From Lytechinus pictus (Eukaryota), in contig NC_087249.1 in the NCBI RefSeq assembly GCF_037042905.1, positions 4,092,001 to 4,156,000 of the forward strand: a stretch of DNA of 64,000 nucleotides, written 5' to 3'. A program made the translations under genes and the position numbers. Shown in pieces: positions 1 through 64,000 of the stretch. The notes beneath the pieces are model-generated. The model searched no databases. It saw only the letters and a list, made by a program, of their open reading frames with translations, and was not told where the DNA came from. How positions within the stretch are numbered: position 1 is the stretch's first letter; each line of letters opens with the position of its first letter.

Positions 1-501
1 ATGAACACGCCCTCAACATTGAATAATGGTGCTATCATACTTGATATTAAAAGAAACTTTATTTCAACATAGTAACTAAGAAGGATGACTTAATTTTGAA
101 TAAAGATGATTCCTCTTAAGAATGCAACTCAGAGTGGAAATGACACAGTGCTATTGAATAAATTAAAAATCAAAGACAACACAATGTAATATAAATCACA
201 TTCCGATGAAAAATAAGAAATCTATTGGTTTTTTATTATTCGGTGAAATATTTTTGTATTCCATCGTGAATATGTCATGTCCCCATTTCCGTTTTCGTAA
301 TTCATTAATTTTATTTTGTATGACATCTCTTCTAGTTTAGTTGCCGCAATGAAGATATAACATATGGGACCGATTGTTAATCACATTTTTACATTCATTA
401 ACTAAGACAATGTGAATAATTGTGATTTCATGCAATAATATGCAAAATAAAAGGGAAAGATGACATCATCGGCTTTCTTATTGCCCATTCATGATGACTT
501 A

Positions 502-840
502 CAGTGCGTTTACAAAAAAGGAAACCGTGATTCTGAGTTATTAGTTCCAACGTATGCATATGATTTATGGTCTAACATCATCATGTAAATCTTTGCTCTT
601 CTTTATTTGAATACATAAAATGAAAGAAATCGTTCACGCATACACAAGTACTGGCAAAGCACGCTAGTTGCGCAAAGAAAGTTGCGCAAAGAAAGAGATT
701 TATTAAGGATAAGAAAGGGATGGCTCATTAGTATATTCTTGGTATTCTTTTATTCTTTGTTAAGTTTCTTTCACCTATCTCTTTAAATTGACAGTGGATG
801 CAGATTCATACGTGAGATCCTCTGCAAATCTTTTCCAACA
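502..840 (-). mobile_element. Truncated Tc1/mariner-like MITE related to 51451..51985
   Basis: TA|CAGTGCGTTTACAAAAAAG terminus. The reverse complement of ~720-830 aligns by eye to ~51640-51740. It sits in a decayed Kolobok-like element (~140-500). Confidence 0.55.
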
Positions 841-1065
841 TAACTCAGGATTTTTTTTTCTATGCAGCAATGCGTGGATAATCAATTTGGTCTCAATTCT
901 AGGAAGATATTTCATTCCTACAATGAATGTCAAATTCACAATCGAAGAATATTTATTGATTTTGATAGCTATATCTAAAAATGAGTTTCCTTATTGTGAT
1001 GAGACGGAACATATTTCAACGAAATGTAGTAAAAAAAAAAAACCGTTTGAAATGACACATATCTA

Positions 1066-2664
1066 TTAATAACCCCAGCTTTAGCTCGAGCATTCAAGGA
1101 ATCGATCCTGCTGGGTACCCATTTGCATCATCTGGGTTGAGTGCAGCCAACCGCGTAGCCAGGATTTCATTTTGGAGGGGGCGGTAAATGCACGCGAAGC
1201 GTGTCAACACTTACAGAGCGCGCGAAGCGCGCTCCCTATAGGGTTGGTTGCAGGGAGGGTTTTTCCCCCTCCTGGTGTTTCATAAATTGAAATGAAAAGG
1301 AGCCGTCTCTTTTGTCTCTAGTACCTATATCAGATCCAATTCAGTTGACTATATTGTGATTTTGAACCTTGTTTTCAAAAGTGATTGTGAACGCACAAAA
1401 AAAGAATATACAATGGAGGAAATTGAATGAGTATAACCCCGCGCGAAGCGCGGAAGCGACAGCGTTTCATCATTTTTTTTTGCCATGAAAAGGGTCCCGA
1501 GAAAAGGGTATTCTTAAAGATATATTGAATACGTAAGTTCCCTTGGAAAGATCAGATTTGATTACAAAAAACAATTTAGCGACAGTGCATACTCGCAAAA
1601 CCGAGGAGAAGTGTAGATGCCGGGAGGAACATATTCCTCCCCGCGCAGAGCAATGCAACTCTGAAATTTCAAAGGGCGGACGTTTCATCAAATGCAGATA
1701 TCTCTATACCCATCGGCTCTCGTTCAATTGATTTTCTAAGATTATTGAACTTCATTACTAGGAAAATAGTGCGCAAAAAGTTGAAACTTCTCTTATTTAT
1801 TGAAATTATATATAAAAAAGGAATGCCCAATTTCTTTGACTTATCCTGAAGCGCTTCATTTTGAATTATAAAGAATTTAAGTGTCATTCAAAATTTCAAA
1901 CTGAGGGTGCAAAACAGGACAGGAGATGAATGTGCAGGGAAATAACTGAAGTTTAATAGAATTTGATAAAAAAAGTATTGTACTTTTTTATTTAATACGA
2001 CACGAATTTCATACCTTCCTCTTTTTAAATTAGGATCCTGTTCGCCCCAAAATTATGGTTGTTTAGTAATGAGATGAAAAGCGGGAAAAGTTTACTTTAT
2101 GGAGGTGACGGCAGAAATTGATATAAAGATTTTACCCGCCCGCAGCCGACCCGACCATTAGTTGCGCGATCAATAAAAAAAAAGATAACTTCTTATACTA
2201 ATGTATACATTTGAACTTTAACTGGCATGAAACACATATAGCTGAGGTGGAAAAACAGGGTTAGAGAAAGGGTGGGGGAAACAATGGAGAACTTCAATAT
2301 TGTCATTTAACCGCGCACAACGCGGAAGCAAAATTCATATATAAATTTAGAGCAAGAGTGAAGGAGTTTCTCTTTTGAGAAAAAATAAAGAATAAAAAGA
2401 AAAAACAACACAAAGCCACCTTTCTTCCTTTCCTCCCTTTCCTTTTCCTTTTCTCCTCTCTTTTTCCCCTTCTTTTTTCTCTTTTTGGGGGACGTTTTTT
2501 TTTTTTTTGGGGGGGGGGGGCGACCGCCCCCACCGCCCCCCCTGGCTACGCGCCTGAGTGCAGCACATTTTGGGTAAATTTCTTGCTGAAAGAAAACACG
2601 CCATGACTAGGATTCGAGCCTATGTCGCTCTGATTGAAAGACGAGCCATAACCTCTATAGACCA
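1066..2664 (-). mobile_element. tRNA-derived SINE split by the hAT-like insertion (pieces 1066-1147 and 2557-2664)
   Basis: The joined flanks align to the intact SINE at 46490-46766 (CATTCAAGGAA..GGGTACCCATT..AGTGCAGCACA..TTCTTGCTGAA..ACACGCCATG..ATTCGA). Confidence 0.75.
1148..2556. mobile_element. Non-autonomous hAT-like DNA transposon, 1409 bp
   Basis: TIRs CAACCGCGTAGCCAGG / CCTGGCTACGCGCCTG; exact 8-bp TSD AGTGCAGC at 1140-1147 and 2557-2564; no transposase ORF. Confidence 0.85.
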
Positions 2665-2820
2665 ATAATAATATTACTATTATTATCAGTAATAATAATA
2701 ATAATAATGATAATAATAGTCATAATAATAATAATAATAATAGTATAATAATTATGATAATAATAATAATTTATCATAATCATTATTCTTATTTTTATTA
2801 TTATTATCATCATCATCATC
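2665..2820. repeat. (TAA)n/(TTA)n/(CAT)n microsatellite
   Basis: Direct inspection. Confidence 0.85.
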
Positions 2821-3312
2821 AATCAAGTTCCACTAAAGTTCCGGATTTATTTCTGATATAACAAAGGCAGTCGATAATAAACTCTCTCCCTTGTAAATGT
2901 ATTTTACCTCTTTTTATTATACATCAAAACAAGAATTACGTCCGCTTACATGTAGCATGATGTAGGCCCATTACGAAAACATACCAGAAAAGAGAAATAG
3001 ACTAAAAAGCATTGGTAACGAAGAGGTGATAATCGATCATCAAACTTTTCTCTGTTTAGAAAAATATGATTTCCGAACAATCATCTGATAACTATGAAAT
3101 AAGTAATGAACATCTAATATAATTCTACTCGATATATCAACACAAAGACACATGAACGTCCGGTAAGTGACATAACCCGCTATAATTTCAACCTATGGCT
3201 TCACGAGCCACTTAATGTTCGTATATATATTCGAATTTCCCAGTCCTGGTTAATTGTCAAATAGATAAAAGCAAGCTCTGCTGAATGGGTGGATAATAAA
3301 ATGCCATAGATA

Positions 3313-6188
3313 TTATGGCCAAACAATAACGGGAAGGCTGTGTCTGTATTTCCTGAGTGTAATCGCAGCGGCAGCCACTGCGACAGTGAGTAGACCTAGA
3401 ACAGCGAAAGCTACGCCAACACTACGCCTGGATGAGCCCGTTGTCCTCTTCAACAACCGATCCGTATTCCTTGCCTCAAAAGTCAAACCCTTACCACTAC
3501 CTCTGAGAATCGGTAGAACGTTACCACTTATCTGATGGCGGTCACCTCCCACCATTATTGCTTGTCTGTTATCAGCATCGACATCGTTGACGAGGGCCGT
3601 GTCCATACCAGCGTACATATAGACGTCTTCTTCGGAAGACTCAGAATCACCCCCATCGTCTCCAGCGAAGACACCAACATCAAATCCACCACCACCGCCT
3701 CCACCACCACCACCACCACCACCTGCTGAACCGCCTATGCTCGAATATGCTGGTGCTGACATCCCAGCGTACGTTTCAGTCATGTCAGTCTGATCGAAAG
3801 GAATATCAAACAGCGTTTGCCGGGCTTCTCTTGTCTTCCCAAGCCCCCGCGCGTCAGACAGCACAAAGCACACTGTATAAAAGAACAATCACATGGAAAC
3901 AGGTTGCATAATTGTATGATAATATCAATGGAAAGGTTATACATGCACATGATTTTATGCAGATATCGCCATTTTTCAACTTTAACAAATCTGTTCGGGA
4001 ATCTCACCAAGAAGGCTGCAGAAGAAGGGTGACCAACTGGGAGGACGGTTGCTCCCCTCACTCTCCCTATTTCCAGGGCTAAAGGATCCCTTTAGCACCT
4101 CTGCCTCTGCCTCTTCCCGACATTGGCTCACACAGCTCTTGGTCATTCTCTTCTCTGCGGACCTCGAAGTTGATTATCATATCACCAAGAAAAAAAAACC
4201 ACCCATAACATATCACTATCTTTATTTCATAATGTTCCCTTTTGCCTATTCTTCATGTTCTTGAATTTAAGTGCCCATCTGCGCCCGTCGGAAAAACCTA
4301 TGGTATAAACCAAGAGTAACCTCAGCGGACTTAATTAACACAGATTGAATGTATAAAATTTTAGATGTACAGCTGCTATATCAAATAATAATTTAAAAGA
4401 AAATGATGAGATAAACCTGCTAACATTGCTTCATTTCTTTCCCAACTTCCTCAATTGCCCGAACCATACGTCCTTCTCGTGCCAAATGTCTTGCTTCTTT
4501 ATTTTACACCTATGCACACACACTCAGCATTATCTCCACCATTGATAGCTGACGATATAACTTTTTAGTTGCAACAATTATAAAATTTTAACTATGTAAA
4601 TTTATTCAATAAAACATAACTGAAACTAGGACCCCGTTCTCATTACAATTCTCAAGAAACTAGTTTAGTGGAAACCGGTCCAGGAAGCCAGTTTTGAAGA
4701 TCGCTTTGATAGCCATGATAGCGTACCCATCTGATCTGACCCGAGAGTCAAGCGGCCTTGCTGCTACGGAAACACTCTCAGTGGGGTGATATGTTTCTGC
4801 GCCCCAAATGACGAAAACAATCGCAATTTGAACATATGAGGAGGGAGCATGTGCATCCCTGCCCCCTTGATTGCCTAGACAGGTAGAATTTAAAAGCCTT
4901 TGCCAAGTTCATCTTTGAAAAGGCGTCCTGTTCTCGATGATTGAGATATACCTTTGTGGTTTATGACTCACCACATTGATTTGGGAATGCCGAGCTAGAT
5001 GAAACGATCGAACTACTAGTACTCTAGAACCAATGATCTACCGTTTGAAGTTCCCAATAAGAGCCAATAACCCCCATAACCTGAATATTGTTGTCTTGTG
5101 TGCCCCATATTATGTACGGTGCAGGGACAGATCTGAATGGAAGGGGGAGAACACAGACATTTCCCGACATTTTTTTGAGAAGAAAAAAAAAATTATCATA
5201 TCCATATCTGGAGCAGAACCTTTCCAGCACACACACAAAAATGACAAGCAAAAAAGGTGTTCACTCTCGGGATCCATTTTCATCGCTTCAAATGACTGGG
5301 GAGGGGGAAGAAGAAATTTAGGGACCACTTTATATATATCTGTGTACAACTTTCGCCAAAGTGGGGTGGGGGAACGTGTCACCTGTGCCCCTCGCAATGC
5401 TCACCTAACATGATGGCTCGTTAATTACTAATAAGGACAACCTCCTCTTAAGTATAGGAGATCATCAATCTCATGAGGCCCAGTCAACAAAGATTTTTTT
5501 CATGGAACGTTCTGCATTTTTTTGCACCACGTACAGTTCAATCGCTGCTTGATCTACACCCTCTTTGTCGAATTAACGTTTGGTCTCATCCCACAAGGTA
5601 GAATTCTATTCCGTCAACAACTTCTGCTACTTACGATTTGATCGAATGCAACGGACACGGAAGCCGAGCTGACCCTGGCTTTCAGGAACCGGATAACAAT
5701 TTCGGGATTATATTCAAAAGCTGATCATTCAGCTTTTGGAACAAAAGATGCGGGAAGCTGATGCCTTTTGAATGGAGAAGACGCCTTACAATTTAGCCCA
5801 TTTGCAATTTTGTCTTATTTACTGTGGCCTTTGAGCTGTTATGAATCAAAATTTCATTTGACAAAGTGCAAAATTGTAAGTAGACAAACTACAAATCAGA
5901 CCATGCGAGCATTAGAATAACAGTTATTTCTAGTGAGACCAAATGATAATTAGATTTTTTAAAAATAGTAGACCTTTTACGAATTAGACCATCTGCAAAA
6001 AGGTGGATACAAATCCACAACAGATGAGACTGAAGAAAGGTAATAGCAGTTCATGTAAAAAAAAAAAAAACAGTACCCATGATGACAAAACAAAAATATG
6101 GAATATTAATTTAAAAAACATTCATATCTTAACTCAACATACCAGACACAATCGCAGCGAGGCAGATGACATTGAAGGAAAAAGCCAT
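3313..6188 (-). CDS. P16-related acidic Gly-rich type-I membrane protein (gene 1); complement(join(3313..3872,6143..6188)), 201 aa
   Basis: Exon 1 ATG at 6188 encodes MAFSFNVICLAAIVS+G then GTATGT. Acceptor ttcttttatacAG precedes 3872. The phase-1 join gives signal peptide MAFSFNVICLAAIVSVCFVLSDA, then RQTLFDIPFDQTD, G13, DDGGDSESSEED, TM SVGVAFAVLGLLTVAVAAAAITL and tail RKYRHSLPVIVWP. Confidence 0.88.
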
Positions 6189-6350
6189 TGCTAATTAAGC
6201 TTTAAATACCACAAAAGTGAAACAATGATGCGTGCAGCCAAGAAGCACACCATAGGCATACAAAGGTAAAATGGTGTCCTCACTAGTGATGCCCTCCTCT
6301 CTACAAGCGATTGCAGATTCCGAACTGAGGTCTTAGTTGAAAGAATTATC

Positions 6351-6392
6351 TTTTAAATATCACTTCACTTTCTTGTATTGGGGTACTTCCTG
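6351..6392 (-). promoter_or_regulatory. Candidate gene 1 promoter: TATA-like TATTTAAAA plus Ets site CAGGAAGT
   Basis: On the minus strand, ATATTTAAAA at 6351-6360 lies ~165 nt upstream of the ATG; ACTTCCTG at 6385-6392. Confidence 0.45.
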
Positions 6393-6439
6393 CATCCAAG
6401 GGGGCAATTACATCACTTTCAATCTTTCAGATTCGAGAT

Positions 6440-6622
6440 GAAAAGAGAGAAAGGAGGGAAAGAGAGCCAGAGAGGGGAAGGAGATATTGAAAGAGAGAAG
6501 TTGATGAAGAGAAATGCAGAAAACGTGAGAGGCAGATGGAGAGAAAGAGAGAGGAGAAATTAAGAGAGATAGGAGAGAGATGGGGAGAGACAGAGAGAGA
6601 GGGAAAGAGGTAGGAGAGGACA
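6440..6622. repeat. GA-rich polypurine tract upstream of gene 1
   Basis: Direct inspection. Confidence 0.75.
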
Positions 6623-8859
6623 AGAGCCTTGTTCGGAAGTAAGTTACATTTTCTTGGCATCGTTTGACATACTTAATAAAAGACTTTTACTCAAAAGTTG
6701 CTCGGATATATGAGAGGAAAAGCGAAATAATGTTCTGACTATTCCACTAAAAAACATACATAAGATGTGTAAGCCACCGATAACCTCATGGGAAAAGTTT
6801 TGTTTTTGACAGCAGTGGTAGCGTGCCAAGTTTAAAAACTTTGTGATTCCCCGACAGTTTTGAGGCCATGCAGTGGGAAAAATTGATGGTAGATAGATAA
6901 TAGATAATATGCGTACTTTGCTGAAAAAAGGCTTTATGGAAGCGAAGTTGTAATGATGATGATAATGATGATGATGAGAATGATATTCATATTACGAATA
7001 TCGAAACAATAGTAATGATAATACTAATTATAACATCAACACCAATGAAAAAAAAAAGATTAATATAACAATATACAATAACAACAAAATATCATTAAAC
7101 CGTTTTATAAGTGTAGAGCGGTTGATGTATCTTTTTACCTTGCATGCATACATCATGGGACGTCTATTCATAATATTGCATTTCATTTGCATCTAACCGG
7201 GCACCCATTTTAACACCTGAGCGGAGAGGGGCAAAATGTTGGTAAACGTCACTAAACGAATGTAGCAATTACCAGACACTCATTGAACACCTAAATATGA
7301 AGGGTGAAAAATCTATCTTGCAACAAGGGCTCCATTCAACACCTGGACGTACAGTGGCGAAATTGCAGAATAACATCTTACCCAACAAAATAAACGAATA
7401 CAATCTACACAAGTGATGCAGTGATGTTCGCACCCCTGGATTCGTGGGCAACGGTTTCGATACTTTTCACCTGATCCACCACAATGCTGATAAAAAGAAC
7501 TAGCTGAACAAATAGGCTGAGGAAAGATAATCAAAAAGAAGTTTTATAAAGATATATCATATCATATCATAAGAACAGAGAAGAAAATACATTCTAAACT
7601 GGGAGAGCAGAGGAGATGGCAATTAAAACGATTGTAGTCATACATTGCTTTGTTCAAAATATTAAAGAACTAGATAAAACCGGCAGGCAAATTAGGATTC
7701 GTAAACCCCAAAAAATATTTTCCCCATCGAAGTTTGCAGATGTTACGGATGTATATATGAACTTTACATATTTTAGTCTGATTATTTTTTTATGGAAATA
7801 GTGTCACACTGTTATAAAACGCGAGGAAAGACTTATGACCTCTTTCTTCGGCACTCCATAATATAAGGTATCTCATAAATGCTAAGATTTTAACGGGCTA
7901 TATATGTTTGTAGGTTTATTTCTTATTGCCAATTTTTGATCAGATTCTTTTTGTTAAATGCAAGATTATTTTTTCCATCCAAAACCCTTGCAACTTGTCA
8001 TACTTCATTTCTTTAACGTTGATTCTGTAGAAACGGGTTAAAATCATGTGAATGGGGAAATTATATTGTTTTTGTGAAAGTTGGCAACTGTGAGGTTGTT
8101 ACCCCTGGTAATGGAGTCATGGGAGTGCAATTCCCAGGGTATAGAGTCTATAGGGTACGTATATTGTGAGATGTGCCTCTTTGAGGGGGTACTTCCATCG
8201 AGTTTGAATAATGGTCTACAGATTTGTCAAATACATGTATGAGCGTTATCTATCTATCTAATTTTCCCTTCTTCTCATTCTTCTTCTTTTCACACTCTAA
8301 CAAAAATCATTTTGGGCGACTTATTGTTGATTTGGGGATGGTATGTCACATACATGTATGTCCTCATAAAACATGTAAAAGCAAAATGCGATTCTCAGTA
8401 AATGGTGATATTATCATAATCAACTTTTTATAAAGAAATAATACAGGACCACTACTAATGGCGTCACCGTTGCCCAATCGTTATACCTTATTTATTGTGA
8501 TTACAACCTTTTGCATCTTAAATAATAACAATGTTAGAGTTATTCCATGTTTTCGACATACATTTTTACTTGTCGGTTCTTTCCTTTTCTTTACAAAAAG
8601 CAACTTTGGGTAGATTTGCCTTTAACTTGTTTTGAATTTTCAAATATATGACTCACATGCACCCTGGGAGGATGGAGACCTAATGCTCAATATGATTAAA
8701 GAGCGTTCGATATTGTTTTTATTGGTTAATATCACATGAATCAGTATGAAACAATATAAGCCTAATCAGGAACAACCCATCTCTTTCTCTTTTTCTCCTC
8801 CCCCTTCTCTCTCCATCTCTCAATTTTACTCTCTCTCTCTCTTAGACCACGGACCTTAA

Positions 8860-9432
8860 AGAGATCGTTTCACTTTGTGAGCAGCTGATTAAAAAAAATT
8901 ATCAAACTAAGATGAAACATGAGTATGAGTACCTGTATTTGTCCTCAAAACCCTGAAACAAACCACAATATGGGATGAAAAACTCTAATTCAGACACAAG
9001 AAATAATTTATTAGCCTGATTTTGAGTAACTGTCTGTAAGACGCATTCAACTTATATGCCCAGTTTTCCCCAAATTCAAAAAGTCTGTTAGCTGTGTTGT
9101 CTACTTTCTGCTGTGTGTATCATTCTCCTATGCACACACTATTTTAGCTGCACTGCGCATTTGGTGTACACATAGTATGTAGGTCATGCTGGTTTCATTT
9201 AGAGTTTGTTCGTTGTGGTGCACACATTCGCTGCATACACATAGTCATTGAAGCCAACCCCCAATTACTTTCAAACTTTGGTTTACACCTCCAAGGTTTT
9301 AAAATTGTTCTTTTAGATATGATATTTTGAAACTTTTGTGATTGTATCTTGACACTATAAGCCTAATGTTTAGCTCATTTTCAAGAACAAAAATGATATT
9401 TTTTTTAATCAGAACAAAGTGAAATGATCACT
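8860..9432. mobile_element. Kolobok-like (TTAA-target) MITE
   Basis: TTAA|AGAGATCGTTTCACTTTGT ... ACAAAGTGAAATGATCACT|TAAA; 17/19 TIR match. Confidence 0.7.
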
Positions 9433-10289
9433 TAAAACCATACAATGTACCCTTTCTATATTCCTTTGTCTACATATTACATTAATCTTTATCCTCTCAT
9501 CGCGATGATTTCGACGTTCTCCATCGCAGTACATATTTCATATGTCTCACCTCTCTTTTCTATCAGAAGCAGTGCCCGTCCGTGTGTTCACTCACCCCCT
9601 TGTTAGTTGTTACAAGTCGTCACCCAAAATCATATTTTGATCCATCTTACTTTCTACATCTACGGTGGTCTGCTCTGACCCTAATATCGCCCTCTTTGGT
9701 TTGCAGGAGGTATAGTTTTATTGCAAAAAATACGACTTCAGAATAGTCGAATGATATAAACTCTGTGCAGGTAAGAAACTGGTGACAAGACAATAAGCTC
9801 CTGCGACTATTGCTCCTGTCCTAATATTTAAGAGGGGGTTAGGTAAGCGTTAGGATTGTAATGGAGTTTTTTGTTTCAGAATGATGTAAATAGAAGGATT
9901 AGGGTTTATTTAGTTTTGGAGGTTGGAATATTGCTCTAGTCTATGTCTATGAACACTTCATGCACAGAACCGAATTAAAGTTTTAGTTTTAATACTGTCG
10001 TGTATCAATCATATTTTGTGATTATTTACGTCCCGAAGACGTAACCAGGGCTCGAATCTCTCCATCACTTTGTAACTCCCCTCATTTTGCTTAGATTACA
10101 GGCGCACTCCGGACATCGGATTCTGGCTTATCAGCATTCGGTACATGTATGCACAATATCCACTCCCTAGGAAGTATTCCATCATTGATCAGTAAAGATG
10201 CTCTAATTGCTAAGCGATATTGACTTAAGCATTCTACCTGTTACCAATGTGCTATGCAATAACCGGCACTAACTCACTGATATCTAATA

Positions 10290-12203
10290 CCTTGGTCACA
10301 TTTGCTACGGCCGCCGTAGATTCTAAAATTTCTACGGCGAGTAGCAATTCTACGGTCGCCTCAGAATTTCCACGGCCACTTACTCTAGCGGTCACATATG
10401 TTACGGTCGCCGCACGGCGTATTTTTTAATTTTTGGAGAAAAAAAATCTGCTGCTGACGCATGTCCTTGAAATCATGACGTACGGTCGCCCTAGGGCGAC
10501 CCTACCCTGGCCGTAGGTTTTTGACAAATACTACGGCAGACGCGAGGTGGCCGCAAGGCGCCATCACGGCGGCCGCAGGGGAACTATACAGTGAGTATAC
10601 CATGAATTGCTTGTCACACTCATATTTTACATTAGACATTTTATTTCAGAAAGATTTCAAAGTGTCGCACCATGCCCATGCGCGTATTCTGGGTGGGAGG
10701 GAGAAGGGGTTCGGGGCCAGTGCCCCCGGGTAGGCGAAAAGGGGGCGCCAAAAAGAGGGAGGAAAGAAAGGGAAAGAAAAGGGAAATAAAAAAGGAGGGG
10801 GAAAGAAGAGAAAGAGAAAAGGGAGAAAAGAAAGAGAGAAGGAAACAAGAAGAAGAGAAAAGGAGAGAAGAGAAAAGGGGGAAAGGGGGAGTAATAAAAG
10901 TGGGGGGGGGGGCAAATTGATGTTCGACCTAGGAAGGGGGGTCGCCAAATTAATGTTTGACACTGATCTGAATATTATACGATCAGTAATGTTCGACCTA
11001 GGAAGGGAGGGGGGGGGGGCAAATCGACCTTTGGGGTGATTCGCGCTTCGCGCTCGCATCGAATGATTAGTTAGATGGACATCCTGTTAATGATTACCTA
11101 AATTGCGTAGAATGTCTAGTTTTGGAACGAAATATAAAAAAGGTTCAGCTCGCGCTTCGCGCTCGGATCGAATAATTTTTAAGTGCCCATCCTGTTCATG
11201 ATTACCAATAATGCTTAGAATTTCCAAACTTTGGGTCATTTTGGAATATAGACAATTTTCAGCTCGCCCTGACAGATAGAGAGATACCCATCCTGCTCAT
11301 GCTTACAAAACTTCTCAGAATATTCTATTTTCAGGTCTATACACAAGCTATCAAAAATCGCGCTCGCATAATTTATTTGGACTTATGAAATAAATCTCCC
11401 TTAACCATGTTAACTTGTTTGTATGAATAAAGTTAAGATGTTAATAAACGCTTGAGTCTTAAGTAAGAACTACACCCTAAAAAACAACAAAAATCAGCAT
11501 TTAACTCCCCATGATAATACTAATAATAATGATAATGATAATAACGTCATATTTTACCCCAGTTAGCTGCTGGTGAAAGGGCAATATCTGTGCTTCCTGG
11601 TCACATTTGTTCTTTAAAAAAAAGTGGTATTACATCATATTCATGGATAGATTACTTTTTATCAAGTCATCATTAAAGAAGTGGTCTGCAGTTGCCCTTT
11701 TTCATGTGATTATGAAATAAGATAATTCAACATGCATTCAAGGCACCTGTTTGCCTGACGAGGAGGGGTTGCCATTTTTTCTGAAAAGTACACATGCATA
11801 TGGGCCAAAATTATAGGTAGGGCCCCGAGGTGCAAAATTCTAAATACGCGCCTGGTGGCTCCCGAGCAGATAACACAAAAGGAGAAGGGGAAAGGAGGGA
11901 AGAAAAACACGAGGGCAGCCGCACGGCCACCGTATGCTCGACGTACGGCCGCCGTACGGCCGCCGTAGACCGTTCTACGCCATGCCTACGGCTAGTCTAA
12001 TTTCTACGGCGAGCGTAGAAAAGAAAAAATGTTATAACTCCGCGTTAAAATTCTGCGGCCACCCCTACGGCCTGTAAAAAGAAGGAATCCGCCGTACGTT
12101 GACCCTGCGGCCACCGCAGATTTTCTGCGGCTGCCGCAGAAATTTCTCGAATTCAGGTATCTACGGCCGCCGTACGGCCGCCGTAGAGCAAATGTGACCA
12201 AGG
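10290..12203. mobile_element. TA-flanked non-autonomous DNA transposon with TACGGCCGCCGTA palindromes and a large nested insert
   Basis: TA|CCTTGGTCACATTTGCT ... AGCAAATGTGACCAAGG|TA, a perfect 17-bp TIR. Same family as 59040..59197. Confidence 0.85.
10677..11854. mobile_element. hAT-like non-autonomous element(s) nested in 10290..12203
   Basis: Termini CATGCGCGTATTCTG / CTAAATACGCGCCTG resemble the 1148 element. Internal GA-rich tract and CGCGCTTCGCGCTCG motifs. No TSD found. Confidence 0.5.
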
Positions 12204-13066
12204 TATAAATTGAACGCAGAGAGTGGATGTGTGTCTTTGCTGCGGTAATACGTAGTTTTCGCATTTACTACGGGGACATTCACTACAACGTATCGATTCC
12301 TTTGAAAATGCAATTAAAATCACAATAGAGAGCTGATAGGCCTGGGACAGCAGATCATGCGAAGCTTTGCACCAGACGAACAATTGCAAATATGTCGTAG
12401 TCTAGAGTCAAAAACCTCTCAGCTCTCCATTGTGATTTGACTTGTATTTTCAAAGGAGTTGGTGCGTTGTAGAGTTTCCCCGTAGTGAATTATTGACAAA
12501 GTTTTTTTTTGTTCTTTGTTGTCATAACGGGAACTTGCTGCATGCAGCATTGTGGGCAAGCGGAGGAACCCCATCATCACAAAATTCACCCAAAGTGTGC
12601 ACGAGATCCTTCAATTTCGCTTTATAAAGTACAAAGCGCCCCAGAGACAAGGTCGGTCGCTTCGCTCCCTCGCCTTCGAGTTACTTCGAGAAAATCTATG
12701 TTTCTTGCACCCCAAACAAAAATATTCTGCATACGGCCATGCCCGCCTGTGAATACCAAAGAAAAAAGAAACCTTCATGATCATAGCATTTAACAGTATA
12801 TGTAATTCACCTGTTTAGAAGGAAGTCTAGTTTGGATTAACAATGATTGACTTGACAAAACACCAATATGCTATAAGTTTTCTTCTCAGAGTTCAAACGT
12901 AATTCGAATAGAGAAAGACGCAAGTGCCTAACTCTGCCAAATATTGTGTGCATTTAACGCCTCTATTGGCACTCAATATGGCAATAACTTCCTCAAAAGT
13001 CCGATTGTTCATTATGAAGGGAAACAATTTGACACTGATCTTTCAGTGTTGCCAGACAAAGTTGGG

Positions 13067-13200
13067 TCATGGTGTGGTAGCTCAGTGGTAGGGTATCGGA
13101 AGTATATGTAGGCGTGTAGTCGGGATTCAAATCCAAGTCGATCGGTTTGGGCAATTGGGTATATTGGTTATGATCCTTATTGAGAAGTCCATCTTGGTCG
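13067..13200 (+). mobile_element. Decayed tRNA-derived SINE head
   Basis: A-box TAGCTCAGTGG (13078-13088) and B-box-like GATTCAAATCC (13124-13134); no complete cloverleaf. Confidence 0.5.
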
Positions 13201-13893
13201 CCTTGTTTTTGTACAAAGCAAGTCTATGTCTCATCGCGTTTTATGCTCACGTTGAACTGTTTTCAGATGTAAACCACATCAATTCCCTCATCATTATGAT
13301 GAGATTAAAAAGAAACTGTTTGATTGACTCACGTCAAATAATTTTGCCTCTGCTATTTTTCTTTAAAAATATATAAAAGATACTATGACAATGTAATGAT
13401 ATAATAGAGTCCCTTACACAGTAAGTATAGTAGTAGTCAGGTAGTAGTGGTAGTTTCCGTGACTTCAGTCATGTCAGTGGCAAAATTATATATCCTGGTA
13501 AACATATATTTTCCTTTTTCTCTCCAATTACACATCTTAACCTCGTTAATTAGACAGAAAAAAAACTGTTTGGTGTTCTATTATAAGGAATAACATTGTT
13601 CTTTTTCAGAAATTGTGAGCACGTTCACGAAGAAAAAACTATGAGGTCGTTTAATTAATTAAGGTCAACTCGGTGATTTGTTAAACAAGCAAGAAAGAGA
13701 GAGTCAAACGGGGATGGGGACGGAAAGACATCATAACAGAGCGGGGAAGGTACGGGAGACAGATGATACTCATAACTTTAGTAGTGTAGTATTAGTTAGT
13801 CGAAACAAACTTTGTAAAGCACAGTCAAAATGATGTAGTGGACACGCTGTTAAGTCTAAAGTGATTGAACTGGATATGCTGGATTTTGGATGG

Positions 13894-13900
13894 TATAAAA
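13894..13900 (+). promoter_or_regulatory. TATA box, gene 2
   Basis: TATAAAA 115-145 nt upstream of the three in-frame ATGs. Confidence 0.55.
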
Positions 13901-14036
13901 AGAAGTGATTCATCTCCCCAATCGGTCTACATGGTCTACGGGATTCTCAGGGTTGTGCCATTTAAACAGGAAACGTTCTAGTTGTGACATTAATTAGTCG
14001 AAGTTATACATGGAGAAAGTAAAAATGGCGGCGTCG

Positions 14037-16360
14037 ATGAAGTTTTGCACCCATCTTTCCATCACGATTACTTTGTTTTATGGTGAGTACGCCATTCATG
14101 AGCTCAGTCTGGCATGCGATGTATAAATTATCTTCAGACCGATTTCCAAATGTTTCCCTATTTCGTTGTTAATGTTACTATTTTTAATTGTCTTACCATG
14201 TCATACATGTCATATCCAATACTAATTTTTGCGGCCCAGGACATGGATCTGAATAGTCTTTCATGTATTGCGATGCCTCCATTTACACATTTTACACAAA
14301 GTATTTGCAAACTTATTTTATCAATCCATTATAGTGAAAGAAAGCCAATGTTTATGGGTGATGTGATATCTCACGTCATTATTATGAAAATTGATTTAAA
14401 GTGAGTTTATATATTTTGATAGTTGATGATGAATTGAGAATAGGCACCTCGTATGGTATATCGTGAAAGATCAGAGACACGAACGGTTATCCTTGGAATA
14501 ATGGGTTTTTAACATTAATTTGAGGTTGTATATCGTTGATTGCCTGTACCAGAATAGTTTATATTGATAGCAAACTTACTATGAGGATGATCCTCAGCAA
14601 CGGGTTCTTGTCATTTTAGGGAGGATCTATCAATCTTGAAAGGAAATTGGTTCATCGCCGTGCTTCATCAAAGGCTTTCCGCTATCGAGAGATCGCTAGG
14701 GTCATTTTCACCCCAGATTTTCTCATTTAAACGATTTTTACTTCACTGCAGTCATTATTGTTTCTAAACAATTTATCATTATATTTTTCATTTTTTTTAT
14801 ATTAATGGATATAGGGGAAATGCGAAATTTATTTTATTGAATATCAATTTGCAGATGAATTGCCGTTATATATTTGGCGACGATGAGTAGAATTAGTTTT
14901 ATATTTTATCAGTGGGCTAAGGGATGACAAATACCATGAATACCCTACCGACTTAAGCTGCTGCTCGCCACACTAAATCCCGTAATATCGAATATCATGT
15001 GCTATGATTATGAAAAACGTATGTTTTGCTTCTCTTTGATGTACGCTACAATTTTGGTTGGTGTTAATGAAATGCGCAATTGTACTATTTTTTATTGTCA
15101 AATGAATGAATATAGCAACTTGTTTTTTCAACTATATTTCAAAAGAAACACGAAAATGCATAAATCAAAGAACAAATTAACTTGGCAATTAGACAATGAA
15201 TACATGTAATTAATGAAACTTTATGATATAAAAAAGTCGTATTTAAAAAAAAACGGGTAAATGATTCCTTAAAATATATGTTAATCCCTTAACTGACGTC
15301 CAATAATTGACACAGTTCCCTTATGTTAGATCTTTTGAACGATCAATGAATGACAAAACACATATATAAAAAAAAATATTTGCTTGAATTTACATTATCA
15401 TTGTTTTCCAGAAAAAAAACATATATGTAAATATAACCAGTAAAATTGCCTTTTGGTCTACACCCACTTTGTTTAGTTTCCGTTTGGTTTAATTCCACAT
15501 GGTATAATCCTACTTCGTCTATCATCAGTTCATCTACTACCCATTTGGTCTTACGGCTATTTAGCGCTCCTATAATTTTGTTTAATTTGCAGTTTGGTTA
15601 TAAGCATTTTATTCAATATCTTCTTGGTCTAGCACTTAAATAGTTGAACTGTTCATGGATTAAAATGTCTGTAAATTGACAAGTCAAAGTAATCAAAAGA
15701 CGAAGTGGAAATCAAATTCGACTTGATGAAACAAAGTAAGTGTAGTGTAGACCAAAAGGATGAAGCCCATGTGGTTGTAGACTATGACAGAAGTGGACCA
15801 ACTGTTTGAATAATTGAGTAACAATAGTAAATACTTTTAATATATACTGATTATTTTTGTTCTTATTTCAATACCTGACAGCTTTATGTTTGAGGATAGA
15901 GGCGAAGCCAGCCCAAGCCCTCTCGAGGCAAACCGCTGTCAACAATATTCCCCTCGCTCAGACACAGATGGAAATGGAAGCAGATAACGATGTCTATGAA
16001 AGCGACATAGAAGAACCCTCCAACAACGACCCCGAAGAAGCGGACAATGAAAACGAAAACGACATTGAAGTCGAATCCGTTGTCGCTGGCGATGCTGATG
16101 CCGATTTAGATGTGATTGAAGTTGATGCCGGACCTCCAAACCCCATTGGTCGTAACGGATGGACAGGATCTGGATTGTGGAAATCAAAAAAGCGAAACGA
16201 ACACAGCTCCTTGGCCACAGAGAGTAAAGTATCCCACATCGGAATTGGTTTTGGGGTCGTCATCCTCGTGATCGCAGTGGTGGTCGTCTCTGGATTAGCT
16301 ATTAAGAGGCCAGGTTCAAGTAATACCAGTAATATACCTCCCGAACTGAATATAGACTAA
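14037..16360 (+). CDS. P16-related Asp/Glu/Asn-rich type-I membrane protein (gene 2); join(14037..14082,15882..16360), 174 aa (in-frame upstream ATGs at 14010 and 14025)
   Basis: Exon 1 MKFCTHLSITITLFY+G then GTGAGT. Acceptor tttcaatacctgacAG ends at 15881. The phase-1 join gives signal peptide ...ALCLRIEA, then RQTAVNNIPLAQTQ, acidic EADNDVYESDIEEPSNNDPEEADNENENDIE, TM IGIGFGVVILVIAVVVVSGLAI, KR and a short tail. AATAAA at 16383. Confidence 0.87.
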
Positions 16361-18748
16361 GGCTCATATTTGTCTTAAATTGAATAAACAGGTATATAAA
16401 ATCGGAAGATATCAATATATCCCATGTCCTCCTTTCCCCTTCTTAAACCAGCCCTTCCCTCTCTCTCTCTCTCTCTAGATTCCACTCTTTATCTCCTCCC
16501 TCAAATCTCCCTTTCTTTCATGGGATTGCCCGATTATATTTTTATTTGATTACGAACTTGTTTATGAACATTTTGATAAAGATAAATGTATATTATGATT
16601 GAAAGTTTATATCAAATGGATTTAAATCATTATAATTGCTGATATGAGGTGTTTTTATTTGCAGTGGGGAAAATGATCAAGAGATGGAAGCAAGGGAGAG
16701 TAAAAAGAACGCTGTTGATGTTAATGATGATCATAAATGGATGAAGGGAATGATCTTGATGAAAATAGATCTTCTCATAGTGTTAATGCTGTTGAAGATA
16801 AAATTGATAATGATGATAATGAAAAATTATGTTTGTGATTATGAAAATGTTAATGGTGGTGGTGATGATGATGACATTAATGCTTATGATTATACTGATG
16901 ATTTCAATCGCATATATTATGTGTGATTGAAATCATCAGTAGAATCATAAGCATGATGCACATTTCCCATAACGTTAATATGATGATGATTTATTTTCAG
17001 ATATTTTATAAACATCTGATAAGAATTTAAAAAATCGTAACACTTTGATTTCAAAAGTTAAAAATGTCCTTTGAAAGATCTGTTGAAATACCTCATACTG
17101 AAAACAATTAGGTTTTCGGCAACTAGTATATATTTTTTATAAAGAGAGCAAATATGAACCATATAGCAAATAACTCATCAAAAATTATTATGTCTGTATA
17201 TGAGCATTCTCACACGCGGAGAGGTCAAATGGGTTAGAATTGTCAGAATCATAGCAACATAAGTGTTAACAAGCAACTATCATAACTGTGAGACCAATAT
17301 CATTGTTATCCTGGTTGTTATCATCCTTACTTGTCCCAAAGAATTCCTGAGAAAGAGAGAGAAAGAGAGAGAGAGAGAAAGAGGGAAGAAGGGGAGAGGG
17401 GGAAGGGGAGAAGGAGAGGGACAACATATATAGTGCTGATCAATATCGATGAGAAATTGGAAGTCTCTCAAGGAAATCCCTAAATGGCTCTGAATAACTG
17501 GCGTGACCCAGGGCTGTGTCCTTGCCCTTGCCTTATTTAAGCCACGATTTCATTGATATTATCTGTAAATGGCTAAATGCAGAAAACCACTCAAGGAATA
17601 TTTACTTATTAAAGTAAAGTGATTAGCTCGATTACTTTCACTGGACGTTATATAACGACATGACTATTGTCTACGATATTCGTCACTTTTTTACAAAAGA
17701 AAAGTGATAGTATCCCTTAACTATAAGGAACCGTTGACAAACATTGCTCTTGAATATACAGGGATCTTATCATAAGAAAAAAAAAAAGGAAATACTCAGT
17801 TAGTAATTTATAATTTCAGTTAAAAAATTATTAGGTAGTTATACATTTAAGAACTGTAATTATAATTGGTCCTTTTTATATCAACTGAATGGAATGGAAA
17901 TACACACATTTCTTAATGGTTATAATGTGAACAGTGCTCTTCAGTCTACAACGAAATTTTTCATGCACAATTGGTTCCCAGTTGACAAAAATATTGTCTC
18001 AAAGTTAAATCAATTCAAGCTTTGTATTTTCATGGCTAACGTGAATAGTAAGCCTTTAACCCCTTCCCTAACATCGACATAGGACAAAAGATTATTCAAT
18101 TTCTAATAAATTTTGCAATACGATGAGGAAAAGTTATAAAGTGATGGGTAATTTTACAGCCACACCAGAATAACAAACTTCGAACCGACCTAGTTTGTCA
18201 GTCGACGTATATCATTGATCAGTCTGGAATAATTTTTCAGTGATGACTACAACGTCCATCGATGACAGTATTTACATCATTTTAAGATTATTGAATAAAT
18301 TAATCAAACTCCACATAACAAGTCTTTACTTTGATATGCTACGAGATGTGCAATGAAAATATAGCTTCTGGTAATGACTAAACACCGCAGTAAAATTAAT
18401 TGACGGAAGGACATGGAATTCGGCTGTTTTATAAAGTAGCTCATTATAAATGCAGATATAGAAATGACTAATAAGTTTTCTTCTGCAGTCGGCAAATCCT
18501 CATGAAAGTAACGAATCAACATTGCAATATGAATGCAAAGACACGTGGATTAAGATGGAGGATTTAGGGGGATTCGTGCATGTGTCAGGGTGGGAAGACG
18601 TGCCCCCTGAACGCCGGGGCTGACGTGGGAGATAGATGCGACTGTATGAAACAAGGTCAAGGTATAGGATTTGGGTATAATTCTTAGTTGCGAGTTTCTC
18701 TCTTGGATAACAGCTGGATGGTTTGCTTTGATGGAGAATATAATTGCT

Positions 18749-18755
18749 TATAAAG
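18749..18755 (+). promoter_or_regulatory. TATA box, gene 3
   Basis: TATAAAG ~190 nt upstream of ATG 18938. Confidence 0.45.
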
Positions 18756-18937
18756 CAGTGTAAAATTTAGCGGAATCATTAAAGTTTGTTTTAACAACGT
18801 GAGTTATTGGTGTATCTGTGTTGATTCGCTAAGTATAATTCAGTCGTTGCTCCTGATCACAGGGATGAGATTTTTAACCATTCAAGCTTTGAAGAAAAAC
18901 ATTTTGAAGTCAAGTTTGGGGAGTTTTATCAAGCATA

Positions 18938-20213
18938 ATGCCTACGTCTTCAACCTTTCTTTGTCTATCGATAATAGTTCTTGGTGAGTAAATTTCGCTA
19001 GCATTTCTGTTTACTGCTGGATTATTCTGAGAAATAATAATATTTCATCTTCATATGTTTTAATTTCTTCTACCTCTTTTGTTAATAGTTTTCTTCTTTA
19101 AAAAAAAACCGAAAGGCATGCTCAATTGTGAAATAAATGCAAATACCGGAAATTTATATGGCATAAATACAATGTACATAGTCATGATATTCGGCAATCT
19201 CCAAAATAACCAAGAGAGTTAAGAAAATGAAATTTATACCGCTTTTGTAATTTTTGTAGACTTGTCCTCCTGGAAAATTTTCCTGTATGTAATTTGTGTT
19301 TACCTCATGAGACGCCACAAACAAAGAAAACATGATATCTGCCAAGTGAATAAATCAAACTTAATACTTATATATTTCAATTAGGTAAATGATAAATGGT
19401 GGTGATTTTTTTACCTGAAAGCATGAGGATTAATTCCTTGCCAAACGGCACTAGCGCACCAAGTGGGTATCGAATCCGGTCACCGGAATCCGAAACCCCC
19501 GCTCTACCGAATGAGCTATTGCGCCTCCAAGAAGATGGATTAATACATGAATAACGAAAATTGTTAGGTGAGTATTAACTGGATAATGTTTTTTCTTCTT
19601 CCTGTTGTTATCAGTCTTGTGCGCCATTGCTGACGCAAGACCATACGGGAAATATCCAACACCAGATAAACCTGAAAAGCCACATGGACCAGAAGGACCC
19701 GTACAGCCATTTGCCTTCTTGAAGACGTTTGGAGCTGGCTTCGTTAATCCTGCACAACCCAAATCTCCCGCAGCCCTCAACCGTCAAACAATCTTTGACG
19801 GTCCATTCAACCAAGTTGACTACCCTGATCAACCAGACATCCCAGATGCTCCTGATATCCCTGACGCACCTGACGCACCCGATGCACCCGACGCTCCTGA
19901 CGCACCGGACTATGAAGAATACGAGCCTCCTGATACACCAGACGTTGGGGCACATGAAAATCCAGGAGTCTTCTCCGATGGTGGATTCGGTTTTCTCGGA
20001 GGAGCTGCCCAAGCACCTTTCATGATGACTGGTGGTAAATCCCCGAGCTCGATGGGTCAGGGGATGATGACCAAATACAGGAAGGGTTCGAGTTCGGGAT
20101 CTAGTGTCGGCATCGCTTTCGCCGTGCTCGCCATCATTGGTTGCACAATTGCACTGGGGGTTTTCTTTTTCAAAAAGTACAGACACCATATTCCGGTTAT
20201 CGTCCTTAAGTAA
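18938..20213 (+). CDS. P16-related Pro/Asp-repeat type-I membrane protein (gene 3); join(18938..18983,19615..20213), 214 aa
   Basis: Exon 1 MPTSSTFLCLSIIVL+G then GTGAGT. Acceptor ttttcttcttcctgttgttatcAG ends at 19614. The phase-1 join gives signal ...VLCAIADA, then RQTIFDGPFNQVD, (PDx)n, TM SVGIAFAVLAIIGCTIALGVFFF and tail KKYRHHIPVIVLK. AATAAA at 20585. Confidence 0.9.
19415..19528 (-). mobile_element. tRNA-derived SINE fragment in the gene 3 intron
   Basis: GGAGGCGCAATAGCTCATTCGGTAGAGC...GGATTCGATACCC followed by SINE body TTTGGCAAGGAATTAATCCTCA. Confidence 0.6.
19818..19943 (+). repeat. 9-bp coding repeat encoding (Pro-Asp-x)n in gene 3
   Basis: CCT/CCA/CCC/CCG-GAT/GAC-NNN units reading DYPDQPDIPDAPDIPDAPDAPDAPDAPDAPDYEEYEPPDTPD. 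Confidence 0.9.
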
Positions 20214-20757
20214 ATCACCTCCCGCAAATTCGTCCAAAATTTCTTGAAGACTGCCGGACACTCTTGAGAAATTTTTGGATGTACATGATGTATCAATCAT
20301 TATTGTGAGCTTTATTATTTGGCTTGTGACAAGGGACGATGGCATTTATTAGCAATCACATGGACATTGAAACATGCAAGAAGTATCGAGGATATTAATA
20401 GACTCTTAATGAATCTGCAACATGAAGATAAAAATTAATTGATTAATAATTGTCATCCTTTGGTCTGTGTCATCTCTACCCAAATACATCACGTATAAAA
20501 GAGGAACTGAGTGTCATGAATCGTAAATGTTGGAATATCAATGAGCTGGTTTGCCTTACTGTTAATTCTCGTCTACCATGATAAAATAAATTTATAGATA
20601 TACACTACTTGGTTGAATCATACTTTTAAATTGTGATAATTTTGGAGTATTTTCATTTAGGCATAGATTTGATTGATATTTAAATGAAAACAGCACGTGT
20701 AATTATTGTGAAGGAAAATTCGAGACAAGGGGGGGTGAGAATAAGACTAGAGAGAGG

Positions 20758-20796
<39 letters not shown>

Positions 20797-23700
20797 GGGG
20801 GGCGAGGGGTAGACAAATGGGGGAAGGAATAGTGAGACCATCGGGTAGAAGATGGATCAATATGGATTAAGATAGATATATAAAAAAGGTATAGAGTTAT
20901 CATTATGATATCAAGAGATGGAAAAGCTAGAATTGTTGAATAAAAAATGCATGATCAAAATTAATGGTGAAATACAGATGGAGGGAATGGGAGAGAAACC
21001 GAGAGATTTAGGGAGAAAGAAATAGAGAGAGGGGAGACCCTACTGAAACAAAGAAACAAGTGTTACACATAATACACGTACTTAATGTAAGTGTAAATGC
21101 ACCAATCTAACACGTAATGACCTTGGTGTCCGTGTTAATCGGGGCACTTTCACCCAATAACAATGTTCAAACTGAGTATGGAGAGGGTAGAGAGAGAAAA
21201 GGAGAGAGAGAGAGAGAGAGGAGAGAGAGGCGGATAACCATGAAGACAGGAAAAGTGAGCAGGGAGAAAACGAGGCTAAAAGATTTTATAGAATAAACCA
21301 TAAAAATTTAGAATTCTTAACAATATGAGTAGTATCTTAATAAATGCTTGAAGACAAACGGATAAAGAATGTGAGAAGTTATTATGACATACACATCATG
21401 AAATAACTAAGTAGAATTAATTTGAAAACATGATTAGTATGTTGATGTGTTGAACTTATATTTTGAACTGCAAATCAATTTTCAACTTTTCAAGAGAAAA
21501 ACAGGAACTACTTTTTATGATTATGTTTAAAATGTTATGCGAAAAATATATTTATGAAAACCACTGAAAATACTGGGAAAAAATTATGCATGAACAGGAA
21601 ATGGCCATTTGCTAGTAATTTTGTGAATGACAATTAAACATAATAGTAGAATGATTTGCACCAAGCAATGCCAAGAGAACATTGGCAACTTCAGATCTCC
21701 TTACATTTAACGATTTGGGAGAATAAGACGGGTAAGGGAGGGAGGGGGGGGGGAGAATCGAGATGTAAAAAAAGGAGAAACAATTTCGCAATAAAGAGAG
21801 GGAAAATGTTCATACTGATTCAATAATTTATTGCATTTCATAATTTCACAATAAAACGAACTTTTAGGAATATATACATATATATCCGACATAAATATAC
21901 AATAATTATTCAACATGTTCAGTGCAGCATACAACGTGTCGAGATAGAAAATAATTAAACAAAAACAGTCTTTCAAAGACATGAAAGACTCGACTTGGCA
22001 CGAAATTAATCAATCACATCAATCATGTCAATAATGACTAATCATACAAAACAGAGACGCTACAATTAATAACCTGTTTCAACAGATTTAAACGTACGTG
22101 TCAAATTAAATGCTTCGGAATGAATTGTGTGCTGGCCAATAAGAGGAAAAATCCTGAAATATCGTATTTATCGTATGGAAAAATACTCATAATCAATGTA
22201 TTTTCCTGCAATGTCTAATGCTTAGACTGGTTTCTCTGACCTTGTTAAGTATATTGGAACATATCCAACCATTATACTAATAATGTGGCTCGACATTTTG
22301 ACAACACTGCTTAGCTGCATTTTCTGAGGTCGTTGCCAGTTTAAACTGTCTGCATGATTCATCGATATTAATTGTTAGCACTAGACCCATGTTACATGTC
22401 GATAGACCTGCTCAAGTAGCTTATCTTCTGTGAAACTAGAATTATTATGGCCAAAACCTATTGACAATAGATACTGACTGTGTTCTAGCACAAGTTATCA
22501 AAATACGTGTTCAATATCGTCAATAAGTTTGTAAAATTATCCATCAAAATCAACTGATTATGGGTATGATCTTTGGCTTGGTTGTATTAACTAGAAATAT
22601 AAGCAAGTACATATACCTGCAAATATGACCATTACAATTAAAATGATAGTTATTAAAAAGATAAACATCTTATGCTTATATCGTCCCACATACACACGTC
22701 AGTGAGAGTTTCCGTGATTTTTTTTTATCAAGAATGTTTATGCTTGGAGAAAATATAAAAATTATAATACTACAAATCCATATAGGCCTATCATTCTTAT
22801 ATGTGAGTAACCAAATAGTAAGTTTAAAGCAATTAATATGAAAAATCATCGCTTCAAAGGCTATCTGAAATTAGGTGATAGCATGTTTCTTCTGGAAGAA
22901 AAGCTAGAATACACTTAATATTCCACATTTATATTTCATATTAAAACTCTGAAGCGATGAAGAAAAAAATAAACGAATGCTTCTCAGTCAAAGTAAAACG
23001 CATTTCCAAATTCACGAGAATGATATTGTCGAACGTGGATATTTTGAACCCAAGATAAGATGGTTAACGATTAAGTTTATTACGCATAATGCAACGCACT
23101 TTCAGAGATATGTGACAGAGCAACATATTTCTCATTCAGTATTCCAAACATAGTCAAAGTATTGTGACTTAATGGATAATGGATAGACTATCAAAACACA
23201 AAAATTCTAACACCACACAATATATAAAACTCTCTTGTTGGTGGTTGGTAGGCGATTTTAGGTTTTATCACGTGATCAGCTTTGACAAATTGCGGACATG
23301 GCAGAATAGGATTGGTATGATGCATGTTATGTGCTATGTTGGTCACATTTTTCAATCGCTTTATAATTCTTCCCATTGCAGTTGATGAAATATGTCCAAA
23401 ATATATTGTTCCTGGGTTATCCAACTTATACAAAACTGCTTCGTTATGTTAAAACTGTTATGACAAAATTCGAATGTGAGATTATAGGTTTTATAACAAT
23501 CTGATATTTATAAATAATAAATCTGTTGTTCTTGAAATTTTTAGATCATTTAAGATAAAGATAAATCACATCTGCGATGTGGCCATGATGGATGACGTAT
23601 TAAAGGGGGACGCCCTCATCTGTAGGTCGGCATTGCATTATTCTTGCTATCTCCATTCTGTATCTAAAGTGCACTAGTGTGTGTGATCCTAGCGTGTTTC

Positions 23701-24374
23701 TTTAATTGAAATTAGCGGAAAACATGATTGTCCACACGCTTTAAGGTATATACCTATTTAAAATGTGTGTTTTTTAATGATGATCTCAGAAACGTGTTTT
23801 ATTTATTTCTCAATTCTAACGACATTTTTTTAATTGAATGTGTTTACACTAAACCAAAAATGTAAAAATGCCACACATCTTTGTAAGGTCTGTACTACGG
23901 TAATTATGTCTTATTTTCTCAAATCTCATCCCTGTATATCTTATCTGATCGCCCCTATCATCATAGAGGAATGGGGAGGGTGGGTAAGGATGGGGAATGT
24001 AGAAAATCGGCTGTACTTTCATAATTTTTTTCTCTGATATTTGTGAGTCATTAAATTGTGATACTTCATCTGGTATGATACAGCTTCTTTAAACAATATT
24101 ACATGAGTTTAAGTAATTGGTTCGAATATTTTTTTTTTACAATTTTTCCTTTGTGAACTGCATTGTATGAATTTGATTTGAAAGAAAAACAATAAAACAT
24201 TTAAAAAAAAACTAATGTTGTTGTATATTATTTTTAAATAAACATGATTAAGAAAACTGCATTTCTAAAAATGGACTTATATCCTGAAAATCAACTGACA
24301 GCACGTAAACACATGTATCATGGACAACATTTTAATACGAAAGGCACCTGATTTTGGTTAATCACTTAGCTGCT

Positions 24375-25102
24375 CTAACAGTTGGTCATCTTGATGAAAG
24401 GAATACGGAGCTTATTTCTTTTGATGACATACACAGACACTCCGACAGCGGCACCGATCAGAGCGAGCACGGCGAAGGCGATGCCGACACTTGAACTGGA
24501 CGTCGATGCCTTCTTAAGTGGTTCCATTCCAGGGTTCTCACCATTGGGACTGCCAAAGATTGGAAGCTTTCCTCCATGGGCACGGTCGTTGTGACGGTTA
24601 CCCATTGGCTCTACGCCATCACCGTAGTCGCCGACATCAGCTCCCTCAGCACTGACATCGCCTTCCGCTGATGACTCACCAGAGGAACTGCTGTCACCTG
24701 CGCTGCCGCCGGCGTCCATCTGGTTCAAGGGAGCGTCAAACATGTTCTGTTCAGCCGGTGGAGGAATCGCATGTTGGGCCTTGGCGTGTCTTGGGTGGCG
24801 GCCTGAGAGCTTGACGGGATTTGCGTCGACAACCATGCAGTAAGCTGTATAGAATGTATTGAAGTGTAATGCAAAGATAATTAGCAGTATGACATCGGCA
24901 ATTCATTTTTTAAAAATAATTTTCTCTTCATTCATCAGTACAAATAATGATGTGCCCTTTCCGAGACGTATATGTTGTATGCGAGTCACGACAAAGTCTA
25001 CCCTATATTGTAATTAATGACAATTCTTCAAAATCATTTCAAGCGAAATTCTATCGATATTAACCAAATATCAACAAAACAATCATTATGTGGAGGAACT
25101 GA

Positions 25103-25175
<73 letters not shown>

Positions 25176-25593
25176 GAGGTGCACTAGATAACGGAGGCCT
25201 GCTCCCCGCCCCTGAAGTGTAAGGATTCGCTAATAGTATCTGTCATCAATAGGTACTATTATATGACTATGTATGTCAAATATTTATAAGAACCCCCAAC
25301 ATGGATTTCATAAAGTTTAACATCACCGCAAATATTGGAATTCATAGTAGAATTGATCCATGTATATGATTATTTTGGCCAAAGACGTGAATTATGTGAG
25401 CTTTTAAAATTGTCATCTTAACATGATTGTAGAGTTATGATTGTTGATTACTTATTTTAGATGATGAATATATATTTTTAGATGATTTCTGGATGGGACA
25501 CCGTCTTATGTCAAGACATAGGAGCATGCAGGTGTATGAATACTTACCGATGAGTGTTGCGAGGATGCAGAACAGCTTTCCTTTGGAGCACAT
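24375..25593 (-). CDS. P16-related Ser/Gly/Asp-rich type-I membrane protein (gene 4); complement(join(24375..24844,25548..25593)), 171 aa
   Basis: Exon 1 accatcATG encodes MCSKGKLFCILATLI+G then GTAAGT. Acceptor attctatacAG precedes 24844. Signal ...AYCMVVDA, then EQNMFDAPLNQMD, DSSSSGESSAEGDVSAEG, TM SVGIAFAVLALIGAAVGVSVYVI and tail KRNKLRIPFIKMTNC. Confidence 0.9.
25108..25178. repeat. (GA)n microsatellite in the gene 4 intron
   Basis: Direct inspection. Confidence 0.9.
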
Positions 25594-25861
25594 GATGGTT
25601 CTGGTTGTTTTTTATTCTCGTAGGGGTTACCAGAGAGGATGTAGTAATATTGGTTCACACTGATCGATATACTAATGAAGCTTTGACGATTCGTATTGCT
25701 GAAAAAGAAGCCAAGTCTTATACCTTTCGACTATGTTTCCTAGAAGTTTTTTAACTGTTTAAATGCAGGAAGATGAAATAGCTCAAAATCAATTATTTTG
25801 ATGTTCTAATTGGAAAGAAGTCGAAAACTTGACTGATGAATTCTGTCTGGTGTCCCGTCCC

Positions 25862-25868
25862 TTTTATA
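25862..25868 (-). promoter_or_regulatory. TATA box, gene 4
   Basis: Minus-strand TATAAAA followed by GGG, ~270 nt upstream of ATG 25593. Confidence 0.5.
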
Positions 25869-26732
25869 GAATTTTCTCCGTAAAAAGAATCACAGCTGGT
25901 TTAGTAGTAACCAGTTTGGGAAACATCTATTAACATGCATTCCCAAAAGGAGAGAGGCTACATGCTTAGAAACACGAGATAAAATGTTTTTTACCTTGTT
26001 AAAAAAGATCAGTTAAGAAGTGACATTTCTTGTCCTTCTTCGCTCGCTTGCTCTGACCAAAAGTTAGATTCGAAATGATGATTACATCTGACTGAATGTG
26101 TACAAATACATGAATGATAAATGGCACGCTGAAAGGTCGCCATTGTATACTCATATCATCTTCCGCAATCTACAAGAAGTAAGAAAGCGAATCGCTGAGG
26201 CCAAGATGTTTACGCTTTGGCTACTTTGACACATGCTGAAGCAGACAAGTGGTGAATGGGAATATATTCTTCCTCATATTGTCATAATTTTGACAATTCA
26301 TTAATTTTTGTATGATGGCACATACTGTTATTGCACTTCGGCCAAACCTTGTATCTGGAACAGATCCAAAGCTACTGTGAGACAGTAATACGAATTATAT
26401 TAAATGACCAGGTCACTTGCTACTGAGTTTGATTATTATCACATGTTGTCCCTGTTAAATAATGTCATTCAACAAAGTTCGAATTGTGCATCAGTTTTCA
26501 TATTTCTACTGCTACTTCCATATGAATCAGTGACACCCGTTATCACCTAGCTACAATGTAGCAAAGAATAAGCAAAAAGAAAATTATCCTTTATTTCATT
26601 GAAACACTTATTTCATATCAGCTAAAATTCAAACAAGTAAATATAAATGCCCTACATGTTACATTAATATTTTATTGCCATTATGCGTTTTTTACATGAA
26701 TTGTTTAAGTTTTATTCATTTTTAATATTTAA

Positions 26733-26958
26733 TACTCTAAAAACACTGAGTAAGTATGTTTTACCCAGTATTAAGTAAAAAGGGAACATGCATGTTTTCT
26801 GGGTATTTTTTATTCCCTATTGTGCTAAATGCATGTTATAAGGGTAAATTTAAACGTAACATTGCGTAAAATTTACAAAATATTTGGTATCTTTCTACCC
26901 AATCAACATGTATGCTCCCATTGTACCCAATATTGGGTAAACCTTTATTTTTAGAGTA
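26733..26958. mobile_element. Small palindromic MITE with (C/T)ACTCTAAAAA termini (CACTA/EnSpm-like)
   Basis: TACTCTAAAAA ... TTTTTAGAGTA with internal inverted TTACCCA/TGGGTAA blocks. Confidence 0.55.
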
Positions 26959-27529
26959 TATCTATAATTGTTGTTTCTGTTCTTGGCATTGCTATATGTT
27001 GTTGATTGAACACTTTTATAATCATCATTGTCATTTTATCATTTTGTAATATCTATAAAGTAAGACTGTGTAATCGGCGTTCCGAATGTTAAATATTAAT
27101 CTCGATTGAATGTGATATTATCAAGTAAACACCATAAGAATTATTGTCAAAACGATTCAAAATGTTCATTAATAATGATTATGATAAATACAATTTCATT
27201 CGTTTTGGGATTCTGGAATGCGACCGGAACGCTATATACATATATGACAATACAGCAATATTACGACAGCATAATCACTTTCAAAATGTCATATACAATT
27301 AAGAAAATTGTCAACATTTTTTTACAGATGGCTAGCGTTGTATGAAGGCTCCATACCACTTATTTTCTTATTTTTATTCATATGAATATAATAGCCTCGT
27401 TTAGATGTAGGCTGATTTGGTCGGAGTAAGGTCGGAGGAAGGGTCGGTGGAAGCCCAGTCGGAGAAAGGTCGGATTAATGCCCGTCTGGACAGAGTTACT
27501 CGGACCTTCTTCCGACCAACTCGTTCAGA

Positions 27530-28070
27530 CCCGGGGGGGGGGGGGCACTTACATTGACGAGTGGATACCATGCGCGATCAAAAAAGCGTAAAAAGGATGT
27601 CTTTTTTAAGATAGGGCACGTTACGTACGTAACGTAATAAGGGTGTCAAAAACACTAAAATAATGAAAAAAGGGTATCTATTTTTGCTAGGAAAGCTACG
27701 CGTTTAGGGTCAAATTTGGGAGGGTATAAAAAATTAAGACTAAAATGTTTTATAAAGGATGTACTTTTTGCCCGAAGAGTCAACACTACGTGTTTAGAGT
27801 ACGATCTGCTCGAGGTGTGGGAGGTGGGGCTGTACTAAACCCAATAGGAAAAGGTAAAACCGATGACCGTCGTCTGTGACACAACAATAGAAATATCGCT
27901 GTACTTGTTTAGGGGTTCAATTCAGGGAATACTTGCCAAGAGTATCGTTTTATTTCCAATACTTGTTAAGGGTAGGGTTTTCAGTATACATGTATGGATA
28001 ATACGTGTTCAGGGTGCTTTTCGAGACCCCATGGTTGTGCATGGTATCCACCCGTGAATGGAAGTGGCCC
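27530..28070. mobile_element. Non-autonomous DNA transposon with CCCGGGG-type terminus
   Basis: Left GGGGCACTTACATTGACGAGTGGATACCATGCGCGA versus right reverse complement GGGCCACTTCCATTCACGGGTGGATACCATGCACAA. The extreme right end is degenerate. Confidence 0.7.
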
Positions 28071-28214
28071 TATTCGGAGTCAAATTCTATTGAGCATGGA
28101 TTAAAATTCCAAAGATATTTTTTTTATCACGACCCAGGAGATCACGAGAGAAACTCAAATTGACCCACCACACCACACAAATAGTGAATAACGTCAGTCT
28201 GCCTATATATATAT

Positions 28215-28245
<31 letters not shown>

Positions 28246-29819
28246 GTTATTGACATGACTGTACTATATAGACGTGAATATCATTTAAGATTTAAGAAAA
28301 TGCGAGTCATGGTAGTTCAGCGAATTAAAAATACATTGTTATTTCTTACATTGTAATTTTGTGAAACAATATTAATAAAGATAATTACAATGCAGTGGGA
28401 TGTCACATTCCTTAATCTCTTTTGAACTGTTAAATTCAAGTAAGGGGATAATCCAAGAAGCCAATCCTCCAGCAAAAAAGTAATTCACGGGGAATTACCC
28501 TTTTTTATCAGAAGGGTAATGACGCAGCAATATGTATGTGTAAAAATATGAAATAAAGAGGGGATAAAACACCAAAATAAATCAACAGTAGTATTTTTAT
28601 TTTATTCTGCAGTTCACTGATTACTGAAATAATGATCGGAAAGCGTGTGATGGATCGACGCAGCAGATAAGAATCAGTGGATGCAGTTGTTCCTGAGGAT
28701 GGTGTTCTGAAACTTCCTGCACCTGTTATCAAATCATATCGTAGATTGTGATGAAACATCAATGTCTGATGTATATCTCTTGATGACAGGAAAGTTTAGT
28801 TTTGAATAAAAAAAGAAAATTCATCTCTGATCCACATGCATTAAAATGGGATTTATGTCACGGAGACCTACTGTCAAGTTTAATCCGCAATTCGTCCTCA
28901 GTACAAACCGAATGTTTACGGAATTGTGCTACGCGAGGGACCTCGTCCGTAACAGCTGACGTGTACTTTGAAACTCATGGAGAAATAACATTTAGAAAGG
29001 TTTAAAAATGTGTTTGATTTGTAACAGATTCCCTTGTAAATTGCCGAAATGAAAAAAAAAATGAGGTGAAAATGTGAGTCAATCAGATAGCGGTGAAGCA
29101 TGCATGCATATGTATGAGGATGGATGAAATAGATGTAATTTTTGTCATAGGTTTCTGGTTTATTTTAATGAGGTTCAAAAGAGTGTAAGCCGGATGAAAG
29201 AAACAACAGACGAAGAAGATGAGGGACAAAAGAATAATAATAATAATAATAATAAGAAGTATCGATACGCAATTAGGCATTTTTATGTTGAAACTTTTAA
29301 CTCACTGTAAATGTATTTAACTAACATCAATTTCAGAGCGGGATACTATGCAACACATCAGGGACCTGGGAACGATTTTTTTCAGTGGGGGTGCTGAAAT
29401 CTCTCCTCAAAGGTGGGGGGGCGAAGGGGACACAATTGAGTTTTCCATAATTACACACACACACCCACACACAGTTCTAAGGGCACCACACACACACACA
29501 CCCGCCCACCCACACACATATAAATATATACATTTATATGACAGTCACTTCTCAGCTATCTTCTTATAAAAGAACAAATATATATAATTAGATAACTCGA
29601 GCGCGAAGCGCGAGCTATTTTTTTTTTTTTGGGGGGGGGGGGGAATTTCATGTATTTTGTCCTGAAAATTTTGAGCAATGTTTGTGGTCCTGAACAAGAT
29701 GCGTATGTAACAAATAACTGCGAACGCGACCAGATATTTTTTTTATATACGCTCTGGTCTGATCGAAAGGGAAGTGTTATAAGGACTGTTTGTAGTTACC
29801 CATTGAGACGATACATATA

Positions 29820-30300
29820 TCAAATAATGCGAGCGCGAAGCGCGAGCTGAAAAATTTGACATTCCGACCTAAATACTGGACATTCAAGCACTTTTTGTAA
29901 TGAACAGGATAGGTATATAACTATACAATTGATGCGAGCGGAAATAAAAATGAGATTTCAGACCTGAATACGGGACATCTTAAGCACTTTTCTAATTATG
30001 AACAGGATAGGTATATAACTATACAATTGATGCGAGCGCCAAGTGCGAGCGGAAATAAAAATGAGATTTCAGACCTAAAAACGGGACATCGCACTTTTCT
30101 AATCATGAACAGGATAGGTGTATAACTATCCAATTGATGCAAGCGCAAAGCGCGAGCAGGAACAAAATTAAAATTTCAGACCTATAATCGGGACATTCTA
30201 TTCATGTTTTGTAAATCAAGAAAATGATGGGTAATTGGATATATATTCTTATATAATAATGTGAGCACGAAGCGCGAGCCGAAAATTTTTGATATTCTGA
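29820..30300. repeat. ~100-110 bp internal tandem repeat of the hAT-like element
   Basis: GAACAGGATAGGT(A/G)TATAACTAT recurs at 29902, 30000 and 30107, with GCGAGCGCGAAGCGCGAGC-type motifs. Confidence 0.8.
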
Positions 30301-30309
30301 TCTGAAACT

Positions 30310-31176
30310 CAACACTGAATGTAATATGGTTTAAACAGATAAGAAAAATCAGACGAACATAAGAATAAAGATTTGATCAAAATCCGACAAGGAATATCAA
30401 AGTTATTGCATTTTAAAAATTAGCATTATTCCGGTGAAACAGTTTTAAGCATGTCTTCATTAATATTCAATGAGCAATTACTGATGATGTCATATCCCCA
30501 CTTGTTCTTTTGTATTTTATTACATAAAATTAGGTTTATTCAGCATTTTCCCTTCAAGAACCAAAAACAGTTGAATTGACAACTGATTTAGTCTAGTAGA
30601 TATTCTTTGCTGCAACTTATTTCATTATAAGGGAGGCATATCATTCACACTGGTATGAAAAAATGAATCAATTTTGATTCCATGTAATAACACAAGAAAC
30701 AGGATAGTGGGCATGGGCGGAAATCCCAGGGGGGACAGGGGGACGTGTCCCCCCTATACCAAAAATAGTAGGGGGACACAATATCAAATGTCCCCCCTAC
30801 TATTTTTGGTCTTTCATGGAGAAAAATACATCACTTCACAATCGAAATAATACATGTATGTATTTTGGACTAAATGACCTTACATTTTGGGTGAAACCCT
30901 TTTTTTTTTTTGGGGGGGGGGCTTGTCAAATTTTGTTAGGGTTAAAATGACCTTACATTTGGGGTGATAACTTTTTTTTTTTGGTCAAATTTTCCAGTCT
31001 CTTTGGGGACAGATTTCCGCCCATGTCAACCCACCTATTAAATATTCATGACGACATGCATATCACCATTTTCATAAAATATTGCTAAACTTTAGAATCA
31101 AATAACATAACTATTTGTTATCAGATTTTCATAAAATTGTATTTGATATAAATATTTTCAGCCCGGAGTAGCCCCA
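30310..31176. mobile_element. Left-truncated Kolobok-like element nested in the hAT-like element
   Basis: Right end TTTTCAGCCCGGAGTAGCCCC is the inverted match of the left end seen at 63943 (AGGGGTAGGTACTCCAGGCTGAAAA). The body resembles 140-500. Confidence 0.55.
30712..31025. mobile_element. MITE with 14-bp TIR CATGGGCGGAAATC, third nesting level
   Basis: CATGGGCGGAAATC ... GATTTCCGCCCATG, perfect TIR; no TSD visible. Confidence 0.75.
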
Positions 31177-32239
31177 AAACAAGCTGCGTATCTGAATAAA
31201 CATGCGTGCGCGTGTTTAAAGTTAGACCTAGTGTCTGGGCATTGTAAATATATTTTTTATTATAAAAATCGATAATGCGAGCGCGAAGCGCGAGCAGAAA
31301 ATATTTGATATTCCGATCTGAAAAGGATGAATTTAAACACTATTTTAAGTACCGTGTCGGAAAAATCTGAAGTGGGGGGGGGGGGGGTTCTACAAAACGT
31401 CGTTCATTTTCATTATATTTCTGTCATTTATCAACTTACCACTAGATTTTCAGGAGGTGCTGCCTATGGAAAATAACACATGCAGCACCCCCGCTTCCCA
31501 GGACCATGGGGAAGGGCGAAAAAGACTGTGAAAATTGATTTATATTGTCTGGCTTGTAATTGTTTATACAAAACACGGGCGGTCGGGCGCGCGCACACTT
31601 TATTCGACATAAAACCTGGAATTTTCAAACCAACCACATCCATATCTCACATGTCCCTCCCTGCTATCGAGTAGTGTGGTGTAAACTATGGTTATCAAGT
31701 ATCGCGCGCAACAACGTCTGTATCGGAGTGCCGGAGCTTGATTGAGTCGCGTTATAGGAGGGATTTGAATATGTGAAAGACTATGTAAATGATTTGCGAT
31801 TGTCGGATGTGATAATTATGTACTTTATAACATATTAAAAAAAAATACAAACTGAAAGGGAACCTGATTTTGTGGGGGTGCTGCCTATGGAAAATAATAC
31901 ACGCAGCACCCCCAGGAAAATTTCTGAGGGTGCTTCAGCACCCCCAGCATCCCCGCTTCCCAGGTCCCTGCAACACATCCAGTAGTGATGATGAAACAAA
32001 CTGTGTGCCCCCAAAGTATCTTCGTATTTCGACACGTCCACAATTTTCATAGCAGCATACTCTGAATGAGGGCGCTCTTGAAATCGTTATCTTTTTAGGT
32101 TACAGCGTTTTGAAAGTTGGTGAGATGAAAACATCGTCGAATCTATTATTTCGGAATAGGGGACTTAGAATTACAAAAACTGGCAAGGAAAAAAGTTGTT
32201 CTCTTGGTTTGGTTACAATTTCTGTCCCCCAAAACCTAA

Positions 32240-32725
32240 AGGGGAAACTCACCCTAACGAAAAAATTGTTGTGAAAATAGTAGGAAAAATATAGGTGAAG
32301 GTTTGAGAAAAATCCATTAAACAAAGAATAAGAAAGTTATAAGAATTTTTGGTTTGGATTTGTGACGTCATAAAGGAGCAGCTGCCCATATGTTATGTAA
32401 TATTAAATGCATAAATTTCTTTTTTTATGGCTCATGATGACTTATTTTTGTTTTCTTTGTAGGAACAGGTGTGATATGATTTGTCTATTGATATACTGAA
32501 GGTACAGTAGAAACCGTCTTCAATTTTCTGAGAAAATGAAATTTCATTGCTTTTTACCAAAGGATATGTAGCAAAGCTACTGGTATGTGACGTCACAAAT
32601 CAAATATTTAAACTTCTAATAACTTTATTATTCTTTGATAGATTTTTCTCAAACTGTCGGCAATATTTTTTATCATTTTCTCTGCTATTTTAACAATAAA
32701 CTTGTTGTCAGTGTGAACTTCCCAT
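32240..32725. mobile_element. Kolobok-like MITE
   Basis: CTAA|AGGGGAAACTCACCCTAAC ... GTCAGTGTGAACTTCCCAT|TTAG, imperfect TIRs; symmetric internal TGTGACGTCA motifs. Confidence 0.65.
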
Positions 32726-33442
32726 TTAGCACCTCCGAAACAGTAGAGATACTACAGAGCTCAATTTTTGTACAGCTTTAGGACCGCGGGGGGGGGGGGT
32801 GGTCTAGGGGTTCCACCTCTAGAAAAGATATGAGGATCACCAACTCAATATTGTGCTGCCACATGTGGGTTATGTTTATTTATTTTTTTTTTTTTTGATT
32901 TTCATTCAATTATTAACTACATTGTCTTGATCACAAGACGGTGTCCAATATGAAGTGTAAATGTTTAACTGTATAGCGGATAGGAAGGGAAAATAAAAAG
33001 AATGTATATGGAAGGAAATCAAATGAATGAAATTAATAATTGAAATTAGATAAATCAGTAGTTCATTGTTTTATTATCCATATGTGTGTGTACGCGCGCG
33101 TATAGATTTTGTGTTTCTGGTTCAGATTAGATAGTAGATGCAATAAGTATGTTCGCCAATGAAACTTTATTCACAAGTCACTCAATTATGACATACACGA
33201 ATATCATAAACAGCAAATAATTAACATGGATAAATAGTGAGGCGTGGGAATCATGAGAAAAAAGACATAATAGAGGAGATCGAGGTCGAGAGAGAAAGAT
33301 AAAGCGAGAATGTGAGGTGCTAGCGAGATGAAATAATTATTTTCACTTGAAAAAAAATCTACATAAGACGGATAAATTTCCTTTAAAAGGTATTTATTGC
33401 ATTTTATCATAATGCGAAGGATGAATTATAATTATCAGCATT

Positions 33443-33445
33443 ATA

Positions 33446-33528
<83 letters not shown>

Positions 33529-33532
33529 ATAT
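33443..33532. repeat. (TA)n microsatellite
   Basis: Direct inspection. Confidence 0.95.
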
Positions 33533-33679
33533 ATCCAGAAAATCTCTTAGGGTGGGGGGATCTTTGTCAAATTTTCATAGCATAACACCACATCCAGAAG
33601 TTCCCAGAACATCTCTCAAGTTTGCCGATATCCCTTACCTTCGAACAAGTATAAGATGAATGATAAATCATAAACATAA

Positions 33680-33960
33680 ATTATAGCGCCATCTGTTGGA
33701 TAAAAAAGAATGTTTTGACGTAGCCCTTGTCTCAATGAAGTGACTTGTCGGTTGTACCTGTACGTTCTTTTTTGTATATCTATAATATGATAAGAAGTTG
33801 TTTGAAACAATTGATATTAATAATAGTGCCATCTGCTGGATAAGAAATGGATGTCTTTTAAGTAGCCCTTGTCTCAATGAAGTGACTTGCACGTTGTATC
33901 TGTACATTCTTTTTTGTATAAAATTATCCAGAAAAAGATAAGAAATTGGTTAAAACAATT
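33680..33960. repeat. Two-copy ~140-bp tandem duplication, each copy with a CTCF-like motif
   Basis: G(C/T)GCCATCTG(T/C)TGGATAA...GTAGCCCTTGTCTCAATGAAGTGACTTG...TTCTTTTTTGTATA repeated at offset ~140. Confidence 0.85.
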
Positions 33961-35577
33961 TCTAATCTGAAAATTATAATGGTAGTGGTGGTGGTCGTGG
34001 TGATGACGACGATGATGTGAATGATAAGTCAAATATACAGAACAAGTTTAATATAATTATATCAATGTTCACCATCATTTTCAGCCTCACACGAGATTGA
34101 TTTGAGTAAATACAAGTAGAAAAAATAAACGATTACATCATAGTCCATTGATTCAGATGTAGCTGTACAAGTCCAGCATTTTATACAGATTGGATTAAAA
34201 ACAATTATAATCATTTTCTTAATCATAATATTTGAGCTAAATTGTCCCCTTAAAAAATTATTTCCTGAACCATGTGGAAGTACTAATAAAAAGAAGAGAA
34301 GACGAAAAATATAATGTTCAGATTATTCAAGTTCTTGGAAAAGAAATTTCTTTATAAAAAAATCATTATTTAACAAAACGTAAATAGTGTTTAATTGTTT
34401 AAAAAATGTAGAAGATAAAAATTAGATTACTTTTTGCATACACTTTTCATGGCCCCATTCTGAAAGGAAAGAATAATATATTTCCTCTCGATACCGTCGA
34501 CAATATCACGAGGGTATAGCCCTGGATTAGGTAAATTGTTGCTCCTTTCCTCTCTTCCGCCATACCCCGTGATATTAAGTTCATCAACATCCAGTGACAT
34601 CTCCCTAAACATAATTAAATTTCCTTCTTCCACGAGACTATTACAAGTTTAATCCTTTTCCGCTAACGAATTCGATTCACATTTGCACCATTACGGAAGA
34701 ACTAATTAAGAATTTGCATATTGATTGCATAATGCAATACTTACCCACAATTTATTTCATTTTGCAGGAAAATTTGAATTGTAACAGAACAGGTAATTCT
34801 CAAAATTTGACATGGGGAACAGATCCATTAGTTAAACGACATTTTCTTGTTTGTATTGTTGTTCTTATTTCTCCTCTCTTATATATATACCATACCTCCG
34901 CACACTCTTTCCATTTATTTGTATACCCTGTTTTTTATCTATATATTTTACGGCTATATAACTATTTTGTCGCCCCTGATTCTTCTGTCGCAATACTCTT
35001 TCACAGTTTCGTTTTAATTTCATATTCATCCCTTACTCACTTTCTGGTATAACTTTTTACTTCAAATGTTACTGGAATGTTATACATACATCCACCCTTT
35101 CACACCCTCCTGCATAGACATGCACACCATATTCGATATTTAATGAAAAGTAACGCTGACACGTCATCATTAGAGCACTGGAGAGCCAATCAATTTAAAG
35201 AATGCATAACACGTGAGCATTATTCATTCGCATCTGGTCAGCAATAATGCAGTCGCACGAACAAACAGACTGAATCCCGACCGATCATATGCCTTTTGAA
35301 AAAATGTTAAATCTTTAATCGGTTTGCAATCATGTTTGTTAGCGTGACTGTAACATTATGCCACACCTTCACAAACGAAAGCAAGTTCAAACCGACCTGT
35401 GGTATGTCATTATAAATAATCTAAATCGCTTTGAATGATCTAGAGCCGCTTTTACGAATGTGACTGTGCCAGAGGAGATTATCGAAATTATTTCGATATC
35501 AGATCAAATGGATAATTTATGTTAAAATAAGAAACAGGAATACATTAGACAAAACATTATTCCAAAACAGATATAAC

Positions 35578-35583
35578 TTTATT
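35578..35583 (-). terminator. Candidate polyadenylation signal of P16
   Basis: Minus-strand AATAAA ~920 nt after the stop, followed by a GT/T-rich tract (tgttttggaataatgttttgtc). Confidence 0.45.
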
Positions 35584-36506
35584 AAAACCATAGAATATAA
35601 TGCAGCTCTATAAAACGATTTTGTTTTAAACGCATTTCAGCGCACGAAGACAAAATCTTTTAATGAGGAATATAATGAAGTATGTATATAATAATTTATG
35701 TGAGTAATTATTTTTACTAAAAAAAGACAAATACTCAGCATGATAAATATCTTAATTGAATCTTCACAACTTAGAAGGTGGAAGGCAAACAAAACCATAA
35801 AGCTGTTTAAAAATGTTGAACAACGAATAAAGGTGAAATTTTTTTTTTATCAAACAGAAACAAAACGTACCAAATCAAACTAATCAAATAAACTGTAAGT
35901 CATTCTTATTGTTTTAGTGCAAACTTAGTTCTGAAGGCAAAAACCGAAGTTAAAAAAAGGGTTAGTAGAACAAAGAAAAAAATGTTTCTGCTTTCCACGA
36001 GAAGGTATTCAGTTATTTTAGATCATCATACAGGACCTTCTTCCGTTGGGGGGAGGGGAATTGGATGTCATGGAATTATAAGGCAAACAGGGCTTAGTTG
36101 AAAAACAGTTTCACAAGTAGCGTTTATCAAGTCCCTGAGCGATAGGTATCTTTAAGTTCATCAGAAAAGAGAAGGGATAAATACGACCATCCTGATAGAG
36201 GAATTTGTCATATCATGTCCCTTGTAATTTAGTTAATAACTGTCTATCGCTAAATCGACCCAATGTACCGTGATGTTGGTGGCATAGTAAGATTCATGTT
36301 GATGATGTCAGGTCATAGATCCTAGCTAGACACCGTTGCCAAGCTAATACCAACTTTAACGAACATGGGTGTCTTTTAATATGGTGTTATGACTGTCGTC
36401 TTTGATCAGGCATTTAAGCTGTACTTACAGCTCAGGCTGGCAGTGGTTGTAAAAATGTAAAAAAGACGTCAAGAGTTTGTGATAAATCTATATAGCGAAT
36501 TAGTTC

Positions 36507-39095
36507 TTATGCGTTTGAAAGCATTTGGGCGCCATTTTGACGTTTCCTGTAGACAAAGTATCCGACACCTGCTGCTGCTACAACGGCTCCTACGGCAAAG
36601 ATGATGCCAAAGGCCATACCACTCTTCTGCTGTGCGGTCATAGAGCCGAGATTTGAGACTCCGTTGTTGCCGGCACCGCCGCTGTTGTCTTCTGACGAGT
36701 CATCGCTGCTGCCGTCATCGTCAATGCTGTCGTCATCACTGCCAGTGTCGCTGCTGGTGTCAGAACCACCGTAGCTGGTTCCTCCCATTGCATCTGCGCT
36801 GCCAGATGTTCCGTAGTCTGATGTACCCATGGCTCCTCCTCCATAAGCGTCGTTAGCTCCTATCTCACCACCACCACCATTACCTAAGTTGAATTGTGTT
36901 CCATCAGTACCTGGAATTCCTCCTGTACCTGTACCTGGTACGGCTGCTGCTACAGCTGCAAAAACAACATCAAATAACATGGTTAGAGATAGGCACAAAA
37001 CAATATTATGACCAAGGGTGAAACTCTGTCCCTAATACATTCTTACGGGGTGGTCATGAGGACTGACCTTTACTGGCACCATCCGAAAGACATTACCAAA
37101 TCTTGAACCTCGAACCTCTGAATTAGTATGTATAAATATTACAATCAGCCATTATCTATCAACCTATACGGTCTCAAAATAGTACAGTAAACATTGTACT
37201 TATACTATTAAATATTACCCTGATGATATTCTAGATCCTGTAGATATAATCTTTTTCATGATATTATTATGATATAAGACATGTTGATACGTTTTCAAAC
37301 CATACATGCTGACGCAATATCATGAAGGTTACGTGATATATGCGGGTAACCCCTTCAATGCCAACAACGCATGTGACGCTATAATGTTGGTCTTAATATG
37401 TACTGTCAGAACATGAGTCAGTTGATTCGCCTGCGTCATAAGTCGAGGTCAAGAGTGTTATATTTGAACCTTTCACAAGACCCCTCTTCCTGTTTTCAAA
37501 CCACTTACATCTTCAAGGGAGGTTCTCCGAAATTATGTCGTCACTTATTGAAAAGAAAAGAAGTTCCGCTCTTTTTACTCCATTGTACACATCAATCATA
37601 TAGGATAATAGTAATGACTGAATGATTACAAAGTTAAATTTCGGTGTTAGATATGAGGGCAAACCTTGCGAGATGATCAGTTTCAGGCACATAATGTAAG
37701 ATCGATGACATATCTCATTCATTCCACATAATTGTATATTGTAGATAGATTGATAATTACGCTGAATTACAATTGATTGTATCTTGGGCTTTGATAATAA
37801 AAAGGGTCATCAAAATAAATGATTGTAATTACAGTGCAACTAATGGAATAGAACTGCATAATCATTGAATTTTGATCTAATAATCACTAATGAACTTGTA
37901 GTTTTTTTTATTTACAGTATTTCATCGGAAGTCTGAAGTATGTTAAAAAATAAAACATTTTCTAACTCGTCAAGATGATGAAGGATTATTGGACAATGTT
38001 GTACCCATGTTTATTTTCTAAATAAATAAATCTTGGGGAGGAGAAACTAGTGGTTTCCCCAGCATCAAGTTGAACGCGTATGTATATATCCCTCATTCTT
38101 TTTATGCTATATATCTTTTAATGAGTGAAAAAAAAAATTGAAAAGTAAAAAAAAAATCCAACATCGAACTTATCAGGAAATTGCTCATAGAAGTCTGGTA
38201 AACATTGGATAAACAGAGGATCATCAAATGAGACGGAAACTATGTTTTACTGATTTAATGATTGCTGCCGTTTTGAGGAAATCTAAAAATGTCTCCTCCC
38301 CTTACACGACAAAAACAATTCCTATATAATGATAAGATTAGGATTATTAGGATCTGCCATTCAATATCATGTTTTCAGAAATTTTCATCTCTTAAATAAA
38401 GGATATACAGTTGTTATTTAAATCGCTATTCCATGAAGTAATTTAATATCTAATCTTGGATTTGGGTTAAACCATCAAATTAGTGATAAAATTTGCCACC
38501 TTGCCCCGTAATGTGTTTAAGGGAAGAACTATAGTTAATGCCCAGATACCATTAATAAAATGGTTCTCTTAAATCTCACCATGTAAAATGTGACGATTGT
38601 CAATGACACATCAACTAATGACTGAATTATTTTTAGATTTTCCTGGCTCAGACTCATATTCGGCAACCACGTGCTATGTCTTAGTCACATGTAGTTCTGT
38701 CAGCGCGGTTTAGCGGATTGTGAACAAGAACTTATTTTAAGATTTGTAAGACGCAGAAGCCCTGTACATTGAAATAAATTAGTGTTGAACTTTCTTTTGC
38801 TGTTATCAATAACATAATACAATACAACGAACAGATAAAAGAAACAATATCAAATATGGTAAACGTCTATGTCAAAGGTAAAGAAAATACGATTAGAAAT
38901 GTAAAAAAAATGTGCATTAGAAGTAACTTATTATTTTAAATAGACAAAAAAAAAACATCACAAAATGCATATGCAGATAACGATAACAAATGTCATCACA
39001 ATTAAATAAGGATGATTAACATATGCACAATCGATGAAGTCCGAAATTGCCAACCACTTACCAACAAAAGCAAATAAAGCGATGATGGTCTTCAT
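36507..39095 (-). CDS. P16: P16 skeletogenic biomineralization transmembrane protein (gene 5); complement(join(36507..36955,39062..39095)), 160 aa
   Basis: Exon 1 ttaccATG encodes MKTIIALFAFV+G then GTAAGT. Acceptor gttgtttttgcAG precedes 36955. Product MKTIIALFAFVAVAAAVPGTGTGG... has a Gly-rich then Ser/Asp-rich region (DTSSDTGSDDDSIDDDGSSDDSSED), TM SGMAFGIIFAVGAVVAAAGVGYFVY and tail RKRQNGAQMLSNA. Recognised from memory as the sea urchin P16/UTMP16 type; no search was run. Confidence 0.92.
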
Positions 39096-39701
39096 GGTAA
39101 TAGTGTGTGTAGTACTAAACTTGAGAAGTTGTGAGAATTAAGGATGGCTTGGGGGTAAACAAGCTCAATAAAATATGATGTTCCTCGGGCTAAAGTAAAG
39201 AGCACAAATGATCACAAGAGAAGGATTCCTTTAGTAAAAGTAGATGAGTATCCAAAAATGGTGGCAAGTTATTATCCCGAAGACAAAGCGGCGATTGGTG
39301 ACAATTAGCCGCGAGACTCGTCCTATATGTAGAGACAGGGTGACGTTGCGTGCAGTAACAGAGGGGCGGACTTCAGAATTAAGGGGGGCAACATGCCAGC
39401 CTGGTGCCTTCTACGTTTGTACTCCTCATTCATTAAGGACTACCCCCTCTTACTAGACCAATAATGGGGGTCGGTAATCAGCCTAAGGAAGGAAATCCAA
39501 TTCTCGTCACTCCTGTTTCGGCAGGGGTGCTATATTTAGCCAGTAGGGGAGTGCCAATCGTGGGTCGGAAGGTCGCACTTGAGCCCCCATTTTCTCTCGG
39601 GTTGTATGTTGGAATCATGCTAGCAAAACGGTGAAGGGGCGTGTGCTTGTTTTCGGTTGCATTCTGACGCACATTGGGGATTATGCAGGGGCTAGTTAGA
39701 G

Positions 39702-39705
<4 letters not shown>

Positions 39706-39746
<41 letters not shown>
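39706..39746. repeat. (GA)n microsatellite upstream of P16
   Basis: Direct inspection. Confidence 0.9.
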
Positions 39747-39751
<5 letters not shown>

Positions 39752-40659
39752 TTAAAGAAAAGTTTGAGTTTGGGGAAGGGGATATGGGGAATATGACGAA
39801 TCCCCCATTTTTCTGTCCGTGTATGTATGTATGACCGCAAAGACCTATTCATTTTTACCCATTTATTTGAATGTAATATGGTTAATTATCACGTGTTCCC
39901 CACAATACGATAAAGGGGATAATACGGGATTTAAAGTCCTGAAGCTTCGTATTTCTATTTCGAAATGCATTCTTTAAATCATAGTGAGAAAATTCTCCGA
40001 AAAAATGCTTTAAAGATTTAGTCCTGACCAAACATAAACCTTTTGTATACAACATGTCCATTGTTGAAATGGTGAATTGAAAGGTAGATGCAATTATAAT
40101 ATTTTACATTGTCAGGCTTTGTACAATAATTATCTGACGTTTTGGCCTTTGCCAAATATATTAAGCTTCGGGTGTACCATTAATAAGTGGTCAGTAAAAT
40201 TTTGTTTAGAAAATGAGGGAAATTACACTTTAAAAGTGCAAAAGGTATAAAGGAAACATACAGGTGACATTGACGACTAATCACTTTTGACATGTACTTT
40301 TCGGGGTTAGTGAATACCTTTTGGCTTTAGTGATATGAGATCGTGATCATGGATTATTAATTGAGTTCATCAGATACGAATGATTTTACCTATCATTTTG
40401 TCATGTTCTTAATAATGACTAAATACTATAAAGACGAAAATAAGATGATGAAAGAATTTATAATACATTTAAAAAATAAATACATACCCTTCTTTCGCTA
40501 AATAAGAATCATATCAAAATTTTGAAAATCGTTGTATCATTTTGGATAGATGAAGTTACTGGCAATATTATATCTAAGTCATGGTTTGAAGTTGCTGCGT
40601 CATTATCAATATTGCTTTTTACTGTAGTGTAAAAAGAATATGTTTCAAGCTAAATATAG

Positions 40660-40980
40660 TAGGTGTCGTGGTGACGTAGGGGTTTAGTCATAAGACTCTT
40701 ACACCAAAAGTCGAGGGTTCGAATCACTATCCGTGCCAATGTCCTTTGACAAGGTTCTTAACCACTTTTGTCACTCTTCACCCAGGTGTAAAATGGGTAC
40801 TCGGTAGGATGTGAACGTCAATGCGATTAGATTGACAAAAGAGAGAGAATAAAGGGATCACATGGGGAGTGAAGATGATGCACTTTATGCGTAGAGCAGT
40901 GTTGGTTACATGCAAAGTGCTAAGAAACAAAGTATAAAGCGCTATATGAGTAACTATTCTTCTTCTTCTTATCATTATTA
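40660..40980 (+). mobile_element. tRNA-derived SINE
   Basis: B-box GGTTCGAATC, body CACCCAGGTGTAAAATGGGTAC, tail ATAAAGCGCTATATG plus simple repeat. Confidence 0.7.
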
Positions 40981-43900
40981 TTTAAATATTTATCTTGGCA
41001 AACATCTCGAGAAATCTTCAAACAAATTAAATGAACTTTCAATTTGTACAGATTATATTTTTTAAATGTTATATCAAACATTACATTCACAATAAATACA
41101 ATAGTGATACCTTTAATGAATATAAAGAGAAAACCTACATTAATTTGAAAACTTAAATCAAGTTTAGATATGAAGATAAAACTTACGTAGACAATCTCTT
41201 ATGCAAATCGTCTTATCTTTACGTTTCCAGTCTATAATTCCAGGTACCTCTATTATTTCTCTTATTTTTCTCGCCATTAACACATGATTTCAATCAATAT
41301 TGATGTTTGTTTTTGTTATGTATTACTTATTGATATTTGGCAAATTGGCATGTTTGAAATGCTAATTCTTTTACTATTTTAGATGAATCAATGCTTGACT
41401 GTACAAATCACGTGCATTAAACAAATTTTGTTTTACCTACTTTCACCTGCTGTGTAGATCGAAGCAATAGTGACGGATTTATCATAGCATGGAATAGTCT
41501 TTTTCTAATTAACATTAAGTAGTTAGGAAATAACAATTATGACGTGCGATAGGTATGATCCGCTTCCTCAACAGACACTATGTCCTGTCTACAAGTGAGG
41601 AAGACTCTTGCCCCTGACCGCTAGACCCATTGTATCTAACAGACCAAACATTCATTTTTCTGTCTGCTCTTGTGTTTATTGTATCACTACATTATCATTT
41701 ATTTGTTATAGATCCACCTAAATTTCTATCAGTGGATTTCAAAGGGTCTTCAATCCTCAAAGTGTCAGATTGATATAATTACTCAGGTGATTTCTACGTA
41801 ATTAATAAATTTATTATTATTCAAATAGTCAGACCTTTTGAAGAAGTGTTATGGATATGCAGAAAATCCGTAAGCTTTATTGGATGATGCTATGTTACAA
41901 ATAAAAAAAAATGCATTGTTAAAACAAAAACTATAGGGATTTCCGTTCAATTTGCAAAGTGCAGTTCGTTAGTGTTGAATTCATAATAATTACTAATTAA
42001 TTATTTTGTCAAAAGTCTTCTTTTACCTAAATTGCAATGTTTCGTTCAAATAAACAGTGACATTTTCTGCCTAAATTCACGTGGTTAGACGTGAATTGAA
42101 TTGATTACACTTCATCCGTAAATATCATAATTGAAAGTCAAGCGAAAATCCAACCGTATTTTAAACATAGATTCGTATACATGTATAGTTATTTTTACAG
42201 TGAAGATCGAAGATGTTGATTAATTGCAGTGCATGACAATTTTATCTTATCGATTTTCATAGTTTGCATTTCATATAATCACAATTAAAGAGACTTCACA
42301 TCGTTTTTTTTATTATCAGTAACATAAATAAAGATTAAAATGAAGAATAACTTTGGTAGGAAAAGTTGACCGCGGATGGAGCAAATGATGGAAATTCGAA
42401 TGAAGACATTTTTTATTTGTTATCAAAAAAAATAAAAGAAAGAGGGTTAACTGATCTTTTCTTCTATGTCAGATTGGCAAGATCAGAGTTAAATTTAGCA
42501 AAAGGATTGACCGAGTGACTCAGAGAAGACGTATTTACAATTTAAAATTTTGGGAACTGTTATTTAAGAAACCTTATAGCATAGATATAATACAAATTAT
42601 GCGTCATGCATGTCTCAACATATTAGTGGCTTGTTATAATTCCAAGCTAAAATAAGCTTAACACATCATAATCTGAGGGGAATTCGGTAATGTCATCTGT
42701 GATTCGCTTGTTGAACTAACTACATATTTCTTGTATGCATCGTTGGCCAAAAAAATGAAATTGATACTTCAAAGTAAGGAATATGCCCGGTATTAAACAC
42801 TTAGTGATACTCTACTAATTTAGAATTGCGCCATGAAGTGACACATTGGGAATTAAGAGATAAAGCATCGGATCAAATAAAAATCAAATTTGTAACTCAT
42901 ATGAAATATCAATATTATCTGATTTCAGAAAAAACTAACGATAATCTTCCCGTATTAGCAAGGTAGATTAAAAAGATAATGCGTTTGATTATTATAAAAT
43001 CTCGTCACGTACAATGGTTTTGTTTTTTAAATACTTGTTTGCAAAGGGAAGTGATGCAAAATGTACTAATTGGACCAAGTTCTCAGGAAATTATAAAAAA
43101 ACAAAGACATATTAAGTAATACAATCTGACATACTCATTAATCACCATTTCCAACCTGTCATGATATAAAGATGCTAAGGGTTTAAAGCAACATAGAATT
43201 ATGTAATAAAATACACTGCTCGAAGGGGAGAAAATTGAAACAATATGAATGAGAAGCTTGAAAAAAAACCAGAACATGAATAAGAAAGCTACGGCTTCCT
43301 TGAAAGTAAGATAACTAGAATTAGAAAACAGAACGTGACAAAGAGTAGGGACTTCTTATGAATCATCAAATATCACACAGACAGTCAATGGCGTAATGAG
43401 CTACACATATTGTAGGGGGTCAAACATGGAACAAACTTTTGGAAAATATCGGCAAACGAGCGAAGCGACCGAACAAAATGTGTGACCTTTTTAATGCAAA
43501 AAAGATATTTATTCGTTGGAAACGTCAAACAGAGAAAATCTTCGTAATCTTATTGATGTATGGTGACAGGATTACATCCTACATGGCATTGGTCTTGTTG
43601 TATTTTGGGTGCGAAAAACACATCAATGAATTCTCGTAGAGCGCTAAGTATGAGTCGCTGGTCGTCGACAGTAGTGAGAGTTTAATTTAACATAACTTTT
43701 GATATATTGCTACTTAAAATTAACAAAATAATATAACATAATACCATTCTCTAGGAAAAATCAATAATGTCAAGAACTATACAAAATGACATAATAAATG
43801 ACATTATGTTACAATAGGTTCAAATGTACATTAATTCGTATGTATCTACCATAGGTGACATGTCAGTAGAGTATTTATATCATTTTCTTTTTTGAAATAG

Positions 43901-45262
43901 CTTATATCATAAACATTGTCACCTGCTTTTTACCGATTCTCTGTGCTGAACATGTTTATTATGTACACGAGGTATGACGCTGTAGAAATGCATTAACTGA
44001 TCGAACTTTGTTCTCAGAAAAAAAGCTTCTTGTTTTGGTTCGAAATGATATCTTACACCACGATTACTGTCTTTGATGCACGAATGTGAGCTTCTTGGTT
44101 GACCAAAAGATATAATTTGCTCAGTTGAGTACGATGCTAGAATAAATCTTGTAGAAAACATTAATGTACTGTATACTTTGAAACTATCAGATAACAGTTT
44201 ACATTTCTCTAAAGATCGTGTAAAGGCGGGAATCAATCAATTATCTTTGTTAATTGGAAGTAGAACTTGGCCAGTGTTCAGTAATCACTGTCATATATGA
44301 GGACTGGTGACTTCATAACTGTACATGCATATAGACCCAATAAATCAAACATTATACGTGTTATACTTATGAGAAGCATATTACATAATGCTTGTTTGCT
44401 ATATGCATTGTTGCAATTTCTTTTAAAAGCGTCAGGATATTTGTCATAAATTACGAGTGCTGCAAGAGCTTACATAATTATGATACACGGTTCATCAAGA
44501 ATGTATAGAATAAAGTAGTACTTAACCATTGTAATTAACATGATAAGATTTACAAGAAAACAAGAAACGTATTTATTCATAAACATGAATTCATTCATTC
44601 ATGCTGTCACCGTTCGTTTCTTCTAGATTATGATCCAACTCTTAGTTTCCTTATGATTGAAAAGGGGGTTAGTTCAATGCTAAACCCTTAGAAATCCATC
44701 AAACATTTATGTAGTGCATGGGGGAGGGGAACAAAATAGTAAATCACGAGACATAATCCACAGACCACGCCCATAGCAGCCGCCATGCCAACATACAGTT
44801 GAATGAAAATAACACATCTAATTCACAAGCTTGTATTATACATTAACAACAACAACATCAACAAGGCACCTAGACCATACTTTTTATGGATTTAAAGTAG
44901 TGTACATTTTTATTTTATAAATAAAAAATGCTAGACCCCTCCTGAACATGACCGAACAATCACCTTTATCATGTTTATCCAATATTTTAAATGTCAGATA
45001 CATTGTCAAATAGAATATTAATTATTTTATAGGCAAAGTGATGAGTGCTCGGAATTAATTATAACGCGTTCATACATACTTTGATAATCAATCAATTCAA
45101 TCAATCATTTATACAAATCACATCAATAAAAGTGACAAGACCAGGCTTTCATAGCCGCGGTGATGATTAAATTTGATGGTTGTGTAAAGTTAATTTTCTT
45201 GTGAACAACGTTGCTTGAGATGAAACGTGCTAAAAGAATATTTTCATCTCGGCAACACTAGT

Positions 45263-48200
45263 TCATGGAGCATAAATTAAACAGGTGACTATAAATGTTC
45301 CAGGTAGAATTCCCCAATTTGCCCTCCAAAAAGTCCCAATGCTCTTAAATCTCGAATTTGCTGAGCTCGTCAGGTTGCTAGCCAGCAGGGCAAACTCCGA
45401 TTGCATTTCGGATTCTACTTCGGATTCGGATACAGATGTGGATGATTCGGATTCAGATTCAGATTCCACCTCCGATTCAGCATCCGACTCTTCGCTACTA
45501 TCTCGCCTTCGTCTGCTCAATGATAAAGCTTTGATAATGTGATTCAAATACTCATCATCTCCTTCGGTTTGTGTAAGATCCGTTAACCGTAATCTGGTTT
45601 TCGAGTTAGACCATAATGACACATTTGAGCCCCTATAGTACTTGGTTGACGCAATATTCTTTTCAAAATGGCGGGTTCCTCCTTCAGAGATGGATGCACT
45701 GCCTGAAAACATAAATGATCAAACGATAAAAAAAAATATTTTGATATATACTGTAATGATTTTGATGAATAATATCTGTAATACATTATTAGCTATATTA
45801 ACTTGGTAGTCATTTTAATCATATTCAATATATTGAGTATATGGCACAGCGACTCTTCCTCGCCGTTTATTTATCGTCTCAGAATTTTTGTGACGTAATT
45901 ATCGGTAATGACTTGTCGTCGCTTTGTTGTACAGTCTACGGAAATTCAATAATAAAAATAATATAGCTTTTACGAGGCGCCAGCTGCCTAAAGGGACTTT
46001 CACAATAGCTCTTGCGATCGTTTGTGATAATTTGGTCACAATTATGTTGAACAGAATGGCAACGGTTGTAAGCAGTTGCACCACCAATTGTGAAAGGTGC
46101 ATTTACGTGCTAGGTGCATTGGTACACTGCATCAGTTAAAATAGTCACTTTCAACAGATATGTATCACTCAGTAATACTTCATGTTCGATAGACTTAAAC
46201 TTTCAAGTCTTCGGTAATGTACATCAGCTGTTTTTTATTTCAACAACAAATTTTAATCTAATGATTTTTTTCATTTAGATTTGAATTTCTGTTGAAATAA
46301 ATGAACATAAATTTGTCAATTTGTGTTGAATAAATTTGGTATTGTTTCGTTAAACATCATGAAAAAAATGAAGATTGAATGGCCAATACAGCGAATCTGT
46401 AATTACTGTCAAACCTGATTTAATATGGAAACCAAGGGTACCGACAAGTGAAATATCGCATTTTAACACGAGCTATAAGAATAGGTTTTAAAAATAATAA
46501 TATATAGCGTTTATGAGGCGCCAATTTATCTAGTTGCCTGTTCAATGGCGCACTATAAATTACCCTGGCTGAAGCTCCAGCTGCTAAAGGCGCTTGGTGC
46601 ATTCAAGGAATTAATCCTGCCGGGTACCCATTCACCTCACCTGGGTCGAGTGCAGCACAGTGTGGTTAAAATTCTTGCTGAAGGAAAACACGCCATGGGT
46701 AGCATTCGAACCCACGACCCTCTGTTTGAAAGGCGAGAGTCAGAACCACTAGACCACGACGCGCCCACATAACATTTATATAATGTACATACATTCAACC
46801 GTATGGTAATAAGAAATTGTACCAATTCACAATACAACGTTCAAGAACTGACAGAACCAGGTGCCGCAGAAAACAAGCAACAAAAATACAAACCGAGGGC
46901 GTATCAAAGTTTAAATAGCAATTGAATTAGGTGTATGCTATTTCTGTAAGAACGCAATCATGACTAACTATACTGTGATATATTCAGATAGAGGGGTAAG
47001 CTAAGAGATGGCAAGAACCCCTTACGAGGATGGATGACGTGAAGTTGATAATACATCTCTAAATTTCCAAACTTCGACAATAATCGACAAAAATATTGTC
47101 AAAAAACCGTTAAGAAGATATGCACTGCTCCCAACTTCGACCTATGCCACTCTCAGATAGTTTTGACCGACCTATGTGTGAGTAAGCATTACGGACCTTA
47201 ATTGTGTTCATTGAGATATAACCTTTATTAACTGAACTTAAAATTTTGTTCCACCAAAATAACTGTTTATCCAACCGAACTTATATGTTTTTCTAACTGA
47301 GACTGTATGAAATAGCATTTTTTTTTCTTCAAAATTCTATAACATTGGTTTCTAGCTGTCATTTGCTCCAAAAATGGTAGGTCGCCAATCATGCCGATTA
47401 AAGAAACAATTTTAAACAACTCATTTAAGGCTGAATTACAGAAGGGACAATTGCAATATTCCTTGATGAATGCTATAAGCATAGAAATACAAAGTGCATT
47501 GTTTCATCATAATATCATCTACCTGTTCTCTTTATACAGTACATGTCATGAAATTAAAAGCAGGGGAGAGAGAAGGGAAGATGAAAAAGTCAGGGACAAT
47601 TTGAAAGTTTAACGGTTACACAAAACATAAGAAATTAGTAACATTATTATGAACCTTCATCGCTTGATGAGTAATAGATATTCGTTATGAACATGTCAGA
47701 ACGTTAACGTAACGAGACAGTCAAGAGTTAGTGAAAAATCGTCATTCATATCTTCATCAACGTTAAATTCATCTCGGCATTACTTTTTAAAATTTATTTA
47801 CTATCATTCTGTCAATCTTTCTTTCTCATTTCGATTGGAAACAAAAGAAAGTTACCAAAAATGATGTGTTTATATGAAGTGCTTACCGTTATTTAATACG
47901 ATCACGTTACACACGTGACACTATATCGAATACACATGATTTACACATATAGATTGAAGCAGTGTGATCTTCATTTGTCATTAATGGCTTGAACTCATTC
48001 AGCACGTGTTATTTCGTTGTGATCGGAAAAAGTGGACTTCTAACTCCTAAAGCAAAAGCAGGCAAACAATTTAAAGTAATTATCAGATGTTTACTGTGAC
48101 GTCATTTTGTTTGACCCATTTCAGAAAGACATATTATGATAAAGATTTAAAAAGGGTGAAGCAATTCTGTAATCGTTTTTATATTTCTTTTTAAACCTAT

Positions 48201-49974
48201 GTCAAAAATCTTTATGACGCAGGAATAATGTACTGTACCCGTTTCCCAGGTATATTGAACACGTTCTGTAGCAATAGGGAACAGAACGTAAGAGGCTACT
48301 ATCAGGAGTACCGTGTCCACTTACGTCATCGTTCCGACTAGTGCAAGTCAGATTTGATTTATGTTCTACAGAGTTATTTAAAGGAAATCATAAAGCAATT
48401 CCTAAATACTTTGTATCTAAATTAACAGCCCAACTAATTGTCCACGCCACCATCTTTCATCAATGAGCTATGACGTAATTCAGTTAGTTCTATCATGATA
48501 TGATCCTACGTCTGTTCTATTATCTCATGTCACAAAGGTAGCAACGGTATCAACAGGTTATTCAAATAATCCTGGCTGGACCCCCAAACTTTACACAAAG
48601 GTGAACATGATTGGGGTCCCGTGTTCTTTGATATATTACTTTGTAATATCGTCATGTAATTTATACGAACAACACATATGAGGAAGGTATCAATCTACGT
48701 TGTGTAGTTCAGGAGCGGTAACCGATTATTTAAACAAAATATAAGGAAAAGTTTGGAAAAGAAATTATTGGAAAAACATGACGTCTCAAAATGGACTTTG
48801 TTTTCAATAAAACAGTGGATGGATCACTAAATTAATAAGGTGAATTGGGGTAATGGCTTTATATTTATGATTTTTACAAACGAAAAGCGAAGACTGAGGC
48901 ATATATTTGAATGACGATCTGGTATGTGGAAATTCATTCGAAATTCGTTACCAGACTTCCATTAAAGAGGTCGATCCAGGGCGGGGTTGGGGGGGGGGGG
49001 TTGGGGTGGGGTGAATGGGCCTTTCCCCCTACCCCGACTTTTTTTTTTACTTGACAGAACCCCCTAGTCTGTCTCGGATCTGCCCCTGAGCCCTCATAGT
49101 CATTTGCAACCAAAATAATAATATTAGATAATATACCTCATACGGCTCACTCTTAAAATGTTGGGCAAAGTACTGTTCACACAACAATTGGTTAAAAAAA
49201 TTATTCAACTCTGGGTAGTTTTCAACCAAAGCACACATTATTGGTTTTAAAATACTCAGAAATTGATAAAGTTTTAACAAATTTTTGTGTAGACATTATG
49301 TTGCCCAACATTTTTAAGAGTGCACTAGATGGATGTTATTAACATATTTATCACAAGCTTTGATTTTTACTTGAAGACGTGAACATGCAGAGAAACTACG
49401 TACATGAATTTGTGTGTAAGATTCACTTCACAGAGAACTTAAGTATCCATGTTAAGAACTCATTCTTTTCTCCCACTTATCCAAAAGAACAACAATTTAG
49501 TAAACACTTACATGACATGTGAACCTATAAAGCTCTAACTTCTTTCTTTCTTTTACCTATATTCCATTTACATTTTCTTACTTTCAGCTTACAGAGACTA
49601 TGCTATGATACGCGCTTGACATATAGTGCATGATATGCTTTAAATGAATGACGGCCATGTCACGGTAGGTCATGTGATATTATGAGCATATAGCCCTGAA
49701 GTTAATCATTGAGACAGATAAGTCAATTTAAACAAAATTAATAAGTAAATATAAAGTATGAAAGTGACACTCCTCACTCAGTACTATCATTGATTGTTAA
49801 CGAACACTCCTTGAATTCTCAATACATCAGAGTACAACAATTTACATTAAGAAGCCTTGTGAAATATTCGCAAAAAGAGATGCCTTAACACGTACAGGTC
49901 AGATACTTACTGCAGACAGAGTATGTGAAGAAGACAAACGTAAAAATGACGCACGCCAAAACATGACATCTCAT
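45263..49974 (-). CDS. Secreted or GPI-anchored Ser/Glu-rich acidic protein with tetrabasic convertase site (gene 6); complement(join(45263..45702,49911..49974)), 167 aa
   Basis: Exon 1 acaataATG encodes MRCHVLACVIFTFVFFTYSVC+A then GTAAGT. Acceptor atttatgttttcAG precedes 45702. The phase-1 join is in frame with the 149-aa ORF: RRRR-DSSEESDAESEVESESESESSTSVSESEVESEMQSE, then a hydrophobic C-terminus WGILPGTFIVTCLIYAP with no cytoplasmic tail. Confidence 0.75.
46490..46766 (-). mobile_element. Near-complete tRNA-derived SINE in the gene 6 intron
   Basis: GGGCGCGTCGTGGTCTAGTGG (A-box), GGTTCGAATGC (B-box), body GACCCAGGTGAGGTGAATGGGTACC, tail ATAAACGCTATATATTATTATT. Confidence 0.85.
49148..49322. 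mobile_element. 175-bp MITE with CACTCTTAAAA termini
   Basis: CACTCTTAAAATGTTGGGCAA ... TTGCCCAACATTTTTAAGAGTG. Confidence 0.7.
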
Positions 49975-50133
49975 TATTGTTTCTGGGGTTTGCGGTAATG
50001 GTGAAAAATTCCAACAAATCGACTGACTTTGAAAAATAGACCCACAACTGCCAAAGATGGTAAGACAATATATGTCCACTAACGAGGAAAATTGTTATAT
50101 TTTAGTTGGTTTCTGTGTGCTCGTAGTGTACTC

Positions 50134-50179
50134 TATATACTACGACGATAACCAAAAGGATGTCCATACTTAAGGGCGG
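50134..50179 (-). promoter_or_regulatory. Candidate gene 6 promoter (TATATA plus GC box)
   Basis: TATATA at 50134-50139, ~160 nt upstream of ATG 49974; GGGCGG at 50174-50179. Confidence 0.4.
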
Positions 50180-51450
50180 GACCTCTTTGGAAATTCAACT
50201 TAATTCAATTGTTTTCCGTTATTACGGCGTTGTAAAAAGAAAATACTAATAAGTGAAATGTCTTGTTAAAGAGAAAAATAAAATGTAGATGTTGACCGGC
50301 TGTTGAACAATAGACTGTGTGGCGTATTCTAAGGTTTCTTAATGCATTCAATGTTTATCAAGGCTCTTGTATTATGTTCCTTACACCCTCAAAGAATCGT
50401 ATTAGTTCTCCTTCTTCTTCTTCAGTGATATCTTAAGCGATGACTTTCAAAGGGCTCTGAAGCCTATCTCGAAGATGAGCTTAGGCATAATAATTTTTAG
50501 ACATATATTCTTGTAGAATTTCCTTGGAATATTCTCTGTCAGTCGATTTACTTTATTATTCCAACTCTCATTAGAAATATTATCTCATTTAAATTTCGTT
50601 AGAGAGACAAGTGTCTTGGTAGCGTTAATGAACAACACATCACCAGAGACATTGATGGGTGCCTCTCCTTTTAGCACGACACACATGTGAATACAAGTAA
50701 AGTGACGAGTTTGAATCGAGGAAGCAGTGGATTTGCGCCTTCGACAAACCCTTAATGAATATGGCCGGTCTTCGGGAATTCCCACAGTGAGGAAAGCGTA
50801 ATTACAAATCCCAAATGTCGCAAGAATTTAGATCAATAATTACAGCTTCCAAGTTTAGCATTGTTTTATGGTCGAAGAATCTCCACAATTTTGCGATCAT
50901 ATTTCGCCGTGAAAATATAATTTTTATGGGGATAGAGGTTAAAGTGGGTTTTCAAAATAATCACATCTGGAAATCTTTTAAAGTTTGCTCAATATCAATA
51001 ATATGAAATTATGAATAGACTTATATCTTATATTTCTATTAATTCTGAATAGGATATGGTAACATACCAAGCAGTGACCAATTTCTTGCATGGTCAATAC
51101 TTAACCCTCCCAAATCGTATTGATGTACAATACGATACATGTTTGTTATTACTGACACCCATCGACCTCCTATGTTGCCCATCTAGTTTATTTTGGTCAT
51201 GACCATATCCGAGGTTCCTTAAAGAGTGTGTGCTATTTTTAGGAGTCTGTGGTTGCTCTTCTTGACGTAGGTAACCAATTTAAATGCCGGTATAAATCCG
51301 TATCGACCGGCATATGTGTCTGAGTCAGCCCCTTTCTTCTCATCCCAGGTGGAACCATGTGTTTACAGTATGTAAAGGCTACCACACAGTTCCCGATATT
51401 TTTCAAAGAATAATGATAATTTATTATCTAACAAACTATATATATATATA

Positions 51451-51985
51451 CAGTGCGTCCCACAAAAAAAGAAACCCGTTTTCAGAGATAGATTTCACAA
51501 TTATTAAATATGTTTTAACTCTACCTTTGATACTCATGGCAAGAGTGGAATCTCATCTCGAATTTGAAACCAACAGCTAAGCAAATCGTATACGCATGGC
51601 AGATTACAAACAATGAATATTTAAGCATATCAGCAACGATTTGTGCAAAAACTTACTTGTGAATCTGAATTCACTTTCATTTCAGGGATCAGCGAGAGAA
51701 TCTTAACAAAGAATACAACAGAAATGCTAATGAGCTAATCCTCAAATAAGCACGATCGTCGTATCGCGAACAAATCTTGTCCAATTTTTCAGCGCAACCT
51801 GGTTTTGACATTGAAATTCCAAACTCGTCTTGCTCATTAATGCGTTAAGTGTTCGTCTCATGTTAGGTATCAAAATAAAGAAGAATAATTGAATTATATG
51901 ACTATGCAAATAAAACATCATTATTTATTTGACTTTGAGGAAAAAAGACATGGAATTCCTGGTGTTTTTTTTCTGGGACGCACTG
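51451..51985. mobile_element. Tc1/mariner-like MITE, 535 bp, inserted in (TA)n
   Basis: TA|CAGTGCGTCCCACAAAAAAA ... TTTTTTTCTGGGACGCACTG|TA. Confidence 0.85.
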
Positions 51986-52911
51986 TATATATATATTTAC
52001 AGAGAATATGTTAGGATGCAGTTACATGTCATTAATCCGCATCTGTAGAATGAAAACTGGGCAATGAAATGAATTGGTGTTGATTTCTTTTCAAAGCTTC
52101 AGAAAGAGTGTTCTTTCAATACACATGTATTTTGTATTGTTTAGGAAAGGATTTGCTTTTATTTTCTTTTTTGGATATGTAATCTCCACAGGTTCTCAAT
52201 GGAGGGTTTATACGATTATAGTTCTCATAAAGATGCATGACACCAAACTGGTATGGTGACACGACATTTGCTCCTGCGACAACTGCTCCGGGTTTTATTT
52301 CGTCTTAGATGTACGATTAGGGTTAGTGTTTCAACACGGTTTATGTTAGGTTTAGTGTAGGGTAAAGTTTTCCATCCAGGGTTGGTATCATGTTTGTTTG
52401 TCAAAACTATAATGATATAATCATCAATCGTGGAAAATTTTAGAGACAATAGTCCACAACAACCCCCTACCTCCCCACACCTGTAGCGTAGTACATAATG
52501 CTTACAGGGTTAAAAAAAAGAGTAAAAACAAATGGAGAAACGTATGTGAACAAAGACTTGTTCTAAAACGGGAAAGCGATATGGGGTGCATATGATTGTT
52601 TCTGAGGGAGAATGGGTTATTTGTGCGTGGATGTGTAAGTGTGTTTGTGTGCGCGAAAGAGAGAGGCAGAGAAGCTGATAGAAAACAGTCAGAGACTGGA
52701 ATCACGAAATTGATTTTAAAAGACACATTCGCCTAGAGGAATTTGTGCTACATGTCACTCCATGATGACATTGATCTTATAAACGCGTACAATTGTATGC
52801 AGGTAAGGAGAGAGGGATGTGTTAGCATATACATGTACATCGGGAGAAACAAAAACAGATAGAGGATGTGGAGGGAAAGGGGGAGTGAGAGAGGGAAAGA
52901 TTAAGATGAAC

Positions 52912-52945
<34 letters not shown>

Positions 52946-53200
52946 AAAGTCTATGGACTCGGTCACGGTATAAGTATCGGCCTCGGATCGGCCTGCCACT
53001 GCACGCGGGATCTGAGTGTGAATTAAGCGCAAGATACAGAGAGAGTTATACAAAAAGAGTGGAAAGAACAGAGGAAAAGGAAAGGAAGGAAATGGGAAGC
53101 GATAGTCTAACAAAAATAATGGTTCACAGATATAGATGAGGAGAGCTATATAGATGAGTACTGGAATGAAGAAAATACCTGCAAAACATGTTTAGCAATT

Positions 53201-56200
53201 GAGAGTTTACACTGCAGTCCATTTCGACACTGACTCTTGTAACAAATTATACACAAAAGAATTTACAAGTCACTCCATTTCGACACGGAATCATGTTACC
53301 AATTGCACATAGGAATGTTTACAAGTTACTCCATTTCAACATGGACTCTTGTTACAAATTATAGGTAAAAGATTTTACAAGTCACTCCATTTCGACACGG
53401 ACCCATGTTACAACATTGTACATAAGAAAGTTTACAAGTCAATTCATTTGGACACGGACCCATGTTACAAACTATTCATAAGAGAGTTTACAAGTAACTC
53501 CATTTCGACACGAACTCATGTTACAATATTGCACATAAGGAGAGCTTACAAGTCACTTCATTCTGACACGGACTCATATTACAAATTGTACACAAAAGAG
53601 TTTACAAGTCACTCCATTTCGACAAGGATTCATATTACAAATTTTACATAGGAGAGTCTACAAGTCACTCCATTTTGACATGAACTCTTGTTACAAATTT
53701 TACATAGAAGAATTTACAAGTCAGTTCATTTGGACATGGGCTCACGTACAAATTGTAGATGGGAGAGTTTACAAGTAACTCAATTTCGACACGGACGCAT
53801 GTTACAAACTGTACATAGGAGAGTTTACACGCTACGCCATTTCGACACGGACCCATGTTACAAATTATACATAGGGGAGTTTACTTGTCAATTCATTTTG
53901 AAAGGGACTCATAATTCAAATTGTACACAAAAGAGTTTACAGGTCACTCCATTTCGATACGGACACTTGTTACAAATTGTACACAAAAGAGTTTACAAGT
54001 CACTCCATTTCGACACGGACTCATGTTGCAAACTGTACATAGGAGACGTAAGTCACTTTATTTTGACACGGACTCACATACAAATTGTAGATGGGAGAGT
54101 TTACAAGTAACTCCATTTCGACATGGACTTATGTTACAAATTGCACATAAGAGAGTTTACAAGTCACTTCATTTCGATACGGACCCATGCTCCAAATTGT
54201 ACTTAGGAGTTTACAAGTTACTCCATTCCGACACGGACTCATGCTCCAAATTGTACATAGGAGTTTATAAGTTACTCCATTTTGACACGGATTCATGCTA
54301 CAAACTGTACAGTGGAGAGTTTACTAGTTACTCCGTTTCGACACAGACTTATGGTACAAACTGTTCATTGGAGAGTCTACAAGTTACTCTATTTTGAGAT
54401 GAATTCTTGTTACAAATTGCACATAGAAGGGTTTACAAGTCAATTCATTTGGATACGGACTCATGGTACAAACTGTACATTGGATAGTTTTCAAGGTAAT
54501 ACATTTCGACACGGACTCATGCTACAAATTGTACACAAAAGAGTTTACAAGTCACTCCATTTCGACACGGACTCATGTTGCAAACTGTACATAGGAGATG
54601 TAAGTCACTTTATTTTGACACGGACTCACATACAAATTGTAAATGGTAGAGTCTACAAGTAACTCCATTTCGACATGGACTTATGTTACAAATTGCACAT
54701 AAGAGAGTTTACAAGTTACTCCATTTTGACACGGATTCATGCTACAAACTGTACAGTGGAGAGTTTACTAGTTACTCCATTTCGACACGGACTTATGGTA
54801 CAAACTGTACATTGGAGAGTCTACAAGTTACTCTATTTTGAGATGAATTCTTGTTACAAATTGCACATAGAAGGGTTTACAAGTCAATTCATTTGGATAC
54901 GGACTCATGGTACAAACTGTACATTGATAGTTTTGTAGGTAATACATTTCGACACGGACTCATGCTACAAATTGTAGATAGGGGAGTTTACAAGTAACTC
55001 CCTTTCGACACGAACTAAAATTGCATCATTGTACATAGGTGAGTTTATAAGTCAATTCATTTTGACACGGACTCATGCTACATACAAAATTTTCGTAGAA
55101 AAGTTTACAAGTTACTCTATGTCAACATGGACTCTTGTTACAGATTGAAGATAAGAGAGTTTACGTTACAAGTCACTTCATTTTGACACGGACTCATATT
55201 ACAAACTGTACATAAAAGAGTTTACAAGTCACTCCATTTCGACAATGACTCATATTACAAATTGTACATAGGGGAGTCTACAAGTCACTCCATTTTGACA
55301 TGAACTCTTGCTACAAATTTCACAGAGTAGAGTTTACAAGTCAGTAAACTTGGACACGGACTCACGTACAATTTGTAGATAAGAGAGTTTACAAGTAACT
55401 CCATTTCGACACGAACTACTATGACAATATTGTACATATGTGAGTTTATAAGTCACTTAATTTTGACACGGACTCACGTACAAATTGTACATAGGTGAGT
55501 TTAAAAGTCACTCAATTTCGACACGGATGCATGTTAAAAATTGTACATATGAGACCTTACATGTTACTCCATTTCGATACGGACCCATGTTACAAATTGT
55601 ACATAGGAGAGTTTAAAAGTCACTCCATTTTGACACGGACTCATATTACAAATTGTACATAGGAGAGCTTACAAGTTATTCCATTTCGATACGGACTTAT
55701 GTCACAAATTGTACATAGGAGAGTTTACAAGTCACTCCATTTCGACACGGACGCATGTTAAAAACTGTACATTTGAGACCTTACATGTTACTCCATTTCG
55801 ATACGGACCCATGTTACAAATTGTACATAGGAGAGTTTAAAAGTCACTCCATTTTGACACGGACTCATATTACAAATTGTACATAGGAGAGCTTACAAGT
55901 TATTCCATTTCGATACGGACTTATGTTACAAATTGTACATAGGAGACTTTACAAGTCACTCCATTTCGACACGGACCCATATTACAAATCGTAGATAGGA
56001 GAGTTTACCACGGACTCATGCTCCAAATTGTACAAAAAGAGTTTACAAGTTACTCCATTTCGACACGGACTCATGCTAAAAACCGTACATAGGAGAGTTT
56101 ACAACGGACTCATGCTCCAAATTGTACACAAAAGAGTTTGCAAGTTACTCCATTTCGACACGGACTCATGATACAAACTGTACATTGGAGAGTTTACAAG

Positions 56201-56290
56201 TCACTCCATTTCCACACGGACTCGTGTTCCCAAGTGTACATAGGAGTTTACGAGTCACTCCATTTCGACATGGACTTATGTTACAAATTG
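53201..56290. repeat. 56-bp minisatellite, about 55 diverged copies, with higher-order repeats
   Basis: Consensus GAGAGTTTACAAGTCACTCCATTTCGACACGGACTCATGTTACAAATTGTACATAG; ATTTCGACAC at 53221 and 53277 (period 56). Confidence 0.95.
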
Positions 56291-57664
56291 TATGTATGTT
56301 ACAAATTGTCAGTGGATATCGAGAACGAAAGAAAGACAAACAATTATTATCGAGGAAAAACAAGATTCGAAATCTATGTTAGACGATGGATATTCATTAT
56401 CGTTTTTATGGCAAGGGCCCAAGCACTTCATATAATTGTCATCGTATGAAGAGAGACGTTGAATAGCTATTTACATACATTGGGGGGGGGGGGGGGAGTG
56501 GCTGAAATTATCCAAATGATATCACCCAACTGCCTCACATGTGTTGAGATAGCAATGGACACGATATAATAACCTGCGATATTACAATAAATAAGCGCAT
56601 TTTCTCCCTTAAGATGTATTTACTTTAACGACTCTTCTAATAGTTGAAGATTTTCTCACCCAGATGTAATAATTGTAATTATGGAACGGAGAAGGTGGAG
56701 AACGCAAATTAAACAGATCTAACAACCAGACTATCTAAATCAGGGTATGCTCGATTATGCAGCAGTTTCTTTGAGGTCAGAACCAGTTCAACCACCGACA
56801 ATAATTTGCTGGTAACACGTGAGTCTGTGTAATAATGGAATGACTTGTATCAATACCACTCTTTTCTATCGACGACACAATATGACAAAATACATCTTTC
56901 TTTATGTTGTTCTTACACCATGACTGTGGGGTATGTATATGTCTGCCTTTCTCTCCCCTCTCTTTCCTTCTCTATACACGTACCTGTGTCTCTCTTTTCT
57001 CTATCATTCTCCCCTTCTCTCTATACTAAATGCATGCGCATGAGTCTCTTTCTCCCTCTCTCCTGTCCTTTCTGTAATGCTTACCTTCTCCTTTTTTGTA
57101 AATATCTTTTTCTATCTCTCCCTCCCTCTCTTCTTCCGAATTTCGCTTTCTCTTTATCTCAACCGATCAAAATTTCTGTCTAGTTTTCCCTTTTCTTGGC
57201 ACCGTTGATGAGCTTTTAAAAGGCATGTGTATTTCTTCTTTGAATTTTTCGTTTGACCCAAACTAAGATGATTGAAATTCAAATCAAATAGAATATGACA
57301 ATAATATATAGAAGACAAAAACAAGTGAATGTTGTTGCGGTACATTTTGGTAAGTTACACATTTCGGTAAATTACCCAAATTGTCACCAAAGTTTGCCGT
57401 AACAAATTTGATTTTTGCCATACATTAAAATTTCAAAGTAATAACAAAAATTGTAAATGATGCATATTATCCAATAACATTTTGCCTTAAATTTTCATAT
57501 AATTAGAACAAAATATAAGATGCATATAAAATCAACAAACAATTTTCAAATTTGACTCTTGGTTCTAAATTAAACACACCCCAAAAAACAATAATTGAAG
57601 AGTGTGGATCTCTCAAATAAAAGATTTATTCTAAATATTTAGATTTATTTTAAATAAAACTATT

Positions 57665-57930
57665 TGTTGCGTCTTGGACTAGAGGTTTTAATGCATCATT
57701 CGATCAGTAAGTCGCGAGTTGGAAATTCTGTCACGGCATTACCTACATCAGCAATAAATTCATCTCCATTGCGCTGCACTCGACCCAGGTGAAGTAAATG
57801 AATATCTGACACGAATATTCACTCCTTGATACAGTTCTCCGCCTGGATGGCGGTCGGGCTTAAAGCAGGTTAATAATGTTAATGATAAGCGATGTGCTTT
57901 ATAAGTTACAGTATCATCATTATAATCATA
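57665..57930 (+). mobile_element. Decayed SINE of the 46490..46766 family
   Basis: GCGCTGCACTCGACCCAGGTGAAGTAAATG body match. Confidence 0.6.
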
Positions 57931-58609
57931 ATTTAAATAATCCTAATTCAAATTACATATAAAGAGATAAATATACAAATGCACATTCATCCAAATAAAA
58001 AAAACCATTGTACTTGTTATCAAAATGAAACATTTGACCTTTGTTGCTCCCCAACATTCTAAGATAAATATATTTTTTCTGTATTGTATTTTGTACTATG
58101 CTTTGTCTTCTGATGTTTTGTGATTTCTACTGTAATAATATCTTTGACATCTTCTATGTACGAATGTGGAAATAAACTAGTGAACTGAACTTAATGATAA
58201 AACATACATGTTTTATAGGCATTGTGTGTGAAATTATTTCAGATTAAATCTAGTGCTACAATTACCCCCCCCCCCCCTCCTTCTCTGTCTCTCTTTTGTG
58301 TGAACACGAGAATCTGGAATATCGGAAATTTAAATAATTTTAAGCATGCCAATACATGTATGGTATTTTGCATAAAACATATTCAAATTCCAAAGAGCAA
58401 TCACCAAAAAGAATGAAAGGCCTAGTTTCAGTTCGAATAAAAATTCCTATTTAGATCATGTCAACCACTATGATAAGTAGGATGTGGCATAGTCCCATTC
58501 ATCTAAGTTTATGAACACTTAAGTGTTCACTTATAAAAAGAGAATATGAACCTTTCCCTTCACTGTGGAGGGAAATTCGGCTAAATTTTATAAATGCTGT
58601 AAACAGTGA

Positions 58610-58912
58610 GGCCCGTATTCTGAACTCAGGTCTAAATTAAACCCTGGTTTAAAGTTGTGGTTTAAGTATGGAGAGCCAATTGGGACACAAATCATTAATA
58701 GTACACATCCACTTTATTAACTAATTTGACACTCAAATTGTTTTTAATGGTCTGGGAATGATAACTGAAGGACTTTCTTCATTATGAAAGCAAAAGGAAG
58801 CAAAATAGTAAACATACAAAATATGCAATACAAACATAATTTTTGGATCCCCATAATTTTGGCACAGAGTTAGACCGTGGTCTAAGTTAAACCCGACTTT
58901 AGAATACGGGCC
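58610..58912. mobile_element. PIF/Harbinger-like MITE, 303 bp
   Basis: TGA|GGCCCGTATTCT ... AGAATACGGGCC|TGA; 3-bp TNA TSD; long imperfect subterminal inverted repeats. Confidence 0.85.
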
Positions 58913-59039
58913 TGAGGGTTTTGACAAATTGTAGATCGTATGAGGGCGTACAACCGATGTCGCCATCTCTGCGTGATTGACTCTCGCGTTCTAATAATTT
59001 TTTTTCCTGTCTGTATTTTAAACATGTCTGACATTAATA

Positions 59040-59197
59040 CCTCGACCACATTTTCTCTACAGCGACCGTACGGCGAGTCAGAAAACAGCCGTATATCAAT
59101 TTTAATTCAAACCACCTATATGAAGCTAGTACAAAAAATGTTAAAACGGCTGTTTTCGACTCGCCGTACGGCCGCCGGAGAGCAAATGTGACCGAGG
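59040..59197. mobile_element. 158-bp TA-flanked MITE, short relative of 10290..12203
   Basis: ~52-bp imperfect TIRs CCTCGACCACATTTTCTCTACAGCGACCGTACGGCGAGTC / GACTCGCCGTACGGCCGCCGGAGAGCAAATGTGACCGAGG, with TA on both sides. Confidence 0.85.
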
Positions 59198-62100
59198 TAT
59201 TATTATAGAGTAGTCCATGTCCCCGATTATCTTGAAGTTTTTCATAATGTATCTTGCTCCATCATCGCATCATCTCCCGGAAGCCGAATTGGAAGAGGCT
59301 CCACATCTCAGATCTCGGATGCAAAAGAAAGGAAGGAGAAAAAATACGTAGCGCTTCTTACAACACCACCTTTGGGCTGGGGAAATAAGAATAACATACC
59401 AAAGCTTAAATTATACGTGAAGGGGAAGCCAAGGCTATAAAAAGCAAGACAACCAAATCTAACAAAACGACTTGAAAGCATATTGTTAATGTTATCTTTT
59501 TATATTTATTATTATTATTATTATTGTTGTTGTTATCGTTATCATCATTATTATTATTATTAGCATGGGAACACAATATATTGACACCGATTACACAGAA
59601 ATAAATTCCTAAGCAAAGGAAATAACGAATATTCAATACTCAGTTGAATAAACGAGGGCGACATAATCATATTTTATTACCCTCCTCATAAATGACTAAG
59701 TACATTCGAATCCTTGGGTTGCCCCCAAAAGAGAGGACGGGTTCGTAGCACTCAATATTATGAATAATGATTTTCTCACATAAAAAGGATGGCTATACAA
59801 AGAAGTGGGTGGAATAATATGAATGATTTCGGATGATGATAAACACTATCTTATCTCATCATCAGGGTTACATAGTTTCTATCTCTGTGATCGCTTATCC
59901 CCTACTCGGATTAGTACGATCTATTTATATATGCTTAGATACATACTCCATGTTATTCTTAGAATCTAATCGAGCATTTAGGAAAATAAAGATTAAATTC
60001 CAAATGTTTATATACATTATGTCTGAACAATTATGAACACATCAAATCATATTCGACAATCTGAATTACACAACTTGAAGGAATAATGTTTGTCCTGCAT
60101 GATACATAATCTTTATTACTTTCATTATGCATTGTTTTGATAAAGCCTCGTTACATACACATTCATATATTTGGTCGTAACTTCAATTATTATTATCCCA
60201 CCACGACCATTTGAACTTCGTTCAGCGATGAATCTAGAATATAATTTACCGATGACTAGATAATACGATGATTTGTAATCGATTTGCAAACTTCAAGCAA
60301 TACTTCTGATTAGTTTACTACCGTTCAACCATGTAGGTCTTTTAAACAATGCACTTAGAATAATGCTATTGATTGGTTACTTTATATATCCAAATCCCGG
60401 GACTTCTTGTCCCCGATTAATGTAACCAAATTTCTTCTAACGTTCTCGTAATGTTTATATTTTAGATATAGTAGTCGTATGTCATGTATGTATTAGCATT
60501 CTCTAATAGAAATAAACATCTGAGATTATGAGGATCTCATTTTTTTTTATTGAAACACAATAACTGTAGTTCATCCCCCAATGTCTCGTAACATAATGTA
60601 ATATAAGTCATTTGAACGGTCCAATGATTTTCTATGGGTGACCAGAAATACCATCAAAATTTACCTTTCATTAAAATGATTATTTAGTAGTTGGGAGGTG
60701 GTCATATATTAATTCCTGAATAACAATGATCATTTACACTAAAACATAATATATTATGTTCAGATGATAGTTTGATCATTGCATGGAATGGCTGATGCTG
60801 GGGATATACAGTTTGAGATTGGAAAATAATATATGTTTCAGAAATAATTTTGAATAATAAAGGTATTTGGAATGCAACGCGCAAATCAATGGGACGTAGG
60901 ATTTTCTAAAATGGTGAATGATGAAGATAGGTACATGTATCTCCCCATTCTCCCTACTCTGCAGAAATTGAAAGGTTTGTTTTACATTGAAAGTAAATAT
61001 CTAGCCTAAATAAAGTTCAAAGGCATGCAGAGTAAAATCACTAAATGCTTGCATAAATGCACAACCCTAAAGAAATTGAATTCGATTTTTTTTGCATGGT
61101 CACTTCATAAACCTTTTTGTTGTATAATTTCATTTATTGAAGAGGAAGTTTGCCATGCTATGAAGCTTATATGATTTATAAAAAAATAACAAAATGAAAT
61201 CTAGTCTGAGCTTATTGTCGATTCACAGACAGATAATATTTCATCTTCTTGCTCGATCGGTTATCATTTGCATGTTCATATTCACCACGTAAAGGCGATT
61301 GAAAACAGAATAATGTCTGCAATTCGATTTGTAAAGGAGTTGTCCTCTATTTTTCGTAAAAAAACTAACAGTTTAAATGAGAGCAACAACGCCAAATGAT
61401 GTAAATTTCATGGCGCCCTCTATTGAGATCTGTCTCTTTTAGTGTTTGGTCTGCTGTGCTGAATGGGGATTCTTGTAAATCATACTATTTCATATAATTT
61501 GTTTATGAAATGAACAATATCGTAACATGAAGAGTCCCGAAATCGGGGCATCAGCTCCGTCTGTCTATGGAATGGAGATCCCCGTGTTCTGCCGTTCTAA
61601 TTGTAGATATGTATACCCGACACGCTAAATGCTGGATGCAAAAACTCAATGCTGAATGCAAACAAAATTACAATCAAACCAACATTTCAAGTACTTTCAA
61701 AATAAATTTCAACTCTGCGCCCTTCTATTCCTTCTGAGTTTTCGAGGGCAATGAACAGATGAATGATCAGAGTCAACAAGATTTTATGTGAAAATTGATT
61801 TGACATATTTTTTTCTTTTGCCTTACCGTAATTGTTTAAGGTAGAGTGGGAGAAATCACGATCGCCACTCGTCAAATTTCCTCTTGATGACTACATTCTA
61901 CATTTTGAAAAAAAAAACAAATCCCAAAAAGGAATAATTTCTTAAACTTATTCAAAATTTACCGACGTCTAAAATGAAATACTGAGTTTTTCACTGACGT
62001 TATAACCCCCTTCCTGAATGTTCAAAGTGTATGAAATTTTATCAAATTTTCTCTTGGATGCAAACCAAGAGGATGTCAGTGGATTAAAAGCTCAGCTTAA

Positions 62101-63942
62101 GCCTCTAATTAATAAAATAATTTGTATGAATCATGAGCATGTTGGCCCGGGATTAATCAATACGTCACCTCAAGCTTGGTAACTGAATATAATAAATTCA
62201 GGCCTGGTTATGTAAAGGATGCTATGGAAATTCTGCAATTCGTTTTACTTGTTAAATCCCATGTACCTGGGACCTATTTGGCATCAATACAGATTTAGTC
62301 AATGTAAGTCAAGAAAAATTATAACACATGTTTCAATTAATGTATTTATCTTGATTGGTCATTAAATTTCCTTCAAATATGGTTGGTAAAGATTCAAACA
62401 ATTTCAGAATAGTCAGATAACCATACTCGAACTAATCAGGGGCAATTAATAAATCATTTGTAATCTGAATCTGAAAGAAATGTGGCTATTTTTAATGAAG
62501 CTTGATAAGATTAATGAATATTGATTAAATATCAAATGAGGCGGAGTAGTTTGATCACGATGAACAATTTCTAACCTGTGAATTCAAGTAATCCCTATAA
62601 AACCTTATTGAAATAATGATCCGATACTTTTATTAGATTTTTTTCACCAAAACGAATGATATTTTCATAGTCTTATAATCTGCAGCACACCTAATTGAAA
62701 CGATTTAGTTGTCAGGTTTGCCAATTTAACAGTATTTCCCTTACGCACAAAAGAAACACAACGTTTACTTCACCCTTGATAGCCCTTCACTGACAGTTTT
62801 ATGGTTTATCGGAAGGGGTTGGGTGGAGGGAAGCTGCACAGTTGTCAAAGTCTTTACCATGGTTAGAAGAATTTATCTGTTCGGGATAATAACAACCAAA
62901 TACATAATGGTGTAATACAATTTACTCAAAAGAGATTATAAATACCAAAGAGTTTCAACACAACTAACTCTTTAAATAGGTAGCCAGTTGATTCGACCCG
63001 TCACTCATTAATTAAACTAAGAATATCAGACAGCCATTAAGAACCCGTGTCCATTGGGGGGAAATGGAGCCAAGGGAGATGGTATCACATGTTCTTTGGG
63101 TTTCCTTCACCGAGGTTATTATGTTTCCTACATCACGTGTCCCATCTGTACAGTCAGGCACCCGCTGTCATGAACAACGCAATTTGCCCGATGTAGGCTA
63201 GGTCGTCATTTAAAATGGCGTCGTGAAGCTTCTAAGTGCAAACTGCAAAGAATACTTCTTCCGAATTACAGATTCCTTTCATTTAGGCAATATAGCAAAT
63301 CTATATCAACCATAATATGCATGATATGTAAGGCCTTACTCTGTAAAATGGCAATCGTCAATCCGTCACATTTTTCTGAGAGTAACTATATAACCACTGT
63401 AATTATGAAAATGTGTAGTATTCTAGAGGTAAGTAATTGGACACTGCAATTCAGAACAGTTGCTGCGCAATGAAGGTGCAGGTAAACCAAAGTTCTGCGA
63501 GACTGTGAGTTACCAACAAATAGTAAGGTATCATGCCTTGCTTTCATCTGGCTTTTGTCCTAGAGCGTCAAGGTTGTGAAGTGAATTTTACCGTTTTTAT
63601 ACCCCATAGTCTAGGTTCAGACAGAAAGACAAGGGGTTGTAGTTCAAAGTGTTTCATAACTTAGTAAATACTAATACTAGTACAACAAACGCCTACATAG
63701 CAAAGCCCAAAACGTCTATCAATGTCTTTATATTAAGACTCCGTATGTCACGTGGTAGTGGGAGGGATCCTGAATGAGTAATGATATTTCCCTTGCCCTT
63801 CGAGCTCTTGATGGACTTTCCCAGGTTTTCTGGTTATATCACTTCATTTCCGGTCCGTGGTCTCCGAAGATGACATTCCCTTTGACATGTTCTAGATGTG
63901 CCAATAGAGATGGGGGTGCTGAGCCCAAAGGCTAGGCCTATA

Positions 63943-64000
63943 AGGGGTAGGTACTCCAGGCTGAAAATGATATAACGTGAACAGAAAAATCAGACAAAGA
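63943..64000 (+). mobile_element. Left end of a Kolobok-like element running off the window
   Basis: AGGGGTAGGTACTCCAGGCTGAAAA...AGAAAAATCAGAC matches the 30310-31176 family. Confidence 0.5.

What the first reader, a model, noticed from the sequence alone, without database searches (positions are those of the whole stretch)
3313..49974. Six-gene P16-centred cluster of acidic membrane-tethered proteins: a candidate echinoderm biomineralization locus analogous to the vertebrate SCPP cluster
Seen: six consecutive genes, with no other convincing gene between them, share one design of signal-peptide exon, phase-1 intron, acidic disordered ectodomain and C-terminal membrane anchor. Each has a different acidic chemistry: poly-Gly plus DSESSEED (g1), Asp/Glu/Asn (g2), (Pro-Asp-x)n (g3), Ser/Gly/Glu/Asp (g4), Ser/Asp (P16) and Ser/Glu (g6). 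Known: P16 is a primary-mesenchyme-cell membrane protein needed for larval spicule growth, and from memory a few P16-related neighbours have been noted in S. purpuratus. Inference: the locus is a tandem-duplicated toolkit of Ca2+/mineral-binding surface proteins, larger and more diverse than P16 plus one or two relatives. It parallels SCPP genes convergently, since SCPP introns are phase 0 and these are phase 1.
Basis: partly seen in the sequence, partly recalled or inferred. Interest (0 to 1): 0.9.

Follow-up and report, generated by a model that had tools for sequence, protein, structure and literature searches.

The report
Sea urchin P16 gene neighbourhood
This stretch of the painted sea urchin genome holds the known skeleton-growth gene P16 and five small neighbouring genes of the same two-exon build; four belong to a larger, unnamed echinoderm family of membrane-anchored acidic proteins, so the find extends a known group rather than revealing a new kind of system.

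Summary
All six genes are real, and all have a short signal-peptide exon followed by a phase-1 intron. The genome is Lytechinus pictus, and P16 is confirmed by published L. variegatus primers and peptides. RNA contigs confirm the g6 splice junction exactly. My g4 model equals a RefSeq protein. S. purpuratus orthologues support g1 and g2.

The six are not one demonstrable family. g1-g4 match a common profile. P16 shares only the gene build and a membrane-entry motif, G-[IVM]-[AG]-F-[GA]. g6 shows no significant similarity and has no typical transmembrane helix.

- L. pictus has at least 16 members: g1-g4, one gene 28 kb left of the window, and 11 in a second cluster 6.8 Mb away.
- The two-cluster layout and the g1-g2 pairing are conserved in S. 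purpuratus.
- Relatives with the same intron exist in Diadema and in the brittle star Amphiura.
- A Gly/Pro-rich basic anchored protein 18 kb right of the window matches the abundant matrix protein Sp-Hypp_2998/2999.

P16, p16rel1/2 and that neighbour are already published; the rest are annotated only as "uncharacterized". Skeletogenic expression and mineral binding of g1-g4 and g6 were not tested here. The SCPP parallel is an analogy, not membership.

The parts
3313..3872 (-). g1 exon 2 (with stop codon). Encodes the ectodomain with RQTLFDIPFDQ, a 13-Gly run and DSESSEED, then the TM segment and the KYRHSLPVIVWP tail. Product 201 aa.
   Evidence: ORF; acceptor in phase 1; family profile hit E 2e-50; S. 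purpuratus orthologue LOC100891699.
6143..6188 (-). g1 exon 1, coding part of 46 nt (MAFSFNVICLAAIVS), phase-1 donor.
   Evidence: the S. purpuratus orthologue has the same 46 nt and phase 1.
14010..14082 (+). g2 exon 1, coding part. The ATG at 14010 gives 73 nt (MEKVKMAASMKFC...); an in-frame ATG at 14037 would give 46 nt. Donor ATG|GTGAGT, phase 1.
   Evidence: the S. purpuratus RefSeq model begins MEKVKMASTMKFC with 73 nt and phase 1.
15882..16360 (+). g2 exon 2. Encodes an Asp/Glu/Asn-rich ectodomain, a TM segment starting IGIGFGVV, and the tail KRPGSS...
   Evidence: ORF; matches the profile built without it at 30.6 bits, E 2.6e-8; S. purpuratus orthologue lies divergent to the g1 orthologue.
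18938..18983 (+). g3 exon 1, coding part of 46 nt (MPTSSTFLCLSIIVL), phase-1 donor TTG|GTGAGT.
19615..20213 (+). g3 exon 2. Encodes RQTIFDGPFNQ, (Pro-Asp-Ala/Ile)n repeats, a TM segment and the KKYRHHIPVIVLK tail. Product 214 aa.
   Evidence: ORF; z 15-19 against g1 and g4; profile hit E 1.9e-48; RNA run X15 holds 0.78 of the words of 15882-20213. No orthologue or RefSeq protein was found for it.
24375..24844 (-). g4 exon 2. Encodes EQNMFDAPLNQ, a Ser/Gly/Glu/Asp region and a TM segment. Product 171 aa.
   Evidence: The spliced model is identical to L. pictus XP_063955434.1, LOC135154112; S. purpuratus orthologue LOC105443729 is 93% identical over the last 45 residues.
25548..25593 (-). g4 exon 1, coding part of 46 nt (MCSKGKLFCILATLI), phase-1 donor.
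36507..36955 (-). P16 exon 2. Encodes a Gly-rich then Ser/Asp-rich ectodomain, a TM segment starting SGMAFGIIFAV, and the tail YRKRQNGAQMLSNA. Product 160 aa.
   Evidence: The published L. variegatus P16 segment SDTSSDTGSDDDSIDDDGSSDDSSED is identical here; the reverse primer hits with 1 mismatch.
39062..39095 (-). P16 exon 1, coding part of 34 nt (MKTIIALFAFV), phase-1 donor TTG|GTAAGT.
   Evidence: The L. variegatus P16 forward primer matches 39070-39095 exactly; the model reproduces the T31 numbering.
45263..45702 (-). g6 exon 2, coding part. Encodes RRRR followed by a DSSEES...(SE)n acidic block and a hydrophobic C-terminus. Product 167 aa. The 3' UTR continues below 44501.
   Evidence: ORF; spliced RNA contigs in runs X1 and X15; single copy in the genome.
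49911..50182 (-). g6 exon 1. The coding part is 49974-49911, 64 nt, phase 1 (MRCHVLACVIFTFVFFTYSVC). The 5' UTR reaches at least 50182.
   Evidence: Predicted. The joint 45701/2 to 49910/1, with GT..AG on the minus strand, was seen in a 2121-nt contig (X1) and a 2438-nt contig (X15).

Best explanation
The window is the Lytechinus pictus P16 neighbourhood. It holds six real two-coding-exon genes. In each, a short first coding exon carries the start of a signal peptide and is followed by a phase-1 intron.

Four of them (g1-g4) belong to one echinoderm-restricted family of small type-I membrane proteins. Family members share these parts in order:
- a signal peptide;
- the motif [KR]-Q-T-x-F-D-x-P-x-x-Q;
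- a variable, mostly acidic, Ser-rich disordered ectodomain, often with an SSEE-type cluster;
- a membrane helix that opens with a small-xxx-small motif, G-[IVM]-[AG]-F-[GA];
- a short basic tail, often KYRHxIPVIV.

The family has at least 16 members in this genome, in two clusters on one chromosome. P16, and a Gly/Pro-rich basic protein just outside the window, share the gene build and the membrane-entry motif; they are probably very divergent relatives. g6 is an expressed neighbour encoding a secreted Ser/Glu-rich protein with a GPI-signal-like tail, and its kinship is not demonstrable.

Inferred mechanism, shown only for P16 and only in the literature: the proteins sit in the skeletogenic-cell membrane facing the mineral compartment. 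The conserved anchor and tail position or cluster them. The fast-evolving, probably phosphorylated, polyanionic ectodomains bind Ca2+ or amorphous and crystalline CaCO3 and tune skeletal growth.

The confidence of 0.6 blends about 0.9 for the gene models and family assignment with about 0.45 for the inferred function.
For: Gene models are supported as follows:
- P16 by published primers and peptides.
- g4 by identity to a RefSeq protein.
- g6 by spliced RNA contigs from two studies.
- g1 and g2 by S. purpuratus orthologues with the same exon-1 lengths and phase.

Homology:
- g1, g3 and g4 give z 15-19 against each other.
- g2 scores 30.6 bits, E 2.6e-8, against a profile that excluded it.
- The family profile finds 15 loci in the genome, and g2 adds a sixteenth.
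- Only 16 representatives match among 1.84 billion proteins. They come from L. pictus, L. variegatus, S. purpuratus, Diadema setosum, Amphiura filiformis and unnamed ENA assemblies.

Conservation:
- Orthologue pairs are 1:1 between L. pictus and S. purpuratus.
- The g1-g2 divergent pair and the two-cluster layout are conserved.
- The last 45 residues are 64-93% identical between the two species, against 43-76% for the rest.
- The phase-1 intron inside the signal peptide is present in Sp, Diadema and Amphiura.

Link of P16 and the Gly/Pro-rich gene to the family:
- With the C-terminal profile, P16 is the top non-family hit among 1565 ORFs (13.2 bits, E 0.0038; the next scores 5.1 bits).
- G[IVM][AG]F[GA] occurs 10 times in those ORFs. 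Eight are family members and the other two are P16 and the Gly/Pro-rich gene, each time at the start of the TM segment.

Function, from the literature:
- P16 is a PMC membrane protein required for spicule growth, and it sits at tooth syncytial membranes in contact with mineral (PMC2758014; bioRxiv 10.1101/2023.03.22.533866).
- The P16 TM segment alone restricts the protein's mobility in the syncytium.
- The Gly-rich P16 neighbour is among the most abundant spicule, test, spine and tooth matrix proteins (PMC2909932, PMC2527298, PMC2614417).
- p16rel1 and p16rel2 are listed as skeletogenic genes.
Against: - No expression data by tissue or cell type were available for g1-g4 or g6, so the skeletogenic role of these five is inferred from neighbourhood and resemblance only.
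- P16 fails the whole-length profile. Its match is confined to a membrane segment, where convergence is easy.
- g6 has no significant similarity to any of the others.
- Run X1, shown to be RNA, and X2 hold g6 but less than 5% of the g2-g3 stretch, so co-expression is not uniform.
- Palindromic Alx1-type sites are not enriched in the window: 4 found against 6.1 expected.
- Some relatives are basic, not acidic (c2_10 and the Gly/Pro-rich gene).
- I could not establish which of these genes are the published p16rel1 and p16rel2.
Confidence: 0.6

Rival explanations
1. One reading: all six genes, P16 and g6 included, descend from one ancestor by tandem duplication and together form a single SCPP-like mineral-binding toolkit.
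For: All six share the signal-peptide exon and phase-1 intron. P16 shares the membrane-entry motif. g6 aligns colinearly with the profile (signal peptide, then '..TDLTQTE..', then a DSSEES block), though at only 10 bits.
Against: g6 is not significant in any test and lacks the TM segment and tail. P16 lacks the N-terminal motif and fails the full-length profile. Phase-1 introns in signal peptides are common among secreted proteins, which is established knowledge, so shared phase is weak evidence. The family's centre of gravity is the other cluster.
Confidence: 0.25
2. The g1-g4 family encodes general small mucin-like or glycocalyx-type surface proteins that are used in many tissues and have no specific role in biomineralization. 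Their position next to P16 is a historical accident.
For: No cell-type expression data were obtained here. Alx1-type palindromes are not enriched. All members are annotated only as 'uncharacterized protein'. None except the Gly-rich neighbour was reported in the matrix proteomes.
Against: The family is restricted to echinoderms, the phylum with this calcite endoskeleton. It is physically linked to two proven skeletal genes in two species. p16rel genes are in the skeletogenic gene battery. Very acidic proteins poor in tryptic sites are easily missed by proteomics; Mann et al. say this of P16 itself.
Confidence: 0.15
3. g6 is an unrelated neighbour: a secreted, possibly GPI-anchored or proteolytically processed Ser/Glu-rich phosphoprotein with its own regulation.
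For: It has no homology to the others. An RRRR site lies directly before the acidic block, and the hydrophobic tail ends the protein. Run X1, shown to be RNA, and X2 hold it while lacking the g2-g3 stretch.
Against: It has the same two-exon, phase-1 build. It lies 6 kb from P16. Its DSSEES block resembles the family's SSEE cluster.
Confidence: 0.45

Closest known systems
P16 (Sp-P16, Lv-P16, UTMP16): primary-mesenchyme-cell membrane protein required for spicule growth
   Same: The gene at 36507-39095(-) is the L. pictus orthologue. It has the identical Ser/Asp block, matches the published primers, and has the same signal peptide, acidic domain and TM layout.
   Different: It differs from the published L. 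variegatus sequence at a few residues, for example IP for FQ in the N-terminal peptide. That fits a sister species.
p16rel1 / p16rel2 and Sp-Hypp_2998/2999 (Glean3:18406/18407), the P16-adjacent skeletogenic genes of S. purpuratus
   Same: They show the same idea of P16-linked genes expressed in skeletogenic cells. The gene 18 kb right of the window (30% Gly, 11% Pro, pI 11.3, C-terminal TM) fits the published description of Hypp_2998/2999.
   Different: That gene lies outside the window and is basic. I could not map g1-g4 or g6 onto the names p16rel1 and p16rel2.
Vertebrate SCPP gene cluster (caseins, enamel and SIBLING proteins)
   Same: Both are tandem clusters of fast-evolving, disordered, acidic, Ser-rich secretory-pathway proteins tied to a mineralised tissue, and both have SSEE-type clusters.
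   Different: SCPP proteins are soluble, their genes have many exons with phase-0 introns, and they are a vertebrate lineage derived from SPARCL1. The genes here have two coding exons and a phase-1 intron, and their products are membrane-anchored. The resemblance is convergent and does not indicate membership.
MSP130 family (GPI-anchored PMC surface glycoproteins)
   Same: Both are cell-surface, lineage-expanded, clustered biomineralization genes of skeletogenic cells. g6's tail looks like a GPI signal.
   Different: There is no sequence similarity. MSP130 proteins are large and folded, and were not compared further here.

Membership tests
P16 orthologue group | Sequence identity with the published Lv-P16 cDNA and peptides | tested here: met
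   Forward primer 0 mismatches, reverse primer 1 mismatch. The 26-residue Ser/Asp block is identical and the T31 numbering is kept.
P16 orthologue group | PMC-specific expression and requirement for spicule elongation | not testable with these tools
   Known for Sp and Lv P16 from the literature only.
Small acidic TM family (profile A1 / fam16; 'P16-related') | Significant match to a family profile built without the sequence | tested here: met
   Met for g1-g4: g1, g3 and g4 at E 1e-48 or better, g2 at E 2.6e-8. NOT met for P16 or g6, so those two are not filed as members.
Small acidic TM family | N-terminal motif [KRE]-Q-[TN]-x-x-[DN]-x-P-x-x-Q after the signal peptide | tested here: met
   Present in g1-g4. 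Absent in P16. g6 has only a loose look-alike.
Small acidic TM family | TM helix opening with G-[IVM]-[AG]-F-[GA], followed by a basic stop-transfer and a short tail | tested here: met
   Present in g1-g4, P16 and the Gly/Pro-rich neighbour. There are no occurrences in about 1550 background ORFs. Absent in g6.
Small acidic TM family | Two coding exons with a phase-1 intron inside the signal peptide | tested here: met
   Met by all six window genes and by the Sp, Diadema and Amphiura members.
SCPP family | Phase-0 introns throughout, signal peptide in exon 2, descent from SPARCL1, vertebrate distribution | tested here: not met
   The introns here are phase 1, the genes have two coding exons and the products are membrane-anchored. 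The SCPP features themselves are established knowledge. This is an analogy only.
Sp-Hypp_2998/2999 (Gly-rich matrix protein next to P16) | About 30% Gly, 10% Pro, pI about 11, signal peptide, C-terminal TM, linked to P16 | tested here: met
   Met by the ORF at C5:4173963-4174946(-), outside the window: 30% Gly, 11% Pro, pI 11.3, TM at the C-terminus, against the description in PMC2909932. No direct sequence comparison was possible.

The most novel reading that the evidence does not exclude
Echinoderms may possess an ancient modular family that predates the echinoid-ophiuroid split. It would have at least 16 genes in L. pictus, in two conserved clusters. In it, one conserved membrane module carries rapidly diversifying mineral-interacting ectodomains. 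That module consists of a signal peptide split by a phase-1 intron, a small-xxx-small TM helix and a KYRHxIPVIV-type tail. On this reading, P16 and the abundant Gly-rich matrix protein are divergent members of the family, and the conserved TM segments drive homo- or hetero-oligomerisation into a polyanionic layer at the cell-mineral interface.
Probability: 0.3. Interest if true: 0.6.

Novelty: new member of a known kind. Interest (0 to 1): 0.45.

Why it matters
P16 is one of the few sea urchin biomineralization effectors with a proven loss-of-function phenotype, yet how it works is unknown. Its neighbours may belong to a conserved family of at least 16 members that spans echinoderm classes and shares an anchor module with it. 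If so, there is a natural series of variants to study: the same anchor carrying Gly/SSEE, Asp/Glu/Asn, Pro-Asp, Ser/Asp or basic Gly/Pro heads. That series could be used to dissect which part of the protein controls mineral growth and which part controls membrane positioning. It also flags redundancy as a caveat for single-gene knock-downs. Finally, it points to very acidic proteins that matrix proteomics could easily miss, as Mann et al. suggest for P16 itself. The gain is incremental for the field: the core genes and the idea of P16-linked relatives are already published.

Tried and rejected
- A single-sequence protein search with g3 was swamped by low-complexity words and gave only spurious hits.
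- A protein search with the C-terminal 53 residues of P16 found nothing. I therefore could not fetch the S. purpuratus P16 locus and could not test P16-g4/g6 linkage there.
- Pfam gave no family for any of the six products or for ten other ORFs.
- Alx1-type palindromes (TAATNNNATTA) are not enriched: 4 found against 6.1 expected.
- Rfam and tRNA scans of the window were empty.
- Logan contigs carrying a g4-like protein (P0009) looked at first like transcripts. Their N-terminus is a read-through of the intron end, so they are not splice evidence and I dropped them.
- Raw RNA runs X19 and X20 had no reads on g6. Their tissue is unknown, so this says nothing.
- Literature searches for the LOC identifiers of the family and for SPU_018403-018408 found no paper beyond a table entry for Sp-P16. 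Livingston 2006 and Rafiq 2012/2014 are not held in the library.
- The spicule-matrix proteome supplements list no Glean3 neighbours other than 18406/18407.
- I did not run a structure or complex prediction. The proteins are predicted to be disordered apart from one helix.

Full report
**What is there.** The window has no assembly gaps. It is G000:C5:4092001-4156000 of an 812-Mb genome. A RefSeq protein of Lytechinus pictus (XP_063955434.1, LOC135154112) lies on a contig of exactly the length of C5 and equals my g4 model, so the genome is L. pictus. Each opens behind a pyrimidine tract and an AG acceptor in phase 1. Upstream of each is a short ATG exon encoding a hydrophobic leader that ends at a phase-1 GT donor.

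The gene models, in window coordinates, are:

| Gene | Strand | Exon 1 (coding) | Exon 2 | Product |
|---|---|---|---|---|
| g1 | - | 6188-6143 | 3872-3313 | 201 aa |
| g2 | + | 14010 (or 14037)-14082 | 15882-16360 | 183 (or 174) aa |
| g3 | + | 18938-18983 | 19615-20213 | 214 aa |
| g4 | - | 25593-25548 | 24844-24375 | 171 aa |
| P16 | - | 39095-39062 | 36955-36507 | 160 aa |
| g6 | - | 49974-49911 | 45702-45263 | 167 aa |

The coding part of exon 1 is 46 nt in g1, g3 and g4, and also in g2 if counted from its third in-frame ATG. It is 34 nt in P16 and 64 nt in g6.

**Independent support for the models.**
- P16: the L. variegatus P16 cDNA primers of Alvares et al. 2009 (PMC2758014) hit 39070-39095 with no mismatch and 36506-36532 with one. 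The published block SDTSSDTGSDDDSIDDDGSSDDSSED is identical. My spliced model puts Thr at residue 31 as in the cDNA.
- g4: the model equals the RefSeq protein.
- g6: one RNA contig in each of two runs from different studies (X1, 2121 nt; X15, 2438 nt) joins 45701/2 to 49910/1. It skips 4208 nt with GT..AG on the minus strand, exactly as predicted, and extends the 5' UTR to about 50182.
- g1 and g2: the S. purpuratus RefSeq orthologues have the same exon-1 coding length (46 nt and 73 nt) and phase 1. The Sp g2 leader MEKVKMASTMKFC matches the L. pictus reading from 14010.
- g3: it has no external model. It is supported by strong paralogy and by RNA run X15 holding 0.78 of the words of 15882-20213.

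**Are the six one family?** Only in part.
- g1, g3 and g4 are clearly homologous, with Smith-Waterman z of 15-19 against shuffles.
- A profile of g1, g3, g4 and five relatives (alignment A1) detects g2 at 30.6 bits, E 2.6e-8, among 1344 local ORFs.
- P16 and g6 are not detected by that profile, nor by a 16-member profile.
- A profile of the last 50 residues alone makes P16 the top non-family hit among 1565 ORFs. It scores 13.2 bits, E 0.0038, and the next hit scores 5.1 bits.
- The pentapeptide G-[IVM]-[AG]-F-[GA] occurs ten times in those ORFs. Eight are family members. The other two are P16 and a Gly/Pro-rich gene described below, each time at the entry of the C-terminal TM helix.

P16 is therefore plausibly a very divergent relative, but the evidence is confined to a membrane segment. 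g6 aligns colinearly at only 10 bits, has no paralogue in the genome, and has no typical TM helix. Its best 19-residue hydropathy is 1.22, and the hydrophobic run ends the protein, which looks like a GPI signal.

**The family is larger than the finding.** The profile finds 15 loci in the genome, all on C5:
- g1, g3 and g4;
- one gene 28 kb left of the window ('mL', C5:4063607-4064131, minus strand);
- eleven genes at C5:10893968-10956797, 6.8 Mb away.

g2 makes sixteen. The second cluster contains block duplications that are 87-98% identical at the DNA level. An earlier first-reader note of this scan (s1-329182) describes that place as an expanded P16-like locus. I reached it independently through the profile search.

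Eighteen kb right of the window, C5:4173963-4174946(-) encodes a 328-residue open frame. It has 30% Gly, 11% Pro, pI 11.3, a phase-1 acceptor and a C-terminal TM helix. This fits the published description of Sp-Hypp_2998/2999 (Glean3:18406/18407). That gene lies immediately next to Sp-P16, is PMC-specific, and encodes one of the most abundant proteins of spicule, test, spine and tooth matrices (PMC2909932, PMC2527298, PMC2614417).

**Conservation.** Among 1.84 billion representative proteins, only 16 match the profile. They come from L. pictus, L. variegatus, S. purpuratus, Diadema setosum, the brittle star Amphiura filiformis (a tandem pair) and unnamed ENA assemblies. All that carry a name are called 'uncharacterized protein'.
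- In S. purpuratus the g1 orthologue (LOC100891699) lies head-to-head with a g2 orthologue, as in L. pictus.
- The mL orthologue lies about 50 kb away.
- The cluster-2 orthologue lies 8.3 Mb away on the same chromosome.
- A tree gives 1:1 Lp-Sp orthologue pairs for g1, g2, g4, mL and two cluster-2 genes. It joins (g1 + c2_1/3) with (mL + c2_2/4) at 100/99 support. This indicates an old two-gene block duplication between the clusters.
- Between the two species the last 45 residues are 64-93% identical, against 43-76% for the rest. The anchor and tail are thus the constrained part and the ectodomain the fast-evolving part.
- The phase-1 intron inside the signal peptide is present in the Sp, Diadema and Amphiura genes.

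**How it probably works.** The literature shows the following.
- P16 is a PMC membrane protein needed for spicule growth.
- In teeth it concentrates at syncytial membranes that touch mineral, and it is phosphorylated.
- Its TM segment alone restricts its mobility in the syncytium.

I infer that the relatives are likewise anchored at the skeletogenic-cell surface. The conserved small-xxx-small TM helix and basic tail would position or cluster them. The acidic Ser-rich heads, many with SSEE-type clusters, would bind Ca2+ or CaCO3 phases. None of this was tested for g1-g4 or g6.

Weak counter-signals:
- Run X1, shown to be RNA, and X2 hold g6 but under 5% of the g2-g3 stretch.
- Alx1-type palindromes are not enriched.
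- Two relatives are basic.

**Comparison with the known.** P16, p16rel1 and p16rel2 and the Gly-rich neighbour are published. I could not map g1-g4 or g6 to the p16rel names. No searchable paper cites the LOC identifiers of the family.

The SCPP parallel holds as an analogy: clustered, disordered, acidic, Ser-rich proteins tied to mineral. It fails as membership, because the introns are phase 1, there are two coding exons, and the products are membrane-anchored. Phase-1 introns in signal peptides are also common in secreted proteins generally, which is established knowledge.

**Verdict.** There is a diversified P16-linked gene set, but it is a five-plus-one rather than a six-gene family. It is not centred on P16. 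It is the smaller part of a family of at least 16 members in two clusters that is conserved in euechinoids and reaches ophiuroids. This adds members to a known kind. Function remains inferred.

Noticed in passing
window 46441-46828 (intron of g6): A ~210-bp interspersed repeat with more than 2000 candidate copies in the genome, 89-96% identical among those scored. It has very high depth in RNA contigs and raw RNA reads and matches no Rfam family or tRNA. It is probably a SINE-like element.
   Followed up: partly
window 53201-56292: A 56-bp satellite of about 50 copies at 76% match. It produces the run of false ORFs at 53349-56449.
   Followed up: yes
G000:C5:4173963-4174946(-), about 18 kb right of the window end; candidate exon 1 at C5:4179213-4179165: Gene for a Gly/Pro-rich (30%/11%), basic (pI 11.3) protein with a phase-1 acceptor and a C-terminal TM helix starting IGMGFG. 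It fits the description of the abundant matrix protein Sp-Hypp_2998/2999 that lies next to P16 in S. purpuratus.
   Followed up: partly
G000:C5:10893968-10956797 (loci L005-L012): A second cluster of 11 family members. A two-gene block is duplicated at 87-93% DNA identity, and a one-gene unit of about 8.5 kb is triplicated at 89-98%. One member (c2_10) is Pro/Ala-rich and basic.
   Followed up: partly
G000:C5:4063607-4064131(-) (L002:1607-2134), 28 kb left of the window: A further family member ('mL') with a 37-nt first coding exon. Its S. purpuratus orthologue is LOC105443730. It extends the P16-side cluster beyond the window.
   Followed up: yes
window 3313-3872 (g1): The poly-Gly run is 13 residues in L. 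pictus and 4 in the S. purpuratus orthologue, so it is a lineage-specific repeat expansion inside a conserved gene.
   Followed up: no
L030 (Amphiura filiformis CM076859.1:28454416-28482372): The brittle star has a tandem pair of family members (194 and 195 aa). In the 194-aa gene mapped here, a 43-nt first coding exon is followed by a phase-1 intron of 7.4 kb. The ectodomain is rich in SEVE/SEVD repeats.
   Followed up: partly

What the first reader, a model, noticed from the sequence alone, without database searches (positions are those of the whole stretch)
3784..24752. Conserved 13-14 aa ectodomain motif [RE]-Q-[TN]-x-F-D-x-P-[FL]-x-Q-x-D in genes 1-4, absent from P16
Seen: g1 RQTLFDIPFDQTD (3784-3822), g2 RQTAVNNIPLAQTQ (15926-15967, degenerate), g3 RQTIFDGPFNQVD (19782-19820) and g4 EQNMFDAPLNQMD (24714-24752). 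Each sits just N-terminal of the acidic tract while flanking residues are unalignable. I recognise no named domain. Inference: this is a short linear motif under purifying selection (partner binding, oligomerisation or processing) that defines a subfamily distinct from P16.
Basis: partly seen in the sequence, partly recalled or inferred. Interest (0 to 1): 0.8.

Follow-up and report, generated by a model that had tools for sequence, protein, structure and literature searches.

The report
Signature motif of P16-related skeleton proteins
Four neighbouring sea-urchin genes next to the skeleton-growth gene P16 share a real 13-residue motif; it marks a larger family of small acidic membrane proteins and has been kept since before Diadema and the camarodont urchins diverged, but what it binds or does is untested.

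Summary
All four motif copies are at the stated coordinates (g1 and g4 on the minus strand, g2 and g3 on the plus strand). A scoring matrix built only from copies in other species scores g1, g4 and g3 at 34-38 bits, against at most 18 bits in shuffled windows. The g2 copy carries a one-residue insertion.

The four genes are two-exon, single-pass membrane proteins. They lie in the same order and orientation in Strongylocentrotus purpuratus. They belong to a family of at least 23 non-redundant proteins in Lytechinus, Strongylocentrotus and Diadema. The scan had already noted a second cluster 6.8 Mb away (s1-329182).

Across the family the core Q-[TN]-x-Φ-[DE]-x-P-x-x-Q is the best-conserved part of an otherwise disordered, fast-diverging ectodomain (P and the second Q in 94% of weighted sequences). 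P16 lacks the motif, and the family profile does not find P16.

- A second conserved ectodomain island, G-N-x-L-P-Φ, and an SSEE core also exist.
- Between L. pictus and S. purpuratus orthologues the whole protein is constrained, and the motif is only modestly better conserved than its flanks (not significant).
- No function is shown.

The most likely role is a docking or recognition site that is kept free of N-glycans. I rate this a real but modest finding.

The parts
3313..3872 (-). g1 exon 2 (end of signal peptide, ectodomain, TM, tail, stop)
   Evidence: ORF; acceptor AG at 3873-3874; syntenic orthologue of S. purpuratus LOC100891699
6143..6188 (-). g1 exon 1, predicted (15 codons plus 1 base, MAFSFNVICLAAIVS, GT donor)
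   Evidence: Pattern search; same 15-codon, phase-1 layout as the Sp and Lv orthologues; not confirmed by RNA
3784..3822 (-). g1 motif 1, RQTLFDIPFDQTD
   Evidence: 37.7 bits
3505..3528 (-). g1 second ectodomain island, SGNVLPIL
3355..3420 (-). g1 transmembrane segment
   Evidence: homologous segment is a helix in the g4 model
14010..14082 (+). g2 exon 1
   Evidence: 100% tblastn match to residues 1-24 of L. pictus LOC129260588; GT donor
15882..16360 (+). g2 exon 2
   Evidence: 97% identical to LOC129260588
15926..15967 (+). g2 motif 1, degenerate 14-residue form RQTAVNNIPLAQTQ
   Evidence: AVNNIPLAQTQ is identical in the S. purpuratus orthologue
18938..18983 (+). g3 exon 1
   Evidence: RNA contigs that start at 19614 carry 30 preceding bases identical to 18953-18982
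19615..20213 (+). g3 exon 2
19782..19820 (+). g3 motif 1, RQTIFDGPFNQVD
   Evidence: 33.7 bits
19998..20024 (+). g3 second island, weak form GGAAQAPFM
24375..24844 (-). g4 exon 2
   Evidence: splice joint 24844/25548 seen in RNA contigs of two runs
25548..25593 (-). g4 exon 1 (MCSKGKLFCILATLI plus 1 base)
24714..24752 (-). g4 motif 1, EQNMFDAPLNQMD
   Evidence: 37.3 bits
24555..24578 (-). g4 second island, HGGKLPIF
24423..24488 (-). g4 transmembrane helix
   Evidence: AlphaFold2 helix at residues 117-142, pLDDT 93; coordinates
36507..39095 (-). P16 gene (exon 2 36507-36955, exon 1 39062-39095), the comparator that lacks the motif
   Evidence: mature N-terminus matches the Edman sequence of L. 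variegatus P16 quoted in PMC2758014

Best explanation
The motif is the signature short linear motif of a sea-urchin family of P16-related proteins. These are small type-I membrane proteins with a signal peptide split by a phase-1 intron, a disordered acidic Ser/Asp/Glu-rich ectodomain, one TM helix and a short basic tail ending in ...KYRHxIPVIV.

Shown: the motif (extended consensus [AP]-P-x-[KRE]-Q-[TN]-x-Φ-[DE]-x-P-Φ-x-Q-[TEM]) was present in the common ancestor of the family. It has been kept at the protein level in at least eight paralogue lineages since before Diadema and the camarodont urchins split, while the rest of the ectodomain diverged beyond alignment. Synonymous sites within it are saturated. 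It never forms an N-x-S/T glycosylation sequon.

Inferred: it is an exposed recognition site on the extracellular (or secretory-lumen) side. A shared partner protein or modifying enzyme binds it there, positioning the phosphorylatable acidic tract that follows. P16 itself has lost it or never had it, and so would work through a different contact.
For: - Motif present and far above chance.
- Gene models: two exons with a phase-1 intron inside the signal peptide for g1-g4 and P16. The g3 and g4 junctions are confirmed in RNA contigs.
- The exhaustive HMM search of 1.84 billion representatives returns 15 proteins. All have the same architecture and almost all carry the motif. They come from S. 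purpuratus, L. variegatus, L. pictus and Diadema setosum.
- S. purpuratus has the same layout, g1(-) g2(+) g3(+) g4(-).
- Diadema has four tandem members, including a clear g3 orthologue with PD repeats. The tree places it in the g3 clade at 100/99 support.
- Weighted column frequencies: first Q 0.81, T/N 0.81, D/E 0.81, P 0.94, second Q 0.94.
- Between paralogues in the window, 4-9 of 13 motif positions are identical, against 7-10% in the rest of the ectodomain.
- Between Lp and Sp orthologues, pS in the motif is 0.77 and pN is 0.093.
- None of 27 sequences has N-Q-[ST], although 12 have N before the second Q and 13 have S/T after it.
- The ectodomain is disordered in the AlphaFold2 model.
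- No Pfam or PDB match.
Against: - In orthologue pairs the motif is not significantly better conserved than its flanks (Fisher p = 0.08 for nonsynonymous changes, 0.24 for identity).
- For g3 and g4 the rest of the ectodomain is just as conserved (84-88% identity).
- No partner, modification or phenotype is known.
- One Lytechinus paralogue (LOC135154118) and one divergent Diadema member have let the motif decay, so it is dispensable in some contexts.
- The sequon-avoidance count is inflated by shared ancestry. I count roughly 12 independent lineages by eye from the groups (no tool run).
Confidence: 0.6

Rival explanations
1. The motif is an enzyme substrate site rather than a docking site. 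Its conserved glutamines would be transglutaminase acyl donors that cross-link the protein covalently to matrix, like the N-terminal reactive Gln cluster of vertebrate osteopontin.
For: - Two glutamines are the most invariant polar residues (0.81 and 0.94), and many members have a third in Q-K-Q.
- A hydrophobic residue sits at +3 of the first Q, the position where TG2 prefers Val/Ile (PMC9363462).
- Human osteopontin is also a disordered acidic mineral-binding phosphoprotein. Its peptides ...PSQK and QNLLAPQNAVSSEE... hold the major conserved TG2-reactive Gln34 and Gln42 directly upstream of an SSEE cluster (PMC4242673). The family has the same order of elements.
- The motif HMM scores that osteopontin segment at 6.3 bits, a score reached by 14 of 2000 shuffles.
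Against: - The osteopontin resemblance is weak and was noticed after the fact.
- Position -1 of the first Q is K, R or E, and TG2 disfavours Lys, Asp and Glu there.
- No paper found links transglutaminase to skeletogenic cells or spicules.
- The invariant Pro and the hydrophobic and acidic positions are not explained by Gln reactivity alone.
Confidence: 0.15
2. The motif is a proteolytic processing site, for example for an astacin/BMP1-tolloid-type protease that cuts before Asp. Cleavage would trim the variable N-terminal piece from the acidic tract.
For: - Many copies end in Q-x-D followed by acidic residues (g1 DQTD, g3 NQVD-YPD, g4 NQMD).
- From my own knowledge, not tested here: BMP1 cuts DMP1 and DSPP at M-Q-x|D-D-P.
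- g1 orthologues have R-x-x-R just before the motif.
Against: - The final Asp is present in only 39% of weighted sequences.
- The basic residues upstream are not conserved across paralogues.
- The most invariant positions (Q, P, Q) are not those that define such cleavage sites.
Confidence: 0.08
3. The motif is a trafficking or physical element. It could be a lumenal sorting signal, or a short hydrophobic-acidic patch that contacts the membrane or amorphous calcium carbonate directly, with no specific protein partner.
For: - It has two aromatic or aliphatic positions within an otherwise highly acidic disordered chain.
- P16 protein localises to syncytial membranes in contact with mineral (PMC2758014).
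Against: - A purely physicochemical patch would not need invariant Gln and Pro at fixed spacing.
- It would not need to avoid glycosylation sequons.
- P16, which lacks the motif, still reaches the membrane/mineral interface.
Confidence: 0.1
4. The motif is a passive relic with no function of its own. It would be the slowest-decaying remnant of common ancestry, or a patch homogenised by gene conversion, or one constrained at the DNA/RNA level.
For: - The orthologue comparison shows no significant excess constraint over the flanks.
- The genes are tandem neighbours, a setting where conversion is possible.
Against: - Synonymous sites in the motif are saturated between species (pS 0.77) and the paralogue copies differ in residues, so there is no DNA-level constraint or recent conversion.
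- The motif persists in at least eight lineages, including Diadema, while adjacent sequence became unalignable.
- Between paralogues it is more conserved than the TM segment plus tail.
Confidence: 0.07

Closest known systems
P16 (Cheers and Ettensohn 2005; UTMP16 of Alvares et al. 2009, PMC2758014) and the named but little-described neighbours p16rel1 and p16rel2
   Same: - Small type-I membrane proteins with a cleaved signal peptide, a disordered acidic Ser/Asp-rich ectodomain, one TM helix and a short basic tail.
- Same two-exon gene with a phase-1 intron inside the signal peptide.
- Same chromosomal cluster.
- p16rel1 and p16rel2 are listed as genes of skeletogenic cells, and two of g1-g4 are probably these genes.
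   Different: - P16 has no motif 1 and no G-N-x-L-P island.
- The family HMM does not hit P16 at E <= 1.
- Profile comparison aligns only 25 columns of TM and juxtamembrane sequence.
- I could not map g1-g4 to the p16rel names, because Livingston 2006 and Rafiq 2012/2014 are not held.
Osteopontin N-terminal transglutaminase-reactive glutamine cluster (SIBLING/SCPP acidic phosphoproteins)
   Same: - Disordered acidic mineral-associated protein.
- A conserved Gln- and Pro-containing short motif lies just upstream of an SSEE phosphorylation cluster and an acidic tract.
   Different: - Osteopontin is secreted, not membrane-anchored.
- There is no detectable homology (6.3 bits).
- The spacing between the glutamines differs.
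- Transglutaminase reactivity of the urchin motif is untested.
Podoplanin and similar small sialomucin-type single-pass proteins (syndecan, TMEM154, glycophorin A, SNORC)
   Same: - Overall layout: a short disordered ectodomain, one TM helix and a very short tail.
- In podoplanin, a short conserved acidic ectodomain motif (PLAG) docks a C-type lectin. This is from my own knowledge and is a lead only.
- These families are the nearest feature neighbours in the ESM Atlas (scores 0.71-0.78).
   Different: - All Atlas scores are below 0.9, so they are leads only.
- No Pfam match to Podoplanin, Syndecan or the other families.
- The motif sequences are unrelated.

Membership tests
P16-type biomineralisation membrane proteins | N-terminal signal peptide, removed in the mature protein | tested here: inconclusive
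   Exon 1 plus the start of exon 2 encode a hydrophobic leader ending in (D/E)-A before R/K/N in g1-g4. Cleavage has been shown experimentally only for P16. No signal-peptide predictor was available.
P16-type biomineralisation membrane proteins | Single C-terminal TM helix followed by a short basic cytoplasmic tail | tested here: met
   AlphaFold2 helix at residues 117-142 of g4 exon 2, pLDDT 93. VGIAFAVL... and [RK]KYR are conserved family-wide.
P16-type biomineralisation membrane proteins | Acidic Ser/Asp/Glu-rich disordered ectodomain | tested here: met
   Sequences; SSEE core columns; ectodomain pLDDT about 50.
P16-type biomineralisation membrane proteins | Two-exon gene, phase-1 intron in the signal peptide, linked to P16 | tested here: met
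   RNA junctions for g3 and g4. P16 lies 11.7 kb from g4 in the window.
P16-type biomineralisation membrane proteins | Detectable sequence homology to P16 beyond the TM segment | tested here: not met
   The family HMM gives no hit to the P16 ORF at E <= 1. hhalign aligns 25 TM columns only, probability 81.5%.
P16-type biomineralisation membrane proteins | Expression in skeletogenic cells and a role in skeletal growth | not testable with these tools
   g3 and g4 are transcribed and spliced, but the runs carry no tissue label. Papers list p16rel1 and p16rel2 as skeletogenic genes, but the mapping to g1-g4 is not established.
Transglutaminase glutamine-donor sites (osteopontin-like) | Exposed Gln in a disordered region with a hydrophobic residue at +3 | tested here: met
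   Q-[TN]-x-Φ in nearly all members, in a disordered region. The TG2 preference is taken from PMC9363462.
Transglutaminase glutamine-donor sites (osteopontin-like) | Favourable residue at -1 (Gln or His; not Lys, Asp or Glu) | tested here: not met
   Position -1 is R, K or E in the family. Lys, Asp and Glu are the least preferred residues for TG2 there.
Transglutaminase glutamine-donor sites (osteopontin-like) | Demonstrated amine incorporation or cross-linking | not testable with these tools
   Needs an enzyme assay.
Any named Pfam domain or solved structure | Profile match above the curated threshold | tested here: not met
   All Pfam hits are far below their gathering scores. The motif profile gives no PDB chain at E <= 10.

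The most novel reading that the evidence does not exclude
The motif is a conserved enzyme or lectin recognition site that ties a whole family of membrane-anchored acidic phosphoproteins covalently or non-covalently to the spicule matrix. Two candidate mechanisms are a transglutaminase cross-linking site convergent with the N-terminal Gln cluster of osteopontin, and a docking peptide for the C-type-lectin spicule matrix proteins, as podoplanin docks CLEC-2. Either would be a molecular link between the skeletogenic cell membrane and the forming biomineral, and a case of convergence between echinoderm and vertebrate mineralisation proteins.
Probability: 0.15. Interest if true: 0.6.

Novelty: new member of a known kind. 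Interest (0 to 1): 0.35.

Why it matters
P16 is essential for sea-urchin skeletal rod growth, yet how it and its relatives act at the membrane/mineral interface is unknown. This work defines a motif-bearing P16-related family. It has at least ten genes in Lytechinus, conserved synteny in Strongylocentrotus and a tandem cluster in Diadema, and it has two fixed ectodomain landmarks in an otherwise disordered chain. That gives experimenters precise, small targets (13 and 7 residues) for mutagenesis, peptide pull-downs and cross-linking assays. It also gives an HMM signature for annotating genes that are currently labelled 'uncharacterized'. It does not by itself reveal a new mechanism.

Tried and rejected
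1. A possible fifth motif copy at 29747-29791 (minus strand), from a weak tblastn hit. It contains a stop codon and only FPFDQT, and it is not among the top PSSM scores. I treat it as chance.
2. The first alignment placed LFDVVF of the P16 ORF under the motif. That stretch is intronic: the acceptor lies at 36956-36957, so the match is an artefact.
3. The word-indexed protein search gave nothing with the g3 TM/tail region or with P16. The first profile search was swamped by low-complexity words and found only g1 and g2 relatives. The exhaustive HMM search solved this.
4. Proteins P0012-P0014 and P0021 all come from one ENA assembly (ERZ26222911) with no DNA served and no organism named. They could not be used to date the family.
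5. Mapping g1-g4 to p16rel1 and p16rel2 failed. LOC identifiers occur in no held paper or supplement, and the key papers are not held.
6. Literature linking transglutaminase to skeletogenic cells: none found.
7. A structural role for the motif: the AlphaFold2 model shows no secondary structure and no contact with the second island.
Full report
**1. Observation**

The four instances are in the sequence at exactly the stated coordinates. g2 (15926-15967) and g3 (19782-19820) read on the plus strand. g1 (3784-3822) and g4 (24714-24752) read on the minus strand; on the plus strand they give nothing.

To test chance without circularity, I built a 13-column scoring matrix from nine instances found only in other species or loci. 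I then scanned all six frames of the window. g1, g4 and g3 score 37.7, 37.3 and 33.7 bits. The next best site scores 8.6, and the best site in 20 shuffled windows scores 18.3. The g2 copy has a one-residue insertion (V-N-N in place of F-D) and fails an ungapped scan (5.6 bits). However, its AVNNIPLAQTQ is identical in the S. purpuratus orthologue. A weak fifth hit at 29.7 kb contains a stop codon and is chance.

**2. What the genes are**

The window closely matches Lytechinus pictus. g2 is 97-100% identical to LOC129260588, and RNA contigs of one organism match at 99% or more.

Each gene has two exons:
- A short first exon encodes the start of a signal peptide. It has 15 codons in g1, g3 and g4, 24 in g2 and 11 in P16.
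- A phase-1 intron follows.
- The second exon carries everything else.

The g4 intron (24844/25548) is present in RNA contigs from two runs. The g3 exon 1-exon 2 junction is confirmed because contigs starting at 19614 carry 30 preceding bases identical to 18953-18982. The g1 first exon (6143-6188) is predicted only.

The ORF at 36507-36955 with exon 1 at 39062-39095 is P16. Its mature N-terminus (VPGTGTGG..GTDGTQF) matches the Edman sequence reported for L. variegatus P16, a phosphorylated protein found at syncytial membranes in contact with mineral (PMC2758014).

**3. Family and age**

An exhaustive HMMER search of 1.84 billion representative proteins with a profile of g1-g4 and their first orthologues returned 15 proteins at E <= 0.001. 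All are 125-206 residues with the same architecture, and almost all carry the motif. The named ones come from S. purpuratus, L. variegatus, L. pictus and Diadema setosum.

Synteny and tandem clusters:
- S. purpuratus has the same four genes in the same order and orientation: g1(-), g2(+), g3(+), g4(-).
- A further member lies about 50 kb beyond g1 there.
- A 21-kb Diadema locus holds four tandem members. One is an unmistakable g3 orthologue with the Pro-Asp repeats and the GPVQPF flank.

A maximum-likelihood tree recovers well-supported orthology groups. It places the Diadema gene inside the g3 clade at 100/99 support. The paralogues therefore separated before the Diadema/camarodont split. By my own knowledge of echinoid phylogeny, which I did not test here, that split is more than about 200 million years old.

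L. pictus has more members outside this window: LOC129260524, -526, -527, -528, -529 and LOC135154118.

**4. Conservation pattern**

I used a 23-sequence non-redundant alignment with position-based weights.

| Element | Weighted frequencies |
|---|---|
| Motif 1 | first Q 0.81; T/N 0.81; F/L/V and other hydrophobics about 1.0; D/E 0.81; P 0.94; second Q 0.94 |
| Second island, [SG]-G-N-x-L-P-Φ | G 0.79; N 0.56; P 0.93 |
| Central core | S-S-E-E, about 0.6 each |

The only comparable ectodomain column outside motif 1 is the Pro of the second island.

Averaging the per-column values by hand gives these figures in bits per column: about 2.4 for the 13 motif columns, about 1.9 for the best acidic-tract stretch, about 1.8 around the second island, and about 2.7 for the TM core.

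Among the four paralogues in the window, 4-9 of 13 motif positions are identical. The rest of the ectodomain is 7-10% identical, and TM plus tail is 17-46% identical.

**5.

For L. pictus against S. purpuratus, summed over g1-g4:

| Segment | Identity | pN |
|---|---|---|
| Motif | 0.82 | 0.093 |
| N-terminal flank | 0.72 | 0.155 |
| Rest of ectodomain | 0.74 | 0.150 |
| TM plus tail | 0.83 | 0.084 |

The difference between motif and flanks is a trend only (Fisher p = 0.08 for nonsynonymous changes, 0.24 for identity). In g3 and g4 the rest of the ectodomain is as conserved as the motif (84-88%). The whole protein is under purifying selection (dN/dS about 0.15-0.2).

Synonymous sites in the motif are saturated (pS 0.77). 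The constraint therefore acts on the protein, not the DNA, and recent gene conversion is excluded. The special status of the motif appears only at the deeper, between-paralogue level.

**6. Relation to P16**

P16 has neither island.
- The family HMM does not hit the P16 ORF at E <= 1.
- Profile-profile comparison aligns only 25 TM and juxtamembrane columns.
- An apparent alignment of LFDVVF in the P16 ORF is intronic sequence.

Kinship with P16 rests on linkage, identical exon structure and architecture. 'A subfamily distinct from P16' is therefore a fair description.

**7. Nature of the motif**

- No Pfam family reaches its threshold.
- A profile of the motif finds no PDB chain at E <= 10.
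- AlphaFold2 with the 22-sequence family alignment predicts only the TM helix (residues 117-142, pLDDT 93). The ectodomain is unstructured (pLDDT about 50-60), with no contact between the two islands.
- ESM Atlas feature neighbours are generic small single-pass proteins: podoplanin, syndecan, TMEM154, glycophorin A and SNORC. All score below 0.9, so they are leads only.

The motif is thus a short linear motif in a disordered ectodomain.

One further regularity: 12 of 27 sequences have Asn before the second Gln, and 13 have Ser/Thr after it, but none has both. The motif therefore never forms an N-x-S/T sequon. Allowing for shared ancestry, I count roughly 12 independent lineages, and this still looks non-random. 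That lineage count is my own tally by eye from the groups, with no tool run. The pattern suggests the site must stay free of N-glycan, as expected for an exposed recognition surface in the secretory pathway.

**8. Mechanism**

- **Shown:** an ancient, protein-level-constrained, unstructured motif of fixed spacing on the extracellular side, upstream of a phosphorylatable acidic tract.
- **Inferred (most likely):** it docks a shared partner.
- **Rival, transglutaminase substrate site:** the invariance of two glutamines, with a hydrophobic residue at +3, recalls transglutaminase glutamine-donor sites (PMC9363462). It also recalls the conserved reactive Gln34 and Gln42 of osteopontin, whose sequence ...PSQK QNLLAPQNAVSSEE... 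has the same order of elements (PMC4242673). The similarity is weak: 6.3 bits, reached by 14 of 2000 shuffles. The -1 residue is unfavourable. No paper links transglutaminase to skeletogenic cells.
- **Rival, protease site cutting before the final Asp:** weakened because that Asp is present in only 39% of weighted sequences.
- **Rival, passive relic:** contradicted by saturation of synonymous sites and by retention in at least eight lineages.

**9. Novelty**

p16rel1 and p16rel2 are named in the literature as genes of skeletogenic cells. I found no description of this motif, of the second island or of the size of the family in the searchable library. The primary papers (Livingston 2006; Rafiq 2012, 2014) are not held, so prior description cannot be excluded. 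I rate this a real, well-supported family signature of modest interest. It is a useful handle for experiments rather than a new kind of system.

Noticed in passing
window 3505-3528(-), 16127-16147(+), 19998-20024(+), 24555-24578(-): A second conserved ectodomain island, [SG]-G-N-x-L-P-Φ, lies about 25-35 residues before the TM segment. Its Pro is present in 93% of weighted family sequences.
   Followed up: partly
motif 1, positions 10-12 (for example window 3787-3795(-), 19809-19817(+)): The motif avoids N-glycosylation sequons. Twelve of 27 family sequences have N-Q-x and 13 have x-Q-[ST], but none has N-Q-[ST].
   Followed up: partly
window 19821-19943 (+): The g3 Pro-Asp repeat tract varies in length. 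RNA contigs of a related organism carry a 9-base insertion (GACGCACCC) after 19871. S. purpuratus has one more repeat unit and Diadema a much longer tract.
   Followed up: partly
L004:4214-4714 (-), Diadema setosum: A divergent tandem family member starts its ectodomain with RQTQVEVD but lacks the Pro and second Gln of the motif. Its tail (RKRRG...) looks more like that of P16. It may be an intermediate or a P16-like gene, but BLASTP against P16 is not significant and its branch in the tree is long.
   Followed up: partly
outside the window: L. pictus LOC129260526, -527, -528: There are three near-identical 182-residue paralogues with KQTMFDIPFDQT, which implies very recent tandem duplication. 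The L. pictus orthologue (LOC135154118) of S. purpuratus LOC105443730 has let the motif decay.
   Followed up: no
window 53349-56449 (+): A run of overlapping long ORFs repeats a unit of about 40 residues (..FRHGLMLQTVHRRVYKSLHFDTD..). It looks like a tandem DNA repeat array that happens to stay open in frame.
   Followed up: no
The family HMM gives only a compositional hit (E = 0.029, 10 bits). It is not a member of this family.
   Followed up: partly
cytoplasmic tails, for example window 3316-3354(-), 20172-20210(+): The C-terminal tail [RK]-K-Y-R-H-x-[IF]-P-V-[IV]-V-x-x ends the protein in most members. Its conservation approaches that of the TM segment. It is a candidate cytoplasmic sorting or docking signal.
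   Followed up: no

What the first reader, a model, noticed from the sequence alone, without database searches (positions are those of the whole stretch)
45263..49974. Gene 6: orphan-like pro-protein with furin-type RRRR exposing a 36-aa Ser/Glu tract, probably GPI-anchored
Seen: signal peptide; a moderately basic pro-region with N-V-S sequon; RRRR (45503-45514); DSSEESDAESEVESESESESSTSVSESEVESEMQSE (45395-45502); an N-L-T sequon; small residues SSANS; a spacer; and a terminal hydrophobic stretch with no charged tail. Known: R-x-[KR]-R is the furin consensus and this C-terminal layout matches GPI signals. Inference: cleavage would unmask a highly phosphorylatable polyanion on the cell surface, i.e. 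an activatable mineral-binding peptide. It lacks the TM and FDxP signatures, so it may be an unrecognised, separately derived cluster member.
Basis: partly seen in the sequence, partly recalled or inferred. Interest (0 to 1): 0.75.

Follow-up and report, generated by a model that had tools for sequence, protein, structure and literature searches.

The report
Orphan urchin secreted acidic pro-protein
This is a real, spliced sea-urchin gene for a small, floppy secreted protein whose one strongly conserved part is a four-arginine protease-cutting site joined to a very acidic Ser/Glu stretch; it may be a cleavage-released calcium- or mineral-binding peptide, but where it is expressed and whether it carries a lipid (GPI) anchor remain untested.

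Summary
The window is Lytechinus pictus. Exon 1 (49974-49911) and exon 2 (45702-45263), minus strand, are joined across a GT..AG phase-1 intron, and RNA contigs from two runs show that joint. The product is 167 aa: a signal-peptide-like N-terminus, RRRR (45514-45503), a Ser/Glu tract (45502-45395), an N-L-T sequon and a hydrophobic C-terminus.

Orthologues exist in L. variegatus and S. purpuratus, both annotated "uncharacterized". A profile search of 1.84 billion representative proteins found nothing else. There is no Pfam match and the predicted structure is disordered.

A 55-aa core is 94-98% identical between the two genera: acidic DDEY, a predicted helix, RRRR and the polyanion. The flanks are 50-57% identical and the last 10 residues 33%. 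Between the two Lytechinus species, omega is about 0.06 in the core and 0.64 outside it.

- **GPI anchor:** unresolved and weakened. The orthologues have K/E/H/R inside the "hydrophobic" tail, and L. pictus carries a 1-nt insertion that shortens it.
- **Phosphorylation:** only 2 of 13 Ser fit the strict S-x-E motif.
- **P16-like neighbours:** no sequence kinship; the link is position only.
- **Tissue of expression:** could not be tested.

Best reading: a lineage-restricted, convertase-processed acidic secretory protein that works like MEPE-ASARM or statherin. Moderate interest.

The parts
49911..49974 (-). Exon 1 coding part: ATG plus 21 codons and 1 base (MRCHVLACVIFTFVFFTYSVC + first base of Ser22). 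This is the signal-peptide-like N-terminus. The 5' UTR continues upstream of 49974.
   Evidence: translation, donor cA|GTAAGT. RNA contigs cover 49910-50050 with 0 mismatches and run about 133 nt further 5'.
45703..49910 (-). Single phase-1 intron, 4208 nt, GT..AG. It contains a highly expressed dispersed repeat (about 46496-46819).
   Evidence: joint 45701/49910 'skips 4208, CT..AC (cut +1)' in X1 and X2; the same donor and acceptor sequences in L. variegatus L001.
45263..45702 (-). Exon 2 coding part: residues 22-167 plus the stop codon (TGA at 45265-45263). The 3' UTR continues below 45263 for at least about 1.4 kb.
   Evidence: contig record 1 of X1, 2121 nt, lies on 45200-45701 and runs a further 1345 nt 3'.
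45515..45568 (-). Conserved block upstream of the basic site: TEGDDEYLNHIIKALSLS (residues 67-84). It holds an acidic DDEY motif and a predicted amphipathic helix.
   Evidence: all but one of the 18 residues identical in three species; S. purpuratus also has a 1-aa insertion; the only segment with pLDDT above 50, helix 71-90.
45503..45514 (-). RRRR (residues 85-88), a candidate proprotein-convertase (furin-type R-X-K/R-R) cleavage site.
   Evidence: coordinates. (invariant in L. pictus, L. variegatus and S. purpuratus).
45395..45502 (-). Ser/Glu polyanion DSSEESDAESEVESESESESSTSVSESEVESEMQSE (residues 89-124). It has no basic residue, and cleavage would leave a DSSEE N-terminus.
   Evidence: 94-98% identity to S. 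purpuratus across the core; omega 0.06 in the core.
45374..45382 (-). N-L-T sequon (residues 131-133), conserved in all three species.
45266..45373 (-). C-terminal region SSANSRFKSIGTFWRANWGILPGTFIVTCLIYAP. It has small-residue candidate omega sites (S134-S-A, S142-I-G), a conserved WRANWG motif and a hydrophobic end. It is a candidate GPI signal, unresolved.
45274..45276 (-). T-run that is one base longer in L. pictus than in L. variegatus. The frameshift ends the protein at ...LIYAP* instead of ...LIMLHELVLSR*.
   Evidence: CDS alignment. RNA contigs match the window with 0 mismatches and 0 gaps over 45200-45701.

Best explanation
Gene 6 is a real, transcribed, two-exon gene found so far only in camarodont sea urchins (Lytechinus and Strongylocentrotus). 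It encodes a 167-aa, largely disordered secretory pro-protein.

**Shown:**
- The splice.
- Orthologues in two other species.
- A core of about 55 aa that is almost invariant over the Lytechinus-Strongylocentrotus split, while the rest of the protein drifts. The core is DDEY, a predicted helix, RRRR and a 33-36-aa Ser/Glu polyanion.

**Inferred mechanism:**
1. The N-terminal hydrophobic segment takes the protein into the ER.
2. A furin-type proprotein convertase cuts after RRRR in the late secretory pathway.
3. This releases a C-terminal fragment that begins DSSEE... and carries about 15 negative charges, more if its serines are phosphorylated.
4. The fragment binds Ca2+ or carbonate-mineral surfaces, much as the protease-released ASARM peptide of MEPE or the DSSEE N-terminus of statherin bind mineral.

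The invariant helix just before the site probably serves recognition or masking before cleavage. The position next to a cluster of P16-like small acidic membrane-protein genes makes a skeletogenic role the leading guess. No expression data support it yet.
For: - **Gene and splice:**. The GT..AG joint appears in RNA contigs of two samples, with 0 mismatches.
- **Species and collinearity:** (neighbouring ORF 100% identical to L. pictus LOC135154112). (85-90% nt collinearity with L. variegatus, including the P16-like gene downstream).
- **Orthologues:** (L. variegatus LOC121414960, 94%; S. purpuratus LOC100891392, 64%).
- **Constraint:** (core 94-98% identical against flanks of 50-57%). (omega 0.06 in the core against 0.64 outside it, with dS not reduced in the core, so the constraint acts on the protein).
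- **Disorder and orphan status:**
- **Secretory context and analogues:**
  - Urchin fam20C is a direct Alx1 target (PMC7719703), and a FAM20C-like protein is present in tooth matrix (PMC2830187).
  - The ASARM peptide lies just downstream of a protease site and binds mineral when phosphorylated (PMC3427007).
  - Pif is cleaved at RMKR into a carbonate-binding part (PMC11291548).
  - The statherin N-terminus is DSSEEKFLRR (PMC8541499).
- **Restricted expression:** one search shows contigs in X1/X2 but zero reads on the exons in the sampled 6% (about 1.3 Gb) of X5 and X6.
Against: - No evidence on tissue or cell type. The gene ids and peptides occur in none of the papers or held supplements searched.
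- Cleavage is inferred from a motif alone.
- The constraint covers both sides of RRRR, which could equally mean the block works uncut.
- Only 2 of 13 Ser fit S-x-E, so heavy Golgi phosphorylation is not assured.
- No palindromic Alx1-type site lies near the promoter.
- The omega contrast rests on few substitutions (Fisher p = 0.12).
- Signal-peptide and GPI predictors could not be run.
Confidence: 0.5

Rival explanations
1. One reading: after furin cleavage the acidic fragment stays on the cell surface through a GPI anchor added at the SSANS or S-I-G region, giving a surface-tethered, activatable polyanion on skeletogenic cells.
For: - An N-terminal signal-like segment plus a C-terminal hydrophobic end with no cytoplasmic tail in L. 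pictus.
- Small-residue triplets (S134-S-A; S142-I-G) at plausible distances: 25-33 residues to the C-terminus, with a 19-residue uncharged run in L. pictus.
- The last 10 residues are poorly conserved (33%) and tolerate a frameshift, as expected for a removed signal that needs only hydrophobicity.
Against: - In L. variegatus and S. purpuratus the uncharged run is only 9-10 residues. K or E sits before it, and H/E/R lie inside or after it.
- Mean hydropathy of the last 15-17 residues is modest, 1.3-1.8.
- WRANWG, in the supposed spacer, is invariant, which is unusual for a discarded signal.
- No predictor or experiment was available.
Confidence: 0.3
2. A granin-like or peptide-precursor protein of the regulated secretory pathway (neural, endocrine or other gland cells). 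The acidic tract drives Ca2+-dependent aggregation or sorting, and RRRR is a prohormone-convertase site. On this reading the gene has nothing to do with the skeleton, and its place beside the P16-like genes is a coincidence.
For: - Signal peptide, disorder, an acidic tract and a polybasic site are also the hallmarks of granins and neuropeptide precursors (own knowledge).
- The DDEY motif resembles tyrosine-sulfation sites of secreted peptides (inference).
- Expression is sample-restricted.
- No sequence kinship with the P16-like neighbours.
Against: - There is only one basic site.
- No repeated peptide copies, no Gly-Lys/Arg amidation signal, and no cleavage site between the tract and the C-terminal part.
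- The hydrophobic C-terminus is not typical of granins.
- The sequence was found in no paper searched, neuropeptide papers included.
Confidence: 0.17
3. RRRR is not cut. The helix, the basic tetrad and the polyanion act together as one uncleaved module, for example an electrostatic clamp, a Ca2+-dependent coacervation motif or a partner-binding motif in a secreted or membrane-held protein.
For: The near-invariance covers 18 residues upstream of RRRR as well as the tract. The low-confidence model continues the helix through RRRR (residues 71-90), which would make the site less accessible.
Against: Four consecutive Arg in a luminal, mostly disordered protein are an optimal convertase motif, and acidic P1' residues are tolerated by furin-type enzymes (own knowledge). 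The model's confidence is too low (pLDDT 38.8) to argue about accessibility.
Confidence: 0.12
4. Not a functional protein-coding gene: a transcribed young ORF whose Ser/Glu tract is a translated (GAATCY)n microsatellite.
For: Orphan status. The L. pictus product is absent from the protein collection although the neighbour's is present. Tract length varies by one ES unit in S. purpuratus.
Against: - The ORF, the splice sites and the core are kept in three species of two genera.
- Core omega is 0.06 with normal dS, and core identity is 94-98%.
- TRF does not call the tract a tandem repeat.
Confidence: 0.03

Closest known systems
MEPE and its ASARM peptide (vertebrate SIBLING family)
   Same: A disordered secreted protein in which an acidic Ser-rich peptide lies immediately downstream of a protease site. 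It is released by cleavage, and the phosphorylated peptide binds mineral and inhibits mineralisation (PMC3427007). ASARM begins R-DDSSES; here the sequence is RRRR-DSSEES. MEPE was also the top named ESM-Atlas feature neighbour of residues 23-125, but at a meaningless score of 0.55.
   Different: No detectable homology. The protease is cathepsin B, not a convertase. ASARM is Asp/Ser-rich and sits at the C-terminus, and the mineral is phosphate. Gene 6 is Glu/Ser-rich, internal, followed by a hydrophobic tail, and comes from a calcite-forming animal.
Statherin (human salivary phosphoprotein)
   Same: The mature N-terminus DSSEE is identical to the predicted neo-N-terminus after RRRR. In statherin this phosphoserine pair is the mineral-binding end (PMC8541499, PMC5830524).
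   Different: A five-residue match in a biased tract. There is no homology, and statherin's N-terminus is exposed by signal-peptide removal, not by a convertase.
Pif (pearl-oyster nacre protein)
   Same: An invertebrate carbonate-matrix pro-protein cut at a basic site (RMKR) into an N-terminal part and a crystal-binding part, Pif 80 (PMC11291548).
   Different: Pif is large and has VWA and chitin-binding domains. Gene 6 has no domains and is 167 aa. No homology.
P16 and P16-like small acidic transmembrane proteins of sea-urchin skeletogenic cells (the neighbouring genes)
   Same: Genomic neighbourhood. The same two-part gene plan (leader exon plus one body exon), small size, acidic Ser-rich low-complexity region, and echinoderm restriction. 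P16 is a PMC-enriched biomineralisation gene (PMC13200730).
   Different: No sequence similarity. No 20-plus-residue TM helix with a basic cytoplasmic tail, no FDxP-type N-terminal motif, and an unrelated leader peptide. The P16-like proteins have no polybasic site.
MSP130 family (GPI-anchored PMC surface glycoproteins) and phosphodontin (acidic tooth phosphoprotein)
   Same: These are the known sea-urchin precedents for, respectively, a lipid-anchored skeletogenic surface protein and a very acidic secreted phosphoprotein (PMC2909932, PMC2830187).
   Different: No similarity. MSP130 is large and not a polyanion. Phosphodontin has 35 repeats and an Asp-rich C-terminus, and no convertase-plus-tail layout.

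Membership tests
P16 / P16-like family | Detectable sequence similarity to family members | tested here: not met
   blastp of gene 6 against the five P16-like ORFs of the window gives a best E of 0.25. By contrast g1, g3 and g4 hit each other at E 1e-7 to 1e-9.
P16 / P16-like family | Single C-terminal transmembrane helix (about 21-23 aa) followed by a short basic cytoplasmic tail | tested here: not met
   the terminal hydrophobic stretch is 11-19 residues, with no tail in L. pictus. The P16-like ORFs end ...VGIAFAVLALIGAAVGVSVYVIKRNKLRIPFIK....
P16 / P16-like family | N-terminal FD.P..Q.D-type motif after the leader | tested here: not met
   The motif is present in g1, g3 and g4 (LFDIPFDQTD, IFDGPFNQVD, MFDAPLNQMD) and absent from gene 6.
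Proprotein-convertase (furin-type) substrates | R-X-K/R-R motif in a protein that enters the secretory pathway | tested here: met
   RRRR at residues 85-88, invariant in three species. The N-terminal h-region VLACVIFTFVFF with small residues at -3/-1 (V-C-S|S) was judged by inspection only; no SignalP was available.
Proprotein-convertase (furin-type) substrates | Actual cleavage at the site | not testable with these tools
   Needs protein-level data. The held supplements of the S. purpuratus spicule and phosphoproteome papers contain no peptide of the orthologue. However, the gene may not have been in the Glean3 database those studies searched, and the tract has no tryptic sites.
GPI-anchored proteins | N-terminal signal peptide plus omega-site triplet of small residues | tested here: met
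   S134-S-A136, A136-N-S138 or S142-I-G144, at 25-33 residues from the C-terminus. Judged by rule of thumb only.
GPI-anchored proteins | Uninterrupted C-terminal hydrophobic stretch of about 10-20 residues without charges, conserved as a property among orthologues | tested here: inconclusive
   the uncharged run is 19 aa in L. pictus, but 10 aa (TFIVTCLIML) in L. variegatus and 9 aa (TIIATCLVL) in S. purpuratus, with K/E before it and H/E/R after it. Mean Kyte-Doolittle hydropathy of the last 15-17 residues is 1.3-1.8.
GPI-anchored proteins | Positive call by a trained predictor, or PI-PLC release | not testable with these tools
   NetGPI, PredGPI and big-PI are not available offline.
FAM20C (Golgi casein kinase) substrates / SCPP-like phosphoproteins | Clusters of S-x-E/pS motifs | tested here: inconclusive
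   only S90 and S91 (in DSSEE) fit S-x-E. The (S-E)n run has S at +2 but no E-seeded start. 8 sites fit S/T-x-x-D/E. The motif definition is taken from PMC8348777.
FAM20C (Golgi casein kinase) substrates / SCPP-like phosphoproteins | Homology to the vertebrate SCPP/SIBLING genes | tested here: not met
   no Pfam match (Osteoregulin and the others absent) and no relative among 1.84 billion representatives.
Neuropeptide / granin precursors | Several mono- or dibasic sites flanking one or more peptide copies, often with a C-terminal Gly for amidation | tested here: not met
   a single polybasic site, no repeated peptide and no G-K/R motif.

The most novel reading that the evidence does not exclude
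Camarodont sea urchins evolved, from no recognisable ancestor, a convertase-activated polyanionic peptide that is a functional analogue of vertebrate ASARM or statherin. It is kept masked by an invariant helix and basic tetrad until it is cleaved in skeletogenic cells, and it then regulates amorphous-carbonate or calcite deposition. It may be held at the cell surface by a lipid anchor. It sits beside the P16 cluster as part of a co-regulated biomineralisation neighbourhood.
Probability: 0.22. Interest if true: 0.7.

Novelty: new member of a known kind. Interest (0 to 1): 0.45.

Why it matters
Sea-urchin skeletogenesis is a leading model for gene-network control of biomineralisation. Even so, the effector proteins that actually touch the mineral are still poorly catalogued. 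One reason is that very acidic, trypsin-resistant, lineage-restricted proteins escape both proteomics and homology-based annotation.

This gene is annotated only as 'uncharacterized' in two species. Its product is missing from the protein collection for L. pictus. I found it in no paper.

If it is expressed in calcifying cells, it would be a compact, testable case of protease-gated release of a mineral-binding polyanion in an invertebrate. It would also be a clear example of convergence with vertebrate SIBLING and salivary peptides.

The sharply bounded 55-aa invariant core gives a precise target for knock-out, peptide and antibody experiments in L. pictus, which can now be bred and edited. 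If it is instead expressed elsewhere, it is simply one more orphan secretory protein.

Tried and rejected
1. **Pfam scan**: only sub-threshold noise.
2. **ESM Atlas**, whole protein and residues 23-125: best scores 0.69 and 0.55, far below the level that shuffled proteins reach. The MEPE top hit is a curiosity, not evidence.
3. **Structure:** the AlphaFold2 model has pLDDT 38.8, so no fold search was run.
4. **Paralogues or kinship with the P16-like ORFs**: none. A weak hit at 58275-58358 (E = 0.4) is not an exon.
5. **Naming the nearest neighbour g5 (36507-36998)** by protein search: no hit passed, probably because of its biased composition. So I could not confirm which ORF, if any, is P16 itself. 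g4 returns only 'uncharacterized' names. L. variegatus P16 is LOC121416200 according to PMC13200730.
6. **Literature and supplements:** searches for LOC121414960, LOC100891392, XP_003725269 and peptide strings found nothing. Several supplements are not held or are truncated, so this absence is weak evidence.
7. **Alx1-type palindrome TAATNNNATTA**: 4 in the window against 6.1 expected, none in the promoter. This gives no cis-regulatory support.
8. **S. purpuratus locus** for synteny: not on record.
9. **Earlier scan findings**: nothing bearing on this gene. Two notes on other pieces of the genome describe acidic tooth-matrix gene clusters; they were not used.
10. **Rejected readings:** nuclear or nucleolar protein (RRRR as a nuclear-localisation signal with CK2 sites), because of the N-terminal hydrophobic leader and the positive-inside orientation. 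Antisense ORF 45285-45542 (Ser/Asp-rich), which is only the mirror image of the tract.


Full report
**1. What is in the sequence**

On the minus strand an ATG at 49974 opens a 64-nt coding stretch. It ends at a consensus donor (cA|GTAAGT, exon end 49911).

A polypyrimidine tract and AG precede 45702, from which a 440-nt stretch runs to a TGA at 45265-45263.

Joined in phase 1, the two pieces give a 504-nt CDS and a 167-aa product.

- RRRR at residues 85-88 (45514-45503).
- The 36-aa tract DSSEES...EMQSE at residues 89-124 (45502-45395), with 15 D/E, 15 S/T and no K/R.
- N-V-S at 48-50, N-L-T at 131-133 and SSANS at 134-138.
- A final GILPGTFIVTCLIYAP.

The segment between the leader and RRRR has pI 10.1. 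The part after RRRR has pI about 4.

**2. Is it a gene?**

Yes. Laying public RNA data on 45200-50050 gave one assembled contig in each of two samples (X1, 2121 nt; X2, 1256 nt).

Each contig lies on 45200-45701 and on 49910-50050 with no mismatch or gap, and skips the 4208 nt between. The skipped ends are CT..AC on the plus strand, which is GT..AG on the coding strand, and the cut can be placed one base to the right, which is exactly the predicted 45702/49911 joint.

The contigs run about 133 nt further 5' and up to 1345 nt further 3'. The mRNA is therefore at least 2.1 kb, with a long 3' UTR.

Two deep 2026 total-RNA runs (X5, X6; about 1.3 Gb sampled from each) put no read on either exon. 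Expression is therefore sample-restricted. The run labels are coded, so I cannot say which tissues or stages they represent.

**3. Whose genome, and what surrounds it**

A neighbouring ORF (24375-24836) is 100% identical to Lytechinus pictus LOC135154112, so the window is L. pictus.

The L. variegatus locus that encodes the orthologue (L001, chromosome CM031019.1) is collinear with window 35.8-56 kb at 83-90% nucleotide identity. The collinear stretch includes the 56-bp satellite upstream and the next gene downstream.

The window carries five ORFs for small acidic proteins, at about 3.3, 15.9, 19.6, 24.4 and 36.5 kb. Each ends in a transmembrane helix and a short basic tail. Three of them are mutually similar by BLAST.

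I could not confirm which one, if any, is P16 itself.

**4. Relatives**

A word-seeded search of 5.8 billion proteins found two relatives:
- L. variegatus LOC121414960: 173 aa, 94% identical.
- S. purpuratus LOC100891392: 185 aa as predicted, 64% identical. Its true start is probably the second Met.

A full HMMER profile search of 1.84 billion cluster representatives found only their own cluster.

Pfam gives nothing. The ESM Atlas gives nothing above noise and rates the protein as poorly structured, pLDDT 0.53. AlphaFold2 on the three-sequence alignment gives pLDDT 38.8, with only a helix at about residues 71-90 rising above 50.

The L. pictus product itself is not in the protein collection although its neighbour's product is. 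This suggests the gene is not annotated as coding in L. pictus (inference).

No paper in the library mentions the gene ids or any of four diagnostic peptide strings.

**5. The pattern of constraint is the most informative result**

Percent amino-acid identity, by region:

| Region (L. variegatus numbering) | Lytechinus vs S. purpuratus |
|---|---|
| Signal peptide, 1-22 | 64% |
| Pro-region, 23-66 | 50-52% |
| Core, 67-121 (TEGDDEYLNHIIKALSLS-RRRR-DSSEES...EVESEM) | 94-96% |
| C-terminal part, 122-163 | 55-57% |
| Last 10 residues | 33% |

Between L. pictus and L. variegatus a Nei-Gojobori count gives 4 synonymous and 1 non-synonymous change in the core (dS 0.135, omega 0.06). Elsewhere it gives 5 synonymous and 11 non-synonymous changes (omega 0.64).

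The counts are small (Fisher p = 0.12), but they agree with the deeper comparison. Synonymous change is not reduced in the core, so selection acts on the peptide and not on an overlapping nucleic-acid element.

The functional unit is thus the block that spans the basic tetrad: 18 conserved residues before it and 33 after it. The upstream residues include an acidic DDEY and a predicted amphipathic helix.

**6. Cleavage**

RRRR satisfies the furin-type consensus R-X-K/R-R. It lies in a protein with a secretory-type leader and is invariant. Acidic P1' residues occur in well-known convertase substrates (own knowledge).

Cleavage is therefore the most economical reading, but it is inferred.

The conserved upstream helix could be a recognition or masking element. 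Alternatively it could be a sign that the block works uncut.

**7. Phosphorylation**

The secretory-pathway kinase FAM20C targets S-x-E/pS (PMC8348777). Only S90 and S91, in DSSEE, fit that motif.

In the (S-E)n run the +2 residue is Ser, and the chain has no E-seeded start. As a result, strict hierarchical logic reaches only 2 of 13 Ser. Eight sites fit the CK2-type S/T-x-x-D/E motif.

Even unmodified, the tract carries 14-15 negative charges in 33 residues.

The context is favourable if the gene is active in skeletogenic cells. Urchin fam20C is a direct Alx1 target (PMC7719703), and a FAM20C-like protein occurs in tooth matrix (PMC2830187).

**8. GPI anchor**

In L. pictus the geometry is acceptable. 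There are small triplets S134-S-A or S142-I-G, a polar spacer, and a 15-19-residue uncharged end.

In the orthologues the uncharged run is only 10 residues (L. variegatus TFIVTCLIML) or 9 (S. purpuratus TIIATCLVL). K or E sits in front of it, and H, E and R lie inside or after the remainder.

L. pictus also has one extra T in the run at 45276-45274. This shifts the frame and ends the protein at LIYAP instead of LIMLHELVLSR. The RNA contigs agree with the window.

Tolerance of this change, together with the 33% identity of the tail, fits a signal that needs only hydrophobicity. It equally fits an unimportant tail. WRANWG, in the supposed spacer, is invariant.

I rate the anchor at about 0.3. 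A trained predictor and a PI-PLC test are needed.

**9. Relation to the P16-like neighbours**

There is no similarity in the leader, the body or the tail. The defining TM-plus-basic-tail layout and the FDxP-type motif are absent.

What is shared is position, the leader-exon-plus-body-exon plan, small size and acidity. 'Cluster member' is justified only in the positional sense.

**10. What it works like**

The nearest functional parallels are these:
- **MEPE-ASARM.** An acidic Ser-rich peptide lies just downstream of a protease site, is released by cleavage, and binds mineral when phosphorylated. Its sequence is RDDSSESSDSGSSSESDGD (PMC3427007).
- **Statherin.** Its mature N-terminus DSSEE is its mineral-binding end (PMC8541499, PMC5830524).
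- **Pif.** It is cut at RMKR into a framework part and a carbonate-binding part (PMC11291548).

None of these is a relative. These are analogies of layout.

**11. Verdict**

- The gene, the splice, the convertase motif, the polyanion and the orphan status hold.
- The GPI anchor, heavy phosphorylation, descent from the cluster and the skeletogenic role are open or weakened.

The most likely mechanism is a lineage-restricted secretory pro-protein cut after RRRR to release a DSSEE-headed polyanion that binds Ca2+ or mineral (confidence about 0.5). The main rivals are a granin-like secretory protein unrelated to the skeleton and an uncleaved basic/acidic module.

The decisive missing datum is where the gene is expressed.

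Noticed in passing
window 46496-46819 (inside the intron of gene 6): A dispersed repeat with tRNA-like box sequences (gtggtctagtggttc...gggttcgaatgc). It draws an assembler word depth of tens of thousands in X1/X2 and read depths of up to about 300 in X5/X6, from many diverged copies, with loose ends on both sides. ARAGORN finds no intact tRNA. It looks like an abundantly transcribed SINE family.
   Followed up: partly
window 53201-56292: A 56-bp satellite, about 50 copies at 76% match, about 3 kb upstream of gene 6. It occupies the same position in L. variegatus (L001 4763-8413), so the array predates the split of the two Lytechinus species. Its long '+' ORFs (FRHG.MLQ.VH.RVYKSLHFDTD...) are repeat artefacts.
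   Followed up: partly
window 45274-45276: One-base length difference in a T-run between L. pictus and L. variegatus. It changes and shortens the last residues of the protein. The downstream L. variegatus reading frame is still recognisable in the L. pictus 3' UTR.
   Followed up: yes
window 3313-3888, 15857-16360, 19605-20213, 24375-24836, 36507-36998: Five ORFs for small acidic proteins ending in a TM helix plus a basic tail. g1, g3 and g4 are related by BLAST (E 1e-7 to 1e-9). g2 and g5 share only the architecture. g5 found no relative at all in the large protein search, probably because of its composition.
   Followed up: partly
window 45263-49974: The L. pictus product of gene 6 is absent from the 5.8-billion-protein collection, while the L. 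pictus product of the neighbouring gene (LOC135154112) is present. Gene 6 may be unannotated as coding in the L. pictus annotation.
   Followed up: partly
window 49975-50184: The 5' UTR region contains an upstream ATG (about 50170) opening a short ORF of about 21 codons, and a TATA-like tatata at about 50136-50141. Both RNA contigs end about 133 nt upstream of 50050. Whether that stretch is contiguous with the genome could not be checked.
   Followed up: no
window 45285-45542 (+): The antisense strand of the Ser/Glu tract reads as an 85-aa Ser/Asp-rich ORF. It is a mirror image of the coding tract, not a gene.
   Followed up: yes
window 45548-45559 (residues 70-73, DDEY): A Tyr preceded by three acidic residues, invariant in three species. 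It resembles tyrosine-sulfation sites of secreted proteins.
   Followed up: no
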